Assembly (NCBI GenBank): GCA_014237925.1 | Contig: JABACB010000006.1 | Location: forward strand, 1 to 62,448 | Source: Alphaproteobacteria bacterium | GTDB lineage: Bacteria; Pseudomonadota; Alphaproteobacteria; JABAAW01 | DNA: 62,448 nt | Direction of reading: 5' to 3' | Part shown: one piece after another, positions 1-62,448 of the stretch | Numbering within the stretch: position 1 is the stretch's first letter | Layout: each line of letters starts with the position of its first letter | The notes under the pieces: model-generated | Databases searched by the model: none | The model's input: the letters and a program-made list of their open reading frames with translations, nothing else | What the model was told of the DNA's origin: nothing | Made by a program: the position numbers and the translations under genes

Positions 1-49
1 AGTAGGGCGTTGCCGTCCCTTCTCTGCACGGATACTCAAAAATAGATAT

Positions 50-190
50 GGAAAACACAGACTGGAAAAAACAGACTGGAAAATATAGACTGGAGAAAAT
101 ATAGACTGGAGAAAATATAGAAAAGAGAAATTGCATACGAAAATTCGCAAGTTCTTGTTTATCCTTGTTTGTCTTTGTTTGTCCTTGTCT
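50..190. repeat. Intergenic degenerate tandem repeats (15-17 bp ggaaaatatagact-type, then 10 bp ttgtttgtcc-type)
   Basis: Visible repeated units in the AT-rich leader upstream of the first glycosyltransferase. Confidence 0.8.
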
Positions 191-309
191 TTCAGCGTTT
201 TCGTGCTTCGTACGGGCTTGAAGCCGCGCCAGTTTGCTTGAATTGCGGATTCTCGTATGTAAGCCCTCAAAAAAGGCTAAAAAAGAATAAACAAAGAATC
301 AACATAGCC

Positions 310-2022
310 ATGAGCACAACACAAAAAAACATAGGCATCGTTCTCTTTTTTCTTGTCGCGCTCAAGGCGAGTGCTCTCGTCGTTGTCTTCTCCGTCTTGC
401 ACCCAGGGTTCTCCTTGGATGCAGCCGAAATACTTTACTGGGCGCAAGAGCTGCAATGGAGCGGGCAAAAACATCCCGCCATGCCAGCGTGGATCCTAAA
501 AGCTTTCTTGTTGTGGTTGCCTAGCACTGCCGCGTCTTACTATCTTGTCGGGCAAGTAACATTGCTTGCAACCTATCTGTTCGTTTGGCTCTTGGCGAAA
601 GAGTTCCTGCAACCCTTCGCCGCGTTGCTCGCAACGCTTGTCCTTGCTTGCGGGCTCTTCTACAGCTTTTACAGTCTCACCTACAACGCCAACACCTTGT
701 CGCTACCGGCGTGGGCTGCCTTCAGCTTTTTTCTGTGGAAAGCGCTCGAAGACGGTAGATGCCGATGGTGGATCGCGCTCGCTTGCGCCGCAGCCTTCGC
801 GTTGCTGACAAAATATGCCGTCGTCTTGTTGTTCGCAGCAGCGGGGGGGGCTGTTCTGATCGTTCCGAAATGGCGCGCTTGTCTCAAAACCTACAAGCCT
901 TATTTGGCAGCGATCGTCGTCTTGCTACTGACGCTCCCCCACTGGCTGTGGGTTGTCGATCACAATTTCATCACCTTCGATTACGCAACAGCGCAGCTCT
1001 CGAAAAACATGCCGACTCTGTTTGCTCCCGCCCTTTATTTTCCGTTGCGATTCACTTTCGGACAGATCGTCAATATGCTTCCGGTGCTGTTGTGTCTCGC
1101 GGTCTTCTTCGTGCCGAAGCATAAAAAGACGAAGCGTACAAAGACGAAGCGTAGAAGGGGCTCGCGCCTTCAAGCGCTAGATGTGTCTTCCTGCTACAAC
1201 AAGAAAGTCTTTCTGTTGACCATGGGACTGATCCCTTGTTTTGTGACCGTTGTGTTGTCGATGGTTTTGCAGAAGTATGTGCATAGCTTGTGGGGATTGT
1301 TCTATTGGAACTTGACGGGGATCGCCTTCTTTTATTTCTTGAGAGAGAGGATCACACAAGAGGTGATTGCGAGAAGGGTTCGCCTTTTTTTTGTCGTTTG
1401 GACGCTTCTTGTTGTTCTGACGACCGTCGGTTTTTTGCTGCTGCCTTTCGCTACGAGTTCTAGCAAGGTATGGGTGTTTGAGAGTCCGTACCAGGGACAG
1501 AGAAGAGTCGGCGTGGGTTTTGAAGAGGGTGGAAATGAGCAGGCGAAGCGAGCGACTTCCAAGGAACGCGATTTTGTTCTTGATCTTAATCCCAGCTATC
1601 GTCCTTTCTTCGATGTCGATGTTGTCGTGCGGACGATTGCCGAAGGATGGCGTAGGGAGCGATCGTCGACTTTGTCGGTGATCGGCAGCGAGCAGTGGCT
1701 TGCGAGCAGCGTGTCTTTTTTCTCGCCGTCGCGTTTTTCGATCGTCGCGCTGTTTGACGCACACAGGACGGCGTGGCTGGCGCACAATCGAGAGCAGTGG
1801 AACGAAGAGGGGGGAGTTGTTTTGTGGGTGGCGCACGATGACACGCCTTATATGCCGCGTCGGTATCGACGGGCTTTGAGCGACCGTCCCTATGCTTTGC
1901 AGCCCTCGTTTTCTGTGCCGTGGCGAAAAATCTTGGGCTTGGAGGCGAGCATCGTGCGCGGACTTCCTGCGTCTACGATAGGTTGGGCGATCGTGCCGCC
2001 GTTGCCAAAAAAGAGTGAGTGA
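310..2022 (+). CDS. Integral-membrane GT-C glycosyltransferase (GT39/ArnT/RgtA-like), copy 1
   Basis: DAAE..YW.QE..W...KHP motif, YNAN and LLTKY motifs, many TM helices; ATG 310 preferred over TTG 169, which lies in repeats. Confidence 0.85.
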   Translation: MSTTQKNIGIVLFFLVALKASALVVVFSVLHPGFSLDAAEILYWAQELQWSGQKHPAMPAWILKAFLLWLPSTAASYYLVGQVTLLATYLFVWLLAKEFLQPFAALLATLVLACGLFYSFYSLTYNANTLSLPAWAAFSFFLWKALEDGRCRWWIALACAAAFALLTKYAVVLLFAAAGGAVLIVPKWRACLKTYKPYLAAIVVLLLTLPHWLWVVDHNFITFDYATAQLSKNMPTLFAPALYFPLRFTFGQIVNMLPVLLCLAVFFVPKHKKTKRTKTKRRRGSRLQALDVSSCYNKKVFLLTMGLIPCFVTVVLSMVLQKYVHSLWGLFYWNLTGIAFFYFLRERITQEVIARRVRLFFVVWTLLVVLTTVGFLLLPFATSSSKVWVFESPYQGQRRVGVGFEEGGNEQAKRATSKERDFVLDLNPSYRPFFDVDVVVRTIAEGWRRERSSTLSVIGSEQWLASSVSFFSPSRFSIVALFDAHRTAWLAHNREQWNEEGGVVLWVAHDDTPYMPRRYRRALSDRPYALQPSFSVPWRKILGLEASIVRGLPASTIGWAIVPPLPKKSE

Positions 2023-2043
2023 GAGCTATCGCAACAAGGCCAT

Positions 2044-2103
2044 GACACGTGCGTTGTGGACACGTGCGTTGTGGACAGGCGCGTTGTGGACATGCGCGTT
2101 GTG
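2044..2103. repeat. 15 bp tandem repeat x4 (gacacgtgcgttgtg)
   Basis: Directly visible between the two glycosyltransferase paralogs. Confidence 0.9.
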
Positions 2104-2154
2104 GGCTTGTGTTGCGTTGCTGCTGACATCTTGCGCGGGCGAGGCAATCTGACG

Positions 2155-3879
2155 ATGCGTGTTCGCAAGAACGACTGGGGAATATGGCTTGGTCTTGTTT
2201 TGTTGGTCCAAGCGGTTGTTTTGGTCGTGGTCTTTGCTTGTCTGCATCCGGGCTTGCAAGCGGATGCGGCGGAGATTCTCTACTGGACGCAGGAGCTACG
2301 ATGGAGCGGACAAAAGCATCCTGCCATGCCGTCGTGGATTCTGAGGGTCTTCTTGTTCTTTCTGCCCGATACCCTCGCCTCCTACTATCTTGTCGGACAA
2401 ATCACGCTAGTAGCCACCTATTTTTTCGTCTGGCGGCTGGCTCAAGAGTTTCTTGCACCCTTGTCTGCTCTGCTTGCGACGCTGATCCTTGCCTGCGGGT
2501 TTTTCTACAGCTTCTACAGCTTGACCTACAACGCGAACACCGTGTCGTTGCTGTCGTGGGCTGCCGTTAACTTCTTTTTTTGGAAAGCTCTCGACGACGG
2601 GCGACCACGATGGTGGATGGCACTCGCGCTCGCGGCAACGGTCGCGCTGCTGACGAAGTACGCAGCCGTCTTGTTGCTGGCGGCAGCGGGGATGACGGCA
2701 CTGATGCGCCCTCACTGGCGGAGACACTTCCAAACTTACAAACCTTACGCATGTGCGGGGGGGGTGTTGCTGCTCACCTCGCCGCATTGGTGGTGGGTCG
2801 TACAAAACGGCTACGCCACCTTTGCTTATGCAACGGTGCAGATCTCGCAAAAACCGGCTGTGCCGTTCTTGCCCGCGCTCTACTTTCCGTTGCGCTTCGT
2901 CTACGGACAGATCGTCAATATGCTCCCCGTTTTTTTGTGTTTCGCGGTCTTTCTTCCGTGGCGCGCCGCGCCGCAACCTTCTCACGAAGAGCTTCGCTCA
3001 GCACGCGATCGACGCGTTTTTCTGCTGACGATGGGACTGCTACCCTTCGTTTTTTCGGTTGCCTTCTCGGCATTGCAGCAGAAGTACATTCACAGCCTCT
3101 GGGGTTTGTTCTACTGGAACTTGACGGGAGTGGCACTCTTCTACTTCGCCAGGAACGCGATTTCTCTGCAGACGATTCGTCGAAGGGTGCCTGTTTTCTT
3201 TGCCGTGTGGGGTAGCCTCGTCTTGTTGACGACGGCGGGAGTGCTCGCCTTGCCTTTCGTCGCATCTCCGCGACAAGCGTGGCTGTTCGACGGTCCGTAT
3301 CAGGTGGTGACGAAACCCGTTGCCGCGAAGCCCTCGCTTATCGATGCGTTGCTCGGTCGTCGTGCACGGCAAACTTCTGGGCAACGGCTTGGGCAAAGCT
3401 TTGGAGATGAGAAAATGTCGTCGCGCGTCTTGCCGCGGATTTCGATGCCTCCGAGCTTGCGTCCTTTCTTCGACGGCAAGCTTGTTGCTCGGAGGGTTGC
3501 AGAGGGCTGGCGAGAGGCGGGGTATTCGCCGTTGTCGGTTGTCGGCGGCGGCTGGCTTGCGACCAATGTTTCTTTTTTTGCGCCTTCGAGACCTGCGGTC
3601 GTCGCGCTGTTCGACGGGGAGAGGACGGCGTGGCTTGCCCACAGCCGAGAGGAGTGGCGCGAGCAGGGAGGGGTTCTCTTGTGGTTTGCACGACATTCGA
3701 ACGAGGAGTTGCCGCGTCGGTATCGTCAGGTTTTGCGCGACCGACCTTATGTGTTGCAACAACCCTTTGTTGTGCCGTGGCGAAAGATTTTCGGAGTGGA
3801 GGTCAGGAGGGTGCGCGGCGTTCCCGCGCCGCTGATAGGGTGGGCGCTTGTTCCGCCCTTGGACGCGCGGCGTGAGTGA
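2155..3879 (+). CDS. Integral-membrane GT-C glycosyltransferase (GT39/ArnT/RgtA-like), copy 2
   Basis: Clear paralog of 310..2022 sharing WSGQKHPAMP, FYSFYSLTYNANT and HSLWGLFYWNLTG; ATG 2155 is in frame. Confidence 0.85.
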   Translation: MRVRKNDWGIWLGLVLLVQAVVLVVVFACLHPGLQADAAEILYWTQELRWSGQKHPAMPSWILRVFLFFLPDTLASYYLVGQITLVATYFFVWRLAQEFLAPLSALLATLILACGFFYSFYSLTYNANTVSLLSWAAVNFFFWKALDDGRPRWWMALALAATVALLTKYAAVLLLAAAGMTALMRPHWRRHFQTYKPYACAGGVLLLTSPHWWWVVQNGYATFAYATVQISQKPAVPFLPALYFPLRFVYGQIVNMLPVFLCFAVFLPWRAAPQPSHEELRSARDRRVFLLTMGLLPFVFSVAFSALQQKYIHSLWGLFYWNLTGVALFYFARNAISLQTIRRRVPVFFAVWGSLVLLTTAGVLALPFVASPRQAWLFDGPYQVVTKPVAAKPSLIDALLGRRARQTSGQRLGQSFGDEKMSSRVLPRISMPPSLRPFFDGKLVARRVAEGWREAGYSPLSVVGGGWLATNVSFFAPSRPAVVALFDGERTAWLAHSREEWREQGGVLLWFARHSNEELPRRYRQVLRDRPYVLQQPFVVPWRKIFGVEVRRVRGVPAPLIGWALVPPLDARRE

Positions 3880-4885
3880 CGGGGCGGCGAGGGCGAGGGG
3901 AGAGGAGGGTGAGGGTTTGCGCGTCGGGGCATCGTTGAGAAGGCGTTTGGCGTTGCGCGAGCGTATCGTTTCGCGGCGTGTGCGACGGGGCAGGGATGCG
4001 GAGTTTCTTTTTCGCCATGCGGGCGAGTTGTTGGCGGACAAGTGGCTTGATTTGAAGCGGCCTGTCGAGCGTGTTGTGGCGCTCACGCCGCGCGACGGCG
4101 CTTTGTTGCAGGCTTTGGCGGAGGGGGGAGCTTTGCAGCGCATGGGTCAATTGACGCTGTGCGAGCCCTCGCGGCGTTTGGCGATGTTGTTGGAACAAAA
4201 CGCGGTGCGGCTTGTGCCGCGGGAGTTGCGTTCTCGGTTGCGCGTCAAGGTTTCTTTGGAGGACGAGGTTGAGCTGTTCGATGCGGCGCTGTCTTTCTTT
4301 TCGTTGCATTGGGAGCAGGACTTGTCGCGGTCTTTGACGACACTGGCGGCTTTGCTGAAGGCGGACGCACCTTTCTACGCTGTTGCGTTCGGCGAGGGGA
4401 CGCTCGGTGTTTTGGCGCAAACCTTGTTGAAAGCCGAATCGCGCTTGCGGCATCGTGTTTGCATGCGCGTGCCTAGTTTTCCTTCGCTGGAGCGTGCGGG
4501 CAATGCCATGCGCGACTTGCCTTTTATGCACCAGCCTTTTGTCGAAAGTTTTTGTGTCGAGGCGGACTACGAGAACCTGTGGGATTTGCTGAGCGACGTG
4601 CAGGCGATGGGAGAATCGGGGGCGCTCGCCGAGACGACGCCTTTGTCGAGGGAGGTGGTGGCGCTAGCGGACGCGCTGTATCCTCGTTCTAGGGGGCGAT
4701 TGTTGGCAGAGTTCCATGCGCTCGTGCTGCACGGCTGGACGGCATCGGCTCCTTCATCTTCGTCCTCCGCATCTTCGTCCTCAGCGTCTTCGTCCTCGGC
4801 GTCTTCGTCCTCAGCGTCTTCGTCCCCGGCGTCTTCGTCCTCGGCGCACAAGGGAGGAGACAAGCGTCGGGAAGGCGAGCGTTAG
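3872..4885 (+). CDS. Diverged SAM-dependent methyltransferase-like protein (BioC/NDUFAF5-like) with Ser-rich tail
   Basis: FLF..(A)..L.D, FD...S..SLHW..DL, FG..TL..L and L..D...MGE motifs typical of the family; start uncertain. Confidence 0.7.
   Translation: MSDGAARARGEEGEGLRVGASLRRRLALRERIVSRRVRRGRDAEFLFRHAGELLADKWLDLKRPVERVVALTPRDGALLQALAEGGALQRMGQLTLCEPSRRLAMLLEQNAVRLVPRELRSRLRVKVSLEDEVELFDAALSFFSLHWEQDLSRSLTTLAALLKADAPFYAVAFGEGTLGVLAQTLLKAESRLRHRVCMRVPSFPSLERAGNAMRDLPFMHQPFVESFCVEADYENLWDLLSDVQAMGESGALAETTPLSREVVALADALYPRSRGRLLAEFHALVLHGWTASAPSSSSSASSSSASSSSASSSSASSSPASSSSAHKGGDKRREGER
4757..4846. repeat. 15 bp tandem repeat x6 encoding (SSSSA)n
   Basis: tcttcgtcctc(a/g/c)gcg units in frame at the 3' end of the methyltransferase. 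Confidence 0.95.
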
Positions 4886-4888
4886 GGG

Positions 4889-6358
4889 CTAGGGTTGGGG
4901 TTGGGCGAGGGCTTGTTCCAGCCGTTCGAGGGTTTGGCGTTTTCCAAGCACGGCGATCACTTCGCTGATGTCGGGCGAATCCATGCGTCCTGTGCAGACG
5001 GCGCGCAGGGGTTTTGCAAGGTCGGCGAATCCGAGCGACAGGCTCTGCGCTGTTTGGCGCATCGTTTGCGCGAGGGCGTGGGCTTGCCAGTCTGCGTCGT
5101 TCGTCTGCGCGAGGTTCTCGTCGAGGCGGGTCAGGGCTTGGGGCGGAAGGTTGAGAAGTGCCTCGTCCCAAACCTTTCGCGCCGTGGCATCGGGCAGAGG
5201 GAGGGTGGGCTTCTCGAAGTAGAAGCTGCCGAGCGCGACGAGGTTTTGTAGCGTTGTTGCGCGCTGCCGCAAGCCTTCGAGTCCTTGAAAGAATCGACGA
5301 CGGGCATCGGAGTCCGCCGAGGCGGGCAGGAAGGGTTGCAAGCGCGCTTGCAGATCGTCGAGCGGCAGAGTTCGCAGGTAGTGTGCGTTCAGGTGTTCGA
5401 GGCGTGCGTAGGAGACGCGCGCGGGTGCGGCGTTCAAGCCTTTGAGGTCGAACAGCTCGATGGCTTGTGGCATCGAGACGATCTCCAAGTCTTTGTGTCC
5501 CCAGCCGAGACGGAGAAGGAAGTTTGTCAGCGCTTCGGGGAGAAACCCTTGCTTGCGAAACTCTCCGATGGAACTTGAGCCGGTGCGTTTCGAAAGCTTG
5601 TGGCCGTCTTCGTCCAGCACCATGGGGATGTGCGCGTAGGCGGGTTTCGCCTGTTGTGTCGAGAAGATGTTGGCGCTTAGGCAGGCGTTGTAGAGGGCTT
5701 GTTGGCGGAAGGTGTTGGTGAGGTGGTCGTCGCCGCGGACGATGTGGGTGATGTTGGAATCGTAGTCGTCGACGACGACCGAGAGCATGTAGGTGGGGGA
5801 GCCATCGGAGCGGAGCAGGACGAAGTCGTCGATTTGCGCGTTTGGGGAGGTGATCGTTCCTTTGACGCTGTCGTCGAGGGTCGTTGTTCCTTCGTGCGGC
5901 ACTTTGAGGCGCACGACGGAGCTGGCATCGGCGTTGCGAGGCGCGTCCTTATGGGATTTTTCGCGCCAGGGGCTTTTGAAGACATCGCCGCGGTTGCGCG
6001 CTTCGGTGCGGGCTGCGTCTTTGCTGTCGCGCAAGACGCTGTCGTAGCAGCGGTAGGCTTTGCCTGCTTCGAGAAGTTGATCAGCGACTTTTGTGTGTTT
6101 GTCGTGTCTTGCGGATTGAAGAACATGCTCGCCGTCCCACTCGATACCGAGCCACTGCAGGTCTTGGACGATGCTTTCTGTGTTGTCGTCGATGGTTTGT
6201 CCGTTCGAGGGCGGATTCTTCTTGTCGGTGTCCTCGATGCGAAGGAGGAACTTGCCGTTGTGTTTTTTGGCGTAGAGAAAGTTGTAAAGAGCCGTGCGGG
6301 CACCGCCAAGGTGCAAACCCCCCGTGGGGCTTGGGGCAAATCGTACGCGGGTAGTCAT
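4889..6358 (-). CDS. gltX: Glutamyl-tRNA synthetase
   Basis: RFAPSPTG, HLGG (HIGH), LLRIEDTD, HIVRGDDH and KLSKR (KMSKS) motifs. Confidence 0.97.
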   Translation of the reverse strand: MTTRVRFAPSPTGGLHLGGARTALYNFLYAKKHNGKFLLRIEDTDKKNPPSNGQTIDDNTESIVQDLQWLGIEWDGEHVLQSARHDKHTKVADQLLEAGKAYRCYDSVLRDSKDAARTEARNRGDVFKSPWREKSHKDAPRNADASSVVRLKVPHEGTTTLDDSVKGTITSPNAQIDDFVLLRSDGSPTYMLSVVVDDYDSNITHIVRGDDHLTNTFRQQALYNACLSANIFSTQQAKPAYAHIPMVLDEDGHKLSKRTGSSSIGEFRKQGFLPEALTNFLLRLGWGHKDLEIVSMPQAIELFDLKGLNAAPARVSYARLEHLNAHYLRTLPLDDLQARLQPFLPASADSDARRRFFQGLEGLRQRATTLQNLVALGSFYFEKPTLPLPDATARKVWDEALLNLPPQALTRLDENLAQTNDADWQAHALAQTMRQTAQSLSLGFADLAKPLRAVCTGRMDSPDISEVIAVLGKRQTLERLEQALAQPQP

Positions 6359-6433
6359 CGAATCAGCGTGGCATCAGTGTTACGCACCAGTATGAGACGC
6401 ATGTGTTACATCGCCTCAACCTTCAACGCCAAG

Positions 6434-6744
6434 CTATAACACGAACCAGATTGAAAGTAAAGTCTCAACCCAGCTGGTTTTCTTGGCGCGTCTGTTGCGC
6501 GAGCGCGTGCTTGTCAAGAAGCACAAGCGTGCGCGTAACAGAGATGTCACAGACGGACAAATCTATCCCAACCTCCTCTCTATCCCAACCTTCTCCTGCC
6601 TTCTGCCAATCCTCTCGTCCTGTCATGCGCAAAATCGTCGCCTCTGTGACGCGAGCCAGCTTGAAAGTAAAGTCTCAACCCAGCTGGTTTTCTTGGTCGT
6701 CTGTTGCGCGAGCGCGTGCTCGTTGCGCGCAACAGACATGTCAG
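6434..6744. repeat. Diverged direct repeat pair (6434-6548 and 6644-6744), each containing a hairpin
   Basis: ttgaaagtaaagtctcaacccagctggttttcttgg is identical at 6451 and 6661; both copies carry a tctgttgcgcg...cgcg(c/t)aacaga stem. Confidence 0.9.
6555..6640 (-). pseudogene. Duplicated fragment of the rsmA 3' region
   Basis: Translates TILRMTGREDWQKAGE...GIDLS versus TILRMAGREDWRKAGEDAGIDLS in RsmA (6926-6996). Confidence 0.85.
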
Positions 6745-6856
6745 TAGAACTTCGCATCGCTCATCGATGCTTCGCACTATTGTTTGTTCATTTTTTTGCG
6801 CCCATCTTTTTGCGCCTATTTTTTTCCACCCCCACCCATTTCTTACTGCTCTTGTC

Positions 6857-7744
6857 TTACTGCTCTTGTTTTGCTGCTTTTGCCCAGCGTAGCCACTCTT
6901 CTCCCCTCGCCTCCCCCGCCCGTCTGGACAAATCTATCCCAGCGTCCTCCCCCGCCTTCCGCCAATCTTCTCGCCCCGCCATACGCAAAATCGTCGACAT
7001 CTTCTTCCTGCGATACGAAAACAATAGCCCCGTCATCTCCGCCACAAGGGCATACTCCTCGCTGGTCGCCGTGTGTTCTCGCTCTCCGCGAGGAAAGAAT
7101 CGCACCACACACGAAACAACCTTAGGCACAGGAACAAAAGAAGACGGCGCAACATCAAAACATCGCTCGACACGAGACCGCAACCCCACCAACACCGAAA
7201 GCCTCCCGTAAGCGGCATCGCCGACCTCCGCCGTGATACGCTCGGCAACCTCGCGCTGAAACATCAACACCATCACCTTATGGCGACCTTCCCCCTCGCG
7301 CTCTAGCAACCTTCGCAAAATCACCGTACCTACGCTGTACGGCAGGTTGCCTACAATAACCGCGTCGTCTTCGCCGTCTCTTTTTTGAAGGATTTTTCCA
7401 TAATCCATCGTTCTCGCATCTCCCTCCACCACCTCCAATTCCCTTCCCTCGCTTAGCCCCTCGCTCCATCGTCTTAAGAAATCCGCTAGCCTTGCTTCCG
7501 CCTCGATGGCAACGATCCGCCTAGCTCCCTGGTGAAACAGCGCGCGCGTCAAAGCCCCTGCGCCTGCGCCAATCTCCACCACCGGCGACGAAGAAAGCCC
7601 CCCCCCGACATCACAACTTTGGGCAATACGCCTCGCGCAATCCGCATCTCTCAAGAAGTTCTGTCCGCGACTCTTCTGTCTGGCGCTCGCTTGCAACAAG
7701 CCGGCAGAGCGCAGCAGAGCCTGCATGTCCTCGTTCTCCTTCAA
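6857..7744 (-). CDS. rsmA: 16S rRNA m6,2A dimethyltransferase
   Basis: GQNFL, VEIGAGAGALT, GNLPY, MFQREVAERI and YGRLSV motifs; follows pdxA. Confidence 0.95.
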   Translation of the reverse strand: MKENEDMQALLRSAGLLQASARQKSRGQNFLRDADCARRIAQSCDVGGGLSSSPVVEIGAGAGALTRALFHQGARRIVAIEAEARLADFLRRWSEGLSEGRELEVVEGDARTMDYGKILQKRDGEDDAVIVGNLPYSVGTVILRRLLEREGEGRHKVMVLMFQREVAERITAEVGDAAYGRLSVLVGLRSRVERCFDVAPSSFVPVPKVVSCVVRFFPRGEREHTATSEEYALVAEMTGLLFSYRRKKMSTILRMAGREDWRKAGEDAGIDLSRRAGEARGEEWLRWAKAAKQEQ

Positions 7745-7792
7745 GCTTCTTGCCAGGAATCAGAATTCGGAGTCAGAATTCATGGGCAGAGC

Positions 7793-8950
7793 TCACGCGG
7801 CTTGTTTCGGGTTGTGCGAGCTTGTCCTCTTGTCGTCCCCCCCTTGTCGCCCCCTTGTCGTCTCTTTTGTCGTCTCTTTTGTAATTTCTTTTGTAATTTT
7901 TTGGGTCGTCCTTTCGCGCCTCGTCTTCGCTATCCGCCACGCCATCGCCAAAGCAGCGGTAAGGCTGCCCGCATCGGCAATCCCTCGTCCGACAATGTCG
8001 CGTGCCGTACCATGGTCGGGCGAACAGCGCACGATCGGCAACCCCAGCGTGATGTTGACCGCTTGTTGATTCGACAGCAGCTTCAAGGGAATCAAACCCT
8101 GGTCGTGATACAAGGTCAAAGCGCAGTCGAAAGTCTTGCGCAGGCGGGGCAGGAAAAGGCTGTCCGAAGGATGCGGTCCTGTCGTGGCGATCCCCTCCTT
8201 GCACAAGCGAGCAACGGCGGGTTGTAGAATTGTCTTCTCCTCGTCGCCGCACGCTCCGCCCTCTCCCGCGTGAGGGTTCAACCCCGCGACCGCCAGCCGA
8301 GGTTGCTGGATGCCGAAATCTTCCTTCAACGCTCTGTGAGCCATGCGCGCAGCCTCCAGCACGCTCGTCTTGTCCAGCATCGCCACCGCGTGTCGCAGCG
8401 CGACATGCCGCGTGACAGGCAAGGTGCGCAGCCCGCGCCACGCGAGCAGCATTCCGTATCGCTCGACCCCCAAGGCTGTGGCGATGTATTCCGTATGTCC
8501 CCAAAGGACATGCTCGTCGTGGGAGAGAGCCGAAGGATTTCGAGGCTGTTCGGAAAAAATCTCCTTTTCGACAGGAAGCGTGACGACCCCGCAAGCCTTC
8601 CCCTCGGCGCACAAGCGCACGGCTGCATCGATCGACGCACGCGCTGCTAGCCCCTCGTCCAACAAGGGCAGGGCGAGCGGGAAGTGCGCGCGCGCCTCCT
8701 CGACCCCCGACACTCTGCGACAAGGTATAGAGAAAGCTTCGAAGTCTTCTTTGCGTCCGCCGAGCGACAGGAAGCAAGGCGATTCTTTGCCGCCCTTGCC
8801 CTGATGTCGCTGCGCCCAAAAGCGCCATGCCTTAGAAAGAACCTCCGCACCGATGCTTTCACGGCTACCCGCGGTGACGACCAACGGAGGCTGAGGTGCA
8901 TCAGGAGATAATCCGCAAGGAAACTGGGAAGATGATTCGGAAGATAGCAT
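7793..8950 (-). CDS. pdxA: 4-hydroxythreonine-4-phosphate dehydrogenase
   Basis: GHTEY, GLNPHAGEGG, YHDQGLIPLK and N.TLGLP..R.SPDHGTA motifs. Confidence 0.96.
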   Translation of the reverse strand: MLSSESSSQFPCGLSPDAPQPPLVVTAGSRESIGAEVLSKAWRFWAQRHQGKGGKESPCFLSLGGRKEDFEAFSIPCRRVSGVEEARAHFPLALPLLDEGLAARASIDAAVRLCAEGKACGVVTLPVEKEIFSEQPRNPSALSHDEHVLWGHTEYIATALGVERYGMLLAWRGLRTLPVTRHVALRHAVAMLDKTSVLEAARMAHRALKEDFGIQQPRLAVAGLNPHAGEGGACGDEEKTILQPAVARLCKEGIATTGPHPSDSLFLPRLRKTFDCALTLYHDQGLIPLKLLSNQQAVNITLGLPIVRCSPDHGTARDIVGRGIADAGSLTAALAMAWRIAKTRRERTTQKITKEITKETTKETTRGRQGGDDKRTSSHNPKQAA

Positions 8951-9019
8951 GGCGTTTGGGGAAAAGACCGCTGCCGCTTCGTTCGGCGAGAATGAGAACT
9001 TTGCGCGCAGGAAGAGAGA

Positions 9020-10438
9020 TTACGGAGCAGGCAAGACAAGCGGACGAGGCGCAGACAGAGCCTCGTCCGCCTGTTTTTCGATGCTGGCTTGTGTGCGCAA
9101 ATTTTCGACAAGGCTGAGCGCGAGCGCGCGCGCGCGTATCAAGCGCAGATTCCTTGTCAGTTCTTCGAACGAATCGCCTCGATCGGCTGCTTGCTGCTTG
9201 TCGCAGAGCGTTATCATGACGATCAAACTTTGCGCGAAAGGAAAAGGACCTGCTGTCTCGCCGATCGATAGCGTCGCGAGTCCCTGCTTCAATTCGGAGT
9301 TGAGATCGGCTTCGGGAATGTCGTCGAAGGTTTGCAAGTCGTAGTAGCCCAACGACAGCGAGGCTTCTCGCGGCGCGGTGCAGAAACTCGGATTGGCGAG
9401 GATGGATACCTGTTCTGCTCCGAACCCGCTTTGCAAAAAGAATGTTTGTACGAAGCTGTAGCGCGTGGTTGTTTTCTTGTCGACATGCCGCGTGACGCGA
9501 TAGAGATGCACGCCGTAGGGCGAGGTGACAGGAGGGAGGATTCCGCTTGCTCTGCCTTTCCTTCGTGCGAGCGCGTCGAGGACGGCGGGCGGCAGGTCGC
9601 TCTTGTAGAGCAGCTGGGTTGCCAGCCCTTCGTGCGCGTAAGGCGCGGGCAGGATGCGGGCGACCTTCGCAAATACGCCTCCTCTTCTCGAAGAGCGCGA
9701 GGAGCGCGAGGCTTGCGATTGCAAGGAACGATAGAGCGTATTAGCGAAATCGCGCGTGTTTTTTCCCGCCTCCAACCTTGGCAAAAAGATTTCTTCGAGG
9801 CGATAGCGCGGCTCATAGGCGTTCGCGCGCAAGCGCGTGCGCTCGTCGAGCGTGTCTTCAGGCGTGACCGGCGCGTTGAACTCTGCAACGCGCCCGACAT
9901 AGCCCTCCCAAACGAGCTCGTGTCGCGCGAAGGCTTCCCAGAACGATCGCTCCGTCTTCCCGCTCGCCCTCGTTGTCAAGAGCGACAGCCTCTTCTTCAC
10001 GGCATTCTCTGCCACAGGAAGCGCGCGTTCTTTGATCAGATGCCGCTGTTGCAAGATTTTTTGCAACAACAAGTCGAGCGTCAAAGCTTGACGGTTTTGC
10101 TTGTCGAGTCGCAAGGCGGGCAGCAGATTGGCAAGCCTTTTTTGCAAAAGGGCACTGCGTCTCGCCACATCGCGTTCGGTGACGATCACACCGTCGATTT
10201 GCGCGACGATCTCCGCCGTCATCTCTGCGGCGGTCGCCTTCGCTGCCAGTCCGAACAGCAAGCCGCCCAGCAACAAGCCCGACGCGACAACAACCCCCGT
10301 CATCCCAGCGGCGATTTTTGCGAGCAGGCGTAGACCCGCGAGATCAGGAGAAATCGAAGCGGAGGGACGCATTGTAGGATTCGCTGTCCTCGCGGTCGCT
10401 GTAGATGGTGCGATCATAGGAGAGCTTAAGAGTGACAC
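9020..10438 (-). CDS. surA: SurA-type periplasmic chaperone/PPIase (diverged); true start probably downstream of 10438
   Basis: IVA.IDG..VT..DV N-terminal motif, parvulin-like F...A...P..SPYGVH; lies between lptD and pdxA. Confidence 0.7.
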   Translation of the reverse strand: MSLLSSPMIAPSTATARTANPTMRPSASISPDLAGLRLLAKIAAGMTGVVVASGLLLGGLLFGLAAKATAAEMTAEIVAQIDGVIVTERDVARRSALLQKRLANLLPALRLDKQNRQALTLDLLLQKILQQRHLIKERALPVAENAVKKRLSLLTTRASGKTERSFWEAFARHELVWEGYVGRVAEFNAPVTPEDTLDERTRLRANAYEPRYRLEEIFLPRLEAGKNTRDFANTLYRSLQSQASRSSRSSRRGGVFAKVARILPAPYAHEGLATQLLYKSDLPPAVLDALARRKGRASGILPPVTSPYGVHLYRVTRHVDKKTTTRYSFVQTFFLQSGFGAEQVSILANPSFCTAPREASLSLGYYDLQTFDDIPEADLNSELKQGLATLSIGETAGPFPFAQSLIVMITLCDKQQAADRGDSFEELTRNLRLIRARALALSLVENLRTQASIEKQADEALSAPRPLVLPAP

Positions 10439-12848
10439 AGCTACCCTTGTAGGTCAAGGAAAAGCCTATTGGTACGCTGTGTCCCAAGAAACCGTACCCT
10501 GCGGAAAGGTCGAATTGCCATCGCTGTCGCAAGCGCAGGCTGCTTTCGACGGTGATGTCCTGCTCGTAGAACGAAGGAGAGTCGAAGGCGCGGAACTCTT
10601 TGTAGGCGAGCGTCAAGGTGAAAAATTCTCCCTTCGTCTCCGCTTCTGCACGCTGACTGAGCAGGCGCATGTTCGGCAGCTCCCAAGTCGTGTCGTATGC
10701 GAACGAGAGTCGATCCTTCCAGCTTGCGCGTGCCCCTGTCCATAGTCGCCCTGAGAGATCGTCACGCTTCTGTCGCAACAGGGTGGGGGCTGCGAACAAC
10801 GCCGCGGAGCTTCCTTGCGCTCCCCTGACCCCGAGCTCTGCTGCGACGAGCAACCTCTGTCCCCCTTCGAGCGTACTGTCGAAAGCTAAACGATCGCCCA
10901 GCCTCGCTCCCGTCTCGTAGAAGGTCGCTCTGCCACCGACCTTGTCGTGCAGCGTGTCGCGCAGTGTGGGTGGGCTGTCGTCGTCAAGGGTCGCGTAGAA
11001 CTCAAGCATAGGACGCAGGTACAGAGTGCGCTTGCCCTTCTTGGAACTTTTTGCAAAAAGTCCTTCGAAGCTCTGCTGAAATTCGGGCAGGAAGAGGACG
11101 GCGTCTCCTTCTTGCGTATCGTGCCAGTATGTCGTTGCGAGGTTGAACGCGGTTCGGCTGACGAAGCTGAAGGGCAGGTTTTCTCGCCATTCGAGCGCGA
11201 CGGCTGCGCTGACAAGGTCTTGTCGAAAGGCTTCCTGTTCTTCGATGACGGTGTCGATGGCTTGTTGCGCGTCCTGGGCGGCGCCTCGCCACAAGCTCTC
11301 GATCTTCCACGAGCCACCGCCTTTCTGCGAGCGCGCGAAGGTGCCGCCATTGTTATAGACAAGCTCCGGCAGCAACATGGCATCGGCACGCGGTACCGTC
11401 AGCAGCTCGCGCTGTTCTTCCAGCGTCAAGCGCGCGTATCCGTTGCGCGAGAAGTGTTCGATGCGCGCGTGATCGGTGAGACTTGAGGGCGCGCTCGTCG
11501 AAAAGATATCCACGCCTTGCCCGTAGTTGCGGAGGTACAGGCGGTCTCCCACCCCGTGATAGAGGGCGTCGGCGCGCAGTCCCCAGGGAGCGCGCCAGCT
11601 CATCTTGCCGAATGCGAAAAATTGCGCGTCTGCGCCACTGCCTACCTGTCCGTGCGGCAGGCTCCAGCTTGCGGTCGCGTCGAACAGGTGTTCCACTTTG
11701 CTTGTCGTGTTTGCGCTTGTCGTGTTTGCGTTTGTCGTGCTTGCGTTTGGCGATGCTTGTTCGGTGTCCTTCGTTCCGCCTGCGCTCCAAGCGGCGCGTG
11801 TTTCGAAGCGACTGGCATCCCTGTTTTTTGTCGCGAAGATAGGAACATAGGTTACATCCCAGCCGCGATGCGGCGCCCAGTAGAGGGGAAGCGCGACATA
11901 CCACCCCCGCTGGCTGTTCTGCCCGTAGCGGGGCGGCAGCAGTCCGGACGCACGCACGCCGTTGCGCGGAAAGGACAAATAGGGCGAGTAGAAGATAGGC
12001 ACGCCGTAGATGTTCAAGCGCGGATTGTGCAAGTGGATGCGCGGCACTTCGCCGAACCATCCGTGCTTCTTGCCTTCAAAACGCTCCCAGCGCATGCGCG
12101 TGGCATCGACACGCCACAGAGGAGGAGTTTGAGAGCTCCGTTGTTTTGTCTCTTGCTCGTCATTCGTGGCGTCTGCGTCTGCGTCTGCGTCTGGGTCTGG
12201 GTCTGGGTCTGGGTCTGCGTCTCTCTGCTCCTGCTTTGCCAGCGCGTCCGCGCAGATGGGGCAACGGGTGTAGCGTATGTCGTTAAAAATCCAATCGTCT
12301 TGTTTGTGTCGTTTTCGTTTGCGTCGGTGGAAGGTCGCGGCGCTGAGCCCGCCGTGCCTCTCGGTCCCGCGCCATCCCAAGCCTTCGCCTTTCAGAGGTT
12401 GCAGAGAGTCGTCGGTTTCCAAATATTGAAAAAAGATCACCTCGCCTGAATGGAGTCGCAAAGCGCCTTGCGTCTTGCGGTTGCGTCCTTTGCCGAAGTT
12501 TCCTCCTTGTGCGCGGACAGTTCCTTCCGTCCCGTCGTAGTCGAGACGGTCGGTCAGAATGAGGATCCGTCCGTTGTTGCGGTGCACTTGCAGCCGTACC
12601 TCCCCTTGCGCACGGAAATGTCGCGCCGTGCCTTCGTAGAGGATTTCGTCTGCCCACAGGCGGTCGTTGTTCTTTTCGTCTCGCGGCATCGCTTTGGCGG
12701 GCAAAACTCCCAGCCAACAACCGAGCAAATGGAAAAGCGCGATGCCGACGAGGACGGATAAGCTTGTCTTGTAGCTTGTTTCGCAGCTTGTTTCGCGGCT
12801 TGTTTTGCGTCGAAGTTCTCGTTCTCGTCGCGCCCGTGCCTTGTGCAT
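10344..12848 (-). CDS. lptD: LPS-assembly outer-membrane protein LptD
   Basis: AD.I.Y, YT.C..C, P.W, YGVPIFY.PY.S.P and R.SGLLPP motifs; C-terminal barrel; lptFG-lptD-surA synteny. Confidence 0.85.
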   Translation of the reverse strand: MHKARARRERELRRKTSRETSCETSYKTSLSVLVGIALFHLLGCWLGVLPAKAMPRDEKNNDRLWADEILYEGTARHFRAQGEVRLQVHRNNGRILILTDRLDYDGTEGTVRAQGGNFGKGRNRKTQGALRLHSGEVIFFQYLETDDSLQPLKGEGLGWRGTERHGGLSAATFHRRKRKRHKQDDWIFNDIRYTRCPICADALAKQEQRDADPDPDPDPDADADADATNDEQETKQRSSQTPPLWRVDATRMRWERFEGKKHGWFGEVPRIHLHNPRLNIYGVPIFYSPYLSFPRNGVRASGLLPPRYGQNSQRGWYVALPLYWAPHRGWDVTYVPIFATKNRDASRFETRAAWSAGGTKDTEQASPNASTTNANTTSANTTSKVEHLFDATASWSLPHGQVGSGADAQFFAFGKMSWRAPWGLRADALYHGVGDRLYLRNYGQGVDIFSTSAPSSLTDHARIEHFSRNGYARLTLEEQRELLTVPRADAMLLPELVYNNGGTFARSQKGGGSWKIESLWRGAAQDAQQAIDTVIEEQEAFRQDLVSAAVALEWRENLPFSFVSRTAFNLATTYWHDTQEGDAVLFLPEFQQSFEGLFAKSSKKGKRTLYLRPMLEFYATLDDDSPPTLRDTLHDKVGGRATFYETGARLGDRLAFDSTLEGGQRLLVAAELGVRGAQGSSAALFAAPTLLRQKRDDLSGRLWTGARASWKDRLSFAYDTTWELPNMRLLSQRAEAETKGEFFTLTLAYKEFRAFDSPSFYEQDITVESSLRLRQRWQFDLSAGYGFLGHSVPIGFSLTYKGSCVTLKLSYDRTIYSDREDSESYNASLRFDFS

Positions 12849-12856
12849 GGGAACCT

Positions 12857-13921
12857 CTACGAGAACAGAAGTTCGTTGCGCACGAGGAAGCCCGTGGCGC
12901 AGGCGAGGGCGAGGGGAATGCCGAGCGTAGGAAGGAGGGGGTGGAGGCTATCGGCAAACACGCGCGACCAAGCGATATGGCGAAGAAACTCGATGCTGCT
13001 AGGCAACAGCACGACGAACAGCGCCATGCGTGCGCCCGTCGTGCGATGCGGCAATGTCAGACACAGGGCGTAGGCGAGTACGCCGAAGCTTGCGTAGAAC
13101 AGAGGCAGGCTGAGCAGGAACAGCGCACGGTCGACGAAGGGCTTGGTGTTGTGCGCATTCGCTCGCGCGGCACGAAAGGCTTGCGGCAGATTGACGAGCG
13201 ACAAGACTTGCGGGTCGGGTTGCAGCGCGTGAGCGAGCGCTGCCAAGTCGGTTTCGATGGCGAAACGTTCTTGGCGGACATGCGTTCTGTCTCCTGTTGC
13301 GTCCAAGCGCGTTGCGTCTTGGATCACCCATGCGGTGGGTTCTATGCGTCCGCTGCGTGCCGAGAAGACGCTTTGCACGCGAAAGCTCTCGTCGAGCAGA
13401 AGCACGCGAGCATCGCGGAACGCGCCGTTGTGCAGACGATAGTGATCGGCGAACAGCATGAGTTTTGTCCCTTGTTGCGCGTTGCGTACGATCTGCAGGC
13501 TGCGGAGGACGACTCGGTCGACGTTCCCATCGGCGAGGTGTTTCCAGTTCTCGACAAGGGTTGCATGCAGCGTTCCGAAGAGCAGTCCGCAGAGAACGGC
13601 GTTGCGCCACAGGATGTTTCTTGCGCCGAGGAGGTGGTATTGCAGAAATTCTCTCCGTCGCCAGAGCGACCAAAATCCGACGAGGAACCCCGCCAATCCG
13701 GCGTATGCCATCGTCTCCGAAGCGTATTTCGGAAGATGCCTGATGCGGTTGCGCAGGATATCTGCGAAGACGGAGCTCGTCTCCTGTCCGACCGCATCGC
13801 TGAGGCGGTTCATCGAGTGCTCGACGATCCCCAAGACGAAGACGCTGATCGTCAGCACTGCCCACACGCCGCCCAAGTGCAGCGCAAGGTGTTTCAACAG
13901 GAACCTTCCCAGCACGCTCAT
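12857..13921 (-). CDS. lptG: LPS export permease LptG-like
   Basis: Three TM helices, periplasmic beta-jellyroll (A..G....W...DA) and three more TM helices; synteny. Confidence 0.7.
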   Translation of the reverse strand: MSVLGRFLLKHLALHLGGVWAVLTISVFVLGIVEHSMNRLSDAVGQETSSVFADILRNRIRHLPKYASETMAYAGLAGFLVGFWSLWRRREFLQYHLLGARNILWRNAVLCGLLFGTLHATLVENWKHLADGNVDRVVLRSLQIVRNAQQGTKLMLFADHYRLHNGAFRDARVLLLDESFRVQSVFSARSGRIEPTAWVIQDATRLDATGDRTHVRQERFAIETDLAALAHALQPDPQVLSLVNLPQAFRAARANAHNTKPFVDRALFLLSLPLFYASFGVLAYALCLTLPHRTTGARMALFVVLLPSSIEFLRHIAWSRVFADSLHPLLPTLGIPLALACATGFLVRNELLFS

Positions 13922-13931
13922 CTACGCACGC

Positions 13932-15065
13932 TCATGTCTGTCGGGAGGCTTGGCGCACAGCCAAAGCACACGCGCCTGCGCACACGGCGGCGCTGAGAAC
14001 GAACACGGCAACCGTCGCCAAGCCGCCTCGTTCGGAGAGGGTGATGGCATAGATGTGAACCGTAGTGTAGACGATCAAAAAAGAGAAGGATGCCAGTCCG
14101 TTCCATCGCCCCTCGGAACGCGCTCCCCTCGACACAGAGAGGGCAAAGATTGCCAACACATAGATGGGGGCAAGCAACGGATAGGCGAGGCGCAAGACGA
14201 GCTCGCGCCTTGCCTGTTCTCCTTTGCGCAATGTCTCGGCATCGGGCGTCGCGGTGTCGGCGCGCTCCGCCTGTCGTACGCGCGCGATCCGCTCCAAGAG
14301 CAGGACGGTCGGTATTTCCAGCCGTGTCCACTCCCTCCATCGGTTCTGCCAATGTTGCGGCGGATTAAGAAGCTCCTCCAGTCCGTAGCGAAGCCTTTGA
14401 AAGCGAATCGTTTGCGAAACATTGCTGTCGAAACGCGACACGGTTCCGTTGTGCGCCTCGAACATCAGTCCGCCCGCGCTTCGCAACAGCCGTCCCGATT
14501 GCGCCGCGACGGTGGTGTGGCGTCCCTTCTTCTCGATCGTCAGCACGAGGTTGCGCAGCTCGTCGGGCAAGGGTTTCTCCTCGACCCACAGCTTCACGCC
14601 GTCGGTGAGCTCGGCAAAACGTCGCGGCTTCGTCGACAGGAAGAAGCGATCCGCGTAGAGATCGCTGACGCGAGAAAAATAAATCCTCGCCCCGTACGGA
14701 CCGAGCCACAGCGTAAACATCCACCCGATCAACGCACAAGAAAGCGCGAACAGCAGGAAGGGAACTTGCCATCGGCGAACGCCGTAACCTGAAGCCAGTC
14801 CGCCCAGCCACGCGCCCTCGCGCTGCCAGCCGCGCATGCACAAGAACGCGGCGAGACCTGCGGCGGGGGGGACGAAAAAACTCACATGCATCGGAATACC
14901 CGCAACGCAGGTTGCAACAACCGCCGAGAGGACCTGGTGGTGTTCCGAAATCAGACTGCTGTAGCGCAGAATCAGCACCGAGAAGAACAGCAACAAAAGA
15001 CTCGACAAGGCGAGAAAAAAGACAGCTGTCAGCGAAGAAAAAATATGGCGATCGAGAACGCGCAT
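13932..15065 (-). CDS. lptF: LPS export permease LptF-like
   Basis: Starts MRVLDRHIF; E......SG and P..F..L motifs; YjgP/Q topology. Confidence 0.75.
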   Translation of the reverse strand: MRVLDRHIFSSLTAVFFLALSSLLLLFFSVLILRYSSLISEHHQVLSAVVATCVAGIPMHVSFFVPPAAGLAAFLCMRGWQREGAWLGGLASGYGVRRWQVPFLLFALSCALIGWMFTLWLGPYGARIYFSRVSDLYADRFFLSTKPRRFAELTDGVKLWVEEKPLPDELRNLVLTIEKKGRHTTVAAQSGRLLRSAGGLMFEAHNGTVSRFDSNVSQTIRFQRLRYGLEELLNPPQHWQNRWREWTRLEIPTVLLLERIARVRQAERADTATPDAETLRKGEQARRELVLRLAYPLLAPIYVLAIFALSVSRGARSEGRWNGLASFSFLIVYTTVHIYAITLSERGGLATVAVFVLSAAVCAGACALAVRQASRQT

Positions 15066-15169
15066 GCATCCGGTGCGAACAAGGGGAGAGCGCGCATGAT
15101 AGAGCAAAACGGCGCGCGTATAAAGCACTGCACAACATTCTCAAGGGGGTAAACAGGCGCAAAAAAATA

Positions 15170-15270
15170 AGCGCAAGAGATAGGCACAAGAGATAGGCAC
15201 AAGAAATATCAGGCAAGAAATAATGACAAGAGATAACGACAAGAGGTAACGACAAGAGATAATGACAAGA
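15170..15270. repeat. Degenerate ~12 bp tandem array (acaagagataat/agg-type)
   Basis: Visible in the lptF/tRNA-Thr spacer. Confidence 0.8.
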
Positions 15271-15371
15271 AACGGGGGGAAAGTTTGCTAGCATGGGTTT
15301 TTTGTGCGCGGGTTTGCCAACCGCAGTCTGCCGAACGCAGTCTGCTGAACGCAGTCTGTCGAACGTAGTTT

Positions 15372-15443
15372 GCCGAAGTAGCTCAGGGGTAGAGCAACTG
15401 ATTCGTAATCAGTAGGCCGGGAGTTCGAATCTCCCCTTCGGCA
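15372..15443 (+). tRNA. tRNA-Thr(CGT), no encoded CCA
   Basis: Acceptor gccgaag/cttcggc; anticodon stem actga/tcagt with loop ttCGTaa; T-loop gttcgaat. Confidence 0.95.
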
Positions 15444-15485
15444 TCTTTTTGCGGTCGGTTCTCGAAGCGTCTTGGGAGGGACAAG

Positions 15486-16004
15486 ATGTGGCATTCTCCT
15501 GTTTTCGTCGCCTTCGGTAGCAACCTCGGCGACAAGAGGTCTCACATCGTCGCTGCGCGCAACGCCTTGGCTGCGAGAGAAGACATCGCCATCGAGAGCT
15601 TCTCGTCGCTCTATCGCAGTCGCGCGATGTACAACCGCGACCAACCCGATTTTCTCAACGCGGTCTGTCGTTGCAAGACGCGCTTGTCGCCCGCTTGTCT
15701 GCTCGCGTGCTTGAAGGAGGTGGAGCGCGAGTTGGGAAGGGTCGACGAGAAGCTGCGCTACACGCCGCGCGTGATCGACTTGGACTTGCTGTACTACGAG
15801 CAGCAAATCTTCAACGAGCAGGCGTTGATCGTTCCCCATCCCCGTCTTGCGGAGCGTTCTTTCGTGTTGGTGCCGCTTGCCGAGATCGCTCCTTCCTTTT
15901 GCGATCCGCAACACGGATGCTCGATCGTCGATCTGGCAACAACGCTCGAGCGCACAGGGCGGGCAGAGGCTCTTGAAAAAGTGTGCGATCAGGATGCGTC
16001 GTAG
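15486..16004 (+). CDS. folK: 2-amino-4-hydroxy-6-hydroxymethyldihydropteridine diphosphokinase
   Basis: GSNLGD, QPDFLNAV, PRVIDLDLL and PHPR...R.FVL.PL motifs. Confidence 0.96.
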   Translation: MWHSPVFVAFGSNLGDKRSHIVAARNALAAREDIAIESFSSLYRSRAMYNRDQPDFLNAVCRCKTRLSPACLLACLKEVERELGRVDEKLRYTPRVIDLDLLYYEQQIFNEQALIVPHPRLAERSFVLVPLAEIAPSFCDPQHGCSIVDLATTLERTGRAEALEKVCDQDAS

Positions 16005-16037
16005 CGCATCGTGGCATACGGCTCTGGCTCTTGACTC

Positions 16038-16157
16038 TTGTCTTGGATTATTTGTCTTGGATTATTTGTCTTGGATTATTTGTCTTGGATTATTTGTCTT
16101 GGCATTGATCTTGGCATTGATCTTGGCATTGATCTTGGCATTGATCTTGGCATTGAC
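16038..16157. repeat. 14 bp x4 (ttgtcttggattat) merging into 12 bp x5 (ttggcattgatc)
   Basis: Near-perfect tandem units in the folK/tRNA-Val spacer. Confidence 0.95.
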
Positions 16158-16181
16158 CTTTCGTGCGCCCTCGGCTAGGCT
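16153..16181 (+). promoter_or_regulatory. Putative sigma-70 promoter of tRNA-Val
   Basis: TTGACC-17 nt-TAGGCT ending 22 nt before the tRNA; consensus match only. Confidence 0.4.
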
Positions 16182-16203
16182 GGTTTTTGCGGCGGAATCC
16201 TGA

Positions 16204-16275
16204 GGGTGCGTAGCTCAGGGGTAGAGCGTTGCCTTCACACGGCAGAAGTCGTTGGTTCAATTCCAACCGCACCCA
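16204..16275 (+). tRNA. tRNA-Val(CAC), no encoded CCA
   Basis: Acceptor gggtgcg/cgcaccc; anticodon loop ttCACac; T-loop ggttcaatt. Confidence 0.95.
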
Positions 16276-16321
16276 TGCCTCTTCTTTTTGCGTCCTTTCT
16301 CCGCGCCTGCTTGTTTTGGAG

Positions 16322-17572
16322 ATGTCGTCTCTCGTGTTGCAAACCCTCGATCAGAAAGATCCTGTTGTCATCGTCGCCGCGCGTCGCACGCCGATCGGCA
16401 GCTTTCAAGGATGCCTCGCGCCCGCAGACGCTCCGTACCTCGCCGCCTGCTGCATCAAAGCTTGCCTGAAGGACATGGCTTGCAACGAGGAAGATGCTCG
16501 TCGTGTCTTTTCTGCCCGTAGTGTCTTTTCTGAAGGTCTTGTGGGTTGCGTGCTTTCCGCAGGAATCGGACAAGCACCAGCGCGTCAAGCCGTACGGGCA
16601 GCAGGCTTGCCCGACAGCGTGGGCGCGACCACAGTCAACAAGATGTGCGGCTCAGGTCTGAAGACGGTGATGATGGCGTGCGACTCCCTTGTACACAACG
16701 CCGATGCCGTGATCCTCGCCGGAGGCATGGAAAGCATGAGCTCCGCCCCGTACCTGTTGCGCGCGCGCGGCGGCTTGCGAATGGGACACGCACGCCTGCT
16801 AGACCACATGCTGTGCGACGGCTTGGAGGACGCCTATCCTCAAGAGGGCGAGGCAAAGAAGAGCATGGGCGTGTTTGCCGAAGAGACGGCGCAGGAGCTG
16901 CAAATCTCGCGCAAGGAGATGGACGACTTCGCCATCCGCTCCTTGAACGAGGCACGGCGTGCCAACGAGGACGGAAGCTTCGAGGGCGAAATCGTTCCCA
17001 TCACGCTACCCTCGCGCAAGCAGGCTTCGGTCGTGCAAAAAGACGAGCAACCCTTCAAAGCCGACCTCGCCAAGATTCCGCGTCTGAAAGGAGCCTTTGT
17101 CAAGGACGGCAGCATCACGGCAGCGAACGCCTCGTCCATCTCCGACGGAGCTGCCATGCTCGTCTTGGCACGAAGATCGTTTGCAGAACGACAGGGCTGG
17201 AAGCCACTGGCAAGCATCAACGCTGTCTCCGCGCACGCACGCGAACCGCAACGTTTCACGCTCGCTCCCATCGAGGCGTTGCAAAAACTCGAACGGGCTT
17301 GCGGATGGGGCTTCGAGAATGTCGATCTGTTTGAAATCAACGAGGCATTCGCCGTCGTCACCTTGGCTGCAATGCACGCCTTGCGCTTGCCCGCCGAGCG
17401 CGTCAATGTCAACGGCGGCGCGTGTGCACTCGGACATCCCATCGGCGCATCAGGCGCACGCATTCTCACAACCCTCCTCCACGCCCTGCACCGAAGAAAC
17501 TTGACGCGCGGCATGGCCGCGATTTGCATCGGCGGCGGCGAGGCGCTCGCCATCGCTATCGAACGCTTGTAG
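16322..17572 (+). CDS. Acetyl-CoA C-acyltransferase (thiolase)
   Basis: NKMCGSG, AGGMESMS, EINEAFA, GHPIGASG and CIGGG motifs; start moved to ATG 16322 after the tRNA. Confidence 0.96.
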   Translation: MSSLVLQTLDQKDPVVIVAARRTPIGSFQGCLAPADAPYLAACCIKACLKDMACNEEDARRVFSARSVFSEGLVGCVLSAGIGQAPARQAVRAAGLPDSVGATTVNKMCGSGLKTVMMACDSLVHNADAVILAGGMESMSSAPYLLRARGGLRMGHARLLDHMLCDGLEDAYPQEGEAKKSMGVFAEETAQELQISRKEMDDFAIRSLNEARRANEDGSFEGEIVPITLPSRKQASVVQKDEQPFKADLAKIPRLKGAFVKDGSITAANASSISDGAAMLVLARRSFAERQGWKPLASINAVSAHAREPQRFTLAPIEALQKLERACGWGFENVDLFEINEAFAVVTLAAMHALRLPAERVNVNGGACALGHPIGASGARILTTLLHALHRRNLTRGMAAICIGGGEALAIAIERL

Positions 17573-17760
17573 AACGCTTCTTCGCTTCTTGGAACGCTTG
17601 TTTTGGAACGCTTCTTGGAACGCTTATGATGGAACGCTTATGATGGAACGCTTATGATAGACAGGCAGCCTCGCGTGTTCTATCCTCGCTAAAGAGAAAG
17701 AGTTCTTGTCGCAGACTTTCATTTTTTGTCTTCCAAGATCGTACCAAGATCGTTTTTTCT

Positions 17761-18726
17761 ATGCCCCCTCCCCTTTGGCGTCTCGGCACGCGACGCTCGC
17801 CCCTTTCGCGCGAACAATCTTTGCAAGCTCAGCGCTTTTTGCGTTCCGCCCTTGCCGAAAAGTCGGGTGCAGAGATTCCCACGATGGAGGTGCAGGGGTT
17901 TGTTGCAAGCGGCGACCGTATTCTCGATCGTCCGCTTGCCGAGGTAGGCGGCAAGGGGCTTTTTACCAAAGAGCTCGATCGCGCGCTGCTGGACGGCGAG
18001 ATCGACTTGGCGGTGCATTCGGCGAAAGACATGGAATCGACGCTCGCTACAGGCACGACGATCGCTGCCTATCTGCCGCGCGGCGAGCGGCGCGATTGTC
18101 TGGTGATGCGCAACCCTGAAGGCGGCGGGCTTGCCAGCTTGTCGCGCGGCGCGAACCTCGGCACCTCGTCGCCGCGCCGCGAAGCGCTTGTCAGGACGAT
18201 ACGACCCGATCTCAACATTCGAACATTGCGCGGCAACATCGACCGAAGACTCAGAAGCCTCGACGAAGGCGACAACGATGCCATCGTCATGGCGCGTTGC
18301 GCTTTGCAAAGGCTAGGCATCACCGTGCCCTTGTGCATGCTGGACGAAGAAAACTTCCTGCCCGCAGCAGGACAGGGTGCGATCGCGCTGGTCGTCCGAT
18401 CGGAAGACGCTGCGCTGCTCGCGCTCTTGCGCGACATCTCCGACAAGACATGCCTTGCCGAAGTGACCGCCGAGCGCTCCTTCCTCCAAGCCGTCTCAGG
18501 AAGCTGCTACACGCCGCTGGGTGCGTCCGCGCGCTTGCGTGAGGGAGAACTCACCCTGACGGCTTTTGTCATCTCGATGGGGCAGAAGAAGCAGGCTACC
18601 GTCGTCGGTACGGAGGAGGAGGGCGACAAGCTCGGAGGCATCCTCGCGCGCCGTTTGGCAACATCAGAACTGGCAGCGCCCTTGTCGCAGACCCCCCTCT
18701 CGGAGGAGGCGGTCGAAAGACTCTGA
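17761..18726 (+). CDS. hemC: Hydroxymethylbilane synthase
   Basis: GTR.S.L, GGKGLFTKEL, AVHSAKD, GTSS.RR, RGNI..R and LPA.GQGA motifs. Confidence 0.97.
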   Translation: MPPPLWRLGTRRSPLSREQSLQAQRFLRSALAEKSGAEIPTMEVQGFVASGDRILDRPLAEVGGKGLFTKELDRALLDGEIDLAVHSAKDMESTLATGTTIAAYLPRGERRDCLVMRNPEGGGLASLSRGANLGTSSPRREALVRTIRPDLNIRTLRGNIDRRLRSLDEGDNDAIVMARCALQRLGITVPLCMLDEENFLPAAGQGAIALVVRSEDAALLALLRDISDKTCLAEVTAERSFLQAVSGSCYTPLGASARLREGELTLTAFVISMGQKKQATVVGTEEEGDKLGGILARRLATSELAAPLSQTPLSEEAVERL

Positions 18727-18744
18727 AGATCTGCTTGGGGTCTC

Positions 18745-19548
18745 TTGCTCGAAGGCAACAACCGAGGCGTCTTGCTGCTGACGCGCTTGCGCGAAGAATC
18801 GTTTGCGAGCGCAGTGAGGTTGCGCCGTCGCGGCTGGTCTGTCGTTCGCGCTCCCTTGTTGTCTCTCGAAGCGTTGCCTGCCCCCGATTTTGCCGAGAAG
18901 CTGGAGCAAAAGCCTGCGCTGGTCGTAACCTCGAAAAGCGCGTTGCGTACGCTTAGCCGTACGCATGCTTTCAAGTCTTCCTCCAAGTCTTCCTTTTCGC
19001 CGTTGCAACGCTCCGCGATCGGTGCCTTGTCGATCTATGCGGTGGGCGAAGAAAGCGCTGCCTTCGCCAAACGAATAGGCTTTGCAAGCGTACGCGCGGC
19101 GCAAGGTACGCTTGCTAGCCTGATCGAAGAGATCCGACAACACCATCCCCCAGGCGCCCCCGTTCTGCATCTCTGCGGCAGGCATCGTCGAGGGAATCTT
19201 GTGGAATCTTTGCGAAAAATGGGCTATCCTGCTTGCAGGTCCGTTCTGTACGAGGCGGTCTCGGCGCGAAAGTTGCCCGTTTCCGCCTACAACATCTTGC
19301 TTCCCGCCATGCACCCTTCTCTGTACGCTTCGCTGTTTTACTCGCCGCGCACGGCAGATATCTTCGCCACGCTGTACGCGCAAACCTTCGGAGAACCCTC
19401 CATGCTCCGTGCCTGCTTGCGCTTCTTCTGCCTTGCGCCGAGCATAGGCGTACGCTTGCGCCAAAGGTTCCCTTGCGCACGCATCGTTTGCGCCGTAGCA
19501 CCTTCGGAGTCGAGCCTGTTCCAAGCCCTTGACGAGGTCTCGACATGA
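18745..19548 (+). CDS. hemD: Uroporphyrinogen-III synthase
   Basis: LLTR, VVTS..A, YAVG..SA and FYSPRTA motifs; follows hemC. Confidence 0.85.
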   Translation: MLEGNNRGVLLLTRLREESFASAVRLRRRGWSVVRAPLLSLEALPAPDFAEKLEQKPALVVTSKSALRTLSRTHAFKSSSKSSFSPLQRSAIGALSIYAVGEESAAFAKRIGFASVRAAQGTLASLIEEIRQHHPPGAPVLHLCGRHRRGNLVESLRKMGYPACRSVLYEAVSARKLPVSAYNILLPAMHPSLYASLFYSPRTADIFATLYAQTFGEPSMLRACLRFFCLAPSIGVRLRQRFPCARIVCAVAPSESSLFQALDEVST

Positions 19549-21254
19549 CGGACAAAAAGCAAGAACAAGAACAAAGTTTCGATTTCGACGAACGCTCAGA
19601 TGTCGAGGCGCTGGTCGCTCGTTTCGGGGGATTGCGTCCTTGCGCCGCGCAGCTAGGGCTTGCCGTCGGCACGGTTCAGGGCTGGAAAAAACGAGGCTCG
19701 ATCCCCCCACCTCACCAACAAAAAATCCGAGACCTCCTCAGCACCCTGAGCGCACAAGAACAGGCGATAACGCAAAAAAGACAAACGCAAGAAGGACAAG
19801 CGCAAGAAGGACAAGCGCAAGAAGAAACGCAAGCAAAAACGCAAGAAGAAACGAAAGAAGAAAGGATAGAAGAGCCGAAGAAGGAGGAAGAACAAAGCAA
19901 GGAGCAAGGTAAGAAACAAGGCAAGAAGGATGCTGAAGTCGCCACGGGCGAGGAGGCAGCAACAGAAGAAGGGATCGTCAGCGCCTTCACAAGCAGCGGC
20001 GATTCAACCAGCGGCGACGAGGAAGGTTTGGACATTTCGAGCGAGGTGTGGGAACACGCCGCCCTGCCGCGCAGCACCAGCGGTCAGTGGGCAATTCTGA
20101 TCTCGCTGATCGCCCTTGTCGGCGTTGTCACGCGCCCTCTTTGGGCGGCACCGATCGATACAAAACTGATGGGCGCATTAGACGACGGGCACACCACCGC
20201 CTCGCCCGCCACCTCACCATCGTCGGCAGGCGATGCCGAAAGCGAAGGCGCGCACGACCCGTCAGACAAGACGGAAGGAAGGGAGGCGGCTGCGTCCGAC
20301 GGCTCCGCGTCTTCTGCGGGGGGGGCGGTCGCGTTGCCGCGCGACTTGCTGGTGCGCTTGGAGGGCTTGGAGCGTGATATGGCAACGGTGAGCGGGCAGC
20401 AGTCGACACCTGCGGCGGCAGAGTTGCGTCGTCTGAAAAGCGAGAGCGACGCGCTCGCCGCTGCTTTCGACAATCAGTCGGCGCGCTTGGATTCGCTCGT
20501 CGGGCTGTTGCAACAACGCAGCGAGGCTTTGTCGCGTTTGCGTGCGCAAGTGGAACGCTTAGAGCAGAACCGCGCGACCGAGCGCCTCTCGCGTCGATTG
20601 AACGCTCTGTTCCAACTGGAGAACATCGCCTATGCGATCGTGCAACGCAGCGCGTTCTCGCTGGAGCCGCTCGAGTCCTCCTTGAGCCTCGAAGAGCGCG
20701 CTCAAACAGAGGGAGCCTTGGCGCTTCTGACGCAGGCGAACGATATGTCCTCCCCGCAGCAACTGCTCGCCGATTACCGCCGCTTGCTGCCCGACCTCTT
20801 GGTATGGCAGGCGATGGGCACAGCAGAGCAGGACGCACAAGAACAAGGAGTTGCGCAAGGGGACGGGAAAGGGGACGGGCAAGGGGACGGGCAAGGATTC
20901 GCCAAAGGATTTGTAGAGCGATTCGCTCAAAAACTGCGGGCGCAGCTGTTCGGCATCGTCTCCTTGAGACGACGCTATGGCGAGCGTAGCGGCGACAAAG
21001 AATCCGCGCTGTTTCAAGTCGAGCGCATGCTCGAAGAAGGACGCCTCCAACAAGCTGAGGAGCGTCTCGCGCAAACATCCCCCTCCCGCGTGCAAGCGCG
21101 CGAGCAACTGGGGGAAGAGGTTGCGGCTCAACTGGAGGCTTTTCGCACTGCCCTGTCCGTGCGCAACAACGTCTTTGCCGCCTTGCACGACATTCGTGAT
21201 ATCTTGAGCAGCGGAGAGACGGGCGACCTAAAGACTCGCGCCCCCTCTTTCTGA
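19545..21254 (+). CDS. Mitofilin/Mic60-like (COG4223) membrane coiled-coil protein with N-terminal Cro-like HTH
   Basis: Between hemD and hemY; single TM helix, long coiled coil, C-terminal L..LV.(L/V)RR...A...L..G.L..A mitofilin-like signature. Confidence 0.75.
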   Translation: MTDKKQEQEQSFDFDERSDVEALVARFGGLRPCAAQLGLAVGTVQGWKKRGSIPPPHQQKIRDLLSTLSAQEQAITQKRQTQEGQAQEGQAQEETQAKTQEETKEERIEEPKKEEEQSKEQGKKQGKKDAEVATGEEAATEEGIVSAFTSSGDSTSGDEEGLDISSEVWEHAALPRSTSGQWAILISLIALVGVVTRPLWAAPIDTKLMGALDDGHTTASPATSPSSAGDAESEGAHDPSDKTEGREAAASDGSASSAGGAVALPRDLLVRLEGLERDMATVSGQQSTPAAAELRRLKSESDALAAAFDNQSARLDSLVGLLQQRSEALSRLRAQVERLEQNRATERLSRRLNALFQLENIAYAIVQRSAFSLEPLESSLSLEERAQTEGALALLTQANDMSSPQQLLADYRRLLPDLLVWQAMGTAEQDAQEQGVAQGDGKGDGQGDGQGFAKGFVERFAQKLRAQLFGIVSLRRRYGERSGDKESALFQVERMLEEGRLQQAEERLAQTSPSRVQAREQLGEEVAAQLEAFRTALSVRNNVFAALHDIRDILSSGETGDLKTRAPSF

Positions 21255-21312
21255 TACTCCTTGTTGACAACCCCCGCTGACAGCCCCCGCTGACAACCCC
21301 CGCTGACAACCC

Positions 21313-22581
21313 GTGTTTTGGACGATCGTCAAACTCGCGCTGCTGACGCTCATCGTTGCGTGGATGGCGACCGCGCGCGGACAACTCGAACTCGCATGGG
21401 GGGAATGGCAGCTCACCGCCAGACCGGGCGCGTTGATCGTCTTGTTGCTTTTGGCGCTCTTGCTCGTCGCGTGGGGGGGAAGGCTCTTTCGAGAGCTGTG
21501 GTTGTTGCCGCGGCATGTCGGATTGTGGCGGCGGACGCGGCGGCGCGATGCGGGCTATCGAGCTTTGCTACAGGCTTTGAGCGAGGGCGGAACAGCAGGA
21601 ACAGAAGCAGGCGAAGGTGTTGCCGCACGCTTGAACAAGGCTTTGGAAGCGCGAAAGCTTTTGGACAGAGACAGCCTCTCCACCCTGATCGCCGCTCAGA
21701 TCGCCGAGAGCGCCTCCGATCTCGATCAAGCGCAGACGCTCTACGAGAACCTGAAACGATCCCCCGATACGCGTTTCGTCGCTCTCGTGTCGTTGGCGCG
21801 GCTCGCGCGCCACAAGGGTGCTTACGGACGCGCTCGGGCTCACGCGCGTGAGGCGGAGACGTTGCGTCCGTCGTCGTTGCTGCTGTGGATCGAGCAAATC
21901 GAGATTGCAAGATGCGGCGATTCGCCTGAGGCTGCCCTCTCTCTTTTGGACAAAATACGACGGCGCGGCATCACTCTGCCCTCGACTTTCCAGACGCTGG
22001 AGGCGGGCTTGCGAATCGATGCCATGCGAAAAGCCTTGGAGGCGGGAGACGAAAAGGATGCCGTGCGACAGGCGCATTTGGCTTATCTCGCCTCCCCGCA
22101 GCGCGGCATCGTCGCCTATGCGCAACGACTCGCATTCGGAGGGGCGGCGGCGAAGGCGCAGGGACGAAAACTCGTCCGCGCACGATGGACAGAGTTCGAA
22201 GGACGTCCGCTCGCCGAAGTGTTCTTCCGTCTGCACGACGCGACCAAACCCATCGAGCGGGCGCGTCTGCTGGAAAGCTTGTGCGCCAAAAAACCGCCCT
22301 TGCAACCTTCCTTGAAGTCGCGGCTCTTTTTATGCGAACTGCTGCTCGACGCCAAGGTGTGGGTGCGGGCAACGCAGACGCTGGATGATCTGGCGGCGGA
22401 AATAGAAGAAAGCGACAGATCCTCAAACGCTCCCATCGCGCAGGCGGATTGGCTTTCTTACAACGTCCTGCGCGCACGCTTGGCTAAGGAGGCGCACAAC
22501 GATTTGGAAGGACAGCAGTACTGGCTCGACCGTCTCGCCGAGCAGGCGCGCCAGCCACGACAACAAGAACAGGCGAGCTAA
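21313..22581 (+). CDS. hemY: HemY_N/TPR membrane protein
   Basis: Two N-terminal TM helices with G.L...WG.W, RR..GY.AL motif, TPR-like helices; synteny. Confidence 0.85.
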   Translation: MFWTIVKLALLTLIVAWMATARGQLELAWGEWQLTARPGALIVLLLLALLLVAWGGRLFRELWLLPRHVGLWRRTRRRDAGYRALLQALSEGGTAGTEAGEGVAARLNKALEARKLLDRDSLSTLIAAQIAESASDLDQAQTLYENLKRSPDTRFVALVSLARLARHKGAYGRARAHAREAETLRPSSLLLWIEQIEIARCGDSPEAALSLLDKIRRRGITLPSTFQTLEAGLRIDAMRKALEAGDEKDAVRQAHLAYLASPQRGIVAYAQRLAFGGAAAKAQGRKLVRARWTEFEGRPLAEVFFRLHDATKPIERARLLESLCAKKPPLQPSLKSRLFLCELLLDAKVWVRATQTLDDLAAEIEESDRSSNAPIAQADWLSYNVLRARLAKEAHNDLEGQQYWLDRLAEQARQPRQQEQAS

Positions 22582-22585
22582 TCCT

Positions 22586-23221
22586 TCACTCGTAGGATGC
22601 CTCCGAGCTGTAGCTCCTGTCGGAGTCTGTCCCCGCGCTTTCGGGAGCATCTGCCGTAGGCAGTCCGCCTTCGGAGAGAGGGCGTCTTTGTTCTACTTGC
22701 GCCTGCTCTTCGCTCGTCTCTTCGCTCGTCTCTTCGCTTGAATCTTCGCTTGTCTCGCGCGGCGACTCTGCGCTCTGCGCAGAAGAAGCGGCAGGTTCGG
22801 AAGAAGCATACCCTTCGCGCGCAGGCCCCTCAGGTGCGACAGCCCAGCGACGGCGCGAGTTCGCGCGCGGCGCAAAACGGCGATAGCCGCCGTCGCCCTC
22901 TCCCTCGTCAGAATCGCTATGACTATGGCGTTCCAAGGAGCGTTCGGGCGTGCTTTTGTCTCGATCGAAGGTTTGCAAGCGCAGGTAGTGTTCGGCGTGC
23001 TGAAGAAGGTTTTCCGTCAGAATCTTGTCGCCGCTGGCAGCCGAATCGCGGGCCAGCTGCACATACTTGTCGTGGATTTGGATGGGTTTGCCGCGCACGC
23101 GGAAGTTTGCAGGACCGTTCGATTCAAAGTTGCGTCCTGATCCTGAAGAGGAGGGGCTCCGTCCGCGTGGGGAGTAGCCGCCGCCGTTACGGGGGCGGGA
23201 GGGTCTTCGTTGACTGTACAT
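22586..23221 (-). CDS. DUF4167 family protein
   Basis: FESNGP..RVRG...QI.DKY..LARD...SGD....EN..QHAEHY.R; downstream of prmC. Confidence 0.9.
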   Translation of the reverse strand: MYSQRRPSRPRNGGGYSPRGRSPSSSGSGRNFESNGPANFRVRGKPIQIHDKYVQLARDSAASGDKILTENLLQHAEHYLRLQTFDRDKSTPERSLERHSHSDSDEGEGDGGYRRFAPRANSRRRWAVAPEGPAREGYASSEPAASSAQSAESPRETSEDSSEETSEETSEEQAQVEQRRPLSEGGLPTADAPESAGTDSDRSYSSEASYE

Positions 23222-23293
23222 GGCTCGTAGGGTGGAGGGGGAATATTCTCCAAAAGAGGATAGGCGAGAGAGGAGCGATCGCGCAAGGTTTTT

Positions 23294-24229
23294 TTAAGAA
23301 GAATGCCTTCTCAGAACGGAGACTCTGTCGCGTCCTGCCAGATCGGGAATCGTGCGGAGGTGGCGGAAGCGTTTCCGTTGCGCAAGGGCTTTGAGAACGC
23401 TCGTTTGGCGGGGCGCGTGTTCAAGGACAAGAAAGCCGCCGCAGCGCAGCGTCTGTCGTGCGTAGCGGAGGATAGAGCGAAAACTGCGCATGCCGTCGAA
23501 GCCGCCGTCGAGCGCGAGGGGAGGGTCGAAACGCGCAACTTCGCGCGAGAGCATGATGCGCTCGACGCGACGGATGTAGGGGGGGTTGGCGAAGAGGAGG
23601 TCGAGGCGTTGGCTTGAAAGATGTTTTTTGCAAGACTTTCTGTCGCTCCAGTTTTGGCGAAAGAATCGGACGGGAAGTTTTCTTGGCAAGCCTTGTGCGT
23701 TGTGTCGTGCTGCGACAAGGGCTTGGGCGGAGATGTCGGAGGCTAGTAGGCGAGGTCTCCGAGGTTTGCAGAAGAGCTTCGCTGCAGGGTTTGCGGCAGG
23801 GTTGGGGAAGAGCGTGGCAGCGAGGGCGAGCGTGATGCATCCGCAGCCGCAGCCGAGTTCCAAGACGCTGCGAACAGGGTGCGGAGAGACGATAAGCTCG
23901 AGGACAGCCGCGAGCAGTGTTTCGCTGTCGGCTCTTGGAATGAGGCAGGCTTTGTTCAGACGAAAGGTCAAAGAAGCGAACTCGCGCGAGCTTGTGATTC
24001 TGGCGAGGGGTTCGCGTGTTGCTCTGCGTTCGACGAGGCGCGTCAGGCGGAGCGCGAGCTTAGGCGTGAGGTTCGAGGAGGCGAGCAGGGGGAGGGGGTT
24101 GTTTGTCGATGCTCGCCAGAGCGCGTCGAGTTCTGCTTGGGGGTCGGAGAGGCTGGCTTCTTTTAGGCGGCGCAACCATTGTTGACGGAGACGGAGGATT
24201 TCTTGGCTTGTGAGTTGTGCGTGATGCAT
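23294..24229 (-). CDS. prmC: Release factor glutamine methyltransferase
   Basis: RR..REPLA.I, LIPR.DSE, ELGCGCGCI, NPPYI and P.LALDGG.DG motifs; ATG 24229 directly after prfA. Confidence 0.93.
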   Translation of the reverse strand: MHHAQLTSQEILRLRQQWLRRLKEASLSDPQAELDALWRASTNNPLPLLASSNLTPKLALRLTRLVERRATREPLARITSSREFASLTFRLNKACLIPRADSETLLAAVLELIVSPHPVRSVLELGCGCGCITLALAATLFPNPAANPAAKLFCKPRRPRLLASDISAQALVAARHNAQGLPRKLPVRFFRQNWSDRKSCKKHLSSQRLDLLFANPPYIRRVERIMLSREVARFDPPLALDGGFDGMRSFRSILRYARQTLRCGGFLVLEHAPRQTSVLKALAQRKRFRHLRTIPDLAGRDRVSVLRRHSS

Positions 24230-24237
24230 TCGGGGTA

Positions 24238-25356
24238 TTAAGATTTTTGGGTTTGTTGGGTTTGTCGTTGGAGCGTTTCGATCTGCTCTGCTTTTCGTGC
24301 GGCTTCGAGAGGATTGAGTAGGAGCTCGAGTCCGTCGCCTTGCATGATTCGGTCGAGTTTGTAGATCGTGAGCGCGATTCGGTGGTCGGTGATTCGGTTC
24401 TGCGGAAAGTTGTAGGTACGGATTCTTTCGGAGCGGTCTCCGCTTCCTATCTGTGTTTTTCGTGTTGCAGCGAGTTCGGCGTTTTGTGTTTCGCGGATAT
24501 GTCGGTGGACTCTGGCGGTGAGAACTTTGAGTGCTTTCTCGCGGTTGCGGTGTTGGGATTTTTCGTCTTGGCATTGGACAACTTGTCCGGAGGGGATATG
24601 GGTGATACGGATGGCGGAATCGGTCGTATTGACATGTTGTCCTCCCGCACCTTGTGCGCGGAAGGTTTCTGTTCGGAGGTCTTGTTCCAAGAGGGGTTGT
24701 TGTGTTTCCGTCGATTGCGGGAGGATGGCGACGGTCGCGGCGGAGGTATGGATCCTGCCTTGTGCCTCGGTTTCGGGAATGCGTTGGACGCGGTGGACGC
24801 CTGATTCTACGGAGAGTCTTGCAAACGCTCGAGGTCCTTCGATGGTAGCGACAGCTTCTTTAATTCCGCCTTGTTGTGTTTGTTGTGTTGAAACAGTTTC
24901 GAACTTGTAGTTGTTGTTTGCGGAGAAGCGTTGATACATGGTGAGCAGGTCGCTTGCAAAAAGAGCGGCTTCTTCTCCGCCTGTACCAGGGCGAATTTCA
25001 AGGATGGCGGTATTGGCGTTTTCTTCGTCTGTTGCGTTGAGCATGAGGTTTTGGATATGTTGCAGGCTGTCGTTTTGTTGTTGTTCTAATGTTGAGATTT
25101 CGTCTGAAGCGAGGGCTTTGAGCTCTTTGTTAGATTCGGTGAGAAGATCTTGTGCGTCGGATTTTTGTCGGGCGAGGTTGTTGTAGGAGCGGATGGCGTT
25201 GCAGAGGGGGGTTAGGTGAGCGAGTGTTTTGGCAAGCGTGATGCGCTCAGAGTTAGGGAGGGTGGGGTTGTTGAGGGCGTGTTGTGTCGCTTCCTCTTGG
25301 CGGAGGGTTGTAGCGAAGCGTTCTTGCCAAAATTCGTCTGAAGGGGAGGAGGACAT
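24238..25356 (-). CDS. prfA: Peptide chain release factor 1
   Basis: [22 protein letters not shown] (PxT), GAGGQHVN and RTYNFPQ.R.TDHR motifs. Confidence 0.97.
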
Positions 25357-25624
25357 GCTTTCTTATACTACGGATAGCTTTGTCGGTGTTTGTTTTTTTT
25401 GAGTTGTTTTTTTAGGTAGGGTAGATTCCCCCCTCCTCTTTTCTCCGCTCACAGAAAAACATGGTGTTGTGGCGGAGGAGGCGTGGTGTTTTGAAGTTAA
25501 GCGAAACAACATGCGGATGACTTGTTTTGCGAGGTTGTATTTTCTGCCAGAGTGCTGGGTTGGGAGCGCATGCGTTACAAAAATATCATCTTTACCGAGA
25601 GGGTGTTTTTTCTGTGAGCGGAGG

Positions 25625-27004
25625 TTATGGATCTTCGTTTTTGTTGCCAAAGTTATCCACCAACCAGTTATTAAAATTCACCTCAGAATTGTGGAGATCA
25701 AAATCGAATACAACATCTCCTGTAGATACATTCGTTAATTTGATTTGATATGGCTGACCTTCTTTTCTAGCAACGAAAGCAATATAATCTGGTTTTGTTT
25801 TTTCTGCTTCTTCGTAAGAAGAAGATTCAAAAAAAGCAGCCCCAGAAAAATTATTTTTACAAAACTCATTTCTTAAATCTTCAATGAGATTAACAAGATC
25901 TCTTCCATAATCAGATGCTTTAAAAGAGTCGTTTCCTATTAAACATATTTTTGTTATACGAGGGTCAGCAGTTTGAATTTTTTCGTTTTCTTGAAATTCC
26001 AACAAACGTTCTAACCCTGCAGCCCACCCAATGGCACTAACAGGATTTTTTCCTCCCAACTCCACGCATAATCCGTCATAACGTCCCCCCGCCAACACCG
26101 TTGCCTGCGCCCGTTCCGTCCTATTTTCCACAAATTCAAAAACAAACCCATTGTAGTAATCTAACCCACGCACAAGCCTTGTGTCGCAAGAATATGGAAT
26201 TTTTAAACTTTCAAAAGACTCTTGAACTTTATCAAAATTATCTTGTGAAATTTTATTTAAGACAAATGGAGGAGCTTTTTCTATCGCCTCCTGGTCGACA
26301 GAATTTTTAGAATCCAAAATACGCAAAGGGCTACGCTTCAATCGTTCGATACTCTCGTCCGAAAGAGCCTCGTTCTTTGCGTATTGTTGGAAATGCTGTC
26401 TTAAAACCTCGCTGTAACGCGCCCTCTCCTCCGTATTGCCAAGCCAATTGATCTTAAGCTCAATAACATCTTTTAATCCCAATTTTATAAGAAAACGCCA
26501 AGCGCAAGCGACAACCTCTACTTCTTTGTCGATATTGTAGACATCGCGCGCGGGCTTATGTAGACACTCTACGCCGCATTGATGAAATTGACGAAACCTC
26601 CCCCTTTGCGGTCTCTCCCTGCGAAACATCGCTCCTTCGTAAAACCACCGCTGCGGCAAAGTCTGCGTCAACCCATTCTCGATCAACATTCGCACGACCC
26701 CCGCCGTCCCCTCAGGACGCAAACACAACTCATCGCTACGATCGTTCTTGTCCTTCTTGTCCTCAAACGAATACATCTCCTTCATCACAACATCACTATC
26801 TAACCCCAACGAACGCCGATACAAACTCGCCCGCTCCAAGATAGGAATCTCCACACGCTCGAATCCATACAAGCGCGCAACATCCTCCGCAATCCGCGCA
26901 ATCCTCCGTAGCCCCGCCGCACGCGCAGGCAAAAAATCCTGCATCCCACGAACCCGACGAATAGGCTCAATCCTGCCTCGCTTCTTTTCGCTCTTCTCGC
27001 TCAT
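25625..27004 (-). CDS. hisS: Histidyl-tRNA synthetase
   Basis: RGM.D, KEMY.F, LRPEGTA, FRRERPQ.GRFRQF.Q, LVRGLDYY, AGGRYD and GWA.GLERL motifs. Confidence 0.96.
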   Translation of the reverse strand: MSEKSEKKRGRIEPIRRVRGMQDFLPARAAGLRRIARIAEDVARLYGFERVEIPILERASLYRRSLGLDSDVVMKEMYSFEDKKDKNDRSDELCLRPEGTAGVVRMLIENGLTQTLPQRWFYEGAMFRRERPQRGRFRQFHQCGVECLHKPARDVYNIDKEVEVVACAWRFLIKLGLKDVIELKINWLGNTEERARYSEVLRQHFQQYAKNEALSDESIERLKRSPLRILDSKNSVDQEAIEKAPPFVLNKISQDNFDKVQESFESLKIPYSCDTRLVRGLDYYNGFVFEFVENRTERAQATVLAGGRYDGLCVELGGKNPVSAIGWAAGLERLLEFQENEKIQTADPRITKICLIGNDSFKASDYGRDLVNLIEDLRNEFCKNNFSGAAFFESSSYEEAEKTKPDYIAFVARKEGQPYQIKLTNVSTGDVVFDFDLHNSEVNFNNWLVDNFGNKNEDP

Positions 27005-27045
27005 CGCCGTTGTTCACACACAAAAAGATCCCCCCACACCTCCCC

Positions 27046-27339
27046 CTAAAGCATCCGAAACGCATACTCCCGAATCAACTGCCCCAAAAACCACAACCCA
27101 ATCAACGCGATCACCGGCGAGAAATCAACCCCCGAAACCGAAGGAATAACACGACGAATCGGACGCAACAAGGGCTCGGTCAAACGATACAAAACCTCCA
27201 ACACCGAGCGCACAACAGACGAATGCGCGTTGATCACGCCAAACGCCAACAGCCAACTCAACACCGCAACCGCAATGATGCACCAGCCGTACAAACGCAA
27301 CAGCAACAACACAAGATTGATCAAAGAATGCATAAGCAA
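27046..27339 (-). CDS. YggT family membrane protein
   Basis: LSWL.AF.VIN, LTEPLLRPIRR.IP and GVDFSP motifs. Confidence 0.93.
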   Translation of the reverse strand: MLMHSLINLVLLLLRLYGWCIIAVAVLSWLLAFGVINAHSSVVRSVLEVLYRLTEPLLRPIRRVIPSVSGVDFSPVIALIGLWFLGQLIREYAFRML

Positions 27340-27371
27340 ACCCTAGCGAAAACCCCCCTCGACACGCAAGC

Positions 27372-27413
27372 AAAAAAAGAGGACGCGGGCAACAAAACGA
27401 AGCCCGCGTCCTC
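27372..27413 (-). terminator. Rho-independent terminator of the outer-membrane protein gene
   Basis: 12 bp perfect stem gaggacgcgggc/gcccgcgtcctc followed by T7 on the minus strand. Confidence 0.9.
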
Positions 27414-27457
27414 AGATGTTCCCAAAAGAGCTAGCAATCGAGAACTGGCAATGAAAG

Positions 27458-28567
27458 TTAGTAGATGTAGCCCAACGCGAAAGTCGGGCTGGCGTAGAAG
27501 ACCTTCTCAGGTTCGACAGTGAGAGAAGGGATTCCTCCTCCAAAATCGTACTTCACTTCGCCAGGATCGATGACACCAAGCCCCGTCTTGACCGTGAGGT
27601 TGAACCCGTTCTTCAGGTAGTAGCTGATGCCGAGAACACCGCCGCCGCCGATGCCGCCTTCGGTCGAGACGCTCGGCAAGGAAGGAATCAAGCTGGCATA
27701 CCCCCCTTGCGAAACATACAGCTCGCCTCCGACGATGAAGCCCAGCCCAGGCATACCGCTTCCCAGCACATATTCGTACGCCGCTGACACGAAGAAAGCC
27801 GTAGCATCCCCCTTGGCTTTGGAAAGATCATCGATGCCGTAGCCTGCTTGCAGACCCTGTTCCAATGCAGCGATTGCCGCGGCTCTTGCTGTGGCTCTTG
27901 CCTCGGCTATTGCTGCCTGTCCTTCCTCCGAGGCTATTGCCCCGGCTATTGCTGCCTGTCCTTCCTCCGAGGCTATTGCCTCATCACGGATTCCTTGGAA
28001 GACTTCGTTGATGATTTCTTGCTGAGCTTCAGGAGGCAGAGAAGTAAATGCCGGAGCTCCCGGCTGTGCGCCTGCGCCCAACGCATAAGCACCAGCAGCA
28101 ATAGCACCATCGACTTGTGCTTGTAATGGCTCACTTATTCCGGCACCGGCGAGGGCTTGAATGGTACCATCTCTAGCAGCTTGGAGACCACCATCAGCAA
28201 CTCTTTCCTCAGCAATATCCCTAGCAACGCCCTCAGCAATATCCTGAGCAGCACCTGCAGCAGCGTTTTGAATTCCGCTACGAAAGTCATCGTAGCTCTC
28301 CCCGTTCCATGTGGCTTTGGTGAGGTTGGCCCCAGGGCTTGTTCCTGCAGCGCCTGCCAAGCCGATGCGTAGCACCGAACCTTTCGGACGATGCTCGTCT
28401 TGTCCCTGGAAGCCGAACAGAAACTCTCCGCCCATGCCGTGCAACTGGAAGCCCACCGAGGTGTAACCCACGTTGAAGCCGAACTGCAACCCCTTTGCAG
28501 GAGACGCAAACAAACCCGAAAAACCCGCCGCCAAGCAAGCGAGGGCAACAACAATTCCTTTTCTCAT
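27458..28567 (-). CDS. Putative ~8-stranded outer-membrane beta-barrel with large Ala-rich helical insert
   Basis: Signal peptide (..SPAKG), alternating amphipathic strands, terminal aromatic residue (LGYIY), AAGGAG RBS and own terminator. Confidence 0.75.
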   Translation of the reverse strand: MRKGIVVALACLAAGFSGLFASPAKGLQFGFNVGYTSVGFQLHGMGGEFLFGFQGQDEHRPKGSVLRIGLAGAAGTSPGANLTKATWNGESYDDFRSGIQNAAAGAAQDIAEGVARDIAEERVADGGLQAARDGTIQALAGAGISEPLQAQVDGAIAAGAYALGAGAQPGAPAFTSLPPEAQQEIINEVFQGIRDEAIASEEGQAAIAGAIASEEGQAAIAEARATARAAAIAALEQGLQAGYGIDDLSKAKGDATAFFVSAAYEYVLGSGMPGLGFIVGGELYVSQGGYASLIPSLPSVSTEGGIGGGGVLGISYYLKNGFNLTVKTGLGVIDPGEVKYDFGGGIPSLTVEPEKVFYASPTFALGYIY

Positions 28568-28800
28568 CGGAAAAAACTCCTTTTTGTGATGATGTTGTTC
28601 GTATCAGAACGATCGTCCCCCTGTTGATCCCCCTGTGTCTCGCTTCGCTCCAAGTTCCCCCGCAGTCCCCCCGCTCCAAGCTCCCTGCAAGCACGACACA
28701 AGAGGCACTTGTAGCACCCTCGTCTTCCCCTCGTCAACGCCAAATGAAAAAAGACATGGGAATCCGTAGAATTCGTCGAGGATCGATCAAGGTTGATCGA

Positions 28801-29295
28801 TCAAGTTTCGAAAAATGTGCTCGGATTGCTCGGTACAGGCAAATCGATGCCCCCCTCTCCGAAGCCGCCGAAAAGCCCCGCCAGCAATGCCACCACGAAA
28901 AAGACAACATTCATGACGCACAAACCCTTGACGACAGCAGACCAAAAGGGCTGCTTCGCGCCGTTCTTGTGCGCCGAGCGCCACAACCCCACCAGCTGCC
29001 ACACAGAGATCCCCACCGAAAACACGCCCAACAGCACAACGCCTGTCGGCGAGAGCATGATGCGTCGTAATAGGATCCCCGCTCCCAAGTTGACGAAGAA
29101 GCAGTTGATCCAAAAGGACTCGGCAAGCGACAAATTCCCGCGCCAATGGTCTTGAACCCACGCGCACAAGGAAAGCCACACGCGCCGCCAAAAGTCTTCC
29201 CCATGGAATTTGTTGGGGAATTTGTTGGGGAATTTGTTGGGAAATTTGTTGGGGGACATGTCTGCCATCGGTGTTAAAACAATCTGCGGCGGCAA
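28801..29295 (-). CDS. Hypothetical membrane protein with (PNKF)x4 repeat
   Basis: WRG.LSL..SFW and W..VG.WRSA motifs, about 3 TM helices; start uncertain. Confidence 0.65.
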   Translation of the reverse strand: MPPQIVLTPMADMSPNKFPNKFPNKFPNKFHGEDFWRRVWLSLCAWVQDHWRGNLSLAESFWINCFFVNLGAGILLRRIMLSPTGVVLLGVFSVGISVWQLVGLWRSAHKNGAKQPFWSAVVKGLCVMNVVFFVVALLAGLFGGFGEGGIDLPVPSNPSTFFET

Positions 29296-29322
29296 AGCTA
29301 TCCGCCAAGGCGATCATCAAGA

Positions 29323-30894
29323 CTAGATCCAGGAATCGGGCATGGACTCCTTGCGCTTTTGGACGAAGTCTCGCAGGTTCTCATCGAGCGCCGCGTCGAT
29401 CGGCGGCGCTTCATACTCGTCCAACATCTTCTCCACCTTTTCCGCCGCGCGCGCGACCATGTCCTTCTCTCCTTCGGCTTTCCAGCGCTCGAAGGATTCG
29501 TTGTCGACGAAGGGCGAGTTGTGGGAGGCGGTCTCGAAATTGGTTTGCGTGTGCGCGCATCCCAAGTAGTGTCCGCCCGGTCCCACCTCTCGGAGCGCGT
29601 CGAAGGCGAGCTGGTTTTCGTCGATATCGGGCGCGGTAGCAAGCCTGACGAAGCCCATGGCTTGGTCTGCGTCGATGACGAACTTTTCGTAGTCCATAAC
29701 CAGCCCTCCCTCCAGCCATCCCGCCGAATGCATGACGACATGGTTTCCCGCGAACAGGTTTGTTTGCATGGAGATCGCCGATTCGTAGGCTGCCTGCGCG
29801 TCCGTGACCTTGGAGCCGCACAAGGCGCCGCTGGAGCGCAACGGGAAGCCCAGCCTGCGCGCGATCTGCGCACAACCGAGCTGTACCATGCTGGATTCGG
29901 CTGTCCCGAAGCAGGGCGCGCCCGAGAGCATGGAGAGCGAGGTTGCGAAAGTTCCCATGATGTGCGGTGCACCCTTGTGGTAGAGCTGTACGAGAGCTGC
30001 GCCGAACAGGCTTTCGGCGTAGATTTGCGAAAGCGTGCCTGCAACGGTGACGGGTCCCATCGCGCCGGAGAGGATGAAAGGCGAGACGATGCAGGGCTGG
30101 TTCGCGCGCGCATAGACCTTGAGCGCGCCCGTCATCGTGCTGTCGAAGACGAGCGGCGAGTTGACATTGATGATGGCACTGATCACGGCGTTGTTGCGGG
30201 TGAACTCTTCGCCGAAGATGATCTTTGCAAAGTCGACGGAATCTTGAGCGCGCTCGGGCGCCGTCACAGAGCCAAGAAAGCTTTTGTCCGAATAGCGCGC
30301 GTGGCTGTAGAGCATTTCCAAGTGTCGCTTGTTGACGGGAAGATCGGTCGGCTCGCAAAGGGTGCCGCCGTTGTGGTGCAACGCGGGCGAGAGGTAGGTC
30401 AGCTTCGAAAAGTTGCGGAAGTCCTCGATCGTCGCATAGCGACGTCCCTCCTTCAGCGAGCGCACGAACGGAGGTCCGTAGGTAGGCATAAACACGGTTG
30501 CATCGCCGCCGATTTGCACCGAGCGCTTCGGATTGCGCGCATGCAGCGTGAACTGAGACGGCACGCTTCTCACGATATCGAGCAGCATGGATTCGTCGCA
30601 TCGAACGCGCTCGCCTTCGACCTTCGCCCCCGCCTGTTTCCACAGCGCGAGCGATTCGGCGTCTTCTCGAAACTCCAAGCCGATCTCCTTGACAATCTTC
30701 GCGCCGTTGCGGCAGATGCGATCGATCTGCTCGTCGGAGAAGAAGTTGTAGACGGGCATGCGGCGCGTGATATAGGGCACCGCCGTGTCGCGTTGATCGA
30801 GGGCGGCTTGCGCACGCAGTGCCTTGCGACCTTCGCGCCCGCCGCTGCGACGACGTTCCGAAGAAGAAACATCCGTGGAAACTTCTGCCATCAT
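29323..30894 (-). CDS. Trimethylamine methyltransferase (MttB) superfamily protein, non-pyrrolysine
   Basis: F.LHARNP, EP.D.P...RHL, N.NSPL..D..M, PF.L.GAM.P, H.AGWLEGGL and EVGPGGH(Y/F)LG motifs; no in-frame amber codon. Confidence 0.93.
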   Translation of the reverse strand: MMAEVSTDVSSSERRRSGGREGRKALRAQAALDQRDTAVPYITRRMPVYNFFSDEQIDRICRNGAKIVKEIGLEFREDAESLALWKQAGAKVEGERVRCDESMLLDIVRSVPSQFTLHARNPKRSVQIGGDATVFMPTYGPPFVRSLKEGRRYATIEDFRNFSKLTYLSPALHHNGGTLCEPTDLPVNKRHLEMLYSHARYSDKSFLGSVTAPERAQDSVDFAKIIFGEEFTRNNAVISAIINVNSPLVFDSTMTGALKVYARANQPCIVSPFILSGAMGPVTVAGTLSQIYAESLFGAALVQLYHKGAPHIMGTFATSLSMLSGAPCFGTAESSMVQLGCAQIARRLGFPLRSSGALCGSKVTDAQAAYESAISMQTNLFAGNHVVMHSAGWLEGGLVMDYEKFVIDADQAMGFVRLATAPDIDENQLAFDALREVGPGGHYLGCAHTQTNFETASHNSPFVDNESFERWKAEGEKDMVARAAEKVEKMLDEYEAPPIDAALDENLRDFVQKRKESMPDSWI

Positions 30895-31080
30895 TGACCT
30901 CTCATCAGTTCGTTCTTGCAGTTCGTTCTTGCAGTTCGTTCTTGTAGCGTATTCTTGCTTTTTTTTGCCTTGTTCGCAATTTTTTTACGCAAAAAATCTT
31001 GCTTTGGAAGAAGAAAATACCATATGATAGATAGCATAGAATTTAACGCTTGCTTTGTCGTTGTGTCTCTCTACTTATCG

Positions 31081-31170
31081 CTCTTTCGGGAATCTCTCTT
31101 TCGGGAGTCTCTCTTTCGGGGATCCCTCTTTCGGGAATCCCTCTTTCGGGAATCCCTCTTTCGGGGATCC
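31081..31170. repeat. 15 bp tandem repeat x6 (ctctttcgggaatcc)
   Basis: Immediately upstream of the degP start codon. Confidence 0.95.
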
Positions 31171-31185
31171 CTCTTGGGGTCTCGT

Positions 31186-32751
31186 ATGTCCTTTCTCTCG
31201 CGTGTGCTGTCGCGTGTGTCCTTGCGCGTACTATTGCGCGTACTCTTGACTCGTGCTTCGGCGAGCGCGACGCTCGCTTTGCTCCTTTTGTCCGTCGTTG
31301 CAACGGCGGAAGCGCGCTCTCGTCCCGGCTCTTTCGCCGACCTTGCCGAAAAGCTTTCGCCTTCGGTGGTCAACATTCAGGCGCGTTATGCCGTCAGCGA
31401 AAGCAAGCGTCGGAGCGGATTGCAGTTTGAGTTTCGCGCACCGCCTGGCTCGCAGTTGGAAGAGCTCTTTCGCCAATTCCGCGAGCAGCAAGGACAAGGC
31501 AACCGCCAACAGCGCCGTCGTTCGCGCTCGCAAGGCTCGGGCTTTGTGATCGATTCGAAAGGGCTGATCGTCACGAACAACCATGTGATCGACAAGGCGG
31601 AGAGCATCTTAGTTGTGTTGCAGGACGGAACCAAGCTTGCGGCAGAGGTTGTCGGCAGGGATATTCAGACCGACCTGGCCTTGTTGCGCGTCAAGCACGA
31701 GAAGGCTCTGCCCGCCGTCTCATGGGGCGATTCGAACAAGACGCGCGTAGGAGACTGGGTCATGGCGATCGGCAACCCGCTCGGCTTCGGCGGCAGCGTG
31801 ACGGCGGGGATCGTCTCGGCGCGCGGACGCAACATTCGCGCAGGTCCCTACGACGACTTCATTCAGACGGACGCGCCGATCAATCGCGGCAATTCGGGGG
31901 GACCTCTGTTCGACCTTTCGGGGCGCGTGATCGGTATCAACACGGCGATCGTCTCGCCCAGCGGTGGATCGATCGGAATCGGGTTCGCCATACCCTCGCG
32001 CGTCGCGCGCACGATCATCGACCAACTCGGACAGCACGGCGCGGCACGGCGCGCTTGGATGGGAATCGCGTTTCAGCCTGTGACGGAAGATATCGCGCAG
32101 GGCTTGGGCTGGAAGAGATCTCGCAAGGCGGAGGGCGTCATCGTTACGGGTGTGGCGCCGAAAAGCCCTGCGGCGCACGCGGGAATCAAGAGCGGCGATG
32201 TCATCGTTTCGTACAATCGCAAGAAGGTGACGCGCGACGATCGTCTGCCGTGGATGGTTGCGCAGACGCCTGTCGGCAAGACGGTTCCTGTCGAGGTTTT
32301 GCGCTCAGGCAAGCGGCTTGTGTTGTCGTTGAAGGTTGCACGCCTCAGCGAGGAACGCCTTGCCAGCGCGCGGCAAGGGGGGGCTCAAGGGGGGGCGGAG
32401 AAGGAGAAGTCTCGCAACGGCGTTGTGAAGGGAGAGGTGAAGACGACCGCGTTGCCTGCGCTCGGGGTCGAGGTTGTGGCGCTGACCGAAACATTGCGTT
32501 CGCGCAACAAGGTTCCGCGCTCTGTCGAGGGGGTCGTTGTCGTGAAGGCGGGCATCGAGGCGAGGGAGAAGGGTTTGCAACGCGGCGCTCTGATCCGCGA
32601 GATCAACGGTGTCAAGGTTGCCTCCATCGCAGCGGCGGGACGCGCTTTGGCGAAGGCGAAGAAGGCGGGACGCAAGGCGGTGCTGTTGAAAATCTCCGAC
32701 TTGCAGGGCAAGCGCGATCTCTACATCGGCGTTCCGTTCAAGGCTTCGTGA
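31186..32751 (+). CDS. degP: DegP/DegQ (HtrA) periplasmic serine protease with two PDZ domains
   Basis: GSGFVI, TNNHVI, DLALL and IQTDAPINRGNSGGPL motifs; ATG 31186 chosen. Confidence 0.93.
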   Translation: MSFLSRVLSRVSLRVLLRVLLTRASASATLALLLLSVVATAEARSRPGSFADLAEKLSPSVVNIQARYAVSESKRRSGLQFEFRAPPGSQLEELFRQFREQQGQGNRQQRRRSRSQGSGFVIDSKGLIVTNNHVIDKAESILVVLQDGTKLAAEVVGRDIQTDLALLRVKHEKALPAVSWGDSNKTRVGDWVMAIGNPLGFGGSVTAGIVSARGRNIRAGPYDDFIQTDAPINRGNSGGPLFDLSGRVIGINTAIVSPSGGSIGIGFAIPSRVARTIIDQLGQHGAARRAWMGIAFQPVTEDIAQGLGWKRSRKAEGVIVTGVAPKSPAAHAGIKSGDVIVSYNRKKVTRDDRLPWMVAQTPVGKTVPVEVLRSGKRLVLSLKVARLSEERLASARQGGAQGGAEKEKSRNGVVKGEVKTTALPALGVEVVALTETLRSRNKVPRSVEGVVVVKAGIEAREKGLQRGALIREINGVKVASIAAAGRALAKAKKAGRKAVLLKISDLQGKRDLYIGVPFKAS

Positions 32752-32779
32752 TGCAAAATTTGGTGAGAAAGGTGCTGCG

Positions 32780-33319
32780 ATGTCGCGTGTTACGATAGAG
32801 GATTGCGTCGCCTCGATAGCGAATCGTTTTCGCTTGGTGATGTGCAGCGCGCAGCGCGGGCGCGAGCTGGCGAGCGGGGTCGAGCCTACGGTGGAGCGTG
32901 ATCGAGTGATCAAGCAGGAGAAAAACGCGGTGATTGCCTTGCGCGAGATTACGCAGGGCAATTTGGATGTCGAGGCTTTGGAGGATTCGATCGTGAGGAA
33001 TCATCGCCGCTTCTCTCCGATCGAGGATGCTGCAGACGAGGGCAGCGAGAAGGACGAGGGGCGAGCTCCGTTGCTTTCTGCAGAGGGGGCTGCTTCTTCC
33101 GTTGCGGGTTCTGACGAGCTTCTGCCTGAAATTCATGCAGAGGCGGTTTTCGGGGCGGAGAAGGCTACGGACGACACGGTCTCCGATCCCTCCGGTATCT
33201 CCGATACCTCCGATCCCTCCGGTATCTCCGATATCTCCTCCGATACAGAGGATGCCTCCGCCTCCGCTTCTGCTTCTGACAGCGGCGGCGCGGTTGCCGA
33301 CGACGGGGAGGGCAGCTGA
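32780..33319 (+). CDS. rpoZ: RNA polymerase omega subunit with acidic tail
   Basis: M.RVT.EDC....NRF.LV...AQR.R and KN.VIALREI (alphaproteobacterial type). Confidence 0.95.
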   Translation: MSRVTIEDCVASIANRFRLVMCSAQRGRELASGVEPTVERDRVIKQEKNAVIALREITQGNLDVEALEDSIVRNHRRFSPIEDAADEGSEKDEGRAPLLSAEGAASSVAGSDELLPEIHAEAVFGAEKATDDTVSDPSGISDTSDPSGISDISSDTEDASASASASDSGGAVADDGEGS

Positions 33320-33354
33320 GGCTGTTCGAGCTGTCGCGTTTGGGAGGGCTTGGA

Positions 33355-34233
33355 ATGCGACCTCTTCATCAACCCCCAGGTCAATCCCCAGGTCAATCCC
33401 CAGGTCAATCCCCAGGTCAATCCCCAGGTCAACTCCTTGGGCGACCTCTTCGGCTGGGCGTCAACATTGACCATGTTGCGACTTTGCGGAATGCGCGCTT
33501 TGGCGAGCATCCGAGCGTTGTTGCGGCGGCGCGGGTTGTGTGCGCGCATGGCGCGGACGGGATCACGGTTCATCTGCGCGAGGATCGGCGGCATATTCGC
33601 GACGACGATGTCGAGGCGTTGCTTGCGGCGGGGGTTCGGCTGAACTTGGAGATGGCGGCGTGCGAGGAGATGGTTCTGATCGCCGAGCGGCTTCGTCCTG
33701 CTGCCGTTTGTTTCGTGCCTGAGCGGCGCGAGGAGCAGACGACGGAGGGAGGATTGGATGTTACGGGATCAGGGGAGCTGTTGCGTTCTTTTGTCGGGCG
33801 GGTTCGGGCTGCGGGGTGCGAGGTTTCGTTGTTTGTCGAACCCGACGAGGATCAGATCCTCGCAGCAGGCGAGACGGGTGCGCAGGCGGTCGAGTTGCAT
33901 ACGGGGAGTTATGCCCTGCATCCTTGCGATGGTGTGCAGGTGGCGCGCTTGGGCGAGGCGGCGCGCGTTGCGGAGCGGGCGGGGCTTGCCTGTCATGCGG
34001 GGCATGGGTTGACCTTTGACAATGTTGCGGCGGTTGCGCGCATTCGGCAGATCGAGGAGTTGAACATCGGCTATTTTCTCGTTTGTCAGGCGTTGTTCGA
34101 TTCTTTGGGGAGGGGGGTTGCGAAGATGAAGAGACTGATGCACGAGGCAAGGAATAGAGATGGCGATGGAGACAGAGAAGGAGAAGGAGACAGAGAAGGA
34201 GACAGAGAAGGGGCGGCGGGGGTTCGGTCGTGA
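33355..34233 (+). CDS. pdxJ: Pyridoxine 5'-phosphate synthase
   Basis: LGVNIDHVATLRNAR, GIT.HLREDRRHI, TTEGGLDV and HAGHGL motifs; N-terminal (PGQS)n repeat. Confidence 0.96.
   Translation: MRPLHQPPGQSPGQSPGQSPGQSPGQLLGRPLRLGVNIDHVATLRNARFGEHPSVVAAARVVCAHGADGITVHLREDRRHIRDDDVEALLAAGVRLNLEMAACEEMVLIAERLRPAAVCFVPERREEQTTEGGLDVTGSGELLRSFVGRVRAAGCEVSLFVEPDEDQILAAGETGAQAVELHTGSYALHPCDGVQVARLGEAARVAERAGLACHAGHGLTFDNVAAVARIRQIEELNIGYFLVCQALFDSLGRGVAKMKRLMHEARNRDGDGDREGEGDREGDREGAAGVRS
33369..33428. repeat. 12 bp tandem repeat x5 (tcaatccccagg)
   Basis: In frame in the pdxJ 5' end. Confidence 0.95.
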
Positions 34234-34718
34234 TTTTGGGGGTTGGCACAGACTTGTGCGCGCACGCTCGTATTGCGCGGTTAGTTTCGATGTATGGGGA
34301 TCGTTTTTTGTCGCGTGTTTTTGTCGAGGGTGAGATTGCAGAGGCTCAGCGGCGGGGGATGGGCGGGGGCGGTCGGGGAGATGGTCGGGGAGATGGTCGG
34401 GGAGTAGGGTATTTGGCGAGTTGTTTTGCAGCGAAGGAGTGTGTGGGGAAGGCGTTGGGAACAGGGGTTCGTCGTTTGGGGGCGGGGGCTCGCAATGCGG
34501 CGGTTTATTGGCGGGATATCGAGAGCGTCCGTTTGTCGAGTGGCAAGCCTTGTGTGAGATTGGGGGGTGGTGCGCGGCGGATTGCGATGGCTCGTGCGGC
34601 GGGGATGGGTTGTGTGGCTTGTGCAGAGATGAGCACGAGCGACGAGGGGGGATTGACGCAGGTGATCGTTGTCGTGCACGGGGTGGAAGAGATAGGCGAG
34701 GGCATGATCGCGGTATGA
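34230..34718 (+). CDS. acpS: Holo-ACP synthase
   Basis: ILGVGTDL, FAAKE...KALGTG, W.DIE and SGKP motifs; GTGA overlap with pdxJ. Confidence 0.93.
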   Translation: MILGVGTDLCAHARIARLVSMYGDRFLSRVFVEGEIAEAQRRGMGGGGRGDGRGDGRGVGYLASCFAAKECVGKALGTGVRRLGAGARNAAVYWRDIESVRLSSGKPCVRLGGGARRIAMARAAGMGCVACAEMSTSDEGGLTQVIVVVHGVEEIGEGMIAV

Positions 34719-34752
34719 GGGCGCGGTGTGAGAAATTGGTTTCCAAGTTGTT

Positions 34753-35034
34753 TTGTGCAAAAAAAGGCAGGGGGGAATCCGATTGAGTAGCCGTTGCCTG
34801 TTGGTGTTAGTTCATTTATCTTTGATGTACAATAGTGGCAGGGGCGTTTCAAAAGATATTTCTATTGCTTACGCTATGTTTTCAATCGTCAAGGAAAGAG
34901 GAGAAATGTTTTTTATTATTGAAGATACCTATCATGAGATCGAGGCAGGGCTGAGTGATGATGACCGCCTAAAAGCGAGAGACTTCTTGGTGGAGCTGCA
35001 GCAAAAGCGCCTAGAAGCGAGGAGGAAAAAGTAG
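34753..35034 (+). pseudogene. Probable remnant of a Sel1-like repeat protein
   Basis: L.LMY.SGRGV.KD...AY..F..., then L.......AR capping helix; no convincing start; AT-rich. Confidence 0.5.
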
Positions 35035-35162
35035 ATGACAAAGTAGATGATAAAGCAGATATGGTTTGCAAAGTAGATATGATTGGCAAAGTAGATATGA
35101 TTGACAAAGTAGATATAATATAGAGAGTAGATATAACATAGAGAGTAGATATAACATAGAGA
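35029..35162. repeat. Degenerate 12/18 bp tandem array (aaagtagatatgattg type)
   Basis: About 8 units sharing the AGTAGAT core. Confidence 0.85.
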
Positions 35163-35346
35163 GGCAAGCAATATGATCGCTCACTTCTTGCCGTGTGCGT
35201 CTGTGTAGATGGAGTAGATACCCTCCGCGATAACGCAGGGGATAGCATGACCTTGCGATTCTATGGTGCTTACGAAGCAGCAGATTTCACCGACTTCTTC
35301 TACGCGCATCGAGGCGGACAAGGCCAGCGTGCGTCCTCTTTTCCCT

Positions 35347-36798
35347 CTACATCGTGCGCTCTTCGATCGTCGCCCCCGGAAAAGCCTCGCGCAACTTCTC
35401 CTCGTAAGCACCTCCTCTCTCCTCTTCTTTCTTCTCCTCTTCTTTCTTTTCTTCTTTATTTTCTTCTTTATTTTTTTGCCCCCTTGCCAGCCTCGCCAAG
35501 ACCTCCCTCGGCAAGGGCATGCCCGCAGCGCAAACTAGGCGAACAACAAGCATATCCAACGCGGAGCGAGGATGCGGCGCCAAGCGCAACTCTTCGTACC
35601 CCCGCAACGCGATCTGCCACAAGCGCGACAGGGACGCCAACGACAAGCCCTGCGCCAGTTTTTCTCCTCGCTCTCGATCGCTAGGCTCCAACAACAAGGC
35701 AGTCCCTCCCTCGACCTTCAAGCGCGAAAGACGATGCAACCGCTCCATCAGCTCGCGCAACAACCGCTCGGCTTGAGCCCCTTTCAAGATCAAGGCATCC
35801 AAACAAGTCAAGGCTTCGGGAAGGTCTCCCTTCACGATCGCCTCCAGCAAATCGTACAAGGCATGCCCGTCCGATAAAAACAACATACGCCGCACGCGCT
35901 CTAATACGATGCTCCGCCCCTCGCTCTCCACCATCGCACAATCCAACAACGACAAGCCGTCGCGCACCGAACCCTCTGCCGCGCGCGCGATCGCCAAAGC
36001 CGCCTCGCGCTCGATCTGCCAGCCCTCGCGCTTGCTCACAGACACATAGTGCGCCGCCAAAGTTTCGCTATCCAGCCGCGTCAGCTCCAAGCGCAAACAA
36101 CGAGACAACACCGTCAGAGGAACCTTTTCAACCTCGGTCGTGGCGAACAGAAAACGCAAGTGCGGCGGTGGCTCCTCCAATGTTTTCAACAGCGCGTTGA
36201 AGGCTGCGCGCGACAACATGTGAACTTCGTCGATGATGTAGACGCGACACGGCATCGACACAGGACGATAACCCGCGCCGTCGACGATCTCTCGCACGCC
36301 GTCGACCCCTGTGTGCGAGGCGGCGTCGATCTCGACCACGTCGATCACCTCCCCCCGCGCCATCGCTTCGCAAGACGAACAAGCGCCGCAAGGATCGACC
36401 TCCTTCCCCCTGCCCCTGCAATTCACCGCGCGTGCGATCAGGCGCGCCATCGTCGTCTTGCCCGTGCCGCGCGGTCCCGAGAGCAGAATCGCGTGATGCA
36501 ACCGCCCGCTCGACAAAGCGTTCTCGACGATCCTGCGCACCTGATCTTGTCCGATCAAATCTGCGAACCTTCGAGGACGATAGGCACGCGCAAGCACAAG
36601 ACGTTCTCCTGCTACCGACAGGGCTTTCGACTTAACTTTCGGCTCTATTATTGACGCGTCCTTGGCGGACGTCGCCGCGTCCTTGTCGGACGTCGCCGCG
36701 TCCTTGTCGGACGTCGCCGCGTCCTCTGTGGACGGAAGAGGAGGCAAGGCTTGCTCTGGCGCACTCTTCTCCGTTGCGCTTTTCTTCGTCTCGTTCAT
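35347..36798 (-). CDS. dnaX: DNA polymerase III subunit gamma/tau, C-terminally shortened
   Basis: LAR.YRP..F..LIGQ, GPRGTGKTT, PCG.C.SC, EIDAAS, IIDEVHML, SRC and GS.RD motifs; ATG 36798 chosen because ffs lies upstream. Confidence 0.95.
   Translation of the reverse strand: MNETKKSATEKSAPEQALPPLPSTEDAATSDKDAATSDKDAATSAKDASIIEPKVKSKALSVAGERLVLARAYRPRRFADLIGQDQVRRIVENALSSGRLHHAILLSGPRGTGKTTMARLIARAVNCRGRGKEVDPCGACSSCEAMARGEVIDVVEIDAASHTGVDGVREIVDGAGYRPVSMPCRVYIIDEVHMLSRAAFNALLKTLEEPPPHLRFLFATTEVEKVPLTVLSRCLRLELTRLDSETLAAHYVSVSKREGWQIEREAALAIARAAEGSVRDGLSLLDCAMVESEGRSIVLERVRRMLFLSDGHALYDLLEAIVKGDLPEALTCLDALILKGAQAERLLRELMERLHRLSRLKVEGGTALLLEPSDRERGEKLAQGLSLASLSRLWQIALRGYEELRLAPHPRSALDMLVVRLVCAAGMPLPREVLARLARGQKNKEENKEEKKEEEKKEEERGGAYEEKLREAFPGATIEERTM
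36655..36725. repeat. 21 bp tandem repeat x3 encoding DAATSDK
   Basis: In frame in the DnaX N-terminal extension. Confidence 0.95.
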
Positions 36799-36857
36799 GG
36801 GTTGCCTCAGGGTTTTCGGCGCGACGCTCTGCGACAAGGTCAGGAAGGCGCGAACAG

Positions 36858-36950
36858 CAGGGACGGGCGCGACCCGAAGCACTCCGTTACGGCTGCGCTC
36901 TCTCGAACCTGACCGAGTTGGCGGAACATCTCGCCCGCACCCGTTCCCCG
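36858..36950 (-). ncRNA. ffs: Signal recognition particle 4.5S RNA (divergent domain IV)
   Basis: Minus strand reads GCCAACUCGGUCAGG-UUC-GAGA-GAG-CGCAGCCGUAACG; 5' and 3' ends complementary; canonical position upstream of dnaX. Confidence 0.85.
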
Positions 36951-37047
36951 AAACACCATAGAGCATCTTAGGCACGCACGGGGCGTTTCTTTTGCTATAG
37001 TGACGCTTCCAACGAAAACAGGCAACGAACACGGAGCGCAAAAAGCG

Positions 37048-37785
37048 ATGGTTGCAACAGTTGCAACGGCAGCTTACTTGGCGATCGGAAACGAGCTCTT
37101 AGTAGGAAGGACGCAAGAAAAGAATTTGCAAGTCCTGACGAAGTTTCTCAATCCGCGCGGCATTCGTCTTGTCGAAGCGCGTTTGATCTCGGATCGTAGC
37201 CGTGAGATTCGTAGCGCAGCCCGAACCCTCTCGCGCCGCGCCGATGTTCTGTTCACCTCAGGCGGCATCGGTCCCACGCACGACGACATCACAACGGCAG
37301 CCGTTGCCGCCGAGTTCGGCTGTCCGCTGGAAATCTCGGAAGAGCATTTCGAAAGAATGAGCAAATACTACAAGGAGCGCGGCGAATCGATGACGGCACC
37401 ACGCTTGAAAATGGTCAGGCTTCCGCGCGGCGCAGAGCCGATCGCCAATCCTCTTACCATCGCACCGGGGTTTCGAATCGACAATGTCTATGTCTTGGCA
37501 GGCGTGCCGCAGGTGTTCGAAGCCATGCTGCAAACGCTCGCGCTCAAAATCGCTGGCGGCAGCGCGCGCCTCAGCGAAACGCTCTACACGATCTTGCACG
37601 AAAGCCGCTTCGCCGAAGCTCTGCAAGGCATTCAAGAACGCCACCCCGAAAGCGAGATCGGAAGCTATCCGCGCATGCAAGGCGAACGATGGAAAAACGC
37701 CATCGTCGTCTCGGATACCGACGCTCTCCGTCTCGGCGCGGTTGTCAAAGATTTGCGCGCTATGCTAAAATCCCTGAAATCTTGA
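37048..37785 (+). CDS. CinA-like / molybdopterin-binding domain protein
   Basis: IGNELL.GRT, FTSGGIGPTHDDIT, APGF, .AGVP..F.AM and IGSYP motifs. Confidence 0.9.
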   Translation: MVATVATAAYLAIGNELLVGRTQEKNLQVLTKFLNPRGIRLVEARLISDRSREIRSAARTLSRRADVLFTSGGIGPTHDDITTAAVAAEFGCPLEISEEHFERMSKYYKERGESMTAPRLKMVRLPRGAEPIANPLTIAPGFRIDNVYVLAGVPQVFEAMLQTLALKIAGGSARLSETLYTILHESRFAEALQGIQERHPESEIGSYPRMQGERWKNAIVVSDTDALRLGAVVKDLRAMLKSLKS

Positions 37786-37885
37786 AAGAATCCTCTTGAG
37801 AGTTTTCTTGAGAATCCTCTTGAGAATCCTCTCGCCAGCTTACACTGCCTTGTCTTTTTCACTTTCACCAAAGGATCGTTGTTCT

Positions 37886-39118
37886 ATGCCCTCCACCTTC
37901 TTGACGCGAGCGCTGTCTCGCCTGATGTTGCCGCTTTGTGTGGCAGCCATGCTAACCTTGTCGCTCGAAGCGCGCGCCGACCACGATGCCTTTCACAAGA
38001 CGGAGGACAAAGCGCGCGGGCAGACGGTGTGGTTCGCCGCGTGGGCAGGATCGGAGAAGATCAACGCCTACTTGCGCTGGGTCGCCGAGCAGGTGCAAAC
38101 GCGCTACGGGGTGACGCTCAAGCACTTCAAGCTGAACAACACCGCCGATGCCGTCAAGCGCGTGCTGGCAGAGAAGAGTGCCGGCAAAGACACGGGCGGA
38201 GGCATCGATCTGATTTGGATCAACGGCGAGAACTTCCGCACCATGAAAGAGCAGAAGCTGTTGTTCGGTCCCTTCGCAGAGCGTTTGACGAACTGGAAGT
38301 ATGTCGATACGAAGGGCAAGCCGGCAACGACGATGGACTTCACGATCCCGACCGAGGGCTACGAATCGCCGTGGGGAATGGCGCAACTGGTGCTGATCAG
38401 GGATACGGCGCGCGTAGGCAAGGCACCGCGCTCGCTCAAGCAGCTGGCGGCTTATGCGAAGAAGAATCCAGGTCGTTTCACCTATCCCGCGCCGCCGGAT
38501 TTCGTGGGCGTGACCTTTCTGAAACAAGCCCTCTACGATTTGGGCGCGGACAGGGCGACGCTCGCACAGCCTGCAGGCGACAACTTTGAACGGACGACAG
38601 AGCCCTTGTGGAAATTTTTGGATGCGTTGCATCCCGTGTTGTGGCAGAGAGGTCGCAGCTTTCCGAAGAACTGGCCGCATCAAAATCGGCTTCTGAACGA
38701 CGGCGAGATTTATTTTTCGCTCACCTTCAACCCCGGCGATGTCGCCTCCTCGATTGCCGGCGGCACCTTGCCTGAGACGGCGCGCGGCTTCGTCTTCAAG
38801 AAGGGGACGATTGGAAACGCTCACTTCGTCGCCATCCCTTACAACGCGCGTGCCAAGGAGGGAGCGCAGGTGGTGGCAAACTTCCTCCTGTCCGCCGAGG
38901 CGCAAGCGCGCAAGGCCGACTTGAACCTTTGGGGCGATCCCAGTGTCTTGTCGATTGCAAAACTGCCGAAAGCCGAGCGCGCGCGCTTTGCTGAAATCGA
39001 AGCGAAAGCGGCGACAGGCGCGATGAGCGTCAAAGAGCTGGGACGCAGCTTGCCCGAACCCCATCCGAGCTGGCACGACCTTCTCAAGAAGGCATGGCAA
39101 AAACGCTACGGAGGATAA
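37886..39118 (+). CDS. ynjB: ABC transporter substrate-binding protein, YnjB-like
   Basis: ARGQTV.F.AW.G, DLIWINGENF, ESPWG.AQL, GRFTYP.PPDF.G.TFLKQ and HFVAIP.NA motifs. Confidence 0.88.
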   Translation: MPSTFLTRALSRLMLPLCVAAMLTLSLEARADHDAFHKTEDKARGQTVWFAAWAGSEKINAYLRWVAEQVQTRYGVTLKHFKLNNTADAVKRVLAEKSAGKDTGGGIDLIWINGENFRTMKEQKLLFGPFAERLTNWKYVDTKGKPATTMDFTIPTEGYESPWGMAQLVLIRDTARVGKAPRSLKQLAAYAKKNPGRFTYPAPPDFVGVTFLKQALYDLGADRATLAQPAGDNFERTTEPLWKFLDALHPVLWQRGRSFPKNWPHQNRLLNDGEIYFSLTFNPGDVASSIAGGTLPETARGFVFKKGTIGNAHFVAIPYNARAKEGAQVVANFLLSAEAQARKADLNLWGDPSVLSIAKLPKAERARFAEIEAKAATGAMSVKELGRSLPEPHPSWHDLLKKAWQKRYGG

Positions 39119-39599
39119 GAACATGCGCTGCTCCGCTCACCCAAAACCAAAGGGGCGATGCGTGAACAAAGAAGAAGCGCAACGATAAGGCAAGCGGCAA
39201 GGACAAGAGCAACGACGCAGAGGGCGATCTCGTCTTCGACGACTTCGTGGTCACCCGCACCATTGCGGTGGCGTGCAAAGAGCTGGGGCGAAGATGGAGA
39301 AGATGGATATGTCACGACATCAACGATGGGGCTGTCAGAATCGCCTGCGAGCTTGTCGCTCAAGCCTCTCTGACTCCGTCGTTGTTTGCGAAAAGGGACA
39401 CGACATCGAAGCAGGCGGAGGTTGCGTTGTGGACGAATCCGCGCTACAAGGTCTGCGTGCGAAGAGCAGACTTGGGGGAAGGTGGCACTCATTCCTACGG
39501 CGTTTTTCGCCCCCTCGTTGCCCTCTCCCCTCGCCGCCCTCTCTCCTCCTCGTCCTCTCTCCTCCTCGCCCTCTCTTTTCGGCGATAATGCGCTGCGCA

Positions 39600-39680
39600 A
39601 GGGCAAGAGAGCAAGAGTAAGAATAAGAGCAAGAGCAAGAGCAAGAGCAAGAGTAAGAGTAAGAGCAAGGACAAGGATAT
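39600..39680. repeat. 6 bp microsatellite (aagagc/aagagt)n
   Basis: About 12 units upstream of the permease. Confidence 0.9.
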
Positions 39681-39696
39681 AAGGGGAGAAGTTGCG

Positions 39697-41487
39697 ATGC
39701 GTTTTGCCCCCCCCCTGACCCTGTTGCTGTTCCTTGCTCCCGTCTTGTGCGGGCTGGCTGCGGTCGTGCTGCCCGCCTTCGGCTACTTTCCCGCGCTCGG
39801 ATTGCGCGACCTTTCGCTCGCGCCGCTAGCTGCGTTTTTGGAAGTTCCGCACCTGCTCGATTCTGTCCTTTTCACGCTTAGTTGCGGCTTGGGCGCGACC
39901 TTGCTCTCGTGCCTCGTCGTCTTTGCGCTGTTTTCCTCCTTCGGCGAGCGCGGCGTGATGCGCTTTTTTCGCCGCTGCCTCGCGCCCTTGCTCTCCGTTC
40001 CGCACGCGGCGATCGCGCTGGGCATGGGTTTTTTGTTCGCTCCCAGCGGCTGGTTTCTGCGCGCGTTCTCCCCTTGGCTGACGGGCTTCGAAGAGCCGCC
40101 CTTGTGGCTGACAAACCCCGACCCTTACGGAATCTTGTATGTTCTCGCGCTTGTCGTCAAGGAGGTGCCGTTTCTGTTTCTGATGACGCTCTCCGCCGAG
40201 AACGCCGCGAACGCACCGCGCGCCCTCTTCGTGGCGCAGGGCTTGGGCTACGCACGCCGTGCAGCCTTTTGTCATAGCGTCTTGCCGATGCTCTATCGAC
40301 GCTTGCGTCTTCCGATCTACGCTGTCTTGGCGTTTTCGCTGACAAACCTGGAGGTAGCCTTGACGCTGGGACCCTCGCGCCCAGGGTTGTTTGCCGAGCG
40401 ATTGCTGGCTTTGGCGAACGCTCCCGATCTAGCGCAACAGCCCACAGCCGCCGCCGCAGCGTTGTTTCAAGTGCTGCTGGTGGCAGGCGCGATCGTCTTA
40501 TGGCGCGGCGGCGAAAAAATGATCGAAACCTGCTGGCGCGCAGGGTTGCAAGCAAAAAAGACGACAGGCTTTGTCATGGGAGATACAAGGGGAGGTACAA
40601 GAGGAGGCATAAGGGGAGGCATAAGCCGTTGCAACGACACGCTTAAGAACATGCTTGCAGGCGGCGGCGGGCTGCTCGTCTGCCTGCTCGGATTGCTTGC
40701 GATCGCGCTCTTGCCTCTGTGGTCCTTCGCAAAAACATGGCGATTCCCTTCCGCCTTGCCTGATACATGGACGCTCGCTTTGTGGAGCAACAAGTTCGAG
40801 CGAATTCTCGCCCCTCTATGGCTTTCGCTCACCCTCGCCTTGGCGGCGGCGGCGTGCGCCTTGCTGCTCTGCATGCTGTGCTTGGAGCAGGAGTCGCGGC
40901 AGAAAACGCGCCGCATCGACAAGAATCCCAATTCACAAACCAATTCACAAACCAAAGCACAAGCCAAGGCGATGGTGGCTCTCTATTTGCCGTTGTTGTT
41001 GCCGCAGACCTCGTTTTTGTTCGGCATTCAGATCTTGCTGTTTTCTCTTTCTTTGCAGGCGAGTTGGTTGATTCTCGTGTGGTCGCACATGCTTTTTGTG
41101 CTGCCTTATGTGTTTCTCTCGTTGAGCGGATCATGGCGTAGTTTGGATCGAAGGTTCGCCTTGACCGCCGAAAGCTTGGGTTGCTCGCCTGCGCGCAGGC
41201 TTGTGCGCGTGACGCTGCCGTTGTTGTTGAAGCCTCTGCTGACCGCGTTCGCGTTGGGGGTTTCTGTTTCGATCGCGCTGTACGCGCCCAGCGTCTTGAT
41301 CGGCGCGGGGCGTTATGCGACCTTGACGAGCGAGGCGGTCGCGCTTTCGTCGGGGGGCGATCGTCGCATCGTCGGTGCGTTCGCGTTGTTGCAGGCAGCC
41401 TTGCCTTGTTTCTTCTTTATGGCGGCTTTGCTGGTGCCGCGAGTTGTGTGGCGCAAGCGCGCCTTCATGAGAGGACTCTACGGCTGA
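39697..41487 (+). CDS. ynjC: ABC transporter permease, YnjC-like (two fused TM domains)
   Basis: LS.PHAA.A.G, APSGW..R, KE.PFL, W.FP.ALP and H..FV.PY..L.L motifs. Confidence 0.88.
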   Translation: MRFAPPLTLLLFLAPVLCGLAAVVLPAFGYFPALGLRDLSLAPLAAFLEVPHLLDSVLFTLSCGLGATLLSCLVVFALFSSFGERGVMRFFRRCLAPLLSVPHAAIALGMGFLFAPSGWFLRAFSPWLTGFEEPPLWLTNPDPYGILYVLALVVKEVPFLFLMTLSAENAANAPRALFVAQGLGYARRAAFCHSVLPMLYRRLRLPIYAVLAFSLTNLEVALTLGPSRPGLFAERLLALANAPDLAQQPTAAAAALFQVLLVAGAIVLWRGGEKMIETCWRAGLQAKKTTGFVMGDTRGGTRGGIRGGISRCNDTLKNMLAGGGGLLVCLLGLLAIALLPLWSFAKTWRFPSALPDTWTLALWSNKFERILAPLWLSLTLALAAAACALLLCMLCLEQESRQKTRRIDKNPNSQTNSQTKAQAKAMVALYLPLLLPQTSFLFGIQILLFSLSLQASWLILVWSHMLFVLPYVFLSLSGSWRSLDRRFALTAESLGCSPARRLVRVTLPLLLKPLLTAFALGVSVSIALYAPSVLIGAGRYATLTSEAVALSSGGDRRIVGAFALLQAALPCFFFMAALLVPRVVWRKRAFMRGLYG

Positions 41488-41653
41488 GCTACGGCTGAGC
41501 CAAACTAGGTTGGGTGAGGCTATAAGGTTAGACTATAGGGCTAGGCTATAGGGTTAGACTATAGGGTTAGACTGGGGGTTAGTTAGGCTGTGGGGTGAGG
41601 CGCAAGGGGGTGGACGCGCTAAGTTGAGGCGTTAGGGGCAAGGAGGTAGACGG

Positions 41654-42337
41654 GTGACAAAACAAGCGGCACAAGGTTGCCAAGAAAGCCACGAGGGGTT
41701 GCGCTTGGAGGGCGTTTCGCTGTTTTTGGACGAGCAGTGCTTCGTGCGTGCACTCGACTTGCAGGTCGGGCGCGGCGAGATCGTCGTCTTCATGGGGGCG
41801 AGCGGGTCGGGCAAGTCGTCGTTGCTCTCGTATTTGTGCGGTGCGCTCTCGTCTTCCTTCCGCGCGTGCGGTCGCGTCTTCTTGGACGGCGAGGAGATCA
41901 CCGAGCTGCCCGTCTGTCTGCGTCGCGTCGGGCTGCTGTTTCAGGAGGACTTGCTCTTTCCTCACATGTCGGTCGGCGAGAACTTGGCGTTTGCAGCGCG
42001 GGTTGTCGAAGATTCGCGCGCGCAAATTCGCGCGCGCGTCGAAGAGGCGCTAGAGCAGGCGGGACTTTCGGCGTTCGGCGCGCGCGATCCGCACAGTCTT
42101 TCGGGCGGTCAGAAAGCGCGCGTCTCGTTGATGCGCTGCCTGCTCGCGCGTCCGCGCGCCTTGCTGTTGGACGAGCCGTTCTCGAAGTTGGACTTGCCTT
42201 TGCGGCGTAGCTTTCGTCGCTTCGTTTTTGCCAAGATCAAAGAGCGCGGCGTGCCGACCCTTCTCGTGACGCACGATCCTGCCGACGCGCGTGCTGCGGG
42301 GGGAAGGCTGCTGGCGATGGAACACTTAGCAAATTAA
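41654..42337 (+). CDS. ynjD: ABC transporter ATP-binding protein, YnjD-like
   Basis: GASGSGKS, LFQEDLLFPH, LSGGQKARV and LLLDEPFSKLD motifs. Confidence 0.88.
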   Translation: MTKQAAQGCQESHEGLRLEGVSLFLDEQCFVRALDLQVGRGEIVVFMGASGSGKSSLLSYLCGALSSSFRACGRVFLDGEEITELPVCLRRVGLLFQEDLLFPHMSVGENLAFAARVVEDSRAQIRARVEEALEQAGLSAFGARDPHSLSGGQKARVSLMRCLLARPRALLLDEPFSKLDLPLRRSFRRFVFAKIKERGVPTLLVTHDPADARAAGGRLLAMEHLAN

Positions 42338-42449
42338 CTCGGCAAAAAACTCGGAAAATTAACTCGGCAAAATAACTTGACAAAAAACTTGACAAAAAAC
42401 TTAGTGTAAAAATTCTTGTAAGCCGTTGATATTGCTGAAGAAATTCTGT

Positions 42450-42465
42450 TGGCACAAGTCTTGCG
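42450..42465 (+). promoter_or_regulatory. Sigma-54 (-24/-12) promoter
   Basis: TGGCAC-AAGTC-TTGC with exact GG-N10-GC spacing, in an intergenic region behind an AT-rich tract. Confidence 0.7.
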
Positions 42466-42561
42466 ATGAAGAGAGAAATGAGACAAGGGCGAACTCCTTC
42501 GTGGAGTCCTGCACGGGCTTCGAAGATGCCGAGAGAAGAGAGCAGAACAGAGGTGGCGAGT

Positions 42562-42780
42562 ATGTCGGAAGATACGGTGTTGTTGGCGGAGCCTGCGCCG
42601 AGCGCAGATTTCGAGGGAGCGTTGCAAGATTTGGAAATGTTGGCGCACGAGGAGCTGCATCGTCTGCATGCGTCTTCGGATGAAGAGGCGTTGAACGGCG
42701 CATCGGTCGCGCCGACCTTGGCGTGCTTGGTCGAGCGGCTGGCGGAACTGGGAAGGGAGGCACGACCGCAACGAAGGTAA
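42562..42780 (+). CDS. Small acidic helical hypothetical protein (72 aa)
   Basis: GAGGTGG RBS-like site before ATG 42562; upstream sigma-54 motif; no family recognised. Confidence 0.55.
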   Translation: MSEDTVLLAEPAPSADFEGALQDLEMLAHEELHRLHASSDEEALNGASVAPTLACLVERLAELGREARPQRR

Positions 42781-42987
42781 TATTCAAGGACAGCGAAGCG
42801 TGATGAGAAGACACGCTTGGCAGTGAGGTTCGCGCGTGTGGTTCCTTCTTCTCTCTTGCCCTTCCATGCGTGCGACAGTTGGCCGGCTCCCCCGACAAAA
42901 ACAGAACAACGGGGGGGCCGGTCTTTTTTTAAATTCTTGAGATAAACCTTAGAGATAGACAAAGACTACACGCTTCGTGAATGTTTC

Positions 42988-43707
42988 TCACCGAGTCGGA
43001 ACGATCTTCTTCTCCCGCAAAGTCAGGCGCCGTCCAACCCCCCGCACCAGCCTCTCGTCGTGGGTTGCCACCAACACAGCCCTATCCTCGCACATCTCCA
43101 TCATCAACTCGAAGACGGAAAGCCGCAACTTCGCGTCCAAGTTGCCCGTGGGCTCGTCCGCCAGCAACAACGACGGATCGTTGACAAGCGCCCTCGCAAT
43201 GGCAACACGTTGCCTCTCCCCTCCCGAAAGCTGGCTCGGACGATGGTGCAATCGATCCTTCAAGTCAACGCGGTAGAGCATCTCGCGTGCTCGCGTGCGG
43301 GCTGCCTCAGGGGTTGCACCCAGAATGCGCGCCGCCAAGGCGACATTGTCTTGCGCAGAAAACTCGTCCAGCAGGTGGTGGAACTGATAGACAAACCCGA
43401 CATGGCGCGCACGCAGAAAGCTCGCGCGTTCTTGAAAACTCTTCTTGCGCGGATCGGGGCTCTCGCCCGCCAAGCTGACCTTGCCCGCGCTGGGTTTGGC
43501 GAGCAGTGCTGCGATGTGCAGTACCGTCGATTTGCCGCTGCCTGAAGGCGCGCTGAGCGCTGCCTTCTCGCCCTTTCGCAAGGTGAGGGAGGCTTCGTCC
43601 AACACTTGCAGCCCCGTTGCGGATTGGCTGTCGAATGTTTGCGAAACCTTGTCCAAGACGAGCGCGGCTGTCGAACCCGTCTGCGGCGGCGGTGATCTCG
43701 AACTCAC
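42988..43707 (-). CDS. lolD: Lipoprotein-releasing ABC ATPase
   Basis: [35 protein letters not shown] and ADEPTGNLD motifs; GTGA coupling to lolE. Confidence 0.93.
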
Positions 43708-44951
43708 GAGCTGCGGAGGATGTCGATCGGCGAAAGCTTCGCCGCTCGCCGTGCAGGGTAGAGCGCGCTTGCAAAACTGACCGCCACAGCGAGCGCAATG
43801 ATGACCGCAACTTGCGTGAGATCGATACGCGAAGGCAGCGAGGGCAGCGAGTAGACATCGAAAGGGAAGAGGCGAATGCCGAAGAGACGCTCGAAAAACC
43901 GCTCGACAGAGACGATGTTGTCCGCAAAGACCAGCCCCAACAGCGCACCGCAGAAAGTTCCTGCCACACCGATCGAACAGCCGATGGCGAGAAAGATGCG
44001 TAAAACGCCGTTCGGACTCATGCCAAGCGAGCGCAGTACGGCGATGCCCTGTCGCTTGTCTTGCACCAGCATGACCTGTCCTGAGACGATGTTGAAGGCT
44101 GCGATCAGCACGATCAGCGTCAAAATAAGAAACATGACATTGCGCTCCACGATCAGCGCCTCGTGCAGGCTGGAGTGTTGTTCCTGCCAAGTGCGTACAG
44201 CAAACCGTTCCGGCAACAGCTGTTGCAAGCGTCTTTGGACGGAGGCAGCCTGTTCGGGATGCTCCAGTCGCAGCTCGATCGTATCGACGCTTTGTCCGTA
44301 GCCAAGGAGGTTTTGCGCGCGCGCGAGCGGCAGCAGCACGAAGCCGTTGTCATACTCGTAGATCTCGGTCTTGAAGATCCCGACCAACGGCAGCGTCGCT
44401 TCGTTCGGAAGGCTGCCGAAGGCAGTAGGAACCCCTTGCGGCACAAGGAGGACGAGCCCGTCGCCCAGCTCCAGCCCCAGACGCAGTGCCAGCTGGTCTC
44501 CGATCAGCACGCCCTCCTGCTCGGCAAAGGCGGTGCGCGATTCGACGGAAAGCGAACGAAAAAGACGCGGCTTGTGCGGCAAGCTTGAAGCCGAAAGTCC
44601 GCGTAGCAAAACGCCCGTCGAAATGCCGCGCACGCTCAACAACGCCTGCCCCTCGACGAGCGAGGTGGCAGAGCGTACTTGCGAATCTTCCTGCGCGCGC
44701 GCGCTCCATTGTTCGGGATCGTCGATCTTGTCGCCGGGCATCGTGATCGAGGCTTCGGAGGTAAAGCCCAGCATGCGATCGAACAGCTCTTCGCGGAAGC
44801 CGTTCATCACCGAGGTGACCACGATCAAGGTCGCAACCCCCAGCGCGATCCCCACCAACGCAAAAACGCTAGTCAAGGTGATGATGCCCTCGTTGCGCGG
44901 CGCACGCAGATAGCGCCAAGCGACGAAGCGCTCAGTCGAAGACGGGATCAT
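43704..44951 (-). CDS. lolE: Lipoprotein-releasing ABC permease LolC/E
   Basis: A.RYLR, GIALGVATLIVV.SVMNGF and ERNVMFLIL.LI.LIAAFNI motifs. Confidence 0.92.
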   Translation of the reverse strand: MIPSSTERFVAWRYLRAPRNEGIITLTSVFALVGIALGVATLIVVTSVMNGFREELFDRMLGFTSEASITMPGDKIDDPEQWSARAQEDSQVRSATSLVEGQALLSVRGISTGVLLRGLSASSLPHKPRLFRSLSVESRTAFAEQEGVLIGDQLALRLGLELGDGLVLLVPQGVPTAFGSLPNEATLPLVGIFKTEIYEYDNGFVLLPLARAQNLLGYGQSVDTIELRLEHPEQAASVQRRLQQLLPERFAVRTWQEQHSSLHEALIVERNVMFLILTLIVLIAAFNIVSGQVMLVQDKRQGIAVLRSLGMSPNGVLRIFLAIGCSIGVAGTFCGALLGLVFADNIVSVERFFERLFGIRLFPFDVYSLPSLPSRIDLTQVAVIIALAVAVSFASALYPARRAAKLSPIDILRSS

Positions 44952-46329
44952 GAGCTCTTGTCAGCTTCAAGCTTTCGCGCACCTTGGCAAGCGCGTTCTC
45001 CAGAGGCAGCGTTTGTTTTTTGTTGCCGTCGCGCCGTTTCAGCTCGACGCTGTCTTTGGGGTTCTTGTCGCCGACGACAATCTGCCACGGCACGCCTACC
45101 AAGTCCATCTCGGCGAACTTCACGCCCGCGCGCACATCGAGACGGTCGTCGTAGAGCGTCTCGATACCCTCGCGGCACAGCCCTTCGTAGAGCGCTTCTG
45201 CCTCCTGCCTCCCTTTCTCGTCCAAAGCGAGCGAGACCAAGCCTACGGAGAAAGGCGCGATAGAATCGTGCCAGACGATGCCGTTCGCGTCGTGCGAGGA
45301 CTCGATGGCAGCGGCGACCAGCCGCGAGATGCCGACCCCATACGAGCCCATGGCAACGGGGACGCTGCCGCCTTGTCGAGTTGCAACGCTAGCCTCCAGC
45401 GGACGCGAGTACTTGTCGGCGAAGAAGAAGACATGTCCAACCTCGATGCCTCTGGTCGAAACCCTGCGCGCTGCGGGAACCTCCGCAGCGAAGCGCTCGG
45501 CATCGTGTTCTTCGTCGGTGGCAGCATAGCAGGAGGTGGCGCGCGCGAAGGCGTCGGCGTGCGCCTTGGCATCATTGCCCTTGTCGTCATTGCCCTTGGC
45601 ATCATTGCCCTTGTCGTCCTGCCACTTTTGTTCCAATAGCGTGCTGTCGCAATAGACGGCGCTCTCGCCCGTGTCCGCCAAGACGACGAACTCGTGGCTG
45701 TTGTTGCCGCCGATCGGTCCGGTCTCGGCGCGCATCGGCACCGCCGTCATTCCCATGCGCTCGAAGGTACGCAGGTAGGAGACCGCCATCGCTCGATACG
45801 AAGCCATCCCCTGCTCCTCGTCCGCGTCGAAAGAATAGGCATCCTTCATGTAGAACTCGCGCGCGCGCATGACCCCGAAGCGAGGACGAATCTCGTCGCG
45901 GAACTTCCACTGGATGTGATACAGACGGCACGGAAGATCCTTGTAGCTCTTCGTCGTCTCAGCGAACAGCTGCGTGATCGCCTCTTCGTTCGTAGGACCG
46001 TACAGCAGGGGGGCGTCGTGGCGATCGGTGATGCGTAGCATTTCTTTGCCGTAGTCGTCGTAGCGTCCCGACTTCTTCCACAGCTCCGCCGACTGAATCG
46101 TCGGCATCAGGCACTCGTGCGCACCGATGCGGTCTTGCTCGGCGCGCACGATCACTTCGATCTTCTTCATGACGCGAAAGCCCAGCGGCAGCCAGTTGTA
46201 GAGCCCTGCGCTCGCTTGGCGAATCATTCCGGCGCGCAACATCAGACGATGCGAGACGACCGAGGCTTCGGCAGGCTCTTCGCGCAGCGTCGGCAGAAAG
46301 TACCGCGAGCGGCGGACACCGATTTTCAT
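44932..46329 (-). CDS. proS: Prolyl-tRNA synthetase (short alphaproteobacterial type)
   Basis: SH.LMLRAGMI, GPTNEE, KFRDE.RPRFG.MR.REF, GIEVGH and MGSYG.G motifs. Confidence 0.97.
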   Translation of the reverse strand: MKIGVRRSRYFLPTLREEPAEASVVSHRLMLRAGMIRQASAGLYNWLPLGFRVMKKIEVIVRAEQDRIGAHECLMPTIQSAELWKKSGRYDDYGKEMLRITDRHDAPLLYGPTNEEAITQLFAETTKSYKDLPCRLYHIQWKFRDEIRPRFGVMRAREFYMKDAYSFDADEEQGMASYRAMAVSYLRTFERMGMTAVPMRAETGPIGGNNSHEFVVLADTGESAVYCDSTLLEQKWQDDKGNDAKGNDDKGNDAKAHADAFARATSCYAATDEEHDAERFAAEVPAARRVSTRGIEVGHVFFFADKYSRPLEASVATRQGGSVPVAMGSYGVGISRLVAAAIESSHDANGIVWHDSIAPFSVGLVSLALDEKGRQEAEALYEGLCREGIETLYDDRLDVRAGVKFAEMDLVGVPWQIVVGDKNPKDSVELKRRDGNKKQTLPLENALAKVRESLKLTRAHDPVFD

Positions 46330-46467
46330 GGCGGAAAATCTCGTGGAAGAGCTTGTGGATCGCAACCCCCACTCTAGCACAAGGCGAGCGCCGAGACAAA
46401 CAACCCTCGCGTGTCAAAATTGTCAAAAAAAGATCGCACCGCGTTCGTTTTTGGTTATGCTTCGCCA

Positions 46468-46523
46468 GCAAGGACAACGAAGCAAGGACAACGAAGCAAG
46501 GACAACGAAGCAAGGACAACGAA
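46468..46523. repeat. 14 bp tandem repeat x4 (gcaaggacaacgaa)
   Basis: Perfect units just upstream of ATG 46540. Confidence 0.95.
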
Positions 46524-46539
46524 GAGAGGAAAAGAAGCG

Positions 46540-47934
46540 ATGCGATGGATTATGTTACGCTTGTTGCTGCTAGGCGGAATGCTGCTACCGACAGAATCGA
46601 CGGCGGAGCAGTTGCTCTTTGACAAGGAGGACAAGGAAGAAAAAACCGTCTTTCGCTACATCTATCAGGATAGTGCGAAGCGCAGCGAGAAGATCAACTT
46701 CGCGTTGCCGACGAAGACGATCGTAGCATCCGAAACATTGCTGCCAGACAACGCCGCGCTCGACCGCGCGGCAAGCGACTTCCTGCTGATCGAAGGGCAG
46801 GCGACGGCAGCCAAATACCTGCTCGCCTTGCAAGCGGGCTTCGACGCTGCCATCGCCAGCATTCAAAGTTCGATTGCAACCTTCAACGGCAGGCTGGGCG
46901 CGAAGGTCGTTTCCATGACCGTGAAAAAGCCCTCGACGCTGGAGCTGCAGCTGCGGCTTTCGGGAAACGATCTGCTGGACATCCAAGTCTCGTCGCTCGT
47001 GCCGGGGATGGCATTTGCTCGCAACACGCAAACCTTCACAACGCAGACTTATGCCGATCTCGAGGCGATCGTCGCCCAAGCGAACAACGCCTTGCCTGAA
47101 GGGTTGCAATTCTCCGTTGTCAAGGAGGGGGGCGGAATAAAAATTCCTCTGAAAAACGAGAAGCGCATCTACGACAAAGGCACGCGCGCACGCGCCGCGC
47201 AAACTGTCAGCAAGACGAACGCACGCTTGCGCACGCGTCTCGCGCGGCACAAAAGCGACTTGCTGGAAATCGGCAAGTTTGTCGAGGGCAGCAAGGAGCG
47301 CGCTCAAGCCTTGATTACAGAGACTTCGCAACGTCTGTCCTTGGCACGCAAGGATGTCATCGCGGATATGAAGGTCAACAAATTTCAGTTCTACGCCGCG
47401 CACTACCTTCTCCCCTCGAAGAAGGACGAGAACCGAACCTTGATCGATTACGCCCGCATTGCACAACAGGCGCAAGTGCGCCTGCGTCCTATCGCGCACG
47501 CCTTTCGCGCTCGATCCAAAGGACAGAGCGTACGCGCGCAGGTCGCCGAGGTGCTGCACTTTTTTCAAAACATTCCCTATAACGATCTGACGCAAGGCAA
47601 AGTGCGCGGTTTCAAGGGCTTCTCGCCGCCGTTGGAAATGATCGCGCAAAACTTGGGCGACTGCGACTCCAAAGCCACCGCCATGATGGGGCTCTTGCGT
47701 CTGCTGGAAGAAGAACGATCCGTTGCCATCTTTCTTGTTCCCAAGCACGCCTTCCTCGGTGTCGAGATGGAGCCGCGCGAAGACGACGCTCACTACACCT
47801 ATCAAGGAACAACCTATGTGCTGATGGAGCCTACAGGACCGCGCGTCCGTCCGATCGGCTCGTTGTTGAAAAGCTCCCGCGAACATTTGCAGGCAGGGCG
47901 CATCGACGACATCGTCGCGCTCTCGCCGCGCTAG
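46540..47934 (+). CDS. Exported protein with C-terminal transglutaminase-like (Cys-His) domain
   Basis: Signal-like N-terminus; F.Q.IPY, GDCDSKA, P.HA.LGV and YVL.EPTGP motifs. Confidence 0.7.
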   Translation: MRWIMLRLLLLGGMLLPTESTAEQLLFDKEDKEEKTVFRYIYQDSAKRSEKINFALPTKTIVASETLLPDNAALDRAASDFLLIEGQATAAKYLLALQAGFDAAIASIQSSIATFNGRLGAKVVSMTVKKPSTLELQLRLSGNDLLDIQVSSLVPGMAFARNTQTFTTQTYADLEAIVAQANNALPEGLQFSVVKEGGGIKIPLKNEKRIYDKGTRARAAQTVSKTNARLRTRLARHKSDLLEIGKFVEGSKERAQALITETSQRLSLARKDVIADMKVNKFQFYAAHYLLPSKKDENRTLIDYARIAQQAQVRLRPIAHAFRARSKGQSVRAQVAEVLHFFQNIPYNDLTQGKVRGFKGFSPPLEMIAQNLGDCDSKATAMMGLLRLLEEERSVAIFLVPKHAFLGVEMEPREDDAHYTYQGTTYVLMEPTGPRVRPIGSLLKSSREHLQAGRIDDIVALSPR

Positions 47935-47941
47935 CAGTGCG

Positions 47942-50836
47942 GTGGTAGCGCAGGCAAGTCCACGCGGCGACAAGGCTGCGCCAAGCCAAACTTCGCAGGA
48001 ACCTTCGCAGGAATCCTTGCAGGCACAGAAGGCGCAGGAACAGAAGGTGCAGGCACAGAAGGCGCAGGAACTCTCGCCGGACCTGACCCTCATCGATGCC
48101 TACGGCTATGTTTTTCGCGCCTACTACGCGCTTCCGCCGATGGCGCGCTCGGACGGCACGCCCGTAGGCGCGCTCTACGGGTTCTCGCGGATGCTCGCTC
48201 AGCTGTTGGGCGAGCGTCCGCAGCAACGTTGCCTCGTCGTCTTCGACGCTGAGGGCAAGAGCTTTCGCAACGCCATCTACCCCTCCTACAAGGCGAATCG
48301 CCGCGAGACGCCGCCAGACCTCAAGGCGCAATTTCCTCTCGTGCGCACGGCAGCCGAAGCCTTCTCCATGCCCAAGGTCGAGCAGGAAGGCTTCGAAGCC
48401 GACGACCTCATCGCCCTCTACGCTCGCTTGGCGCGCGAGAAGGGGTGGCGCGTCGAGATCTGCTCTTCCGACAAAGACCTCATGCAGCTCGTCGAAGACG
48501 GACAGATCTTCTTGCGCGACCCCGTCAAGGGAATCGTCATCGACGAGGCGAAAGTCCTGGAACGATTCGGCGTACCGCCGAACAAAGTGTGCGATGTCAT
48601 GGCGCTCGCAGGCGATCTCAGCGACAATGTCCCCGGCGTGCCTGGGATCGGGGTCAAGACCGCGGCAGAGCTCATCGTGCGATTCGGAGACTTGGAGACA
48701 TTGCTGGCAAAAACAGCAGAGATCACGCAGCCCAAGCGACGCGAAGCCTTGGAGAAGCACAAAGAGCAAGCCAGACTCAGCTACAAGCTGGTCTCGCTTG
48801 CAGACGACGCGCCTTGTCTGCTTTCTTTGGAGACGCTGGAAGCCCCGCGTCCCGAGCGTGAGAAGCTGCGCGCCTTCTTTCAAGAACAAGAGTTCCGCTC
48901 GCTGTTGCGCGACCTGGATTCACCCCGACAGCAGGGCTTGAACAGCCTGCTCGTAGTGCACGACAGCGCCAAGCAGCACGGCGACGAAGACGACTTGAGC
49001 GCGCGCCACAGCGTCGAGACCTTGAGCGAAAAAGAAGCGTTGGAAAATTTTTGCAGCACCGCGCGAGAGCAAGGCTATACGGCGATCGACATCGAGACGA
49101 CGGGGCTGAATGTGGTTGCAGCTGAGCTTGTCGGCGTTGCTCTGTGTGTCGGTTTTCGCGCTGCCTATCTGCCCTTGGCGCACCGCGATGCGGAAGGAGA
49201 ACTGCTCGAAAAGCAGATCGCACTTGCCGAGGCATTGGCGATCTTGAAGCCCTTGTTGGACGATCGCGCAACGCTCAAGGTGGGACACAATCTGAAGTAC
49301 GACGCGGCGATCTTGCAAAAATACGGCGTGGACCTCGCGCCTTGCGACGACACGCTTCTGATGTCGGCGGTGCTTGACGGCGGCAAGCACGGACACGGCT
49401 TGAAAGAGCTGGCAGAAAAGCATTTGCACCATCGCATGACGCCCTACAAGGAGGTCGTCGGCATAGGGCGCAAGGCGGTTTCTTTCGATCGCGTCTCGAT
49501 CGAGGCAGCGAGCGCTTACGCCGCAGAGGACGCTTGGGCAACGCTACGTTTGCACGAACAATTCTCGCCGCGTCTGCTGCGCGAAGGCGGCAAGCAGGTC
49601 TACGAGACTTTGGAGCGTCCGTTGATTCCTGTCATCGTCGCCATGGAACGCTGCGGCGTGCGCATCGATGTGGGTGTCTTGCAAGCCTTGAGCGTACGCT
49701 TCGAACGCCAGGCGGCGGCGTTGGAGAAACAGATCGTCGAACTGGCGGGAGGAGATTTCTTGATCTCGTCGCCGAAGCAGCTGGGCGAAGTGTTGTTCGA
49801 GCGTCTCAACTTGAGGGGGGGCAAGAAGACGCCGAGCGGGCAGTATGCAACCGACAGCCGAATCTTGGAGGGCTTGGCAGCCGAAGGACACGAGATTGCA
49901 GAGCTTGTCCTGCGATGGCGCCACCTATCGAAGTTGCGCTCCACTTACACCGAGGCGCTGCCGCGCGAGGTGCAAGCGGCGACAGGACGCATCCACACCT
50001 CCTTTTCCTTGAGCGGCGCGCAGACGGGGCGACTCGCTTCGTCCGAGCCAAACTTGCAAAACATTCCCGTGCGCAACGAGGAAGGACGCGGCATCCGCAG
50101 CGCCTTCGTCGCAGCGAAGGGCTTCGCGCTGGTCTCGTTGGACTATTCGCAGATAGAGCTGCGACTCGTCGCTGCCATCGCCTCCGTCGAAGGCATGCTG
50201 GAAAGCTTCGCACAAGGGCGCGACATTCATCAGGCGACCGCACAAGAGATGTTTGGCGCAACATCGAAAGACGAACAAGACGCCAAGGAACAACGCCGTG
50301 CAGCGAAGGCGGTCAACTTCGGATTGCTCTACGGCATCTCGCGCTTCGGCTTGTCGAAGCAGCTGGGGGTGAGCGAGGCGGAAGCGCAGGATTTGATCAA
50401 CCTCTACTTCGCGCGCTACCCCCAGCTCAGAGACTATCGATCGAGCACGATCGCTTCCTGTCGCACGCGAGGCTATGTCGAGACGCTTTTCGGAAGAAAA
50501 ATTCACCTCCCCCTGATCGCCGAGCGTAAGCAGAACTTGCGCTTGCACGCCGAGCGCCAGGCGATCAACGCGCCGATACAGGGGACGGCGGCGGACATCG
50601 TCAAGCAGGCGATGATTCGCATCCACCGCGCCTTAAAAGACAAGACGCACGCGCTGGCTGGCACGCGCATGCTCTTGCAAGTCCACGACGAGATCGTCTT
50701 GGAGGCACCCTTGGAACAAGCGGAATCGAGCGCGCGTGCTGCACAAGAGATCATGCGACAAGCCGCCGCGCCACAACAACAGCTGTCGGTTGCGTTGGAG
50801 GTCGACTATCGCATCGGCGAAAACTGGGCTGTCTGA
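47942..50836 (+). CDS. polA: DNA polymerase I
   Basis: 5'-3' exonuclease (YKANR, EADD, GD.SDN.PG.PGIG.KTA), ExoI-III (DIETT, HNLKYD, YAAED) and polymerase motifs DYSQIELR, K.VNFG..YG, QVHDE. Confidence 0.98.
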   Translation: MVAQASPRGDKAAPSQTSQEPSQESLQAQKAQEQKVQAQKAQELSPDLTLIDAYGYVFRAYYALPPMARSDGTPVGALYGFSRMLAQLLGERPQQRCLVVFDAEGKSFRNAIYPSYKANRRETPPDLKAQFPLVRTAAEAFSMPKVEQEGFEADDLIALYARLAREKGWRVEICSSDKDLMQLVEDGQIFLRDPVKGIVIDEAKVLERFGVPPNKVCDVMALAGDLSDNVPGVPGIGVKTAAELIVRFGDLETLLAKTAEITQPKRREALEKHKEQARLSYKLVSLADDAPCLLSLETLEAPRPEREKLRAFFQEQEFRSLLRDLDSPRQQGLNSLLVVHDSAKQHGDEDDLSARHSVETLSEKEALENFCSTAREQGYTAIDIETTGLNVVAAELVGVALCVGFRAAYLPLAHRDAEGELLEKQIALAEALAILKPLLDDRATLKVGHNLKYDAAILQKYGVDLAPCDDTLLMSAVLDGGKHGHGLKELAEKHLHHRMTPYKEVVGIGRKAVSFDRVSIEAASAYAAEDAWATLRLHEQFSPRLLREGGKQVYETLERPLIPVIVAMERCGVRIDVGVLQALSVRFERQAAALEKQIVELAGGDFLISSPKQLGEVLFERLNLRGGKKTPSGQYATDSRILEGLAAEGHEIAELVLRWRHLSKLRSTYTEALPREVQAATGRIHTSFSLSGAQTGRLASSEPNLQNIPVRNEEGRGIRSAFVAAKGFALVSLDYSQIELRLVAAIASVEGMLESFAQGRDIHQATAQEMFGATSKDEQDAKEQRRAAKAVNFGLLYGISRFGLSKQLGVSEAEAQDLINLYFARYPQLRDYRSSTIASCRTRGYVETLFGRKIHLPLIAERKQNLRLHAERQAINAPIQGTAADIVKQAMIRIHRALKDKTHALAGTRMLLQVHDEIVLEAPLEQAESSARAAQEIMRQAAAPQQQLSVALEVDYRIGENWAV

Positions 50837-50964
50837 CGAGAACTGAGCTGTCTGACGAGAACCGCAGAGCGCATCACTCGTCAGATTTTGCCGTCAGATT
50901 TTGCCGTGGGCTCTTGTCTTCATGTCTCTTGTCTTCATGTCTCTTGTCTTCATGTCTCTTGTCT

Positions 50965-53556
50965 TTAGGTTTTTTCTTCGTCTTCCGCAAGAGGAGGGGG
51001 GGTGATCACAGAGGAAGTTTCGCTCGATTCTGTCGTCGCCTCTTCTGTTGTCGTCTCTCTTGTCGTCGCTTCTTCTGCGGTCTCTGTTGACGCTGCGGAG
51101 GGGGAAAAGAAGTTCTCGGCTCCGACGAGCGTGTTTGTCGCTTCATCGTTCTCTTGGTCTGCTTCTTGTGCGGTCTCCTTGATTTCCTCTTCTAGGCTTG
51201 CAGGAGCGGGGGAGGAGGGGAGAGGGTAGCCTGTCTCAAAGGTTGCGTGCGCTGTCTCCGCCACTTCGTCGAGCTTCGCGCTTTGTTCTTTCAGCTTGGC
51301 GATCTTCTCTTGCAACGACGCTTGTCCTTGCTCGGCGGCGGCGGCGAGCGAGACGATGCCATCGTCCGAAAAGGGAGCAGAAGAGGGATCAGAAGCGATG
51401 CCAGAAACGATTCCCTCGTCTCCTATTTCTGCGTCTCCTATTTCTGCGTCTCCTATTTCTGCGTCTCCTATTTTTGCATCTCCCATCGTTTCGGTCATGA
51501 TTTCTGTCTCTGTCTTCTCGTCTTCCCACGCCATCGGCGCACGATCCATCGGCGCACGATCGAAGGGGGAGGGGGACAAGGGATCGTCCGCCAGCGCAGA
51601 GGAGGGAGCGGTCGCAGGCTTTTCGAGCGTCTCGTCGAGTTGCGCCGTCTGTTCTTTGAGCTTGGCGATCTTTTTCTCCAGCGAATCTTCCTCCGCCGTC
51701 AGCGCCGCCACGGCGGGCATCTCAGGCATGGAGGAAAGAATTGGAGGAAGGGGGGCGGCGGAGAAGGGCGACTCTGAGCTTGCCTCCGCCAATGCTTGCC
51801 CTTGTCTTTCCTCCTGCGTCTCCGCTTGCGCCTCTGCTTGCATCTCTGCTTGCGCCTCTGCTTGCGTCTCTGCTTGCGTCTCTGCTTGCGTCTCTGCTTG
51901 CGTCTCTGCTTGCATCTCTTGCTCCCCCAAGCCGTTCCTCCCTTCTTCTGTCGGGGCTTCTGTTGCAGCGCTGCTCGTCTCCGTTGCGCTTTGTTCCGAA
52001 AGTGCATCTTTTTGAGGCACTTCTTCCTGGAGCGTTGTCGGCGCAACGGCGGCGGTCGTCGCAGCGGCTGCAGTGGCTGTGCCGCCTCCCTCTTCGCTCG
52101 GCACTGCCGCATCCGAATCGAGAGACTCTTTCAAGCGCGCAACGACGATGCTCTCCAGCGCATCCACATCGGCAGGGATCGTCTCAAACGCCTCCGCCCT
52201 CGTCTCCAGCTCGGCAAGCCTCAAGGGAATGTGCGGTCTCGTGCCGATGGCGCGCTCTAGCGTCTCAGGAAACTTCGCCGCAGAGGCGGTCGCAAAGACA
52301 ACGGTGCTACAATCGTGCGCCGTGCGTTTGTTCGCGTTGCCGCTTGAGCCGCTGCGTGCGTCTTTGGCAGCGTTGAGCGCGATGGCAGAATGCGGATCAA
52401 GAGGCTCGCCTACGCTGTTGTAGGCTTGGCTCATGGCTTCGAGAATCTGCTCGTCGTCGAAACGTTGCGTGCGGAAAAATCGAAAGATCTCCGAGCGCAT
52501 CGCACCCTTCGGCACGCGGAGCGTCCCGCTTTCTTCCGCCTGCTCGCGCATCTTTTTCCATTTGCGCACGCTCTCATTGAGGCTACGGAAGAGCAGTCGC
52601 TCGATGTTGTTCGGCGTCATAATGTCGATGCTGGGGGCGAGGCTAGGCACGACCTCACCGCTTGCCGCCGAGCCGTGTTGAAAGAGGTTATGCAGGAAAT
52701 CGTTGTGGCTAACAGCGAGCGTCAGCCCTTCGATGTTCGCGCCCAATTTCTTCGCAACATAGCCGGCATAGGCGTTGCCGAAGTTGCCGCAGGCGAGCGC
52801 GAAGCGCACCGATTGGGTACGGGGAATCCGTTGCGCCGCGTAGAGGTAGACGGCGCTTTGGACGGCGATACGAATCCAGTTGAACGAGTTGACCGAAGAA
52901 ATCTGTCCGCGTGCTTGAATCGCTTCCGATTGCGCAACCGCCTTGACCAAACGCAGACAATCGTCGTAGCTGCCTTCGACGGCGATGTTGCAGATGTGCG
53001 GCGCTTGGACGCAAGTCATCTGCTTGCGTTGCAGGGCGGAGATGCGGTCTTTCGGATGCAGCATGAACAGTCGAACGCCGCGAACGGATTTCAGCGCCTC
53101 GATGGCAGCTGAGCCCGTATCGCCTGAAGTTGCGCCGATCATGATCAGCAGACGCTTCCTCTCTGTCGCAAGGGCTTCGAGAAGCTGTCCGTAGAACTGC
53201 AGCGGGATGTCCTTGAAGGAGAGCGTCGGTCCGTGAAAAAGCTCGAGCAACCAAAGGTTGCGCTCCACCTCGCGCAAAGGAACGACGGCGCGGCTGTGGA
53301 AAGGTTCGAAGGCTTTGTGAGCAATCTTCGTGAAATCAAGATGCGGCAGAACGCGTCGTCCGGCGAAAAGCCCCACCACAGCTCCTACGATCTGCGGGAA
53401 AGTAGGGTTCTTGGCAAGGAAGTCGCGCAAACGACGCTTGCGCGGCCAGCTCGTAGGCTCGTACAGACCGCCGTCAGCCGCAAGCCCGCCGCTGAAAATA
53501 TCCGCAAATGTCCGCTTCTCGCCCCCGCGAGTCGATCGGTAGTGCATGGTGTTCAT
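50965..53556 (-). CDS. thrC: Threonine synthase with ~390 aa acidic low-complexity C-terminal extension
   Basis: Y.STRG, GLA.DGGLY, ELFHGPTLSFKD (PLP lysine), ATSGDTGSAA, Q..QM, GNFGN and DPH.A motifs. Confidence 0.92.
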   Translation of the reverse strand: MNTMHYRSTRGGEKRTFADIFSGGLAADGGLYEPTSWPRKRRLRDFLAKNPTFPQIVGAVVGLFAGRRVLPHLDFTKIAHKAFEPFHSRAVVPLREVERNLWLLELFHGPTLSFKDIPLQFYGQLLEALATERKRLLIMIGATSGDTGSAAIEALKSVRGVRLFMLHPKDRISALQRKQMTCVQAPHICNIAVEGSYDDCLRLVKAVAQSEAIQARGQISSVNSFNWIRIAVQSAVYLYAAQRIPRTQSVRFALACGNFGNAYAGYVAKKLGANIEGLTLAVSHNDFLHNLFQHGSAASGEVVPSLAPSIDIMTPNNIERLLFRSLNESVRKWKKMREQAEESGTLRVPKGAMRSEIFRFFRTQRFDDEQILEAMSQAYNSVGEPLDPHSAIALNAAKDARSGSSGNANKRTAHDCSTVVFATASAAKFPETLERAIGTRPHIPLRLAELETRAEAFETIPADVDALESIVVARLKESLDSDAAVPSEEGGGTATAAAATTAAVAPTTLQEEVPQKDALSEQSATETSSAATEAPTEEGRNGLGEQEMQAETQAETQAETQAETQAEAQAEMQAEAQAETQEERQGQALAEASSESPFSAAPLPPILSSMPEMPAVAALTAEEDSLEKKIAKLKEQTAQLDETLEKPATAPSSALADDPLSPSPFDRAPMDRAPMAWEDEKTETEIMTETMGDAKIGDAEIGDAEIGDAEIGDEGIVSGIASDPSSAPFSDDGIVSLAAAAEQGQASLQEKIAKLKEQSAKLDEVAETAHATFETGYPLPSSPAPASLEEEIKETAQEADQENDEATNTLVGAENFFSPSAASTETAEEATTRETTTEEATTESSETSSVITPPPLAEDEEKT
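51418..51485. repeat. 15 bp tandem repeat encoding (GDAEI)n
   Basis: In frame in the ThrC tail. Confidence 0.9.
51815..51918. repeat. 12 bp tandem repeat x8 encoding (QAET)n
   Basis: In frame in the ThrC tail. Confidence 0.95.
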
Positions 53557-53575
53557 GTCATGCTGTGCGCTCGTC

Positions 53576-54757
53576 TCAAAGTGCTCGCTCGAGGTCGCTC
53601 GCTTCAGGATGCTCCGCTTGGCTCACGCCGCTGCTCGCAGCAAGGTTTGCAGCAAGGTTTGCACCTCTGTTAGCACCTCTCGCGTTCGCTCCTCCGACTT
53701 GTCCTTTTGTCTGTCCGTCCTCTTGCATTCTACCTTTTTGCATGGCGCGACGCAACACCAGCAAATCGTGCCACGCCGCAGCCTTCTTTGCAGGCGTGCG
53801 CAAAAGATAAGAAGGGTGGAACGAAGGCAGAGCGGTTGTAGGGATGCCTGCCAGCGTGATCGGAAAGAATTGTCCGCGCAACTTCGTGATTCCTCTTCGT
53901 TCGCCCAAGACATTTTGCATCGCAACATTGCCGAGCAAAAAAAGCCAGCGTGGTTTCACAAGCGCCATGTGGCGCAGAAAGAAGGGATAGCAGACGGCGA
54001 TCTCGTCGCTGTCCGGCTGACGATTGCCCGGCGGTCGCCAGTAGACCAAATTGGTGATGCGATACTGCTCGCGGCTTTCGATGCCGATCGTGCTTAGCAT
54101 ACGAGCAAGCAGCAGCCCGCTTTCGCCGACGAAGGGTTTTCCTTGTTCGTCTTCCGCGCGCCCAGGCGCTTCGCCGACGATCACGAGCTCTGCTTCAGGA
54201 TTTCCTTCGGCGAAGACGGTGTTGCGCGCAGCTTTTTTCAACGGACAGAGATCGAAGGATCGGATCGCTTGCTCGAGCTCTTCGAGCGTGTCGCACGACG
54301 AGGCGACCTTGCGCGCCTCCACGACAGCATCAACGGGCGCAAGCAACGAGGGTTTACTCTGCGAGGGTTTACTCTGCGAGGGTTTCCTCTGCGTTGCCAC
54401 AGCTTCTGACATCATCCTTGGCATATCTCTTGGCATAGCCCTTGGCGCAACGCCCTCTGCGAGATTGGGCGGCGGCGAAGTTTGAGACAGCGAGGTTTGA
54501 GACAGCGAGGCTGGAGAAGAGAGAGAGTCCAGCACGCTGCGCACAAGGCTTTCCGCTTGAACCCATCCCTGCGTCTCCCCTTGTCTTTTCCCCTGTCTTT
54601 CCCCTTGTTCCTGCGCGCCATCGCTTGCAAGCCAGCCGTCGCATCCCGCCTCATACTGCCATTCGAGGCAGGCAAGAAGGATCGCGCGCTCTTCCGCCGT
54701 GTTCGCCCCCGCGTTCGCCCCCGTGTTCGCCCCCGCGTTCGCCCCCGTGTTCGCCAT
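53576..54757 (-). CDS. Uracil-DNA glycosylase, family 4
   Basis: GEAPG..ED..G.PFVG.SG.LL, N...WRPPGNR.P and HPSYLLR motifs; alphaproteobacterial L.W....G.D N-terminus; ATG 54757. Confidence 0.92.
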   Translation of the reverse strand: MANTGANAGANTGANAGANTAEERAILLACLEWQYEAGCDGWLASDGAQEQGERQGKRQGETQGWVQAESLVRSVLDSLSSPASLSQTSLSQTSPPPNLAEGVAPRAMPRDMPRMMSEAVATQRKPSQSKPSQSKPSLLAPVDAVVEARKVASSCDTLEELEQAIRSFDLCPLKKAARNTVFAEGNPEAELVIVGEAPGRAEDEQGKPFVGESGLLLARMLSTIGIESREQYRITNLVYWRPPGNRQPDSDEIAVCYPFFLRHMALVKPRWLFLLGNVAMQNVLGERRGITKLRGQFFPITLAGIPTTALPSFHPSYLLRTPAKKAAAWHDLLVLRRAMQKGRMQEDGQTKGQVGGANARGANRGANLAANLAASSGVSQAEHPEASDLERAL

Positions 54758-54774
54758 GGTTGTTGCGCCCTCTG

Positions 54775-55938
54775 TCACGGATTTTTCGCAAACCACGCGT
54801 CGATACGGAGCAAGGCTTCGTCGATCTGCTCGTCCGCAGCGGCGCAAGAAAGACGGATATGATGCTCCCCAGTCCGTCCGAAGCCGATCCCTGCAACGAC
54901 GGCAAGGTCGATCTCCTCCAGCCATCGTTTTTGCACGACGCTGCCCGTAAGCCCTCTGCCCGCAAGCGAAGGATAGACATAGAACGCGCCGCGCGGCGGC
55001 ACGCACACGACGCCTTCGATGGCATTCATCGCCTCCGTGATCTTGCGCGCTCGCCGAGCGAAATTTTTGCGCATGCTCACGACAGATGCCTTGTCTCCCG
55101 CAAGCGCTGCGATGGCGGCATCTTGCAGGGGCGTTGCAGGACACGAGTAGCTGTTGACGGCGAGCGAAAAAACCTTCGCCACAAACTCCTTCGGCCAGAC
55201 AGACCATCCCAGCCGCCAGCCCGTCATGGCGAAGCTCTTCGACCAGCCGTGCACAAGAATCGTGCGCTCGCCCAAGCTCTTGCAGTGCAGCGCAGAGGCA
55301 TGGCGTTCTCGCTCGTCGAACAAGAAGTCGCTGTAGATCTCGTCCGACAGCAATGTGAGCTGCGGAAAATCCTGTACAAGCTCTTCGATCTCCTGCCAAT
55401 CGTGCGCGCGCATGACGCTGCCCGTCGGATTGTGCGGCGAGTTCACAATCAGCAGCCGACTGTTGTTCGTCAGCAAGGGGCGGAGGTCGCTTGCGCGCAT
55501 GACAAAGTCATTCTCTTCCTTCAGAGGAACGGGAATGCCTTTCGCACCGCTGGCGCGTGCCATCGAGGCGTAGATCGGAAAACCGGGATCGGGGTAGAGC
55601 ACTTCCGCTCCTTCGCCGCCGCAGATCAGCAGCGCCCAGCAGATCGCCATCTTGCCGCCGGGGGTGATGACGACATTCTCCGCATCTACCGTTGTTCCGA
55701 AACTTTTTTGCACATAGGCAGCGACGCTCGTGCGCAGCTCGGGGATTCCGAGCGGAGGCGTGTAGCCGTGCTTGCCGCAGCGGAGTGCCTCGATGGCAGC
55801 CTCGCAGATGTGCGCGGGTGTCGGAGCATCGGGCTGTCCGACACCGAGGTTGATGACAGGACGCCCTTGTCGTTGCAACGCGACCGCTTGCGCCAGAACT
55901 TCCAGCGCGCTTTCGTTTTCAAGAAGGTCTAAGAACAT
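54775..55938 (-). CDS. PLP-dependent class I/II (aspartate-type) aminotransferase
   Basis: NLG.GQPD, GYT...GI.ELR, NSP.NPTG, SDEIY and SKSFAMTGWRLG motifs. Confidence 0.93.
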   Translation of the reverse strand: MFLDLLENESALEVLAQAVALQRQGRPVINLGVGQPDAPTPAHICEAAIEALRCGKHGYTPPLGIPELRTSVAAYVQKSFGTTVDAENVVITPGGKMAICWALLICGGEGAEVLYPDPGFPIYASMARASGAKGIPVPLKEENDFVMRASDLRPLLTNNSRLLIVNSPHNPTGSVMRAHDWQEIEELVQDFPQLTLLSDEIYSDFLFDERERHASALHCKSLGERTILVHGWSKSFAMTGWRLGWSVWPKEFVAKVFSLAVNSYSCPATPLQDAAIAALAGDKASVVSMRKNFARRARKITEAMNAIEGVVCVPPRGAFYVYPSLAGRGLTGSVVQKRWLEEIDLAVVAGIGFGRTGEHHIRLSCAAADEQIDEALLRIDAWFAKNP

Positions 55939-55993
55939 GATGGCAACGCGTATCAGCTCTTTGCAACAACCGCAACGATAGATTTTTTTCGCA

Positions 55994-56284
55994 TCATCCG
56001 CGTTTTCCTTTGAGGAAACAAGACAAGTCTTCCTCTGTCAAGCCTGCGGTTTTCAAGTTGTTTTTGACGATCCTTCCTTTGATTCTATGCTCTCTAGGAT
56101 GAGGCACAGGGAGAGGACGTGATACGCCCTGTTTTGACAGCATCGCGTGACTTCCTGTCGTCCTTGTCTGTTTGAAGCCGTGTGCTTCCAAAAACCTAAT
56201 GAGGTCACGCGAACGAACTGCCCCCGACTTTCTATGCGTCTTGCTGCCTGTCGCCCGTTGCCGAGGAGGTTTTGCGATGCTCAA
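55994..56284 (-). CDS. hicA: HicA-family toxin
   Basis: LI.FLE.HGF...R..GSH...(K)......VPHP.......V...LK.AG motif. Confidence 0.85.
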   Translation of the reverse strand: MSIAKPPRQRATGSKTHRKSGAVRSRDLIRFLEAHGFKQTRTTGSHAMLSKQGVSRPLPVPHPREHRIKGRIVKNNLKTAGLTEEDLSCFLKGKRG

Positions 56285-56751
56285 GCGACAACGGCTGCGT
56301 CGGAAAAGATTTGCGTCGTCACCCCGTGCATCGTCTCGTATTGGGAGGAAGATTTTTTAGGAGGCTTATGCATTTCTCGAAAGCCGCAATCCTCCAGAAC
56401 GGCATCGAGCGTCTCTCGCTCGGCACAAGATTCCAAGAAAAGTGCGACGGCTTCTCGAATGTTTGCGCGCGCTTTCTGCTCGTCGTCGCCGCAACTGACG
56501 ACATCCAGCGCAGGGCATTCTCCGATGATGTCCCCCTCGTCCTCGCAGACCTTTATTTTCAGATCGAAGACAACTAAAGGAATAGCCCGCTTCTTCTTTT
56601 TTTCTTTCACAGGAGACATCACAACGACAAACTGCTCGCCCTTCTTCCAAATCGCCACCGAATCCAAATGATCAGGAGGAAGGGAGGAAGGGAAGTTCTG
56701 GATATTCGAGGAGGGAAAGTTCTGTCTGTTCATGGCGATCCCAAAACACAA
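56281..56751 (-). CDS. hicB: HicB-family antitoxin (short); start probably downstream of 56751
   Basis: CPALDVVSCGD...A..NI.EA..LFLE motif; ATGA overlap with hicA. Confidence 0.85.
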   Translation of the reverse strand: MCFGIAMNRQNFPSSNIQNFPSSLPPDHLDSVAIWKKGEQFVVVMSPVKEKKKKRAIPLVVFDLKIKVCEDEGDIIGECPALDVVSCGDDEQKARANIREAVALFLESCAERETLDAVLEDCGFREMHKPPKKSSSQYETMHGVTTQIFSDAAVVA

Positions 56752-57036
56752 GGGTTAAAAAACAGCGACAAAAGCTTCAAGCCAAAGAGCTTCGAGCTAA
56801 AGCCTGCGCTTATCGTAGTCGCATCGAGACAGAAAAGCAAGCAAAAGCTTCAAACCAAAGTTCACGCCTATGACAATCGCTTGAAGGTATCAAAGCAAGC
56901 AAAAGCTTCAAACACAAAGTTTTCGCTCCTAGCGATCGACGGGAAGGGAAAAAGCAAAAAACAGCGTCGCTTTTCACGCTGTTTTTTGCGCGAGTATCGA
57001 AGATTCTTCTGCTCTCCGCCTCTTGTGGCAAGACTC

Positions 57037-57052
57037 TGGCATAGATTTTGCA
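57037..57052 (+). promoter_or_regulatory. Sigma-54 promoter of the flgI operon
   Basis: TGGCAT-AGATT-TTGCA (GG-N10-GC); flgI is a sigma-54 class III gene in Caulobacter. Confidence 0.7.
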
Positions 57053-57108
57053 TCCCTCCTCGCAGACACTCCCTCTTGCTCGCTTCCTCTGGCTCCGCCT
57101 TGACTCCT

Positions 57109-58224
57109 ATGTTTCTTCTATTGCGTTTCTTCTTGGGATGGATCTTCCGCTTGGCACTCATCGCGCTCGTGTGCCTCGTCCTTGTGCAGAAAGCCTTCGG
57201 CACCTCGCGCATCAAAGACATCACCGACTTTGAAGGCGTGCGCGACAACATGCTCGTCGGATACGGAATCGCCGTCGGACTCAACGGCACAGGCGACACC
57301 CTGCAAGACTCGGTCTTCACACGCGAGAGCCTGCTCGGCATGCTCGAAAGACTCGGCGTGAATGCTCGCGACACAAACCTGCGCACCGACAATGTCGCCG
57401 CCGTCATGGTCACCGCAACGCTCTCGCCGTTTGCAAGACAAGGCTCGCGCCTCGATGTCACCGTCTCCGCGCTGGGAGACGCAACCTCCTTGCAAGGAGG
57501 CACTCTGCTCGTCACTCCCCTCATCGGCGCGGACGGAGAGGTCTACGCCGTAGCGCAAGGCAGGGTAGGAATCGGCGCGGTCAGCCGACAGGACGCGCTC
57601 AGACAAGGGCGCAATCAGCGCGGCGTTTCCACCAGCGGGCGCATCGCCGACGGCGGAATCGTCGAGCGTGAAGTCGCCTTCGACCTGAACGCGCGCCAAA
57701 ACCTGAAGCTGGCACTACGACAGCCCGATTTCACAACCGCCAGCAGAATCGCCGCTGCAATCAACGGCTTCGTCGGAGACGAGATCGCGCGTGCCATCGA
57801 TCCAGGAACAGTCGATTTGTTCATTCTCTCGCAGGAACGCGGTAGCGCCGTTTCGCTGATCGCCGATATCGAACAGCTGCGCGTTAGCACCGACCAACCC
57901 GCCAAGGTCGTCATCGACGAACATTCGGGCGTCATCGTCATGGGCGAGGATGTCGCCATCGAGGAGGTCGCCATCGCGCACGGAAATCTGACCATAAGAG
58001 TCAGCGCAGAAGTCGAAGAAAATCCCTTCGGCAACGCTGATGCAGAAGCCGTCATTCAACAAACCGCAGACGGCAACACCATAGCTCTCTTGCCGCGCAG
58101 CGTGCCCTTGCGAAGACTCGTCGAAGGACTCAACCGACTGGGAACGACACCGCGCGACCTCATCGAGATTTTGCAAACGATCAAAGCCGCAGGCGCGCTG
58201 AAAGCAGACCTGGTCGTGCTGTAA
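57109..58224 (+). CDS. flgI: Flagellar P-ring protein
   Basis: RIKDI...GVRDN.L.GYG..VGL.GTGD, NVAAVMVTA, SLQGGTLL and PDFTTA motifs. Confidence 0.97.
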   Translation: MFLLLRFFLGWIFRLALIALVCLVLVQKAFGTSRIKDITDFEGVRDNMLVGYGIAVGLNGTGDTLQDSVFTRESLLGMLERLGVNARDTNLRTDNVAAVMVTATLSPFARQGSRLDVTVSALGDATSLQGGTLLVTPLIGADGEVYAVAQGRVGIGAVSRQDALRQGRNQRGVSTSGRIADGGIVEREVAFDLNARQNLKLALRQPDFTTASRIAAAINGFVGDEIARAIDPGTVDLFILSQERGSAVSLIADIEQLRVSTDQPAKVVIDEHSGVIVMGEDVAIEEVAIAHGNLTIRVSAEVEENPFGNADAEAVIQQTADGNTIALLPRSVPLRRLVEGLNRLGTTPRDLIEILQTIKAAGALKADLVVL

Positions 58225-58266
58225 CGGCAAAACAAAACGAGACGAACACACAAAACGAGCCGAAAA

Positions 58267-58695
58267 ATGGACATCGCCACAAGACCCGACCTCCTCCCCT
58301 TGCTTTCGCCGCCCTCTCCGCCTGCGCTCGAGCGTGCGCTCGATGGGGCGAAGCAGAGCGATCACAAGCAACAGGCAAGGGTCGCCGCAGAAAAATTCGA
58401 GGCGTTCTTCTTGCGCACCGTCCTGGAAGACATGATCCCGGAACCCAAAGAAGACGCTTTCGGCGGAGGCAGCAACGCAGAAAAACTTTGGAACTCCATG
58501 CTCCACGAGCAATACGCCGAGATCCTGGCGCGGCGCGGCGGAATCGGCATCGCCGACCTCGTCTATCGACAGCTCCTGACGCTGCAAGAAGCAGGTCAAG
58601 AAGCAGCCCAAGAATCAGATCAAGAAGCGCCCCAAGAATCAGATCAAGCAACACCGAGCCTCCACCCTTCCGCCCTTGAGGAGCAAGCACGATGA
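58267..58695 (+). CDS. flgJ: Rod-binding (FlgJ N-terminal-like) protein
   Basis: A..FEA.FL..., FGGG..E..W.SML...YA..LA..GGIGIA motif. Confidence 0.85.
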   Translation: MDIATRPDLLPLLSPPSPPALERALDGAKQSDHKQQARVAAEKFEAFFLRTVLEDMIPEPKEDAFGGGSNAEKLWNSMLHEQYAEILARRGGIGIADLVYRQLLTLQEAGQEAAQESDQEAPQESDQATPSLHPSALEEQAR

Positions 58696-59249
58696 GCGAA
58701 CAAAGCGAAGAACAGCCGGAAGAACTTTCTTCCAAGCAGCCCGACAAGGAGTCGAACAAGGTTGTCTCCATCGATCCTTCGGCAGAGCTTTTTGGCGAGC
58801 TGGCACCCTTGGCGCGTGTCGTCTTGCATGCCACCGACATTGTCGAGGAAGAGACGCGGATGGTGGCAGGTCGTTCTTCTCTGAGCGCGTTGCGCGCCAT
58901 CGCACAGCAGAAGGAGGCTTTGCTCACCCAGCACGACCTTCAGCTCTTGCGTCTGAAGGGCAAGAAGGACAATGAGGAGGGCGACCTTGTCGCCTTCGTA
59001 TCGAAGTTGGACAGAGGCGTGCGAGAACGCCTGCGTGCCTTGTACGCTCGCCTTGAAGAGGCCTTGCGCCAAAACGGATTGCGCTTGAAGGCGGCATTGA
59101 CTTCTTCGGAGATGCTGCTGGCAGCCCTTTCAGAAGCGGCGCAAGGCGAAAGCGACAAGGGACCCCAACTCTACACGCCGCAGGGACGGTTGACCGAGAC
59201 GGGTTCGGTCTCCTTCTCGCGCTCGGTTGCAGCTGAGCACGAAGCGTAG
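58692..59249 (+). CDS. FlgN-like flagellar chaperone
   Basis: Helical protein with E...L......K..L, N...L and Y...G motifs between flgJ and flgK. Confidence 0.55.
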   Translation: MSEQSEEQPEELSSKQPDKESNKVVSIDPSAELFGELAPLARVVLHATDIVEEETRMVAGRSSLSALRAIAQQKEALLTQHDLQLLRLKGKKDNEEGDLVAFVSKLDRGVRERLRALYARLEEALRQNGLRLKAALTSSEMLLAALSEAAQGESDKGPQLYTPQGRLTETGSVSFSRSVAAEHEA

Positions 59250-59258
59250 GAGAAGACG

Positions 59259-60887
59259 ATGGCATTGTTTGCAACCTTGCGTAGCGCAGCTCTTTCCAGC
59301 CTAACCTTGAGCGACGCCGTGCGCTTGGGGTCGCAGAACATTGCCAACGCCGAAAATCCCAACTATCACCGTCACGAGGTCGATTTCTCCACGACGGATT
59401 TGAACTTGGTGCGCATCGCGCGCGTGCGCCGTGTGACAGCAGAGGGCTTGGAGCGGCGTTACACGCAACAGATATCAGAGGCTTCCTATCGCACAACCTT
59501 GCAGCGTTATACCGAGGAGCTGAAGATCGAGGCGGGATTGGGCGGCATCGCATCAGGATCGAGCAACCTAGAAGCACCCGCCTTGGACCTCGCCTTGCGC
59601 AGGTTCGAGCGTGCGTTGCGCGACTTGCAAGCCTCCCCCGAAAGCGGGAGCACCTACAACGAGTTCGTCGCAAGCGGTCGTGATTTCGCCTTGCAAATTC
59701 GTTCCTCGACGACGGGATTGCAACGCTTGCGTTTTCGTCTCGACGAGCGAATCGAACAGCAGACCGCAGAGGTGAACAGGCTGGTCGGACAGCTGCGCGA
59801 GGCGAATGTGCGCGTCGCACGCTCGCGCAACGCAGGGCAAGTCGAGGGGGCTGAAAACCAACGCGAGGAGATCTTGCGCAGCATCGCAGAGCGAATCTCG
59901 CTACAGGTGCTGGAGGACGACTCGGGCGCAAAAAACGTGTACTTGCAAAACGGACGAGCTTTGTTGCTGGGAGGAATCACCAACGAGCTCCGCTACGACC
60001 GCGGCACCAAGCAGTTCACCTTGAATGTCGATACCGATGTGGTCGCTGACGACGATACAAACAGATTGGGACCAGGCAGCCTGACAGCCCTGTTCGACCT
60101 GGTGCGCGAGGGGGAGACGAGCAGGGAAAGTACCGACGAAGATGTCGCCTTGATCGCAAAATACGAAGACCAGCTGGAAAGCTTGGCGCGCGCCTTCGTC
60201 GCAGGCAGCAGTCAAGGCACGGCGGTGGACGCGCAGACGGACTCGTTGAACGATGCTTTCCACCTAGCGCGCGCAGAGCAGTTGAGAGGCGAGGGTGCGA
60301 CGCAGGTGCAGCTGGACGCTTTGGCGCGTCGTGATTTGTTCGTTGCAAACGGAATTTCGGCAAGAAATCTGTTTCGTTTTGCAATCGAGTTTTCTCCCGA
60401 TATCATCAACGGCGTGCCTGATCGTGAACTGGCAGGAACGAACACCGTCGCGTTGGACCCTCGTGAAGCTTTGGAGTCGACGGATCCTTCGCGCAACATC
60501 TTGTCGGCGTTGCAGCTGGCTCAACGCAATTTCCCTCCTGCAACGCAGCCTCAGAACATCGAGGCGGCATTGACAGCAGCAGGCGTTCCCGACCCCGCCG
60601 TGCCCTTGTCGTTGCCGCCTTCGGCGCGACAGGAAAACCAAAACTATTACGGATTGGTGCAGGGAATCTCGGTCAGGTTGAACGACATTGCCGTCGCTTA
60701 CGACGACCGCGCCTTGCAGCAGCAGGGGACTCGTGAGGAGTTGCAAGTCTTGCTTTCTAACTTCGTCGGCGTCAACCTCGACGAGGAGTTTTTAAAGATC
60801 AGCCAGCTGCAGCAGACGTTCGCGGCGAACGCGCGTGTCATCGTTTCGGTGCAGGAGATGCTGGACGACTTGCTCGCAATCGTATAA
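59259..60887 (+). CDS. flgK: Flagellar hook-associated protein 1
   Basis: SQNIANA...Y.R N-terminus; GVNLDEE......Q....ANARV.....M...L C-terminus. Confidence 0.9.
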   Translation: MALFATLRSAALSSLTLSDAVRLGSQNIANAENPNYHRHEVDFSTTDLNLVRIARVRRVTAEGLERRYTQQISEASYRTTLQRYTEELKIEAGLGGIASGSSNLEAPALDLALRRFERALRDLQASPESGSTYNEFVASGRDFALQIRSSTTGLQRLRFRLDERIEQQTAEVNRLVGQLREANVRVARSRNAGQVEGAENQREEILRSIAERISLQVLEDDSGAKNVYLQNGRALLLGGITNELRYDRGTKQFTLNVDTDVVADDDTNRLGPGSLTALFDLVREGETSRESTDEDVALIAKYEDQLESLARAFVAGSSQGTAVDAQTDSLNDAFHLARAEQLRGEGATQVQLDALARRDLFVANGISARNLFRFAIEFSPDIINGVPDRELAGTNTVALDPREALESTDPSRNILSALQLAQRNFPPATQPQNIEAALTAAGVPDPAVPLSLPPSARQENQNYYGLVQGISVRLNDIAVAYDDRALQQQGTREELQVLLSNFVGVNLDEEFLKISQLQQTFAANARVIVSVQEMLDDLLAIV

Positions 60888-61106
60888 CACACCAATAGGG
60901 GACAACCTTCATTGACGAAAGGGCGTTGCCGCGCCGATGAGGAGAGAGAGCCGTCTTGCTCGTCTTGTAAAAAACGAGACGAGAGACAAGAGACGAGCGG
61001 TAGATAGCGTAACCGAGTGTCACGAGCGAGCGTAGATCGAGCGTAGATTTAGAGCGAGTCTCTTTTTATCGCCCTCCCAAGCCGCCTTCCCTGAAGCAGT
61101 CTTCCC

Positions 61107-62147
61107 ATGTCCCCCCTCCGCCCGCTCATCCTCTTCGGTCCCACCGCCAGCGGCAAATCGCGCCTTGCCCTCGCCCTCGCCCGAGCCCTCGCACACACCA
61201 CCACAACCCACATCGTCAATTGCGACTCGCTCCAACTCTACACACACTTGCCCATCCTCACCGCCCAACCCTCTGCTGCCGACCAAGCCGAAACGCCCCA
61301 CCACCTCTACGCCGTCGCCCATCCCTCTGAACGACTCTCGGCAGGGTTGTACGCAGAGAAAGCAACAGACCTGCTCCAACACCTCCAGCGCGATCACCCC
61401 TCCGATGCCGTCATCTTGTGCGGCGGCTCAGGACTCTATCTTAAGGCGCTGCTCGAAGGCTTGACCGAACTCCCACAACCCTCGCGCCGAGCCACACAAA
61501 AAATCCGCCGATGGCAGAAAGAACAGCGCGACCTCTATACGCTCCTACAACAACGCGACCCCGCAACCGCCGCCGCTCTCGCGCCACAAGACAAACATCG
61601 CATCGTGCGCGCGCTCGAATTCTACGAAACCTGCGGCGCGTCGCTCTTCGATGCTCGCAAGGGCGTCAAGCAATCCTCCCCCTTCGCGCAACAAGAAGAG
61701 CGACAGCCCTTGCTGATCTCGCTCACCCCCTGTCGAAAAATCTTGTACGCAGCGATCAACGCGCGCTTCGAACGCATGCTCCAACAAGGTGCCATCGAAG
61801 AGGTGCGCGCTCTCGAGGCAGAGAACGCCTTGCCTTGCGAAAGCCCCTTGCCTTGCGAAAGCCCCTTGCCTTGCGAAAGCCCTTTGCGTAGCGCGTTGGG
61901 CTTGAAAGAGATCGAAGCCTATTGCAGAGGAGAATCGTCCTGGCAAGCGATGGTCGAACGAGGACAGCAGAGGGTGAGAAATTACGCCAAAAGGCAGCTG
62001 ACTTGGATCCGCCACCAACTGCCTGGCAAGGCGTTGCTGCTGCAACGCCAGCTGACAGAATCGGTCGAAGAGGATTGCAACGGGGTTTGCCACGCGGTCG
62101 GGCAAGCTTGGAGCAAAGCTTCTTGCGCCGACAAGCCGTTCGTGTAG
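61107..62147 (+). CDS. miaA: tRNA dimethylallyltransferase
   Basis: GPTASGKS, N.DS.Q.Y..L.ILTA.P, PHHL, GG.GLY and R.YAKRQ.TW motifs. Confidence 0.96.
   Translation: MSPLRPLILFGPTASGKSRLALALARALAHTTTTHIVNCDSLQLYTHLPILTAQPSAADQAETPHHLYAVAHPSERLSAGLYAEKATDLLQHLQRDHPSDAVILCGGSGLYLKALLEGLTELPQPSRRATQKIRRWQKEQRDLYTLLQQRDPATAAALAPQDKHRIVRALEFYETCGASLFDARKGVKQSSPFAQQEERQPLLISLTPCRKILYAAINARFERMLQQGAIEEVRALEAENALPCESPLPCESPLPCESPLRSALGLKEIEAYCRGESSWQAMVERGQQRVRNYAKRQLTWIRHQLPGKALLLQRQLTESVEEDCNGVCHAVGQAWSKASCADKPFV
61828..61881. repeat. 18 bp tandem repeat x3 encoding LPCESP
   Basis: In frame within miaA. Confidence 0.95.
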
Positions 62148-62251
62148 AATAAGACTTTGCAGAATAGACTTTGCAGAATAGCCTTTGCAGAATAGCCCTG
62201 CAAAACAACCCTGCGAAACAACCCTCCTTGCTTTCTTCCGCGCTCCTTTCC

Positions 62252-62448
62252 ATGTCCTCCTCCCCCCTTAACGGTGCCGAAGTGGTGGTGAAAGCTCTTG
62301 TCGATCAGGGCGTCGAGATCATTTTCGGCTACCCCGGCGGCGCCGTGCTTCCCATCTACGATGCGATCTTCCAGCAAAATCGCTTGCGCCACATTCTCGT
62401 GCGCCACGAACAGGGAGCAGCCCACGCCGCCGAGGGCTATGCGCGTGC
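62252..62448 (+). CDS. ilvB: Acetolactate synthase large subunit, 5' part (runs off the window)
   Basis: [38 protein letters not shown]...[15 protein letters not shown], translated by hand; not in the ORF track. Confidence 0.92.

Follow-up and report, generated by a model that had tools for sequence, protein, structure and literature searches.

Pervasive Borg-like tandem repeats on the chromosome of a marine alphaproteobacterium

Borgs, extrachromosomal elements of Methanoperedens, carry pervasive tandem repeats, and 214 aaTRs are reported across ten Borg genomes (Schoelmerich et al., 2023; PMC9879509). Among Alphaproteobacteria, the chromosome of Ehrlichia ruminantium is described as harboring many tandem repeats that actively expand and contract, together with long intergenic regions (Collins et al., 2005; Frutos et al., 2006; both as cited in PMC10710844). 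The birth of such repeats is the subject of work on microhomology-mediated tandem duplication (MTD), by which single-copy segments turn into tandem duplications that are able to expand into repeats (PMC13167724; bioRxiv 10.64898/2026.02.28.708716). MTD is portrayed in that account as universal and low-level, giving mainly subclonal variants; among the bacteria tested, Caulobacter, an alphaproteobacterium, is the high-MTD organism, and tandem duplications are stated to rise 7-10 fold in rad27 deletion strains of yeast (PMC13167724).

The stretch of DNA analyzed here (the window) comprises 62,448 nucleotides of an alphaproteobacterial genome, denoted G000. This genome is of marine origin, with a chromosome of approximately 2 Mb and 56% GC.

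Array load in the window, the genome and its relatives

At a TRF score of at least 50 and with overlapping rows merged, the window holds 62 non-redundant arrays, about one per kb (164 rows at a score of at least 30), whereas 20 dinucleotide shuffles of the same sequence gave 0-2 TRF rows each, with a mean of 0.3. The arrays in the window are real. Pervasive, mutually unrelated short tandem repeats had been proposed by a sequence-only reading, with which TRF over the whole genome agrees, although its figure of 40 or more arrays was an undercount. Units of 12 bp (n=20), 15 bp (n=14), 14 bp (n=8), and 13 bp (n=6) predominate, with 14 arrays of other periods. The 1.97 Mb assembly of G000 contains 1523 TRF arrays (772/Mb, 6.55% of bases), some 220 of which are 27/54 bp repeats of RTX nonapeptide genes; these lie outside the window and are separate from the minisatellite process. 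On contigs of at least 3 kb (1.65 Mb), 1162 non-RTX arrays were counted and 490 of 1252 called genes harbor at least one of them, so that the genome-wide action suggested from the window alone is borne out.

Perfect duplications (at least two copies, unit length L = 11-16 bp) reach 431/Mb in G000, with counts of 51, 307, 66, 78, 188, and 20 for L = 11, 12, 13, 14, 15, and 16, respectively, and only 68 for all lengths of 17-30 bp together. The corresponding density is 5.6/Mb in eleven other Alphaproteobacteria, 29/Mb in Spirochaete loci, and 21/Mb in metagenome loci; in the repeat-poor control sets, the preference for 12-15 bp is also present at a low level. Members of the same genus show intermediate values in samples of 9-460 kb (G003 76, G004 146, G006 125, G001 17, and G007 100/Mb, with G003 and G004 sampled best). 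The pattern is thus atypical of alphaproteobacterial chromosomes, as had been claimed, but it is shared at a lower level within the genus: the lineage, and above all the species of G000, bears roughly 80-fold the load of other Alphaproteobacteria. Regions satisfying the Borg criterion (at least 50 nt, at least three perfect units) number 77 in G000 (39/Mb), one in 460 kb of G003, and none in 123 kb of G004, with 3.7-5.2/Mb in the controls.

Such a load could also build up at a normal bacterial duplication rate if removal were weak, with duplications drifting to fixation and persisting in a lineage, reduced and probably host-associated, whose effective population size is small or which is under relaxed selection. 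This reading, which is unlikely, would accommodate the small genomes of the genus (1.1-1.9 Mb), the occurrence of the window stretch in organism-labelled sequencing runs besides marine metagenomes, the presence of all standard repair genes, the many housekeeping-gene reading frames that are longer than their outgroup counterparts, and the largely neutral character that PMC13167724 ascribes to tandem duplications. It is harder to reconcile with the 77 perfect arrays of at least three units, which imply very recent events, and with their near absence from G003, whose genome is of similar size. The match is at least 99% in 205 of the 1162 non-RTX arrays, and the 3-6 fold gap to the sisters G003 and G004 would demand a large difference in population size. 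These observations, from one genome, may reflect an elevated mutation rate rather than weak purging alone.

Both flanks could be mapped in sampled relatives for 134 of the 1162 arrays. Among 142 pairs of arrays and orthologous sites in G003, a relative with about 79% identity, 117 G003 sites have no copy of the unit, 24 have one, and one has at least two. Where G003 and G004 (90% identical) share an array, its length differs between them by whole units (3.4 vs about 1, 2.4 vs 1.4, and 2.7 vs 5.1 copies). Alternative-haplotype contigs are absent from the G000 assembly, and a near-identical strain was not found among the metagenome contigs searched.

Arrays in spacers, in genes and the reading frame

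The reading frame separates the arrays of genes from those of spacers. In G000, the period is divisible by three in 519 of 562 in-gene arrays (92%) vs 201 of 431 spacer arrays (47%; Fisher p = 4e-60), and in the hand-curated window in 34/34 vs 6/17, as expected from the earlier proposal that units within coding sequences are multiples of three; the gene caller used was crude and missed udg and acpS within the window. Arrays are denser in spacers (1.82/kb) than in genes (0.40/kb). An artefact of assembly or sequencing cannot know reading frames, and because of this split the arrays are very unlikely to be an artefact. The assembly of G000 is fragmented (409 contigs, 86% complete, 3% contamination), and repeats are noted to disturb assemblies (PMC9879509); the arrays, however, are mostly 30-100 bp long, sister-species assemblies of one and four contigs carry arrays of like kind, and the window stretch was found in sequencing runs from two studies. 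The same verdict, close to refutation, applies to a dispersed mobile repeat family, e.g. REP/MITE-like elements or iterons: every unit has its own sequence, even the most frequent 8-mer is shared by just 11 of 1004 units, so that no sequence family is discernible among them, and single-copy progenitors of units are often seen in relatives, as at proS and the polA N-terminus. Local duplication, as initially proposed, is supported.

Units that would break the frame (10, 14, and 17 bp) had been said to be confined to spacers, and of the 18 arrays in the window with a period indivisible by three, every one indeed maps to a spacer or to the edge of an ORF. Within spacers (unit length x copy number), 14 bp units are found at 49-115 (x4.6), 6789-6825 (x2.6), 15322-15377 (x4; 2 bp in G003), 16038-16102 (x4.6, perfect), 17590-17658 (x5.1), and, past miaA, 62146-62195 (x3.5). 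Units of 13 bp occur at 15174-15270 (x7.4), 21265-21312 (x3.7; missing at the G003 site), 41512-41573 (x4.8; 11 bp in relatives), and 50879-50907 (x2.2, perfect). Further spacer arrays are 17 bp x2 at 6562-6595, 12 bp x5.3 at 42336-42401, a perfect 15 bp x3.7 at 50911-50965, and two that are missing in G003 and G004, namely 16 bp x4.1 at 39511-39575 and 6 bp x10.3 at 39608-39669. Compound arrays are formed where the array at 16038-16102 adjoins a 12 bp x5.3 array (98% match) at 16097-16160, with TCTTGG common to both, and at 35028-35163, where units of 12 bp x2.8, 18 bp x3.6, and 18 bp x3.1 have AGTAGAT in common.

Arrays at ORF edges comprise 10 bp x3.5 at the 5' edge of the first PMT_2 glycosyltransferase paralog (154-188), 15 bp x4.1 between the spacer and the start of the second (2044-2104), 14 bp x3 at the 3' edge of ORF 6857-7744 (6841-6882), and 19 bp x2.4 that runs over the stop codon of polA and on into the spacer (50818-50862). 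Three more reach from a spacer to a 5' edge: a perfect 13 bp x3 at the degP ORF (30906-30944), 12 bp x3.8 at a solute-binding protein ORF (37787-37832), and 13 bp x2.3 at the next ORF after miaA (62196-62225). One array off the triplet period, a perfect 14 bp x4.1 at 46467-46524, falls within the 5' part of ORF 46411-47934, upstream of the part conserved in G003, which starts at 46597; from this position it is read as a putative leader or spacer.

In genes on the minus strand, TKE(I/T) units (12 bp x3.3, 7855-7894) form a C-terminal tail of PdxA past the domain end. LptD contains NTTSA (15 bp x3.3, 11700-11749) and, near its N-terminus, a 12 bp x3.6 array (12761-12803), both missing at the G003 sites, as well as DA/DP units (6 bp x9, 12169-12222). 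ETSE units follow the domain of a DUF4167 protein (12 bp x4.2, 22706-22756), ORF 27458-28567 has 39 bp x2.3 (27893-27982) and 24 bp x2.2 (28210-28262), and PNKF units occupy the N-terminal part of ORF 28801-29295 (12 bp x4.2, 29205-29254). DnaX bears NKEE in the C-terminal part of its ORF (12 bp x3.1, 35438-35474) and DAATSDK in an N-terminal extension ahead of the ATPase domain (21 bp x3.8, 36655-36734). In ProS, KGND(A/D) (15 bp x3.3, 45564-45613) is present as one unit in G003 and G004, and the insert falls in a loop that is variable by comparison with PDB 2i4l. The C-terminal tail of ThrC carries 15 bp x3.3 (51028-51077), GDAEI (15 bp x4.5, 51417-51483), a perfect DRAPM array (15 bp x2.1, 51531-51561), and QAET in a linker (12 bp x8.8, 51815-51919). 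G003 and G004 have a different array (ASVQ) in this linker, just upstream of the QAET position; the tail linkers are hot spots in which arrays differ between species. UDG has a perfect GAN... array in its C-terminal tail (12 bp x2.2, 53637-53663), KPSQS (15 bp x3.1, 54347-54393) and SLSQT (15 bp x2.4, 54475-54510) in its N-terminal extension, and ANTG/ANAG immediately past a candidate start codon (12 bp x4.9, 54697-54755).

On the plus strand, the first PMT_2 paralog contains a K/T/R-rich array (15 bp x2.6, 1115-1153; 3 bp at the G003 site), the C-terminal part of ORF 3848-4885 an (SSSSA)n array (15 bp x6, 4757-4846), and a thiolase 18 bp x2.1 (16495-16532; G003 interval 20 bp). A carph-isopro domain protein shows a compound TQEG/AQEG... 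array (12 bp x6.2, 19783-19863), and QGDG units, missing at the G003 site, lie in the same ORF (12 bp x3.5, 20855-20896). SLFRE units precede the protease domain of DegP (15 bp x6.6, 31077-31175; 5 bp in G003), and ORF 32780-33319 has 27 bp x2.1 (33181-33238). PdxJ is flanked by PGQS N-terminal to its domain (12 bp x5.3, 33369-33432) and a perfect EGDR array in its C-terminal tail (12 bp x2.6, 34181-34211), while GRGD lies inside AcpS (aa 42-59; 12 bp x4.6, 34353-34404). In the ABC permease ORF, arrays are found at 40578-40619 (12 bp x3.5) and 40928-40967 (12 bp x3.3). The N-terminal extension of PolA consists in part of 12 bp x2.7 (47991-48023; about two units in G004, about one in G003) and, ahead of the 5' nuclease domain, AQEQK (15 bp x3.5, 48019-48071), after which homology begins at aa 48. 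A weak repeat in FlgI (15 bp x2.1, 57945-57976), kept in G003 and G004, is probably old or incidental and outside the minisatellite process. The rod-binding protein tail has 24 bp x3 (58585-58655; one unit in relatives), and LPCESP lies inside MiaA (18 bp x3.3, 61828-61887; G003 interval 24 bp).

All eleven gene examples of the sequence-only reading were recovered at their places, with gene identities confirmed by NCBIfam or Pfam. Its further claim that selection filters arrays to termini and loops is supported by the split in period and by several other observations: none of the 519 in-frame arrays contains a stop codon, Q, S, N, K, D, E, P, G, and T are over-represented in the repeat peptides, with W, Y, M, F, and L under-represented, and the arrays whose position was checked are located in termini, linkers, or variable loops. 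The coding strand of the arrays is A-rich. Judging from amino acid composition and position, the encoded peptides would form disordered segments.

Microhomology, repair genes and the origin of arrays

In 65 strictly isolated, perfect two-copy duplications, microhomology (m) is absent in 13 and at least 3 bp long in 35, whereas about 5% would be expected for m of at least 3. This excess in young duplications is a signature of MTD; since 30 of the 65 have only 0-2 bp, a microhomology-independent route may contribute as well. The sequence independence first attributed to the process does not hold in full: the units are rich in A and purines and poor in CpG, and microhomology of 3-8 bp delimits roughly half of the young duplications.

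The arrays are probably locally born minisatellites of MTD-type origin that are expanded by slippage and then filtered by selection. Tandem duplication would act on short segments of the genome itself, in the main 11-16 bp long and peaking at 12-15 bp, and would proceed largely via misalignment at a few microhomology bases during replication or Okazaki-fragment maturation. From two copies on, replication slippage, presumably the engine of array expansion, would gain, lose, and re-phase whole units, yielding multi-copy and compound arrays. Selection would then let spacers keep every unit length and genes only units divisible by three, and the survivors in genes would mostly be those that add hydrophilic peptides of disorder type to termini, linkers, and surface loops.

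A dedicated or lineage-specific generator that makes unit-length duplications without microhomology, with slippage acting only later, is very improbable. Candidates would be an altered lagging-strand maturation leaving flaps of primer size, or an enzyme (nuclease or integrase) that makes staggered cuts of 12-15 nt, which are then filled in. The sharp size window, the duplications with 0-2 bp of microhomology, and the fact that the trait follows the lineage speak for such a generator, but the repeat-poor controls share the 12-15 bp preference and no site or flank motif was found around the arrays. Neither Ku nor an ATP-dependent ligase, as end joining would call for, was found in G000, nor were ExoI and a true RecQ, all of which the repeat-poor control G023 lacks as well; the genus yielded neither a reverse transcriptase nor a Y-family polymerase. 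G000 possesses mutS, mutL, recJ (with three in-frame arrays), xseA, a uvrD-like gene, dnaQ, rnhA, and recA, and its Pol I 5' nuclease appears intact, with conserved carboxylates. Nothing in this inventory accounts for the duplication excess.

Comparison with known repeat systems

With hundreds of unrelated, young 12-15 bp repeats that keep the frame within genes, G000 offers a natural bacterial system for the birth of tandem repeats and floppy protein segments. Its microhomology profile (20% none, 54% at least 3 bp) resembles the one given for MTD (25-30% none, about 50% more than 3 bp), and coding sequence is depleted of duplications in both (PMC13167724). Unlike MTD as described there, the load in G000 is fixed, far above that of other Alphaproteobacteria, and restricted to a narrow unit-size window.

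As in yeast rad27/FEN1 duplication mutators, the duplications are short, bounded by short direct repeats, and consistent with lagging-strand maturation. In E. coli, single-strand exonucleases reportedly control tandem repeats, according to work of the Lovett laboratory. Unlike in rad27/FEN1 and exonuclease mutants, the polA 5' nuclease (the bacterial counterpart of Rad27), recJ, and xseA were found to be neither lost nor obviously defective in G000.

The repeat periods of Ehrlichia ruminantium are mostly much longer than those of G000. Both are repeat-rich alphaproteobacterial chromosomes with long intergenic regions and repeats that actively grow and shrink, but in the former the process is described as targeting repeats outside coding sequence, in a genome that is AT-rich and about 64% coding (PMC10710844), whereas in G000 genes house 562 of the 1162 arrays, with units of 12-15 bp.

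The likeness to Borgs, already noted in the sequence-only reading, agrees feature by feature with the account in PMC9879509: many head-to-tail arrays of virtually unique units, in-ORF units all divisible by three (as in the curated window of G000), a minority of such units between genes (14-38% in Borgs), an A-rich coding strand with enriched disorder-promoting residues, alignable regions of close relatives without arrays, arrays terminating in partial repeats, hot spots, and placement at N-termini. The 39 regions/Mb of G000 are of the same order as a rough Borg estimate based on genome sizes and the reported aaTRs. Unlike in Borgs, most units measure 12-15 bp, and imperfect arrays are frequent (77 by the perfect criterion vs 1523 by TRF). 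The hosts differ as well: G000 carries the repeats on a bacterial chromosome (about 2 Mb, 56% GC), whereas Borgs are giant linear archaeal elements of about 33% GC. While the host chromosome is virtually repeat-free in the Borg system as described (PMC9879509), in G000 the chromosome itself and its housekeeping genes carry the arrays; a Borg-type repeat phenomenon on a bacterial chromosome is new, and it is real.

Array load and reading-frame bias

With Tandem Repeats Finder (TRF), the window yields 164 rows at a score of at least 30 and, at a score of at least 50 with overlapping rows merged, 62 arrays, i.e. about one per kb. The rough count of 40 or more made in the sequence-only reading was too low, and the observation as a whole holds in a stronger form than originally stated. 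Periods of 12 bp (20 arrays) and 15 bp (14) are most frequent, followed by 14 bp (8), 13 bp (6), and others (14). Since 20 dinucleotide-preserving shuffles of the window gave 0-2 TRF rows each (mean 0.3), chance is excluded. The window represents contig C376 of assembly G000 (1.97 Mb in 409 contigs, 56% GC, 86% complete, 3% contaminated), where the proposed genome-wide spread is evident: all large contigs carry arrays, each at 0.3-1.3 per kb, and the total reaches 1523 non-redundant TRF arrays (772/Mb, 6.55% of bases). Perfect duplications with a unit length of 11, 12, 13, 14, 15, and 16 bp number 51, 307, 66, 78, 188, and 20, respectively, and lengths of 17-30 bp pooled add 68, so the size window is sharp. 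Compound arrays, in which neighbors of unlike period share part of the unit, are common (e.g. 16038/16097, 35028-35163, and 19769-19927).

Eight sequencing runs from two studies contain the stretch. An array lies within 60 bp of 85 of the 818 contig ends, no clear excess over the base coverage of 6.6%. No alternative-haplotype contigs were found in the assembly, as matches to a large contig at ≥95% identity over ≥300 bp were absent for all 348 small contigs; where a small contig has a megablast hit in a large one, the identity is only 70-85% in 84 of 115 cases. Metagenome contigs contained no near-identical strain (best polA match 39% identical), and the search for a closer same-genus relative found none, G002 likewise being only ~79-86% identical. 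A second partial polA (C359:3361-5289 and C215:1-614) shows 69-77% protein identity to the polA of the window; another related organism is thus represented in the bin by fragments, with contamination estimated at 3%.

A separate class comprises 221 TRF arrays with periods of 27, 54, 81, 108, or 162 bp on 97 contigs, mostly small ones and C11 (~800-17,600), with none in the window. Their 27 bp-type consensus units encode G/D-rich nonapeptides, e.g. G-D-D-T-L-D-G-G-D, which fit the GGxGxD-type 9-residue motif that we take to be the calcium-binding RTX repeat. To judge from these consensus units, the 27/54-bp-type arrays are probably ordinary protein repeats, apart from the 12-15 bp process, and much of the small-contig fraction seems to derive from giant repeat-protein genes. 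Non-RTX arrays on contigs of at least 3 kb number 1162.

Genes were called on contigs of at least 3 kb by an in-house codon log-odds caller (1252 genes, 85.6% of bases), and 490 of them carry at least one non-RTX array. Within called genes, 519 of 562 such arrays (92%) have a period divisible by three, compared to 201 of 431 (47%) in spacers (Fisher p = 4e-60) and 103 of 169 at gene edges, in line with the claim that units inside coding sequences are multiples of three. Arrays are denser in spacers (1.82/kb) than in genes (0.40/kb). The spacer value of 47% is inflated because of genes missed by this crude caller, which overlooked udg and acpS in the window and thereby labeled their five arrays, all divisible by three, as intergenic. 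After curation of the window by hand, divisibility by three applies to 34/34 in-gene and 6/17 spacer arrays; one 14 bp array placed inside an ORF by the caller lies upstream of the part conserved in relatives. The fraction of 6/17 equals the chance expectation and falls within the 14-38% given for Borg intergenic repeats in the accessible text of PMC9879509. Spacer arrays with periods of 11, 12, 13, 14, 15, and 16 bp number 30, 86, 59, 67, 78, and 22, and the real distribution in spacers is roughly even from 12 to 15 bp.

Arrays in housekeeping proteins

All eleven gene examples of the sequence-only reading were verified by NCBIfam/Pfam, with the arrays read in frame. Most of the arrays in named genes lie outside conserved domains: in the C-terminal tail of PdxA, at the N-terminus and in the C-terminal tail of PdxJ, in the N-terminal extension and at the C-terminus of DnaX, in the N-terminal extension of PolA (homology to Taq polymerase begins at residue 48), and ahead of the protease domain of DegP. 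The N-terminal extension of UDG (~185 residues) consists of five different arrays, the C-terminal tail of ThrC (~400 residues) harbors four, and the ProS array sits in a variable stretch where the solved Rhodopseudomonas enzyme (2i4l) has ~10 fewer residues. Internal positions are taken by the arrays of AcpS (residues 42-59), LptD (residues 210 and 368), thiolase (residue 90), and MiaA (residue 242). Outside the window, arrays also occur in the DnaQ and MutL linkers, in RecJ, and in the 3' flank of recA.

Repeat peptides are 1.3-1.8 fold enriched in Q, S, N, K, D, E, P, G, and T, depleted in W, Y, M, F, L, C, I, R, and V, and free of stop codons. The coding strand of arrays is A-rich (28.6% vs 21.2% in all CDS) and T-poor. 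Composition and position suggest that the repeat segments are disordered.

Several genes deserve separate mention. The UDG-family glycosylase ORF (53576-55399, minus strand) in its longest form extends, in a different frame, into the upstream aminotransferase gene (54775-55938), and its start is likely the ATG immediately ahead of the ANTG array. The ThrC tail (50965-52255, minus strand) is kept in the same-genus sister species G003 (813 aa ORF) and G004 (848 aa ORF). Within it, a GAENFFS block and two coiled-coil-like blocks that are conserved (…SLEKKIAKLKEQTAQLD… and …SLQEKIAKLKEQS.KLDEV…) alternate with repeat linkers of hypervariable sequence. Stop-to-stop frames in G000 and outgroups span 1034 aa vs 446-543 for xseA (C33:19611-20909), 781 aa vs 588-695 for recJ (C333:63859-65568, with three in-frame arrays within the gene), and 338 aa vs 239-271 for dnaQ (C222:100577-101125). 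A 569 aa ORF at 19545-21254 with two arrays carries an N-terminal carph-isopro domain (NCBIfam NF046037, E = 4e-13), and the remainder of the protein gave no family match. The full-length trimethylamine methyltransferase gene of the MttB family (29323-30894, minus strand; Pfam E = 1e-206) is among the best conserved of the window and array-free.

Birth of the arrays and candidate causes

Synteny of the window with G003 is complete, 53,455 of the 62,448 bases being alignable (66-84% identity), and the window is syntenic with G004 as well. Identity between these two relatives is 90%, and each reaches 78-79% against the window. When 23 kb of all three genomes were aligned, almost every G000 array was matched in both relatives by either a gap or one unit. 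Seen base by base, the relatives have one 15 bp unit at the proS site and one or two units at the polA N-terminus. Both flanks could be mapped in G003 for 31 of the 62 window arrays, with no copy at 21 sites, one copy at seven, and at least two at three, among them a weak conserved flgI repeat and a low-complexity sequence. Genome-wide, 134 of the 1162 arrays were mappable to a ~0.44 Mb sample of the relatives. The 142 array-site pairs in G003, a few counted twice due to two overlapping sampled loci, comprise 117 without a recognizable unit, 24 with one unit, i.e. the single-copy progenitor expected from local duplication, and one with two or more. The median interval measures 20 bp in the relatives and 45 bp for the G000 arrays. 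Arrays common to G003 and G004 differ by whole units (3.4 vs ~1, 2.4 vs 1.4, and 2.7 vs 5.1 copies). The ThrC tail displays a hot-spot pattern, its blocks being kept in all three species and its linker arrays differing (QAET, GDAEI, and DRAPM in G000, ASVQ-type in G003 and G004). Gaps or single units in relatives, whole-unit differences, and the ThrC hot spot together indicate that the arrays were born in place from local sequence. Copy number changes in whole units, and array turnover outpaces the divergence of species at ~80% identity. At 169-2022 and 2056-3879, the window also contains two tandem paralogs of a PMT_2-family membrane glycosyltransferase (55% protein identity) that both align to one G003 region (L104 ~1578-4109), which points either to a duplication in this species alone or to a loss in G003.

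The unit sequences bear out the claim that no mobile repeat family is involved. Among 1004 arrays with 10-21 bp units, only five identical non-neighboring pairs were found, some of them segmental duplicates, and the commonest 8-mer is present in 11 units. Dispersed mobile repeats (REP/MITE-like elements, iterons) would need one or a few consensus sequences at many loci, and the units share none. A recognition motif as driver was likewise rejected, as enriched words are too rare: no flank motif emerged, with k-mers at most 3.5 fold enriched in at most 28 of 774 arrays and representing AT-rich words typical of spacers, and CAAGA/TCTTG is 3 fold enriched in units yet found in only 90 of 588. Together with CAAGA/TCTTG, other A-rich words are 2-3 fold enriched in units, and CG-containing words are reduced to 0.2-0.45. 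A purine strand asymmetry marks 44% of spacer units vs 24% of control 12-15-mers. Its orientation relative to flanking genes is weak (68 vs 48 in co-oriented spacers), and GC skew gave no clear replichore pattern in 20 samples of the complete G003 chromosome, with few arrays per sample. In contingency loci, i.e. phase-variable simple repeats, units of 1-9 bp would be expected, with copy changes that alter frame or promoter spacing in surface or virulence genes, a reading that fails on units of mostly 12-15 bp, in frame, in housekeeping genes.

Traces of how the duplications arise were sought in perfect two-copy runs with units of 11-16 bp. Of 579, 65 are strictly isolated, defined as having no 7-mer of the unit (one mismatch allowed) recurring within 30 bp of flank; looser filters, which are confounded by longer arrays with variable units, were not used. 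The microhomology arm, a partial third copy, measures 0 bp in 13, 1 bp in eight, 2 bp in nine, and at least 3 bp in 35 of the isolated runs, and the expectation without homology is 50-56% with 0 bp and ~5% with at least 3 bp. This profile matches that of variable tandem duplications in 103 species (25-30% without an arm, ~50% above 3 bp) in the part of PMC13167724 at hand, where, as in the accessible text of a preprint (bioRxiv 10.64898/2026.02.28.708716), microhomology-mediated tandem duplication (MTD) is described as a generic mechanism. The initial notion of a sequence-independent process is accordingly upheld as regards the unrelated units but not in view of the microhomology excess and compositional bias. 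In the best-supported reading, arrays would be born by MTD of local sequence, then expanded, contracted, and re-phased by slippage, and within genes out-of-frame and disruptive events would be removed by selection. Since the homology spans just 0-2 bp in 30 of these 65 young duplications, a second route may contribute as well. Speculatively, the 12-15 bp size may be tied to primer-sized flaps in Okazaki fragment maturation.

The claim that the pattern is not typical of alphaproteobacterial chromosomes was assessed by counting perfect duplications (at least two copies, unit 11-16 bp), which chance barely yields. G000 reaches 431/Mb on contigs of at least 3 kb, far above all comparators sampled, among them eleven class-level Alphaproteobacteria (5.6/Mb in 356 kb), Spirochaete and other polA loci (29/Mb in 863 kb), and metagenome polA loci (21/Mb in 477 kb). 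Relatives, for which samples are small and genomes not independent, range within the genus from 146/Mb in G004 (123 kb), 125/Mb in G006 (40 kb), and 76/Mb in the one-contig G003 (460 kb) to 17/Mb in G001 (60 kb), and within the order from 100/Mb in G007 (100 kb) and 17/Mb in G009 (60 kb) to none in G008 and G010 (40 and 17 kb). The ranking is unchanged with TRF densities. By the criterion of the Borg paper (at least 50 nt, at least three units, zero mismatches), G000 contains 77 regions (39/Mb), most of its TRF arrays being imperfect, G003 one in 460 kb, G004 none in 123 kb, and controls about 2-5.2/Mb. The trait is raised in the genus, perhaps also in part of the order, and extreme in this species. 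Ordinary duplication input combined with weak removal would be an alternative to a raised rate; the perfect multi-copy arrays, far more numerous than in the similar-sized sister genomes, favor a higher rate rather than weaker purging.

An inventory of repair and replication genes covered G000, G003, G004, G007, and the repeat-poor G023 of the same class. All five encode mutS, mutL, recJ (in the genus full length, with a score under the curated cut-off), xseA, a uvrD-like helicase, dnaQ, RNase HI (rnhA), and recA; Ku, ATP-dependent ligase, the ExoI C-terminal domain, and true RecQ were found in none of the five. The inventory of the one-contig G003 agrees with that of the 86%-complete G000, and a Y-family polymerase and a reverse transcriptase were found only in G007. 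Gene loss as the cause was rejected, as the repair genes are present and the missing ones are missing in G023, too. A defective Pol I flap nuclease was also rejected, since the acidic residues of the 5' nuclease aligned to Taq polymerase, which we take to be catalytic, are conserved. Truncation of DnaQ was dismissed, its shorter profile match being due to linker repeats and its C-terminal peptide being retained. Nothing in the inventory accounts for the excess. On the small contigs C1, C3, and C4 of G004, three recA matches of equal score with adjacent helicase-like matches suggest a duplicated or redundantly assembled segment.

Relation to known repeat systems

An improbable, far-reaching proposal is that of a hyper-duplicator species. 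A heritable change in lagging-strand maturation or the replisome, or an unrecognized lineage-specific factor, would make 12-15 nt (primer-sized) duplications about two orders of magnitude commoner than in other bacteria, and would have persisted through speciation in the genus and intensified here. If so, new low-complexity segments would have been written into ~40% of proteins, including PolA, DnaX, DnaQ, MutL, and RecJ, and the species would be the bacterial, chromosomal equivalent of the Borg repeat generator, its sister species serving as low-activity controls. In these sisters (80-90% identical), duplications are 3-6 times rarer and perfect multi-copy arrays at least 18 times rarer, a gradient that renders the determinant mappable by comparative genomics and testable via replisome parts in a reporter host. 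On the practical side, gene callers mis-start or miss genes in such genomes (udg and acpS in our case), arrays can break or collapse assemblies, and they would be usable as high-resolution strain markers in this lineage.

The literature covered, with most subscription journals and supplements outside its scope, contained no such pattern for an alphaproteobacterial symbiont or metagenome-assembled genome or in prokaryote surveys; the GenomeCompendium preprint deals with repeats of at least 500 bp only. Active expansion and contraction of tandem repeats has a precedent among Alphaproteobacteria in Ehrlichia ruminantium, where, according to the accessible part of PMC10710844, the process sits in noncoding regions, whereas G000 arrays are also found in genes. 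The birth of repeats and disordered segments has so far been studied in Borgs, whose archaeal hosts are uncultivated, and elsewhere as rare subclonal events.

The suggested likeness to Borg elements is borne out point by point against the accessible text of PMC9879509. Both systems show head-to-tail arrays with locus-unique units (five identical pairs, 1162 non-RTX arrays in G000), in-ORF units divisible by three and intergenic units mostly not (519/562 vs 201/431), dense perfect repeats of at least 50 nt and three units (39/Mb), an A-rich coding strand (28.6% vs 21.2%) with disorder-promoting residues, and absence of arrays from alignable regions of close relatives (117/142 G003 sites). They differ in the carrier: Borgs are giant linear extrachromosomal elements of Methanoperedens, whose chromosome is described there as virtually free of such repeats (PMC9879509), whereas the window contains the bacterial housekeeping genes lptD, polA, proS, and dnaX and shares synteny with an alphaproteobacterial genome of 1.9 Mb in one contig. 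G000 is thus a bacterial chromosome that shows the Borg syndrome at comparable density and works like Borg repeats, without being a member of the Borg system. The repeat type itself is known; what is new is the presence of Borg-like pervasive minisatellites in a bacterial chromosome and its housekeeping genes.

Follow-up and report, generated by a model that had tools for sequence, protein, structure and literature searches.

Strand composition in the alphaproteobacterial window analysed here (the whole stretch, 62,448 nucleotides) switches repeatedly from G+T-rich to A+C-rich. The switch points, as seen mainly in a closed relative, lie between genes, where short repeats of the REP/BIME type, multi-copy and able to form hairpins, are clustered, and the pattern of skew flips is genome-wide and common to genomes of the same genus. 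On each side, the strand pointing its 3′ end at the cluster gains G and T over about 2–2.5 kb.

Flip size in the window was defined as the left minus the right G+T fraction, taken over 750-bp flanks outside each spacer; the binomial standard deviation of this difference is 0.026. A sequence-only reading of the window had named six switch sites. Flips were present at five of these, three strong (6.4, 25.5 and 35 kb) and two moderate (42.9 and 61.05 kb), and the claimed switch at 56.6 kb (55939..56667) was unsupported, with a flip of 0.036 over 750-bp flanks. In 1-kb bins, G+T on the plus strand fell from 0.671 (bin 24501) to 0.343 (26501), from 0.658 (33501) to 0.398 (35501) and from about 0.60–0.64 (3501–5501) to 0.431 (6501). 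The four 60-mer G+T counts reported earlier (43, 13, 47 and 13 of 60) were exact, and the placement of the flanking genes on the minus strand was confirmed by Pfam for gltX, rsmA, prfA, prmC and yggT, and by open reading frame and translation only for the hisS-like gene. The skew persisted at synonymous positions; gene by gene, the plus-strand G+T fraction was most strongly skewed at fourfold sites, and the skew faded over about 2 kb in a graded rather than flat profile. The window's genome (G000) contained 35 G+T-to-A+C flips of at least 0.2 and 12 flips in the A+C-to-G+T direction, and alphaproteobacterial controls (80 other loci, 1.31 Mb) contained none of at least 0.2. Short tandem repeats were abundant in the window (92 TRF rows in 62 kb).

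Since the window belongs to a 409-contig MAG, mis-assembly joins, or small inversions between oppositely skewed replichores, might have produced such switches. However, the flips at 25.5 and 35 kb recurred at the orthologous spacers of G003, a closed (one-contig) same-genus genome of 1.90 Mb, and are therefore not assembly joins; the same flips occupied orthologous spacers in one-contig and four-contig relatives. The graded profile and the intact reading frames with Pfam matches also speak against an artefact, and the global skew is too weak for the inversion variant, being about ten times weaker in G003 than the local skew (cumulative minimum at 1,694,080, maximum at 727,676). An artefactual origin is contradicted by these observations, and we give it virtually no weight.

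The first strong focus occupies the gltX/rsmA spacer (6359..6856; flip 0.24) and carries two copies of a unit of about 80 bp (6434–6514 and 6644–6723), partly from a multi-copy family, together with a hairpin (6699–6710/6726–6737). A blastn search with this spacer gave 40 matches in the window's own MAG and 42 in G003. Its left flank (3880..6358), which includes gltX (identified by Pfam), was G+T-rich on the plus strand, with a plus-strand fourfold G+T of 0.69, and the coding strand of gltX is A+C-rich; in the A+C-rich right flank (6857..8000), rsmA had a plus-strand fourfold G+T of 0.36. The third focus, between the convergent genes acpS and dnaX (34719..35346; flip 0.275), contains an 18-bp tandem array that includes GTAGAT (35030–35163), and another part of it (35208–35295) has a few copies elsewhere; the orthologous G003 spacer holds 147 repeat bases and flips by 0.40. 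To its left (33000..34718), pdxJ and acpS, both on the plus strand and identified by Pfam, had fourfold G+T of 0.69 and 0.77 in a plus strand rich in G+T, and to its right (35347..36500) the plus strand was A+C-rich, with a fourfold G+T of 0.36 in the minus-strand gene dnaX.

The second focus, in the prfA/hisS spacer (25357..25624; flip 0.20 with 750-bp flanks), is taken as the strongest in the window. This spacer is unique and bounded by a perfect 17-nt inverted repeat (25443–25459/25607–25623), with a DNA fold z of −3.3; a search of the window's own MAG found no multi-copy match, only the spacer itself. The orthologous G003 spacer contains 141 bases of multi-copy repeat, and the flip was 0.25 there vs 0.21 in the window. 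Over the left flank (22600..25356; prmC and prfA, minus strand), plus-strand G+T rose gradually from 0.546 to 0.671, with fourfold values of 0.68 for prmC and 0.78 for prfA. The right flank (25625..29000), which holds the hisS-like gene, yggT and the gene after it, each on the minus strand, was A+C-rich on the plus strand, with G+T as low as 0.343 and fourfold values of 0.29 for hisS and 0.10 for yggT. The fourth focus is moderate (42338..42987; flip 0.11–0.13), separates convergent genes assigned by Pfam to ABC ATPases, and carries a 12–13-bp tandem array at 42329–42402. The fifth, also moderate, is the flgK/miaA spacer (60888..61106; flip 0.14–0.16), which is one-sided: the skew was found on the miaA side only (miaA fourfold G+T 0.32). 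GTAGAT occurs three times at 61000–61048, and its positions were as reported earlier, but it proved to be a component of some repeat units and not a motif common to the foci.

In G003, 109 of the 117 G+T-to-A+C flips of at least 0.2 had a multi-copy repeat within 300 bp, as against a fraction of 0.20 for random positions, and 8 had no detected repeat. The proportion rose to 47/48 for flips of at least 0.25 and to 16/16 for those of at least 0.3; flips in the opposite direction, from A+C to G+T, had a repeat nearby in only 1 of 34 cases. The repeat units are hairpins present in about 50–205 copies each, with both orientations about equally represented (the largest families have 205, 181, 99, 91 and 91 copies), and their consensus sequences fold with energies reaching −38 to −50 kcal/mol. 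The 617 repeat loci occupy 115 kb of the 1.90 Mb, and at least 100 repeat bases lie at 209 of 1,400 gene boundaries. The flip grew with the number of repeat bases, and at the strongest foci several different repeat units adjoin one another. In the window's own MAG, only 11 of the 35 strong flips adjoin exact multi-copy 16-mers (random expectation 0.13). The earlier proposal of fixed foci was thus borne out, and the nature of these foci as repeat clusters had been missed.

A transcription-associated asymmetry, or the codon or amino-acid usage of particular genes or operon ends, could be suspected because convergent gene ends are enriched among the flips (51/117, vs 207 convergent boundaries among 1,400) and operon-end meta-profiles rise to 0.56. 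Sorting the G003 spacers by gene orientation contradicted such an origin. Spacers with at least 100 repeat bases flipped in every class (mean +0.18 for co-oriented, n = 87; +0.14 for divergent, n = 27; +0.20 for convergent, n = 95), whereas repeat-free spacers flipped by −0.026 to +0.016 across all classes, with values of −0.01 and +0.016 for convergent ones. Within 500 bp of a cluster, genes pointing toward it and genes pointing away from it were skewed alike at fourfold sites (G+T 0.721 and 0.693), and the ribosomal-protein cluster was neutral in skew. A transcriptional or coding origin is accordingly very improbable, and the symmetric, strand-specific bias independent of gene orientation that was described from the window holds genome-wide.

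Around 231 clusters, fourfold sites on the strand with its 3′ end facing the cluster changed from 0.33 to 0.15 for C, from 0.16 to 0.30 for T, from 0.325 to 0.446 for G and from 0.178 to 0.14 for A. The skew begins at the cluster edge and returns to baseline by about 2–2.5 kb, and fourfold GC drops toward the cluster from 0.66 to 0.57–0.60. Over gene bins, fourfold G+T ranged from 0.21 to 0.84, and codon position 1 ranged only from 0.41 to 0.69. Fourfold G+T was 0.625 on the origin side and 0.593 on the terminus side of clusters; the offset, about 0.02 whatever the distance, probably reflects the global replication skew.

The skew is lineage-specific and tracks the presence of the element-bearing spacer. 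Where G003 carries an element and G000 has a spacer shorter than 60 bp (n = 13), the mean flip was 0.186 vs 0.038. Six G003-specific insertions showed no flip yet (0.04 and 0.03). Cause and consequence are partly entangled here, as sites prone to single-strandedness could themselves accumulate repeats.

A general Markov model for three taxa supplied branch-specific rates near and far from clusters. On the G003 branch, three changes on the 3′-facing strand were 2–3 times faster near clusters (C>T, 0.121 vs 0.039; A>G, 0.105 vs 0.046; C>G, 0.039 vs 0.012), and their reversals were 2–3 times slower (T>C, 0.021 vs 0.055; G>A, 0.020 vs 0.042; G>C, 0.003 vs 0.011). The G004 branch showed a weaker effect (C>T, 0.062 vs 0.057). 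Total fourfold divergence was 0.094 near vs 0.085 far on the G003 branch and 0.090 vs 0.096 on a second branch, and pairwise fourfold divergence was flat (0.170 at 0–500 bp vs 0.168 beyond 4 kb). Rates near clusters are thus strand-polar with no rise in overall divergence.

These rates bear on the process suggested from the window alone, namely repeated double-strand breakage and resection, with spontaneous or enzymatic deamination of cytosine in the 3′ tails adding C>T changes. The polarity is indeed that of the 3′-ended strand on each side of a break, and it fits together with the symmetry, the order reported for yeast in the available part of PMC6786661 being alike. C>T and C>G were both about three times higher on the 3′-facing strand, fourfold GC fell as described, and an AddAB-like pair is present. 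The added mutation that this scheme supposes, however, did not appear: divergence was flat, if added C>T alone were at equilibrium, the C–T flux should be about 1.6 times baseline, but 0.85 times was observed, and added damage leaves the suppression of T>C, G>A and G>C unexplained. UDG-family genes, two per genome in G000, G003 and G004, also speak against it. We regard this explanation as unlikely.

Faster change toward G and T, slower change away from them and an unchanged total are what a fixation bias classically produces. Such a bias could take the form of biased gene conversion that is strand-asymmetric and acts where clusters mark recombination hotspots, or of weak selection for G and T on the strand exposed as single-stranded DNA. 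ComEC was found in G000 and G003, two of the three genomes searched, and foreign alleles could thus be taken up and recombined. Yet known GC-biased conversion raises GC on both strands symmetrically, whereas GC at fourfold sites drops here and the contrast is between keto and amino bases; no base-specific repair known to us prefers T to C and G to A on a single strand, and it is implausible that selection acts on synonymous sites in their tens of thousands. A bias of this kind seems improbable to us.

In a scheme without breaks, hairpins on both template strands would stall the replicative polymerases in each cycle, leaving a single-stranded gap as far as the next site of priming, at a distance of about one Okazaki fragment. 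Later filling of this gap would polarise damage and mismatch correction. Stalling would by construction occur every generation, and hairpins forming on both strands would give the symmetry. Priming events are spaced on a scale of 1–2 kb, in agreement with this scheme, and the richness of the window in short tandem repeats (92 TRF rows in 62 kb) is consistent with frequent slippage or stalling. On the other hand, amplitudes are equal toward the origin and toward the terminus, which requires gaps equally long-lived on the leading and lagging strands, and a step of erasure or correction is still required for the suppressed reverse changes. We regard this scheme as unlikely.

The data fit a process in which the opposite strand is made anew, recurrently and outward from the cluster, whether by resection, nick translation or gap filling; we rate this a little better than an even prospect. 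The cluster would be a recurrent entry or start point for replacing the strand whose 5′ end lies at the cluster, with replacement running outward in tracts of 1–2 kb. The route might be 5′-to-3′ resection after a two-ended break, for which an AddAB-like gene pair is encoded in all three genomes searched, nick translation, or the filling of gaps where polymerases stall at hairpins. The 3′-facing strand would always serve as the template, so its lesions and mispairs (deaminated C and A) would become fixed, and lesions on the replaced strand would be erased. Fixation on one strand combined with erasure on the other would explain why some changes are faster and their reversals slower while the total rate is not raised. 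A halved rate on the replaced strand would imply that, at about 230 sites, the strand is replaced about once in each generation, which is demanding for the double-strand-break route; breakage and the enzymology at the foci are what we infer, and the calculation from rates shows that a fixation bias, by conversion or selection, fits the paired rates about equally well.

Within G003, 27–43% of the genome lies within 1–2 kb of a cluster, and proteins are shifted toward residues with G/T-only codons (Gly, Val, Phe, Leu, Trp and Cys). Roughly a third of the genome, protein composition included, is thus reshaped in this marine alphaproteobacterium and in its close relatives, and small non-coding repeats are tied to a compositional effect that is very large and spans the genome. 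We propose tentatively, at somewhat less than an even chance, that clusters of the REP/BIME kind are landmarks from which one strand is replaced outward nearly every generation, and that this constitutes a third kind of strand asymmetry, beside those of replication and transcription, governing base and amino-acid composition in about a third of the genome in this genus. The skew may be read as the trace left in evolution by a polar transaction on DNA at the hairpin repeats, one for which both a tract length and a rate signature are available. It makes the long-open question of how REP-like repeats act on DNA in vivo testable and, if the proposal is true, would be the first measurable in vivo DNA transaction for repeats of this kind. 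In practical terms, local skew of this size breaks origin prediction by GC skew and depresses gene finders based on codon usage. It also coincides with contig breaks in MAGs.

In the literature searched, we found no description of skew flips centred on palindromic repeat clusters, nor of a kilobase-scale flanking skew gradient at REP or BIME elements. In enterobacteria and pseudomonads, REP/BIME elements are imperfect palindromes, short and GC-rich, that form stem-loops; they are present in tens to hundreds of copies in both orientations and are arranged in intergenic mosaic clusters. The elements described here share all of these features. They differ in that the Y1/RAYT transposase (PF01797) was found in none of the three genomes searched (G000, G003 and G004), the control search being positive in 6 of 14 named genomes. 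According to the accessible text of PMC2817692, BIME-2 of E. coli binds gyrase strongly and E. coli REPs bind DNA polymerase I, and the title of a reference cited there reports that gyrase cleaves in vivo.

Replication-associated GC or keto skew shares with the local foci the enrichment of G and T on one strand, and the foci have the polarity of a terminus. It consists, however, of one switch pair per replicon between flat replichores, whereas G003 has 117 sharp switches graded over about 2–2.5 kb, which are symmetric whichever way the fork travels and locally exceed the global skew about tenfold. In yeast, bidirectional resection leaves single-switch clusters ordered 5′C…3′G on the top strand, with changes at C to the left and at G to the right (PMC6786661, in the part available); here, C>T and C>G rise together with the same polarity. 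Those clusters are somatic bursts of hypermutation needing an added deaminase, whereas the local pattern is an evolutionary equilibrium at fixed sites, in which mutation density is not raised and reverse changes are suppressed. Transcription-associated asymmetry involves the same base classes (G+T on the coding strand) on a gene-sized scale, but here the sign is independent of the coding strand (0.721 vs 0.693). GC-biased conversion would raise GC on both strands, whereas fourfold GC falls at the clusters and the bias is G+T against A+C. In vertebrate mitochondria, a gradient of skew is tied to the time spent single-stranded during strand-displacement replication. The two cases share a graded asymmetry that scales with distance from a fixed landmark of DNA synthesis; the mitochondrial genome has one such gradient in a small molecule, whereas the genomes described here have hundreds, two-sided, on a bacterial chromosome.

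Contig C376, the window, comes from the MAG G000 (409 contigs, 1.97 Mb, 56% GC); the relatives of its PrfA assign it to the Alphaproteobacteria. In 1-kb bins, the G+T fraction of its + strand dropped from 0.67 to 0.34 at 25.5 kb, from 0.66 to 0.40 at 35 kb, and from approximately 0.62 to 0.43 at 6.4 kb. A sequence-only reading had named six sites at which G+T-rich sequence switches to A+C-rich sequence, and we measured each flip as the G+T fraction to the left minus that to the right, in 750-bp flanks outside the spacer. Judged against the binomial sd of 0.026, five of the six flipped (6.4 kb, 0.24; 25.5 kb, 0.20; 35 kb, 0.275; 42.9 kb, 0.11; and 61.05 kb, 0.14), and the site at 56.6 kb (0.036) did not. 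The four 60-mer G+T counts of that reading (43, 13, 47, and 13 of 60) were all exact on recount, and Pfam matches confirmed gltX, rsmA, prmC, prfA, and yggT as minus-strand genes. Pfam further placed flgK/miaA on the plus strand and pdxJ/acpS (+) converging on dnaX (-); the identity of a hisS-like gene comes only from its ORF and translation. The 3' third of this gene (25625-26000) is AT-rich (GC approximately 0.39-0.42) and skewed less than the sequence beyond it, likewise in G003, a closed genome of the same genus. Rfam matched two tRNAs in the window and nothing else. A UDG-family domain at 53762-54211 (-) lies inside an open frame given as 643 aa, which shares sequence, read in a different frame, with the beginning of an aminotransferase gene (54775-55938). 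Runs of two studies contain window 21-30 kb (word shares of 0.92-0.22; contigs only, not counted as evidence).

The G000 genome as a whole had 35 sharp flips from G+T to A+C, compared with 12 of the opposite polarity (threshold of at least 0.2). G003 was analysed in full (one contig, 1,902,689 bp) and gave 117 versus 34 flips of at least 0.2, and 16 versus 0 of at least 0.3. A multi-copy repeat was present within 300 bp of 109 of the 117 G003 flips, compared with 20% of random positions; the same was true of all 16 flips of at least 0.3 and of only 1 of the 34 opposite-polarity flips. G003 spacers with at least 100 repeat bases flipped whether the flanking genes were co-oriented (mean +0.18, n=87), divergent (+0.14, n=27), or convergent (+0.20, n=95), repeat-free G003 spacers showed no flip (means of -0.026 to +0.016), and flip size followed repeat content as a dose trend. 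Repeats, not convergent gene ends, are the determinant of the flips; convergence had been a first impression, superseded by repeat presence. An operon effect, in which the coding strand is A+C-rich at its 5' side and G+T-rich at its 3' side, was dropped because repeats explain the flips in every orientation class; it is also contradicted by the fourfold sites, which show no coding-strand dependence. Expression level was discarded as a cause because the cluster of ribosomal-protein genes shows no skew. Skewed genes are under-called by a gene finder based on codon usage alone, and the gene calls are those of our own second caller, which is imperfect and still misses some genes, e.g. prmC.

Repeat detection relied on exact 16-mers, and those with eight or more copies defined 617 loci (115 kb) in G003. 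The repeat units are hairpins of about 23-95 nt; each has about 50-205 copies, which occur in either orientation and are mixed into mosaic clusters. No gene-bearing high-copy insertion sequence was found among 32 long repeat loci. GTAGAT, mentioned earlier as a weak hint of a motif shared by the foci, turned out to be only a piece of some repeat units; it occurs 29 times in the window (6.8 expected), 9 of these in one tandem array, and 105 times inside G003 elements (37 expected). The 6.4 kb spacer of the window holds two copies of a unit that includes a family giving about 40 blastn hits; in the 35 kb spacer, an 18-bp tandem array is accompanied by a low-copy segment. The 25.5 kb spacer holds only a perfect 17-nt inverted repeat enclosing unique sequence; its G003 orthologue has 141 bases of multi-copy repeat. 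Across the MAG, 11 of the 35 strong flips adjoined exact multi-copy 16-mers (random, 0.13), a low match that we tentatively attribute to unassembled or diverged repeats. Among the 57 G000 contigs tested, all of at least 4 kb, starts were A+C-rich (mean 0.457) and ends G+T-rich (0.537), indicating that assembly breaks fall at foci; many G000 repeat clusters are probably missing from the assembly. At G003 1369181-1369388, a 108-base repeat accompanies a flip of 0.29, and at the orthologous window 15992-16206 the spacer holds tRNA-Val and the flip is 0.01. This pair is a clean lineage-specific focus.

Other repetitive and A+C-rich features were also observed. At G003 476373-482083, a gene-free stretch of 5.7 kb contains 87 copies of a 34-nt unit, all in a single orientation, and looks like a CRISPR array. 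The window is unusually rich in short tandem repeats (92 TRF rows in 62 kb), of period 12-18 bp and repeated 3-9 times, several 98-100% identical (e.g. 16038-16160, 33369-33432, 46467-46524, 50911-50965, and 51815-51919); they lie in spacers and, where the period is divisible by three, also inside genes. Slippage or template switching may be frequent in the lineage and account for this richness. At G003 782-805 kb, the coding strand is A+C-rich over about 25 kb of genes on the plus strand; since a large terminase, a Mu-type portal, a tail tube, and a tape-measure protein are encoded there, this block is a prophage-like cluster. A DciA homologue is encoded nearby.

The skew was strongest at fourfold-degenerate sites, where G+T ranged from 0.21 to 0.84 across gene bins, and codon positions 1 and 2 followed more weakly (0.41-0.69 and 0.41-0.62); window genes showed the same pattern. 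Around 231 G003 clusters, on the strand with its 3' end toward the cluster (3'-facing strand), fourfold C fell from 0.33 to 0.15 and A from 0.178 to 0.14, T rose from 0.16 to 0.30 and G from 0.325 to 0.446, and fourfold GC fell from 0.66 to 0.57-0.60. The skew began at the cluster edge, held a plateau for about 600 bp, and reached baseline by about 2-2.5 kb; zones extending 1-2 kb from the clusters cover 27%-43% of G003. Because a G+T-rich block followed by an A+C-rich block is its own reverse complement, the independence from gene orientation claimed earlier is partly automatic. It nevertheless held, both in the flips of repeat spacers in all orientation classes and at fourfold sites 0-500 bp away, where G+T was 0.721 in genes directed toward the cluster and 0.693 in genes directed away. 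The replication side was irrelevant save for a constant offset of about 0.02, and G003 also carries an ordinary weak global skew, whose two replichores span about 0.94 and 0.97 Mb.

Comparison with G004, a relative analysed over 800 kb, showed that flips at 490 boundaries conserved with G003 correlate (r=0.98). The 33 elements common to both genomes had flips of 0.26 and 0.23, and six G003-specific insertions had flips of about 0.04 and 0.03, indicating that new insertions are not yet skewed. G003 and G000 share 857 conserved boundaries; those with a G003 element flipped by 0.186 in G003 versus 0.038 in G000 where the G000 spacer was shorter than 60 bp and thus too small for an element (n=13), and by 0.25 versus 0.123 where it was at least 150 bp (n=42). 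On these contrasts, the skew tracks element-bearing spacers lineage by lineage. The reverse order of cause, in which sites prone to single-strandedness collect repeats, keeps a residual plausibility.

No flip of at least 0.2 was found in 80 loci (1.31 Mb) of other alphaproteobacteria. The prfA coding strand is A+C-rich in three same-genus genomes, weaker in two others, and not so in two other families checked. A 100-kb sample of a sister family (GC 0.37) had 0 sharp flips; this sample and two 4-kb loci are a small base for the boundary of the phenomenon outside the genus.

Genes of G003 and G004 share 91% identity, and the pairwise fourfold divergence of the two genomes was flat with distance (0.170 at 0-500 bp and 0.168 beyond 4 kb). 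A general Markov model was fitted to three taxa (G003, G004, and G000) at shared fourfold sites, 10,152 near and 32,885 far from clusters. On the 3'-facing strand of the G003 branch, C>T (0.121 near, 0.039 far), A>G (0.105, 0.046), and C>G (0.039, 0.012) were faster near clusters, and T>C (0.021, 0.055), G>A (0.020, 0.042), and G>C (0.003, 0.011) were slower; the total was 0.094 near and 0.085 far (bootstrap sds of the rate estimates, 0.003-0.03). As a sanity check, the far zone was strand-symmetric, and the G004 branch showed the same directions more weakly. The process is thus ongoing, with no rise in the overall rate; amino-to-keto changes are faster on one strand and slower on the other.

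Neither outward transcription nor origin-like replication is compatible with the polarity, which matches a 3'-ended strand on either side of the cluster. The sequence-only reading had proposed deamination of resected 3' tails, and its resection geometry is right and is shared by single-switch mutation clusters in yeast (PMC6786661). Added deamination alone does not fit, since divergence is flat with distance, reverse changes are suppressed near clusters, and the C<>T flux, which our calculation predicts at about 1.6x baseline, was observed at 0.85x. Loss of uracil or mismatch repair was also rejected as a cause: among 21 relatives, UDG was found in 19 and MutS in 20, G000, G003, and G004 included in both. 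A search for SbcD_C drew a blank in all 3 genomes but also succeeded in only 5 of 14 controls, which makes its absence weak evidence.

The simplest class of explanation that fits is recurrent replacement of the strand with its 5' end at the cluster. This strand would be repeatedly resynthesised on the 3'-facing template, so that lesions or mispairs on the template would be fixed and those on the replaced strand erased. Candidate routes are two-ended breaks followed by resection by an encoded AddAB-like pair, nick translation, gap filling after polymerases stall at hairpins, and nick-directed mismatch correction, which our data do not separate. In the G003 copy of the AddAB-like pair, the second ORF (580070-580669) shows one in-frame TGA in the search output, and the G000 and G004 copies have none. 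The rates are explained about equally well by strand replacement and by a fixation bias, whether from biased conversion or from selection; against a fixation bias, fourfold GC falls rather than rises near clusters, and we know of no base-specific basis for a bias of this kind. For strand replacement, entry points at REP-like clusters in this genus are plausible by analogy, because gyrase and DNA polymerase I both bind to such elements (REP/BIME) in E. coli (PMC2817692), and BIME-2 is cleaved in vivo by gyrase, according to the title of a reference cited there.

The elements share structure, copy number, and location with REP/BIME elements, but RAYT transposase was not found in G000, G003, or G004, and we therefore call them REP/BIME-like. 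Replication and transcription skews involve the same base classes, but their defining geometry is not seen here; resection clusters share the polarity, but the flat divergence shows no hypermutation. Full-text literature searches, in which most subscription journals were not covered, turned up no account of gradients in strand skew on either side of such repeats. We rate the phenomenon as a mutational strand asymmetry whose anchor and geometry are both new.
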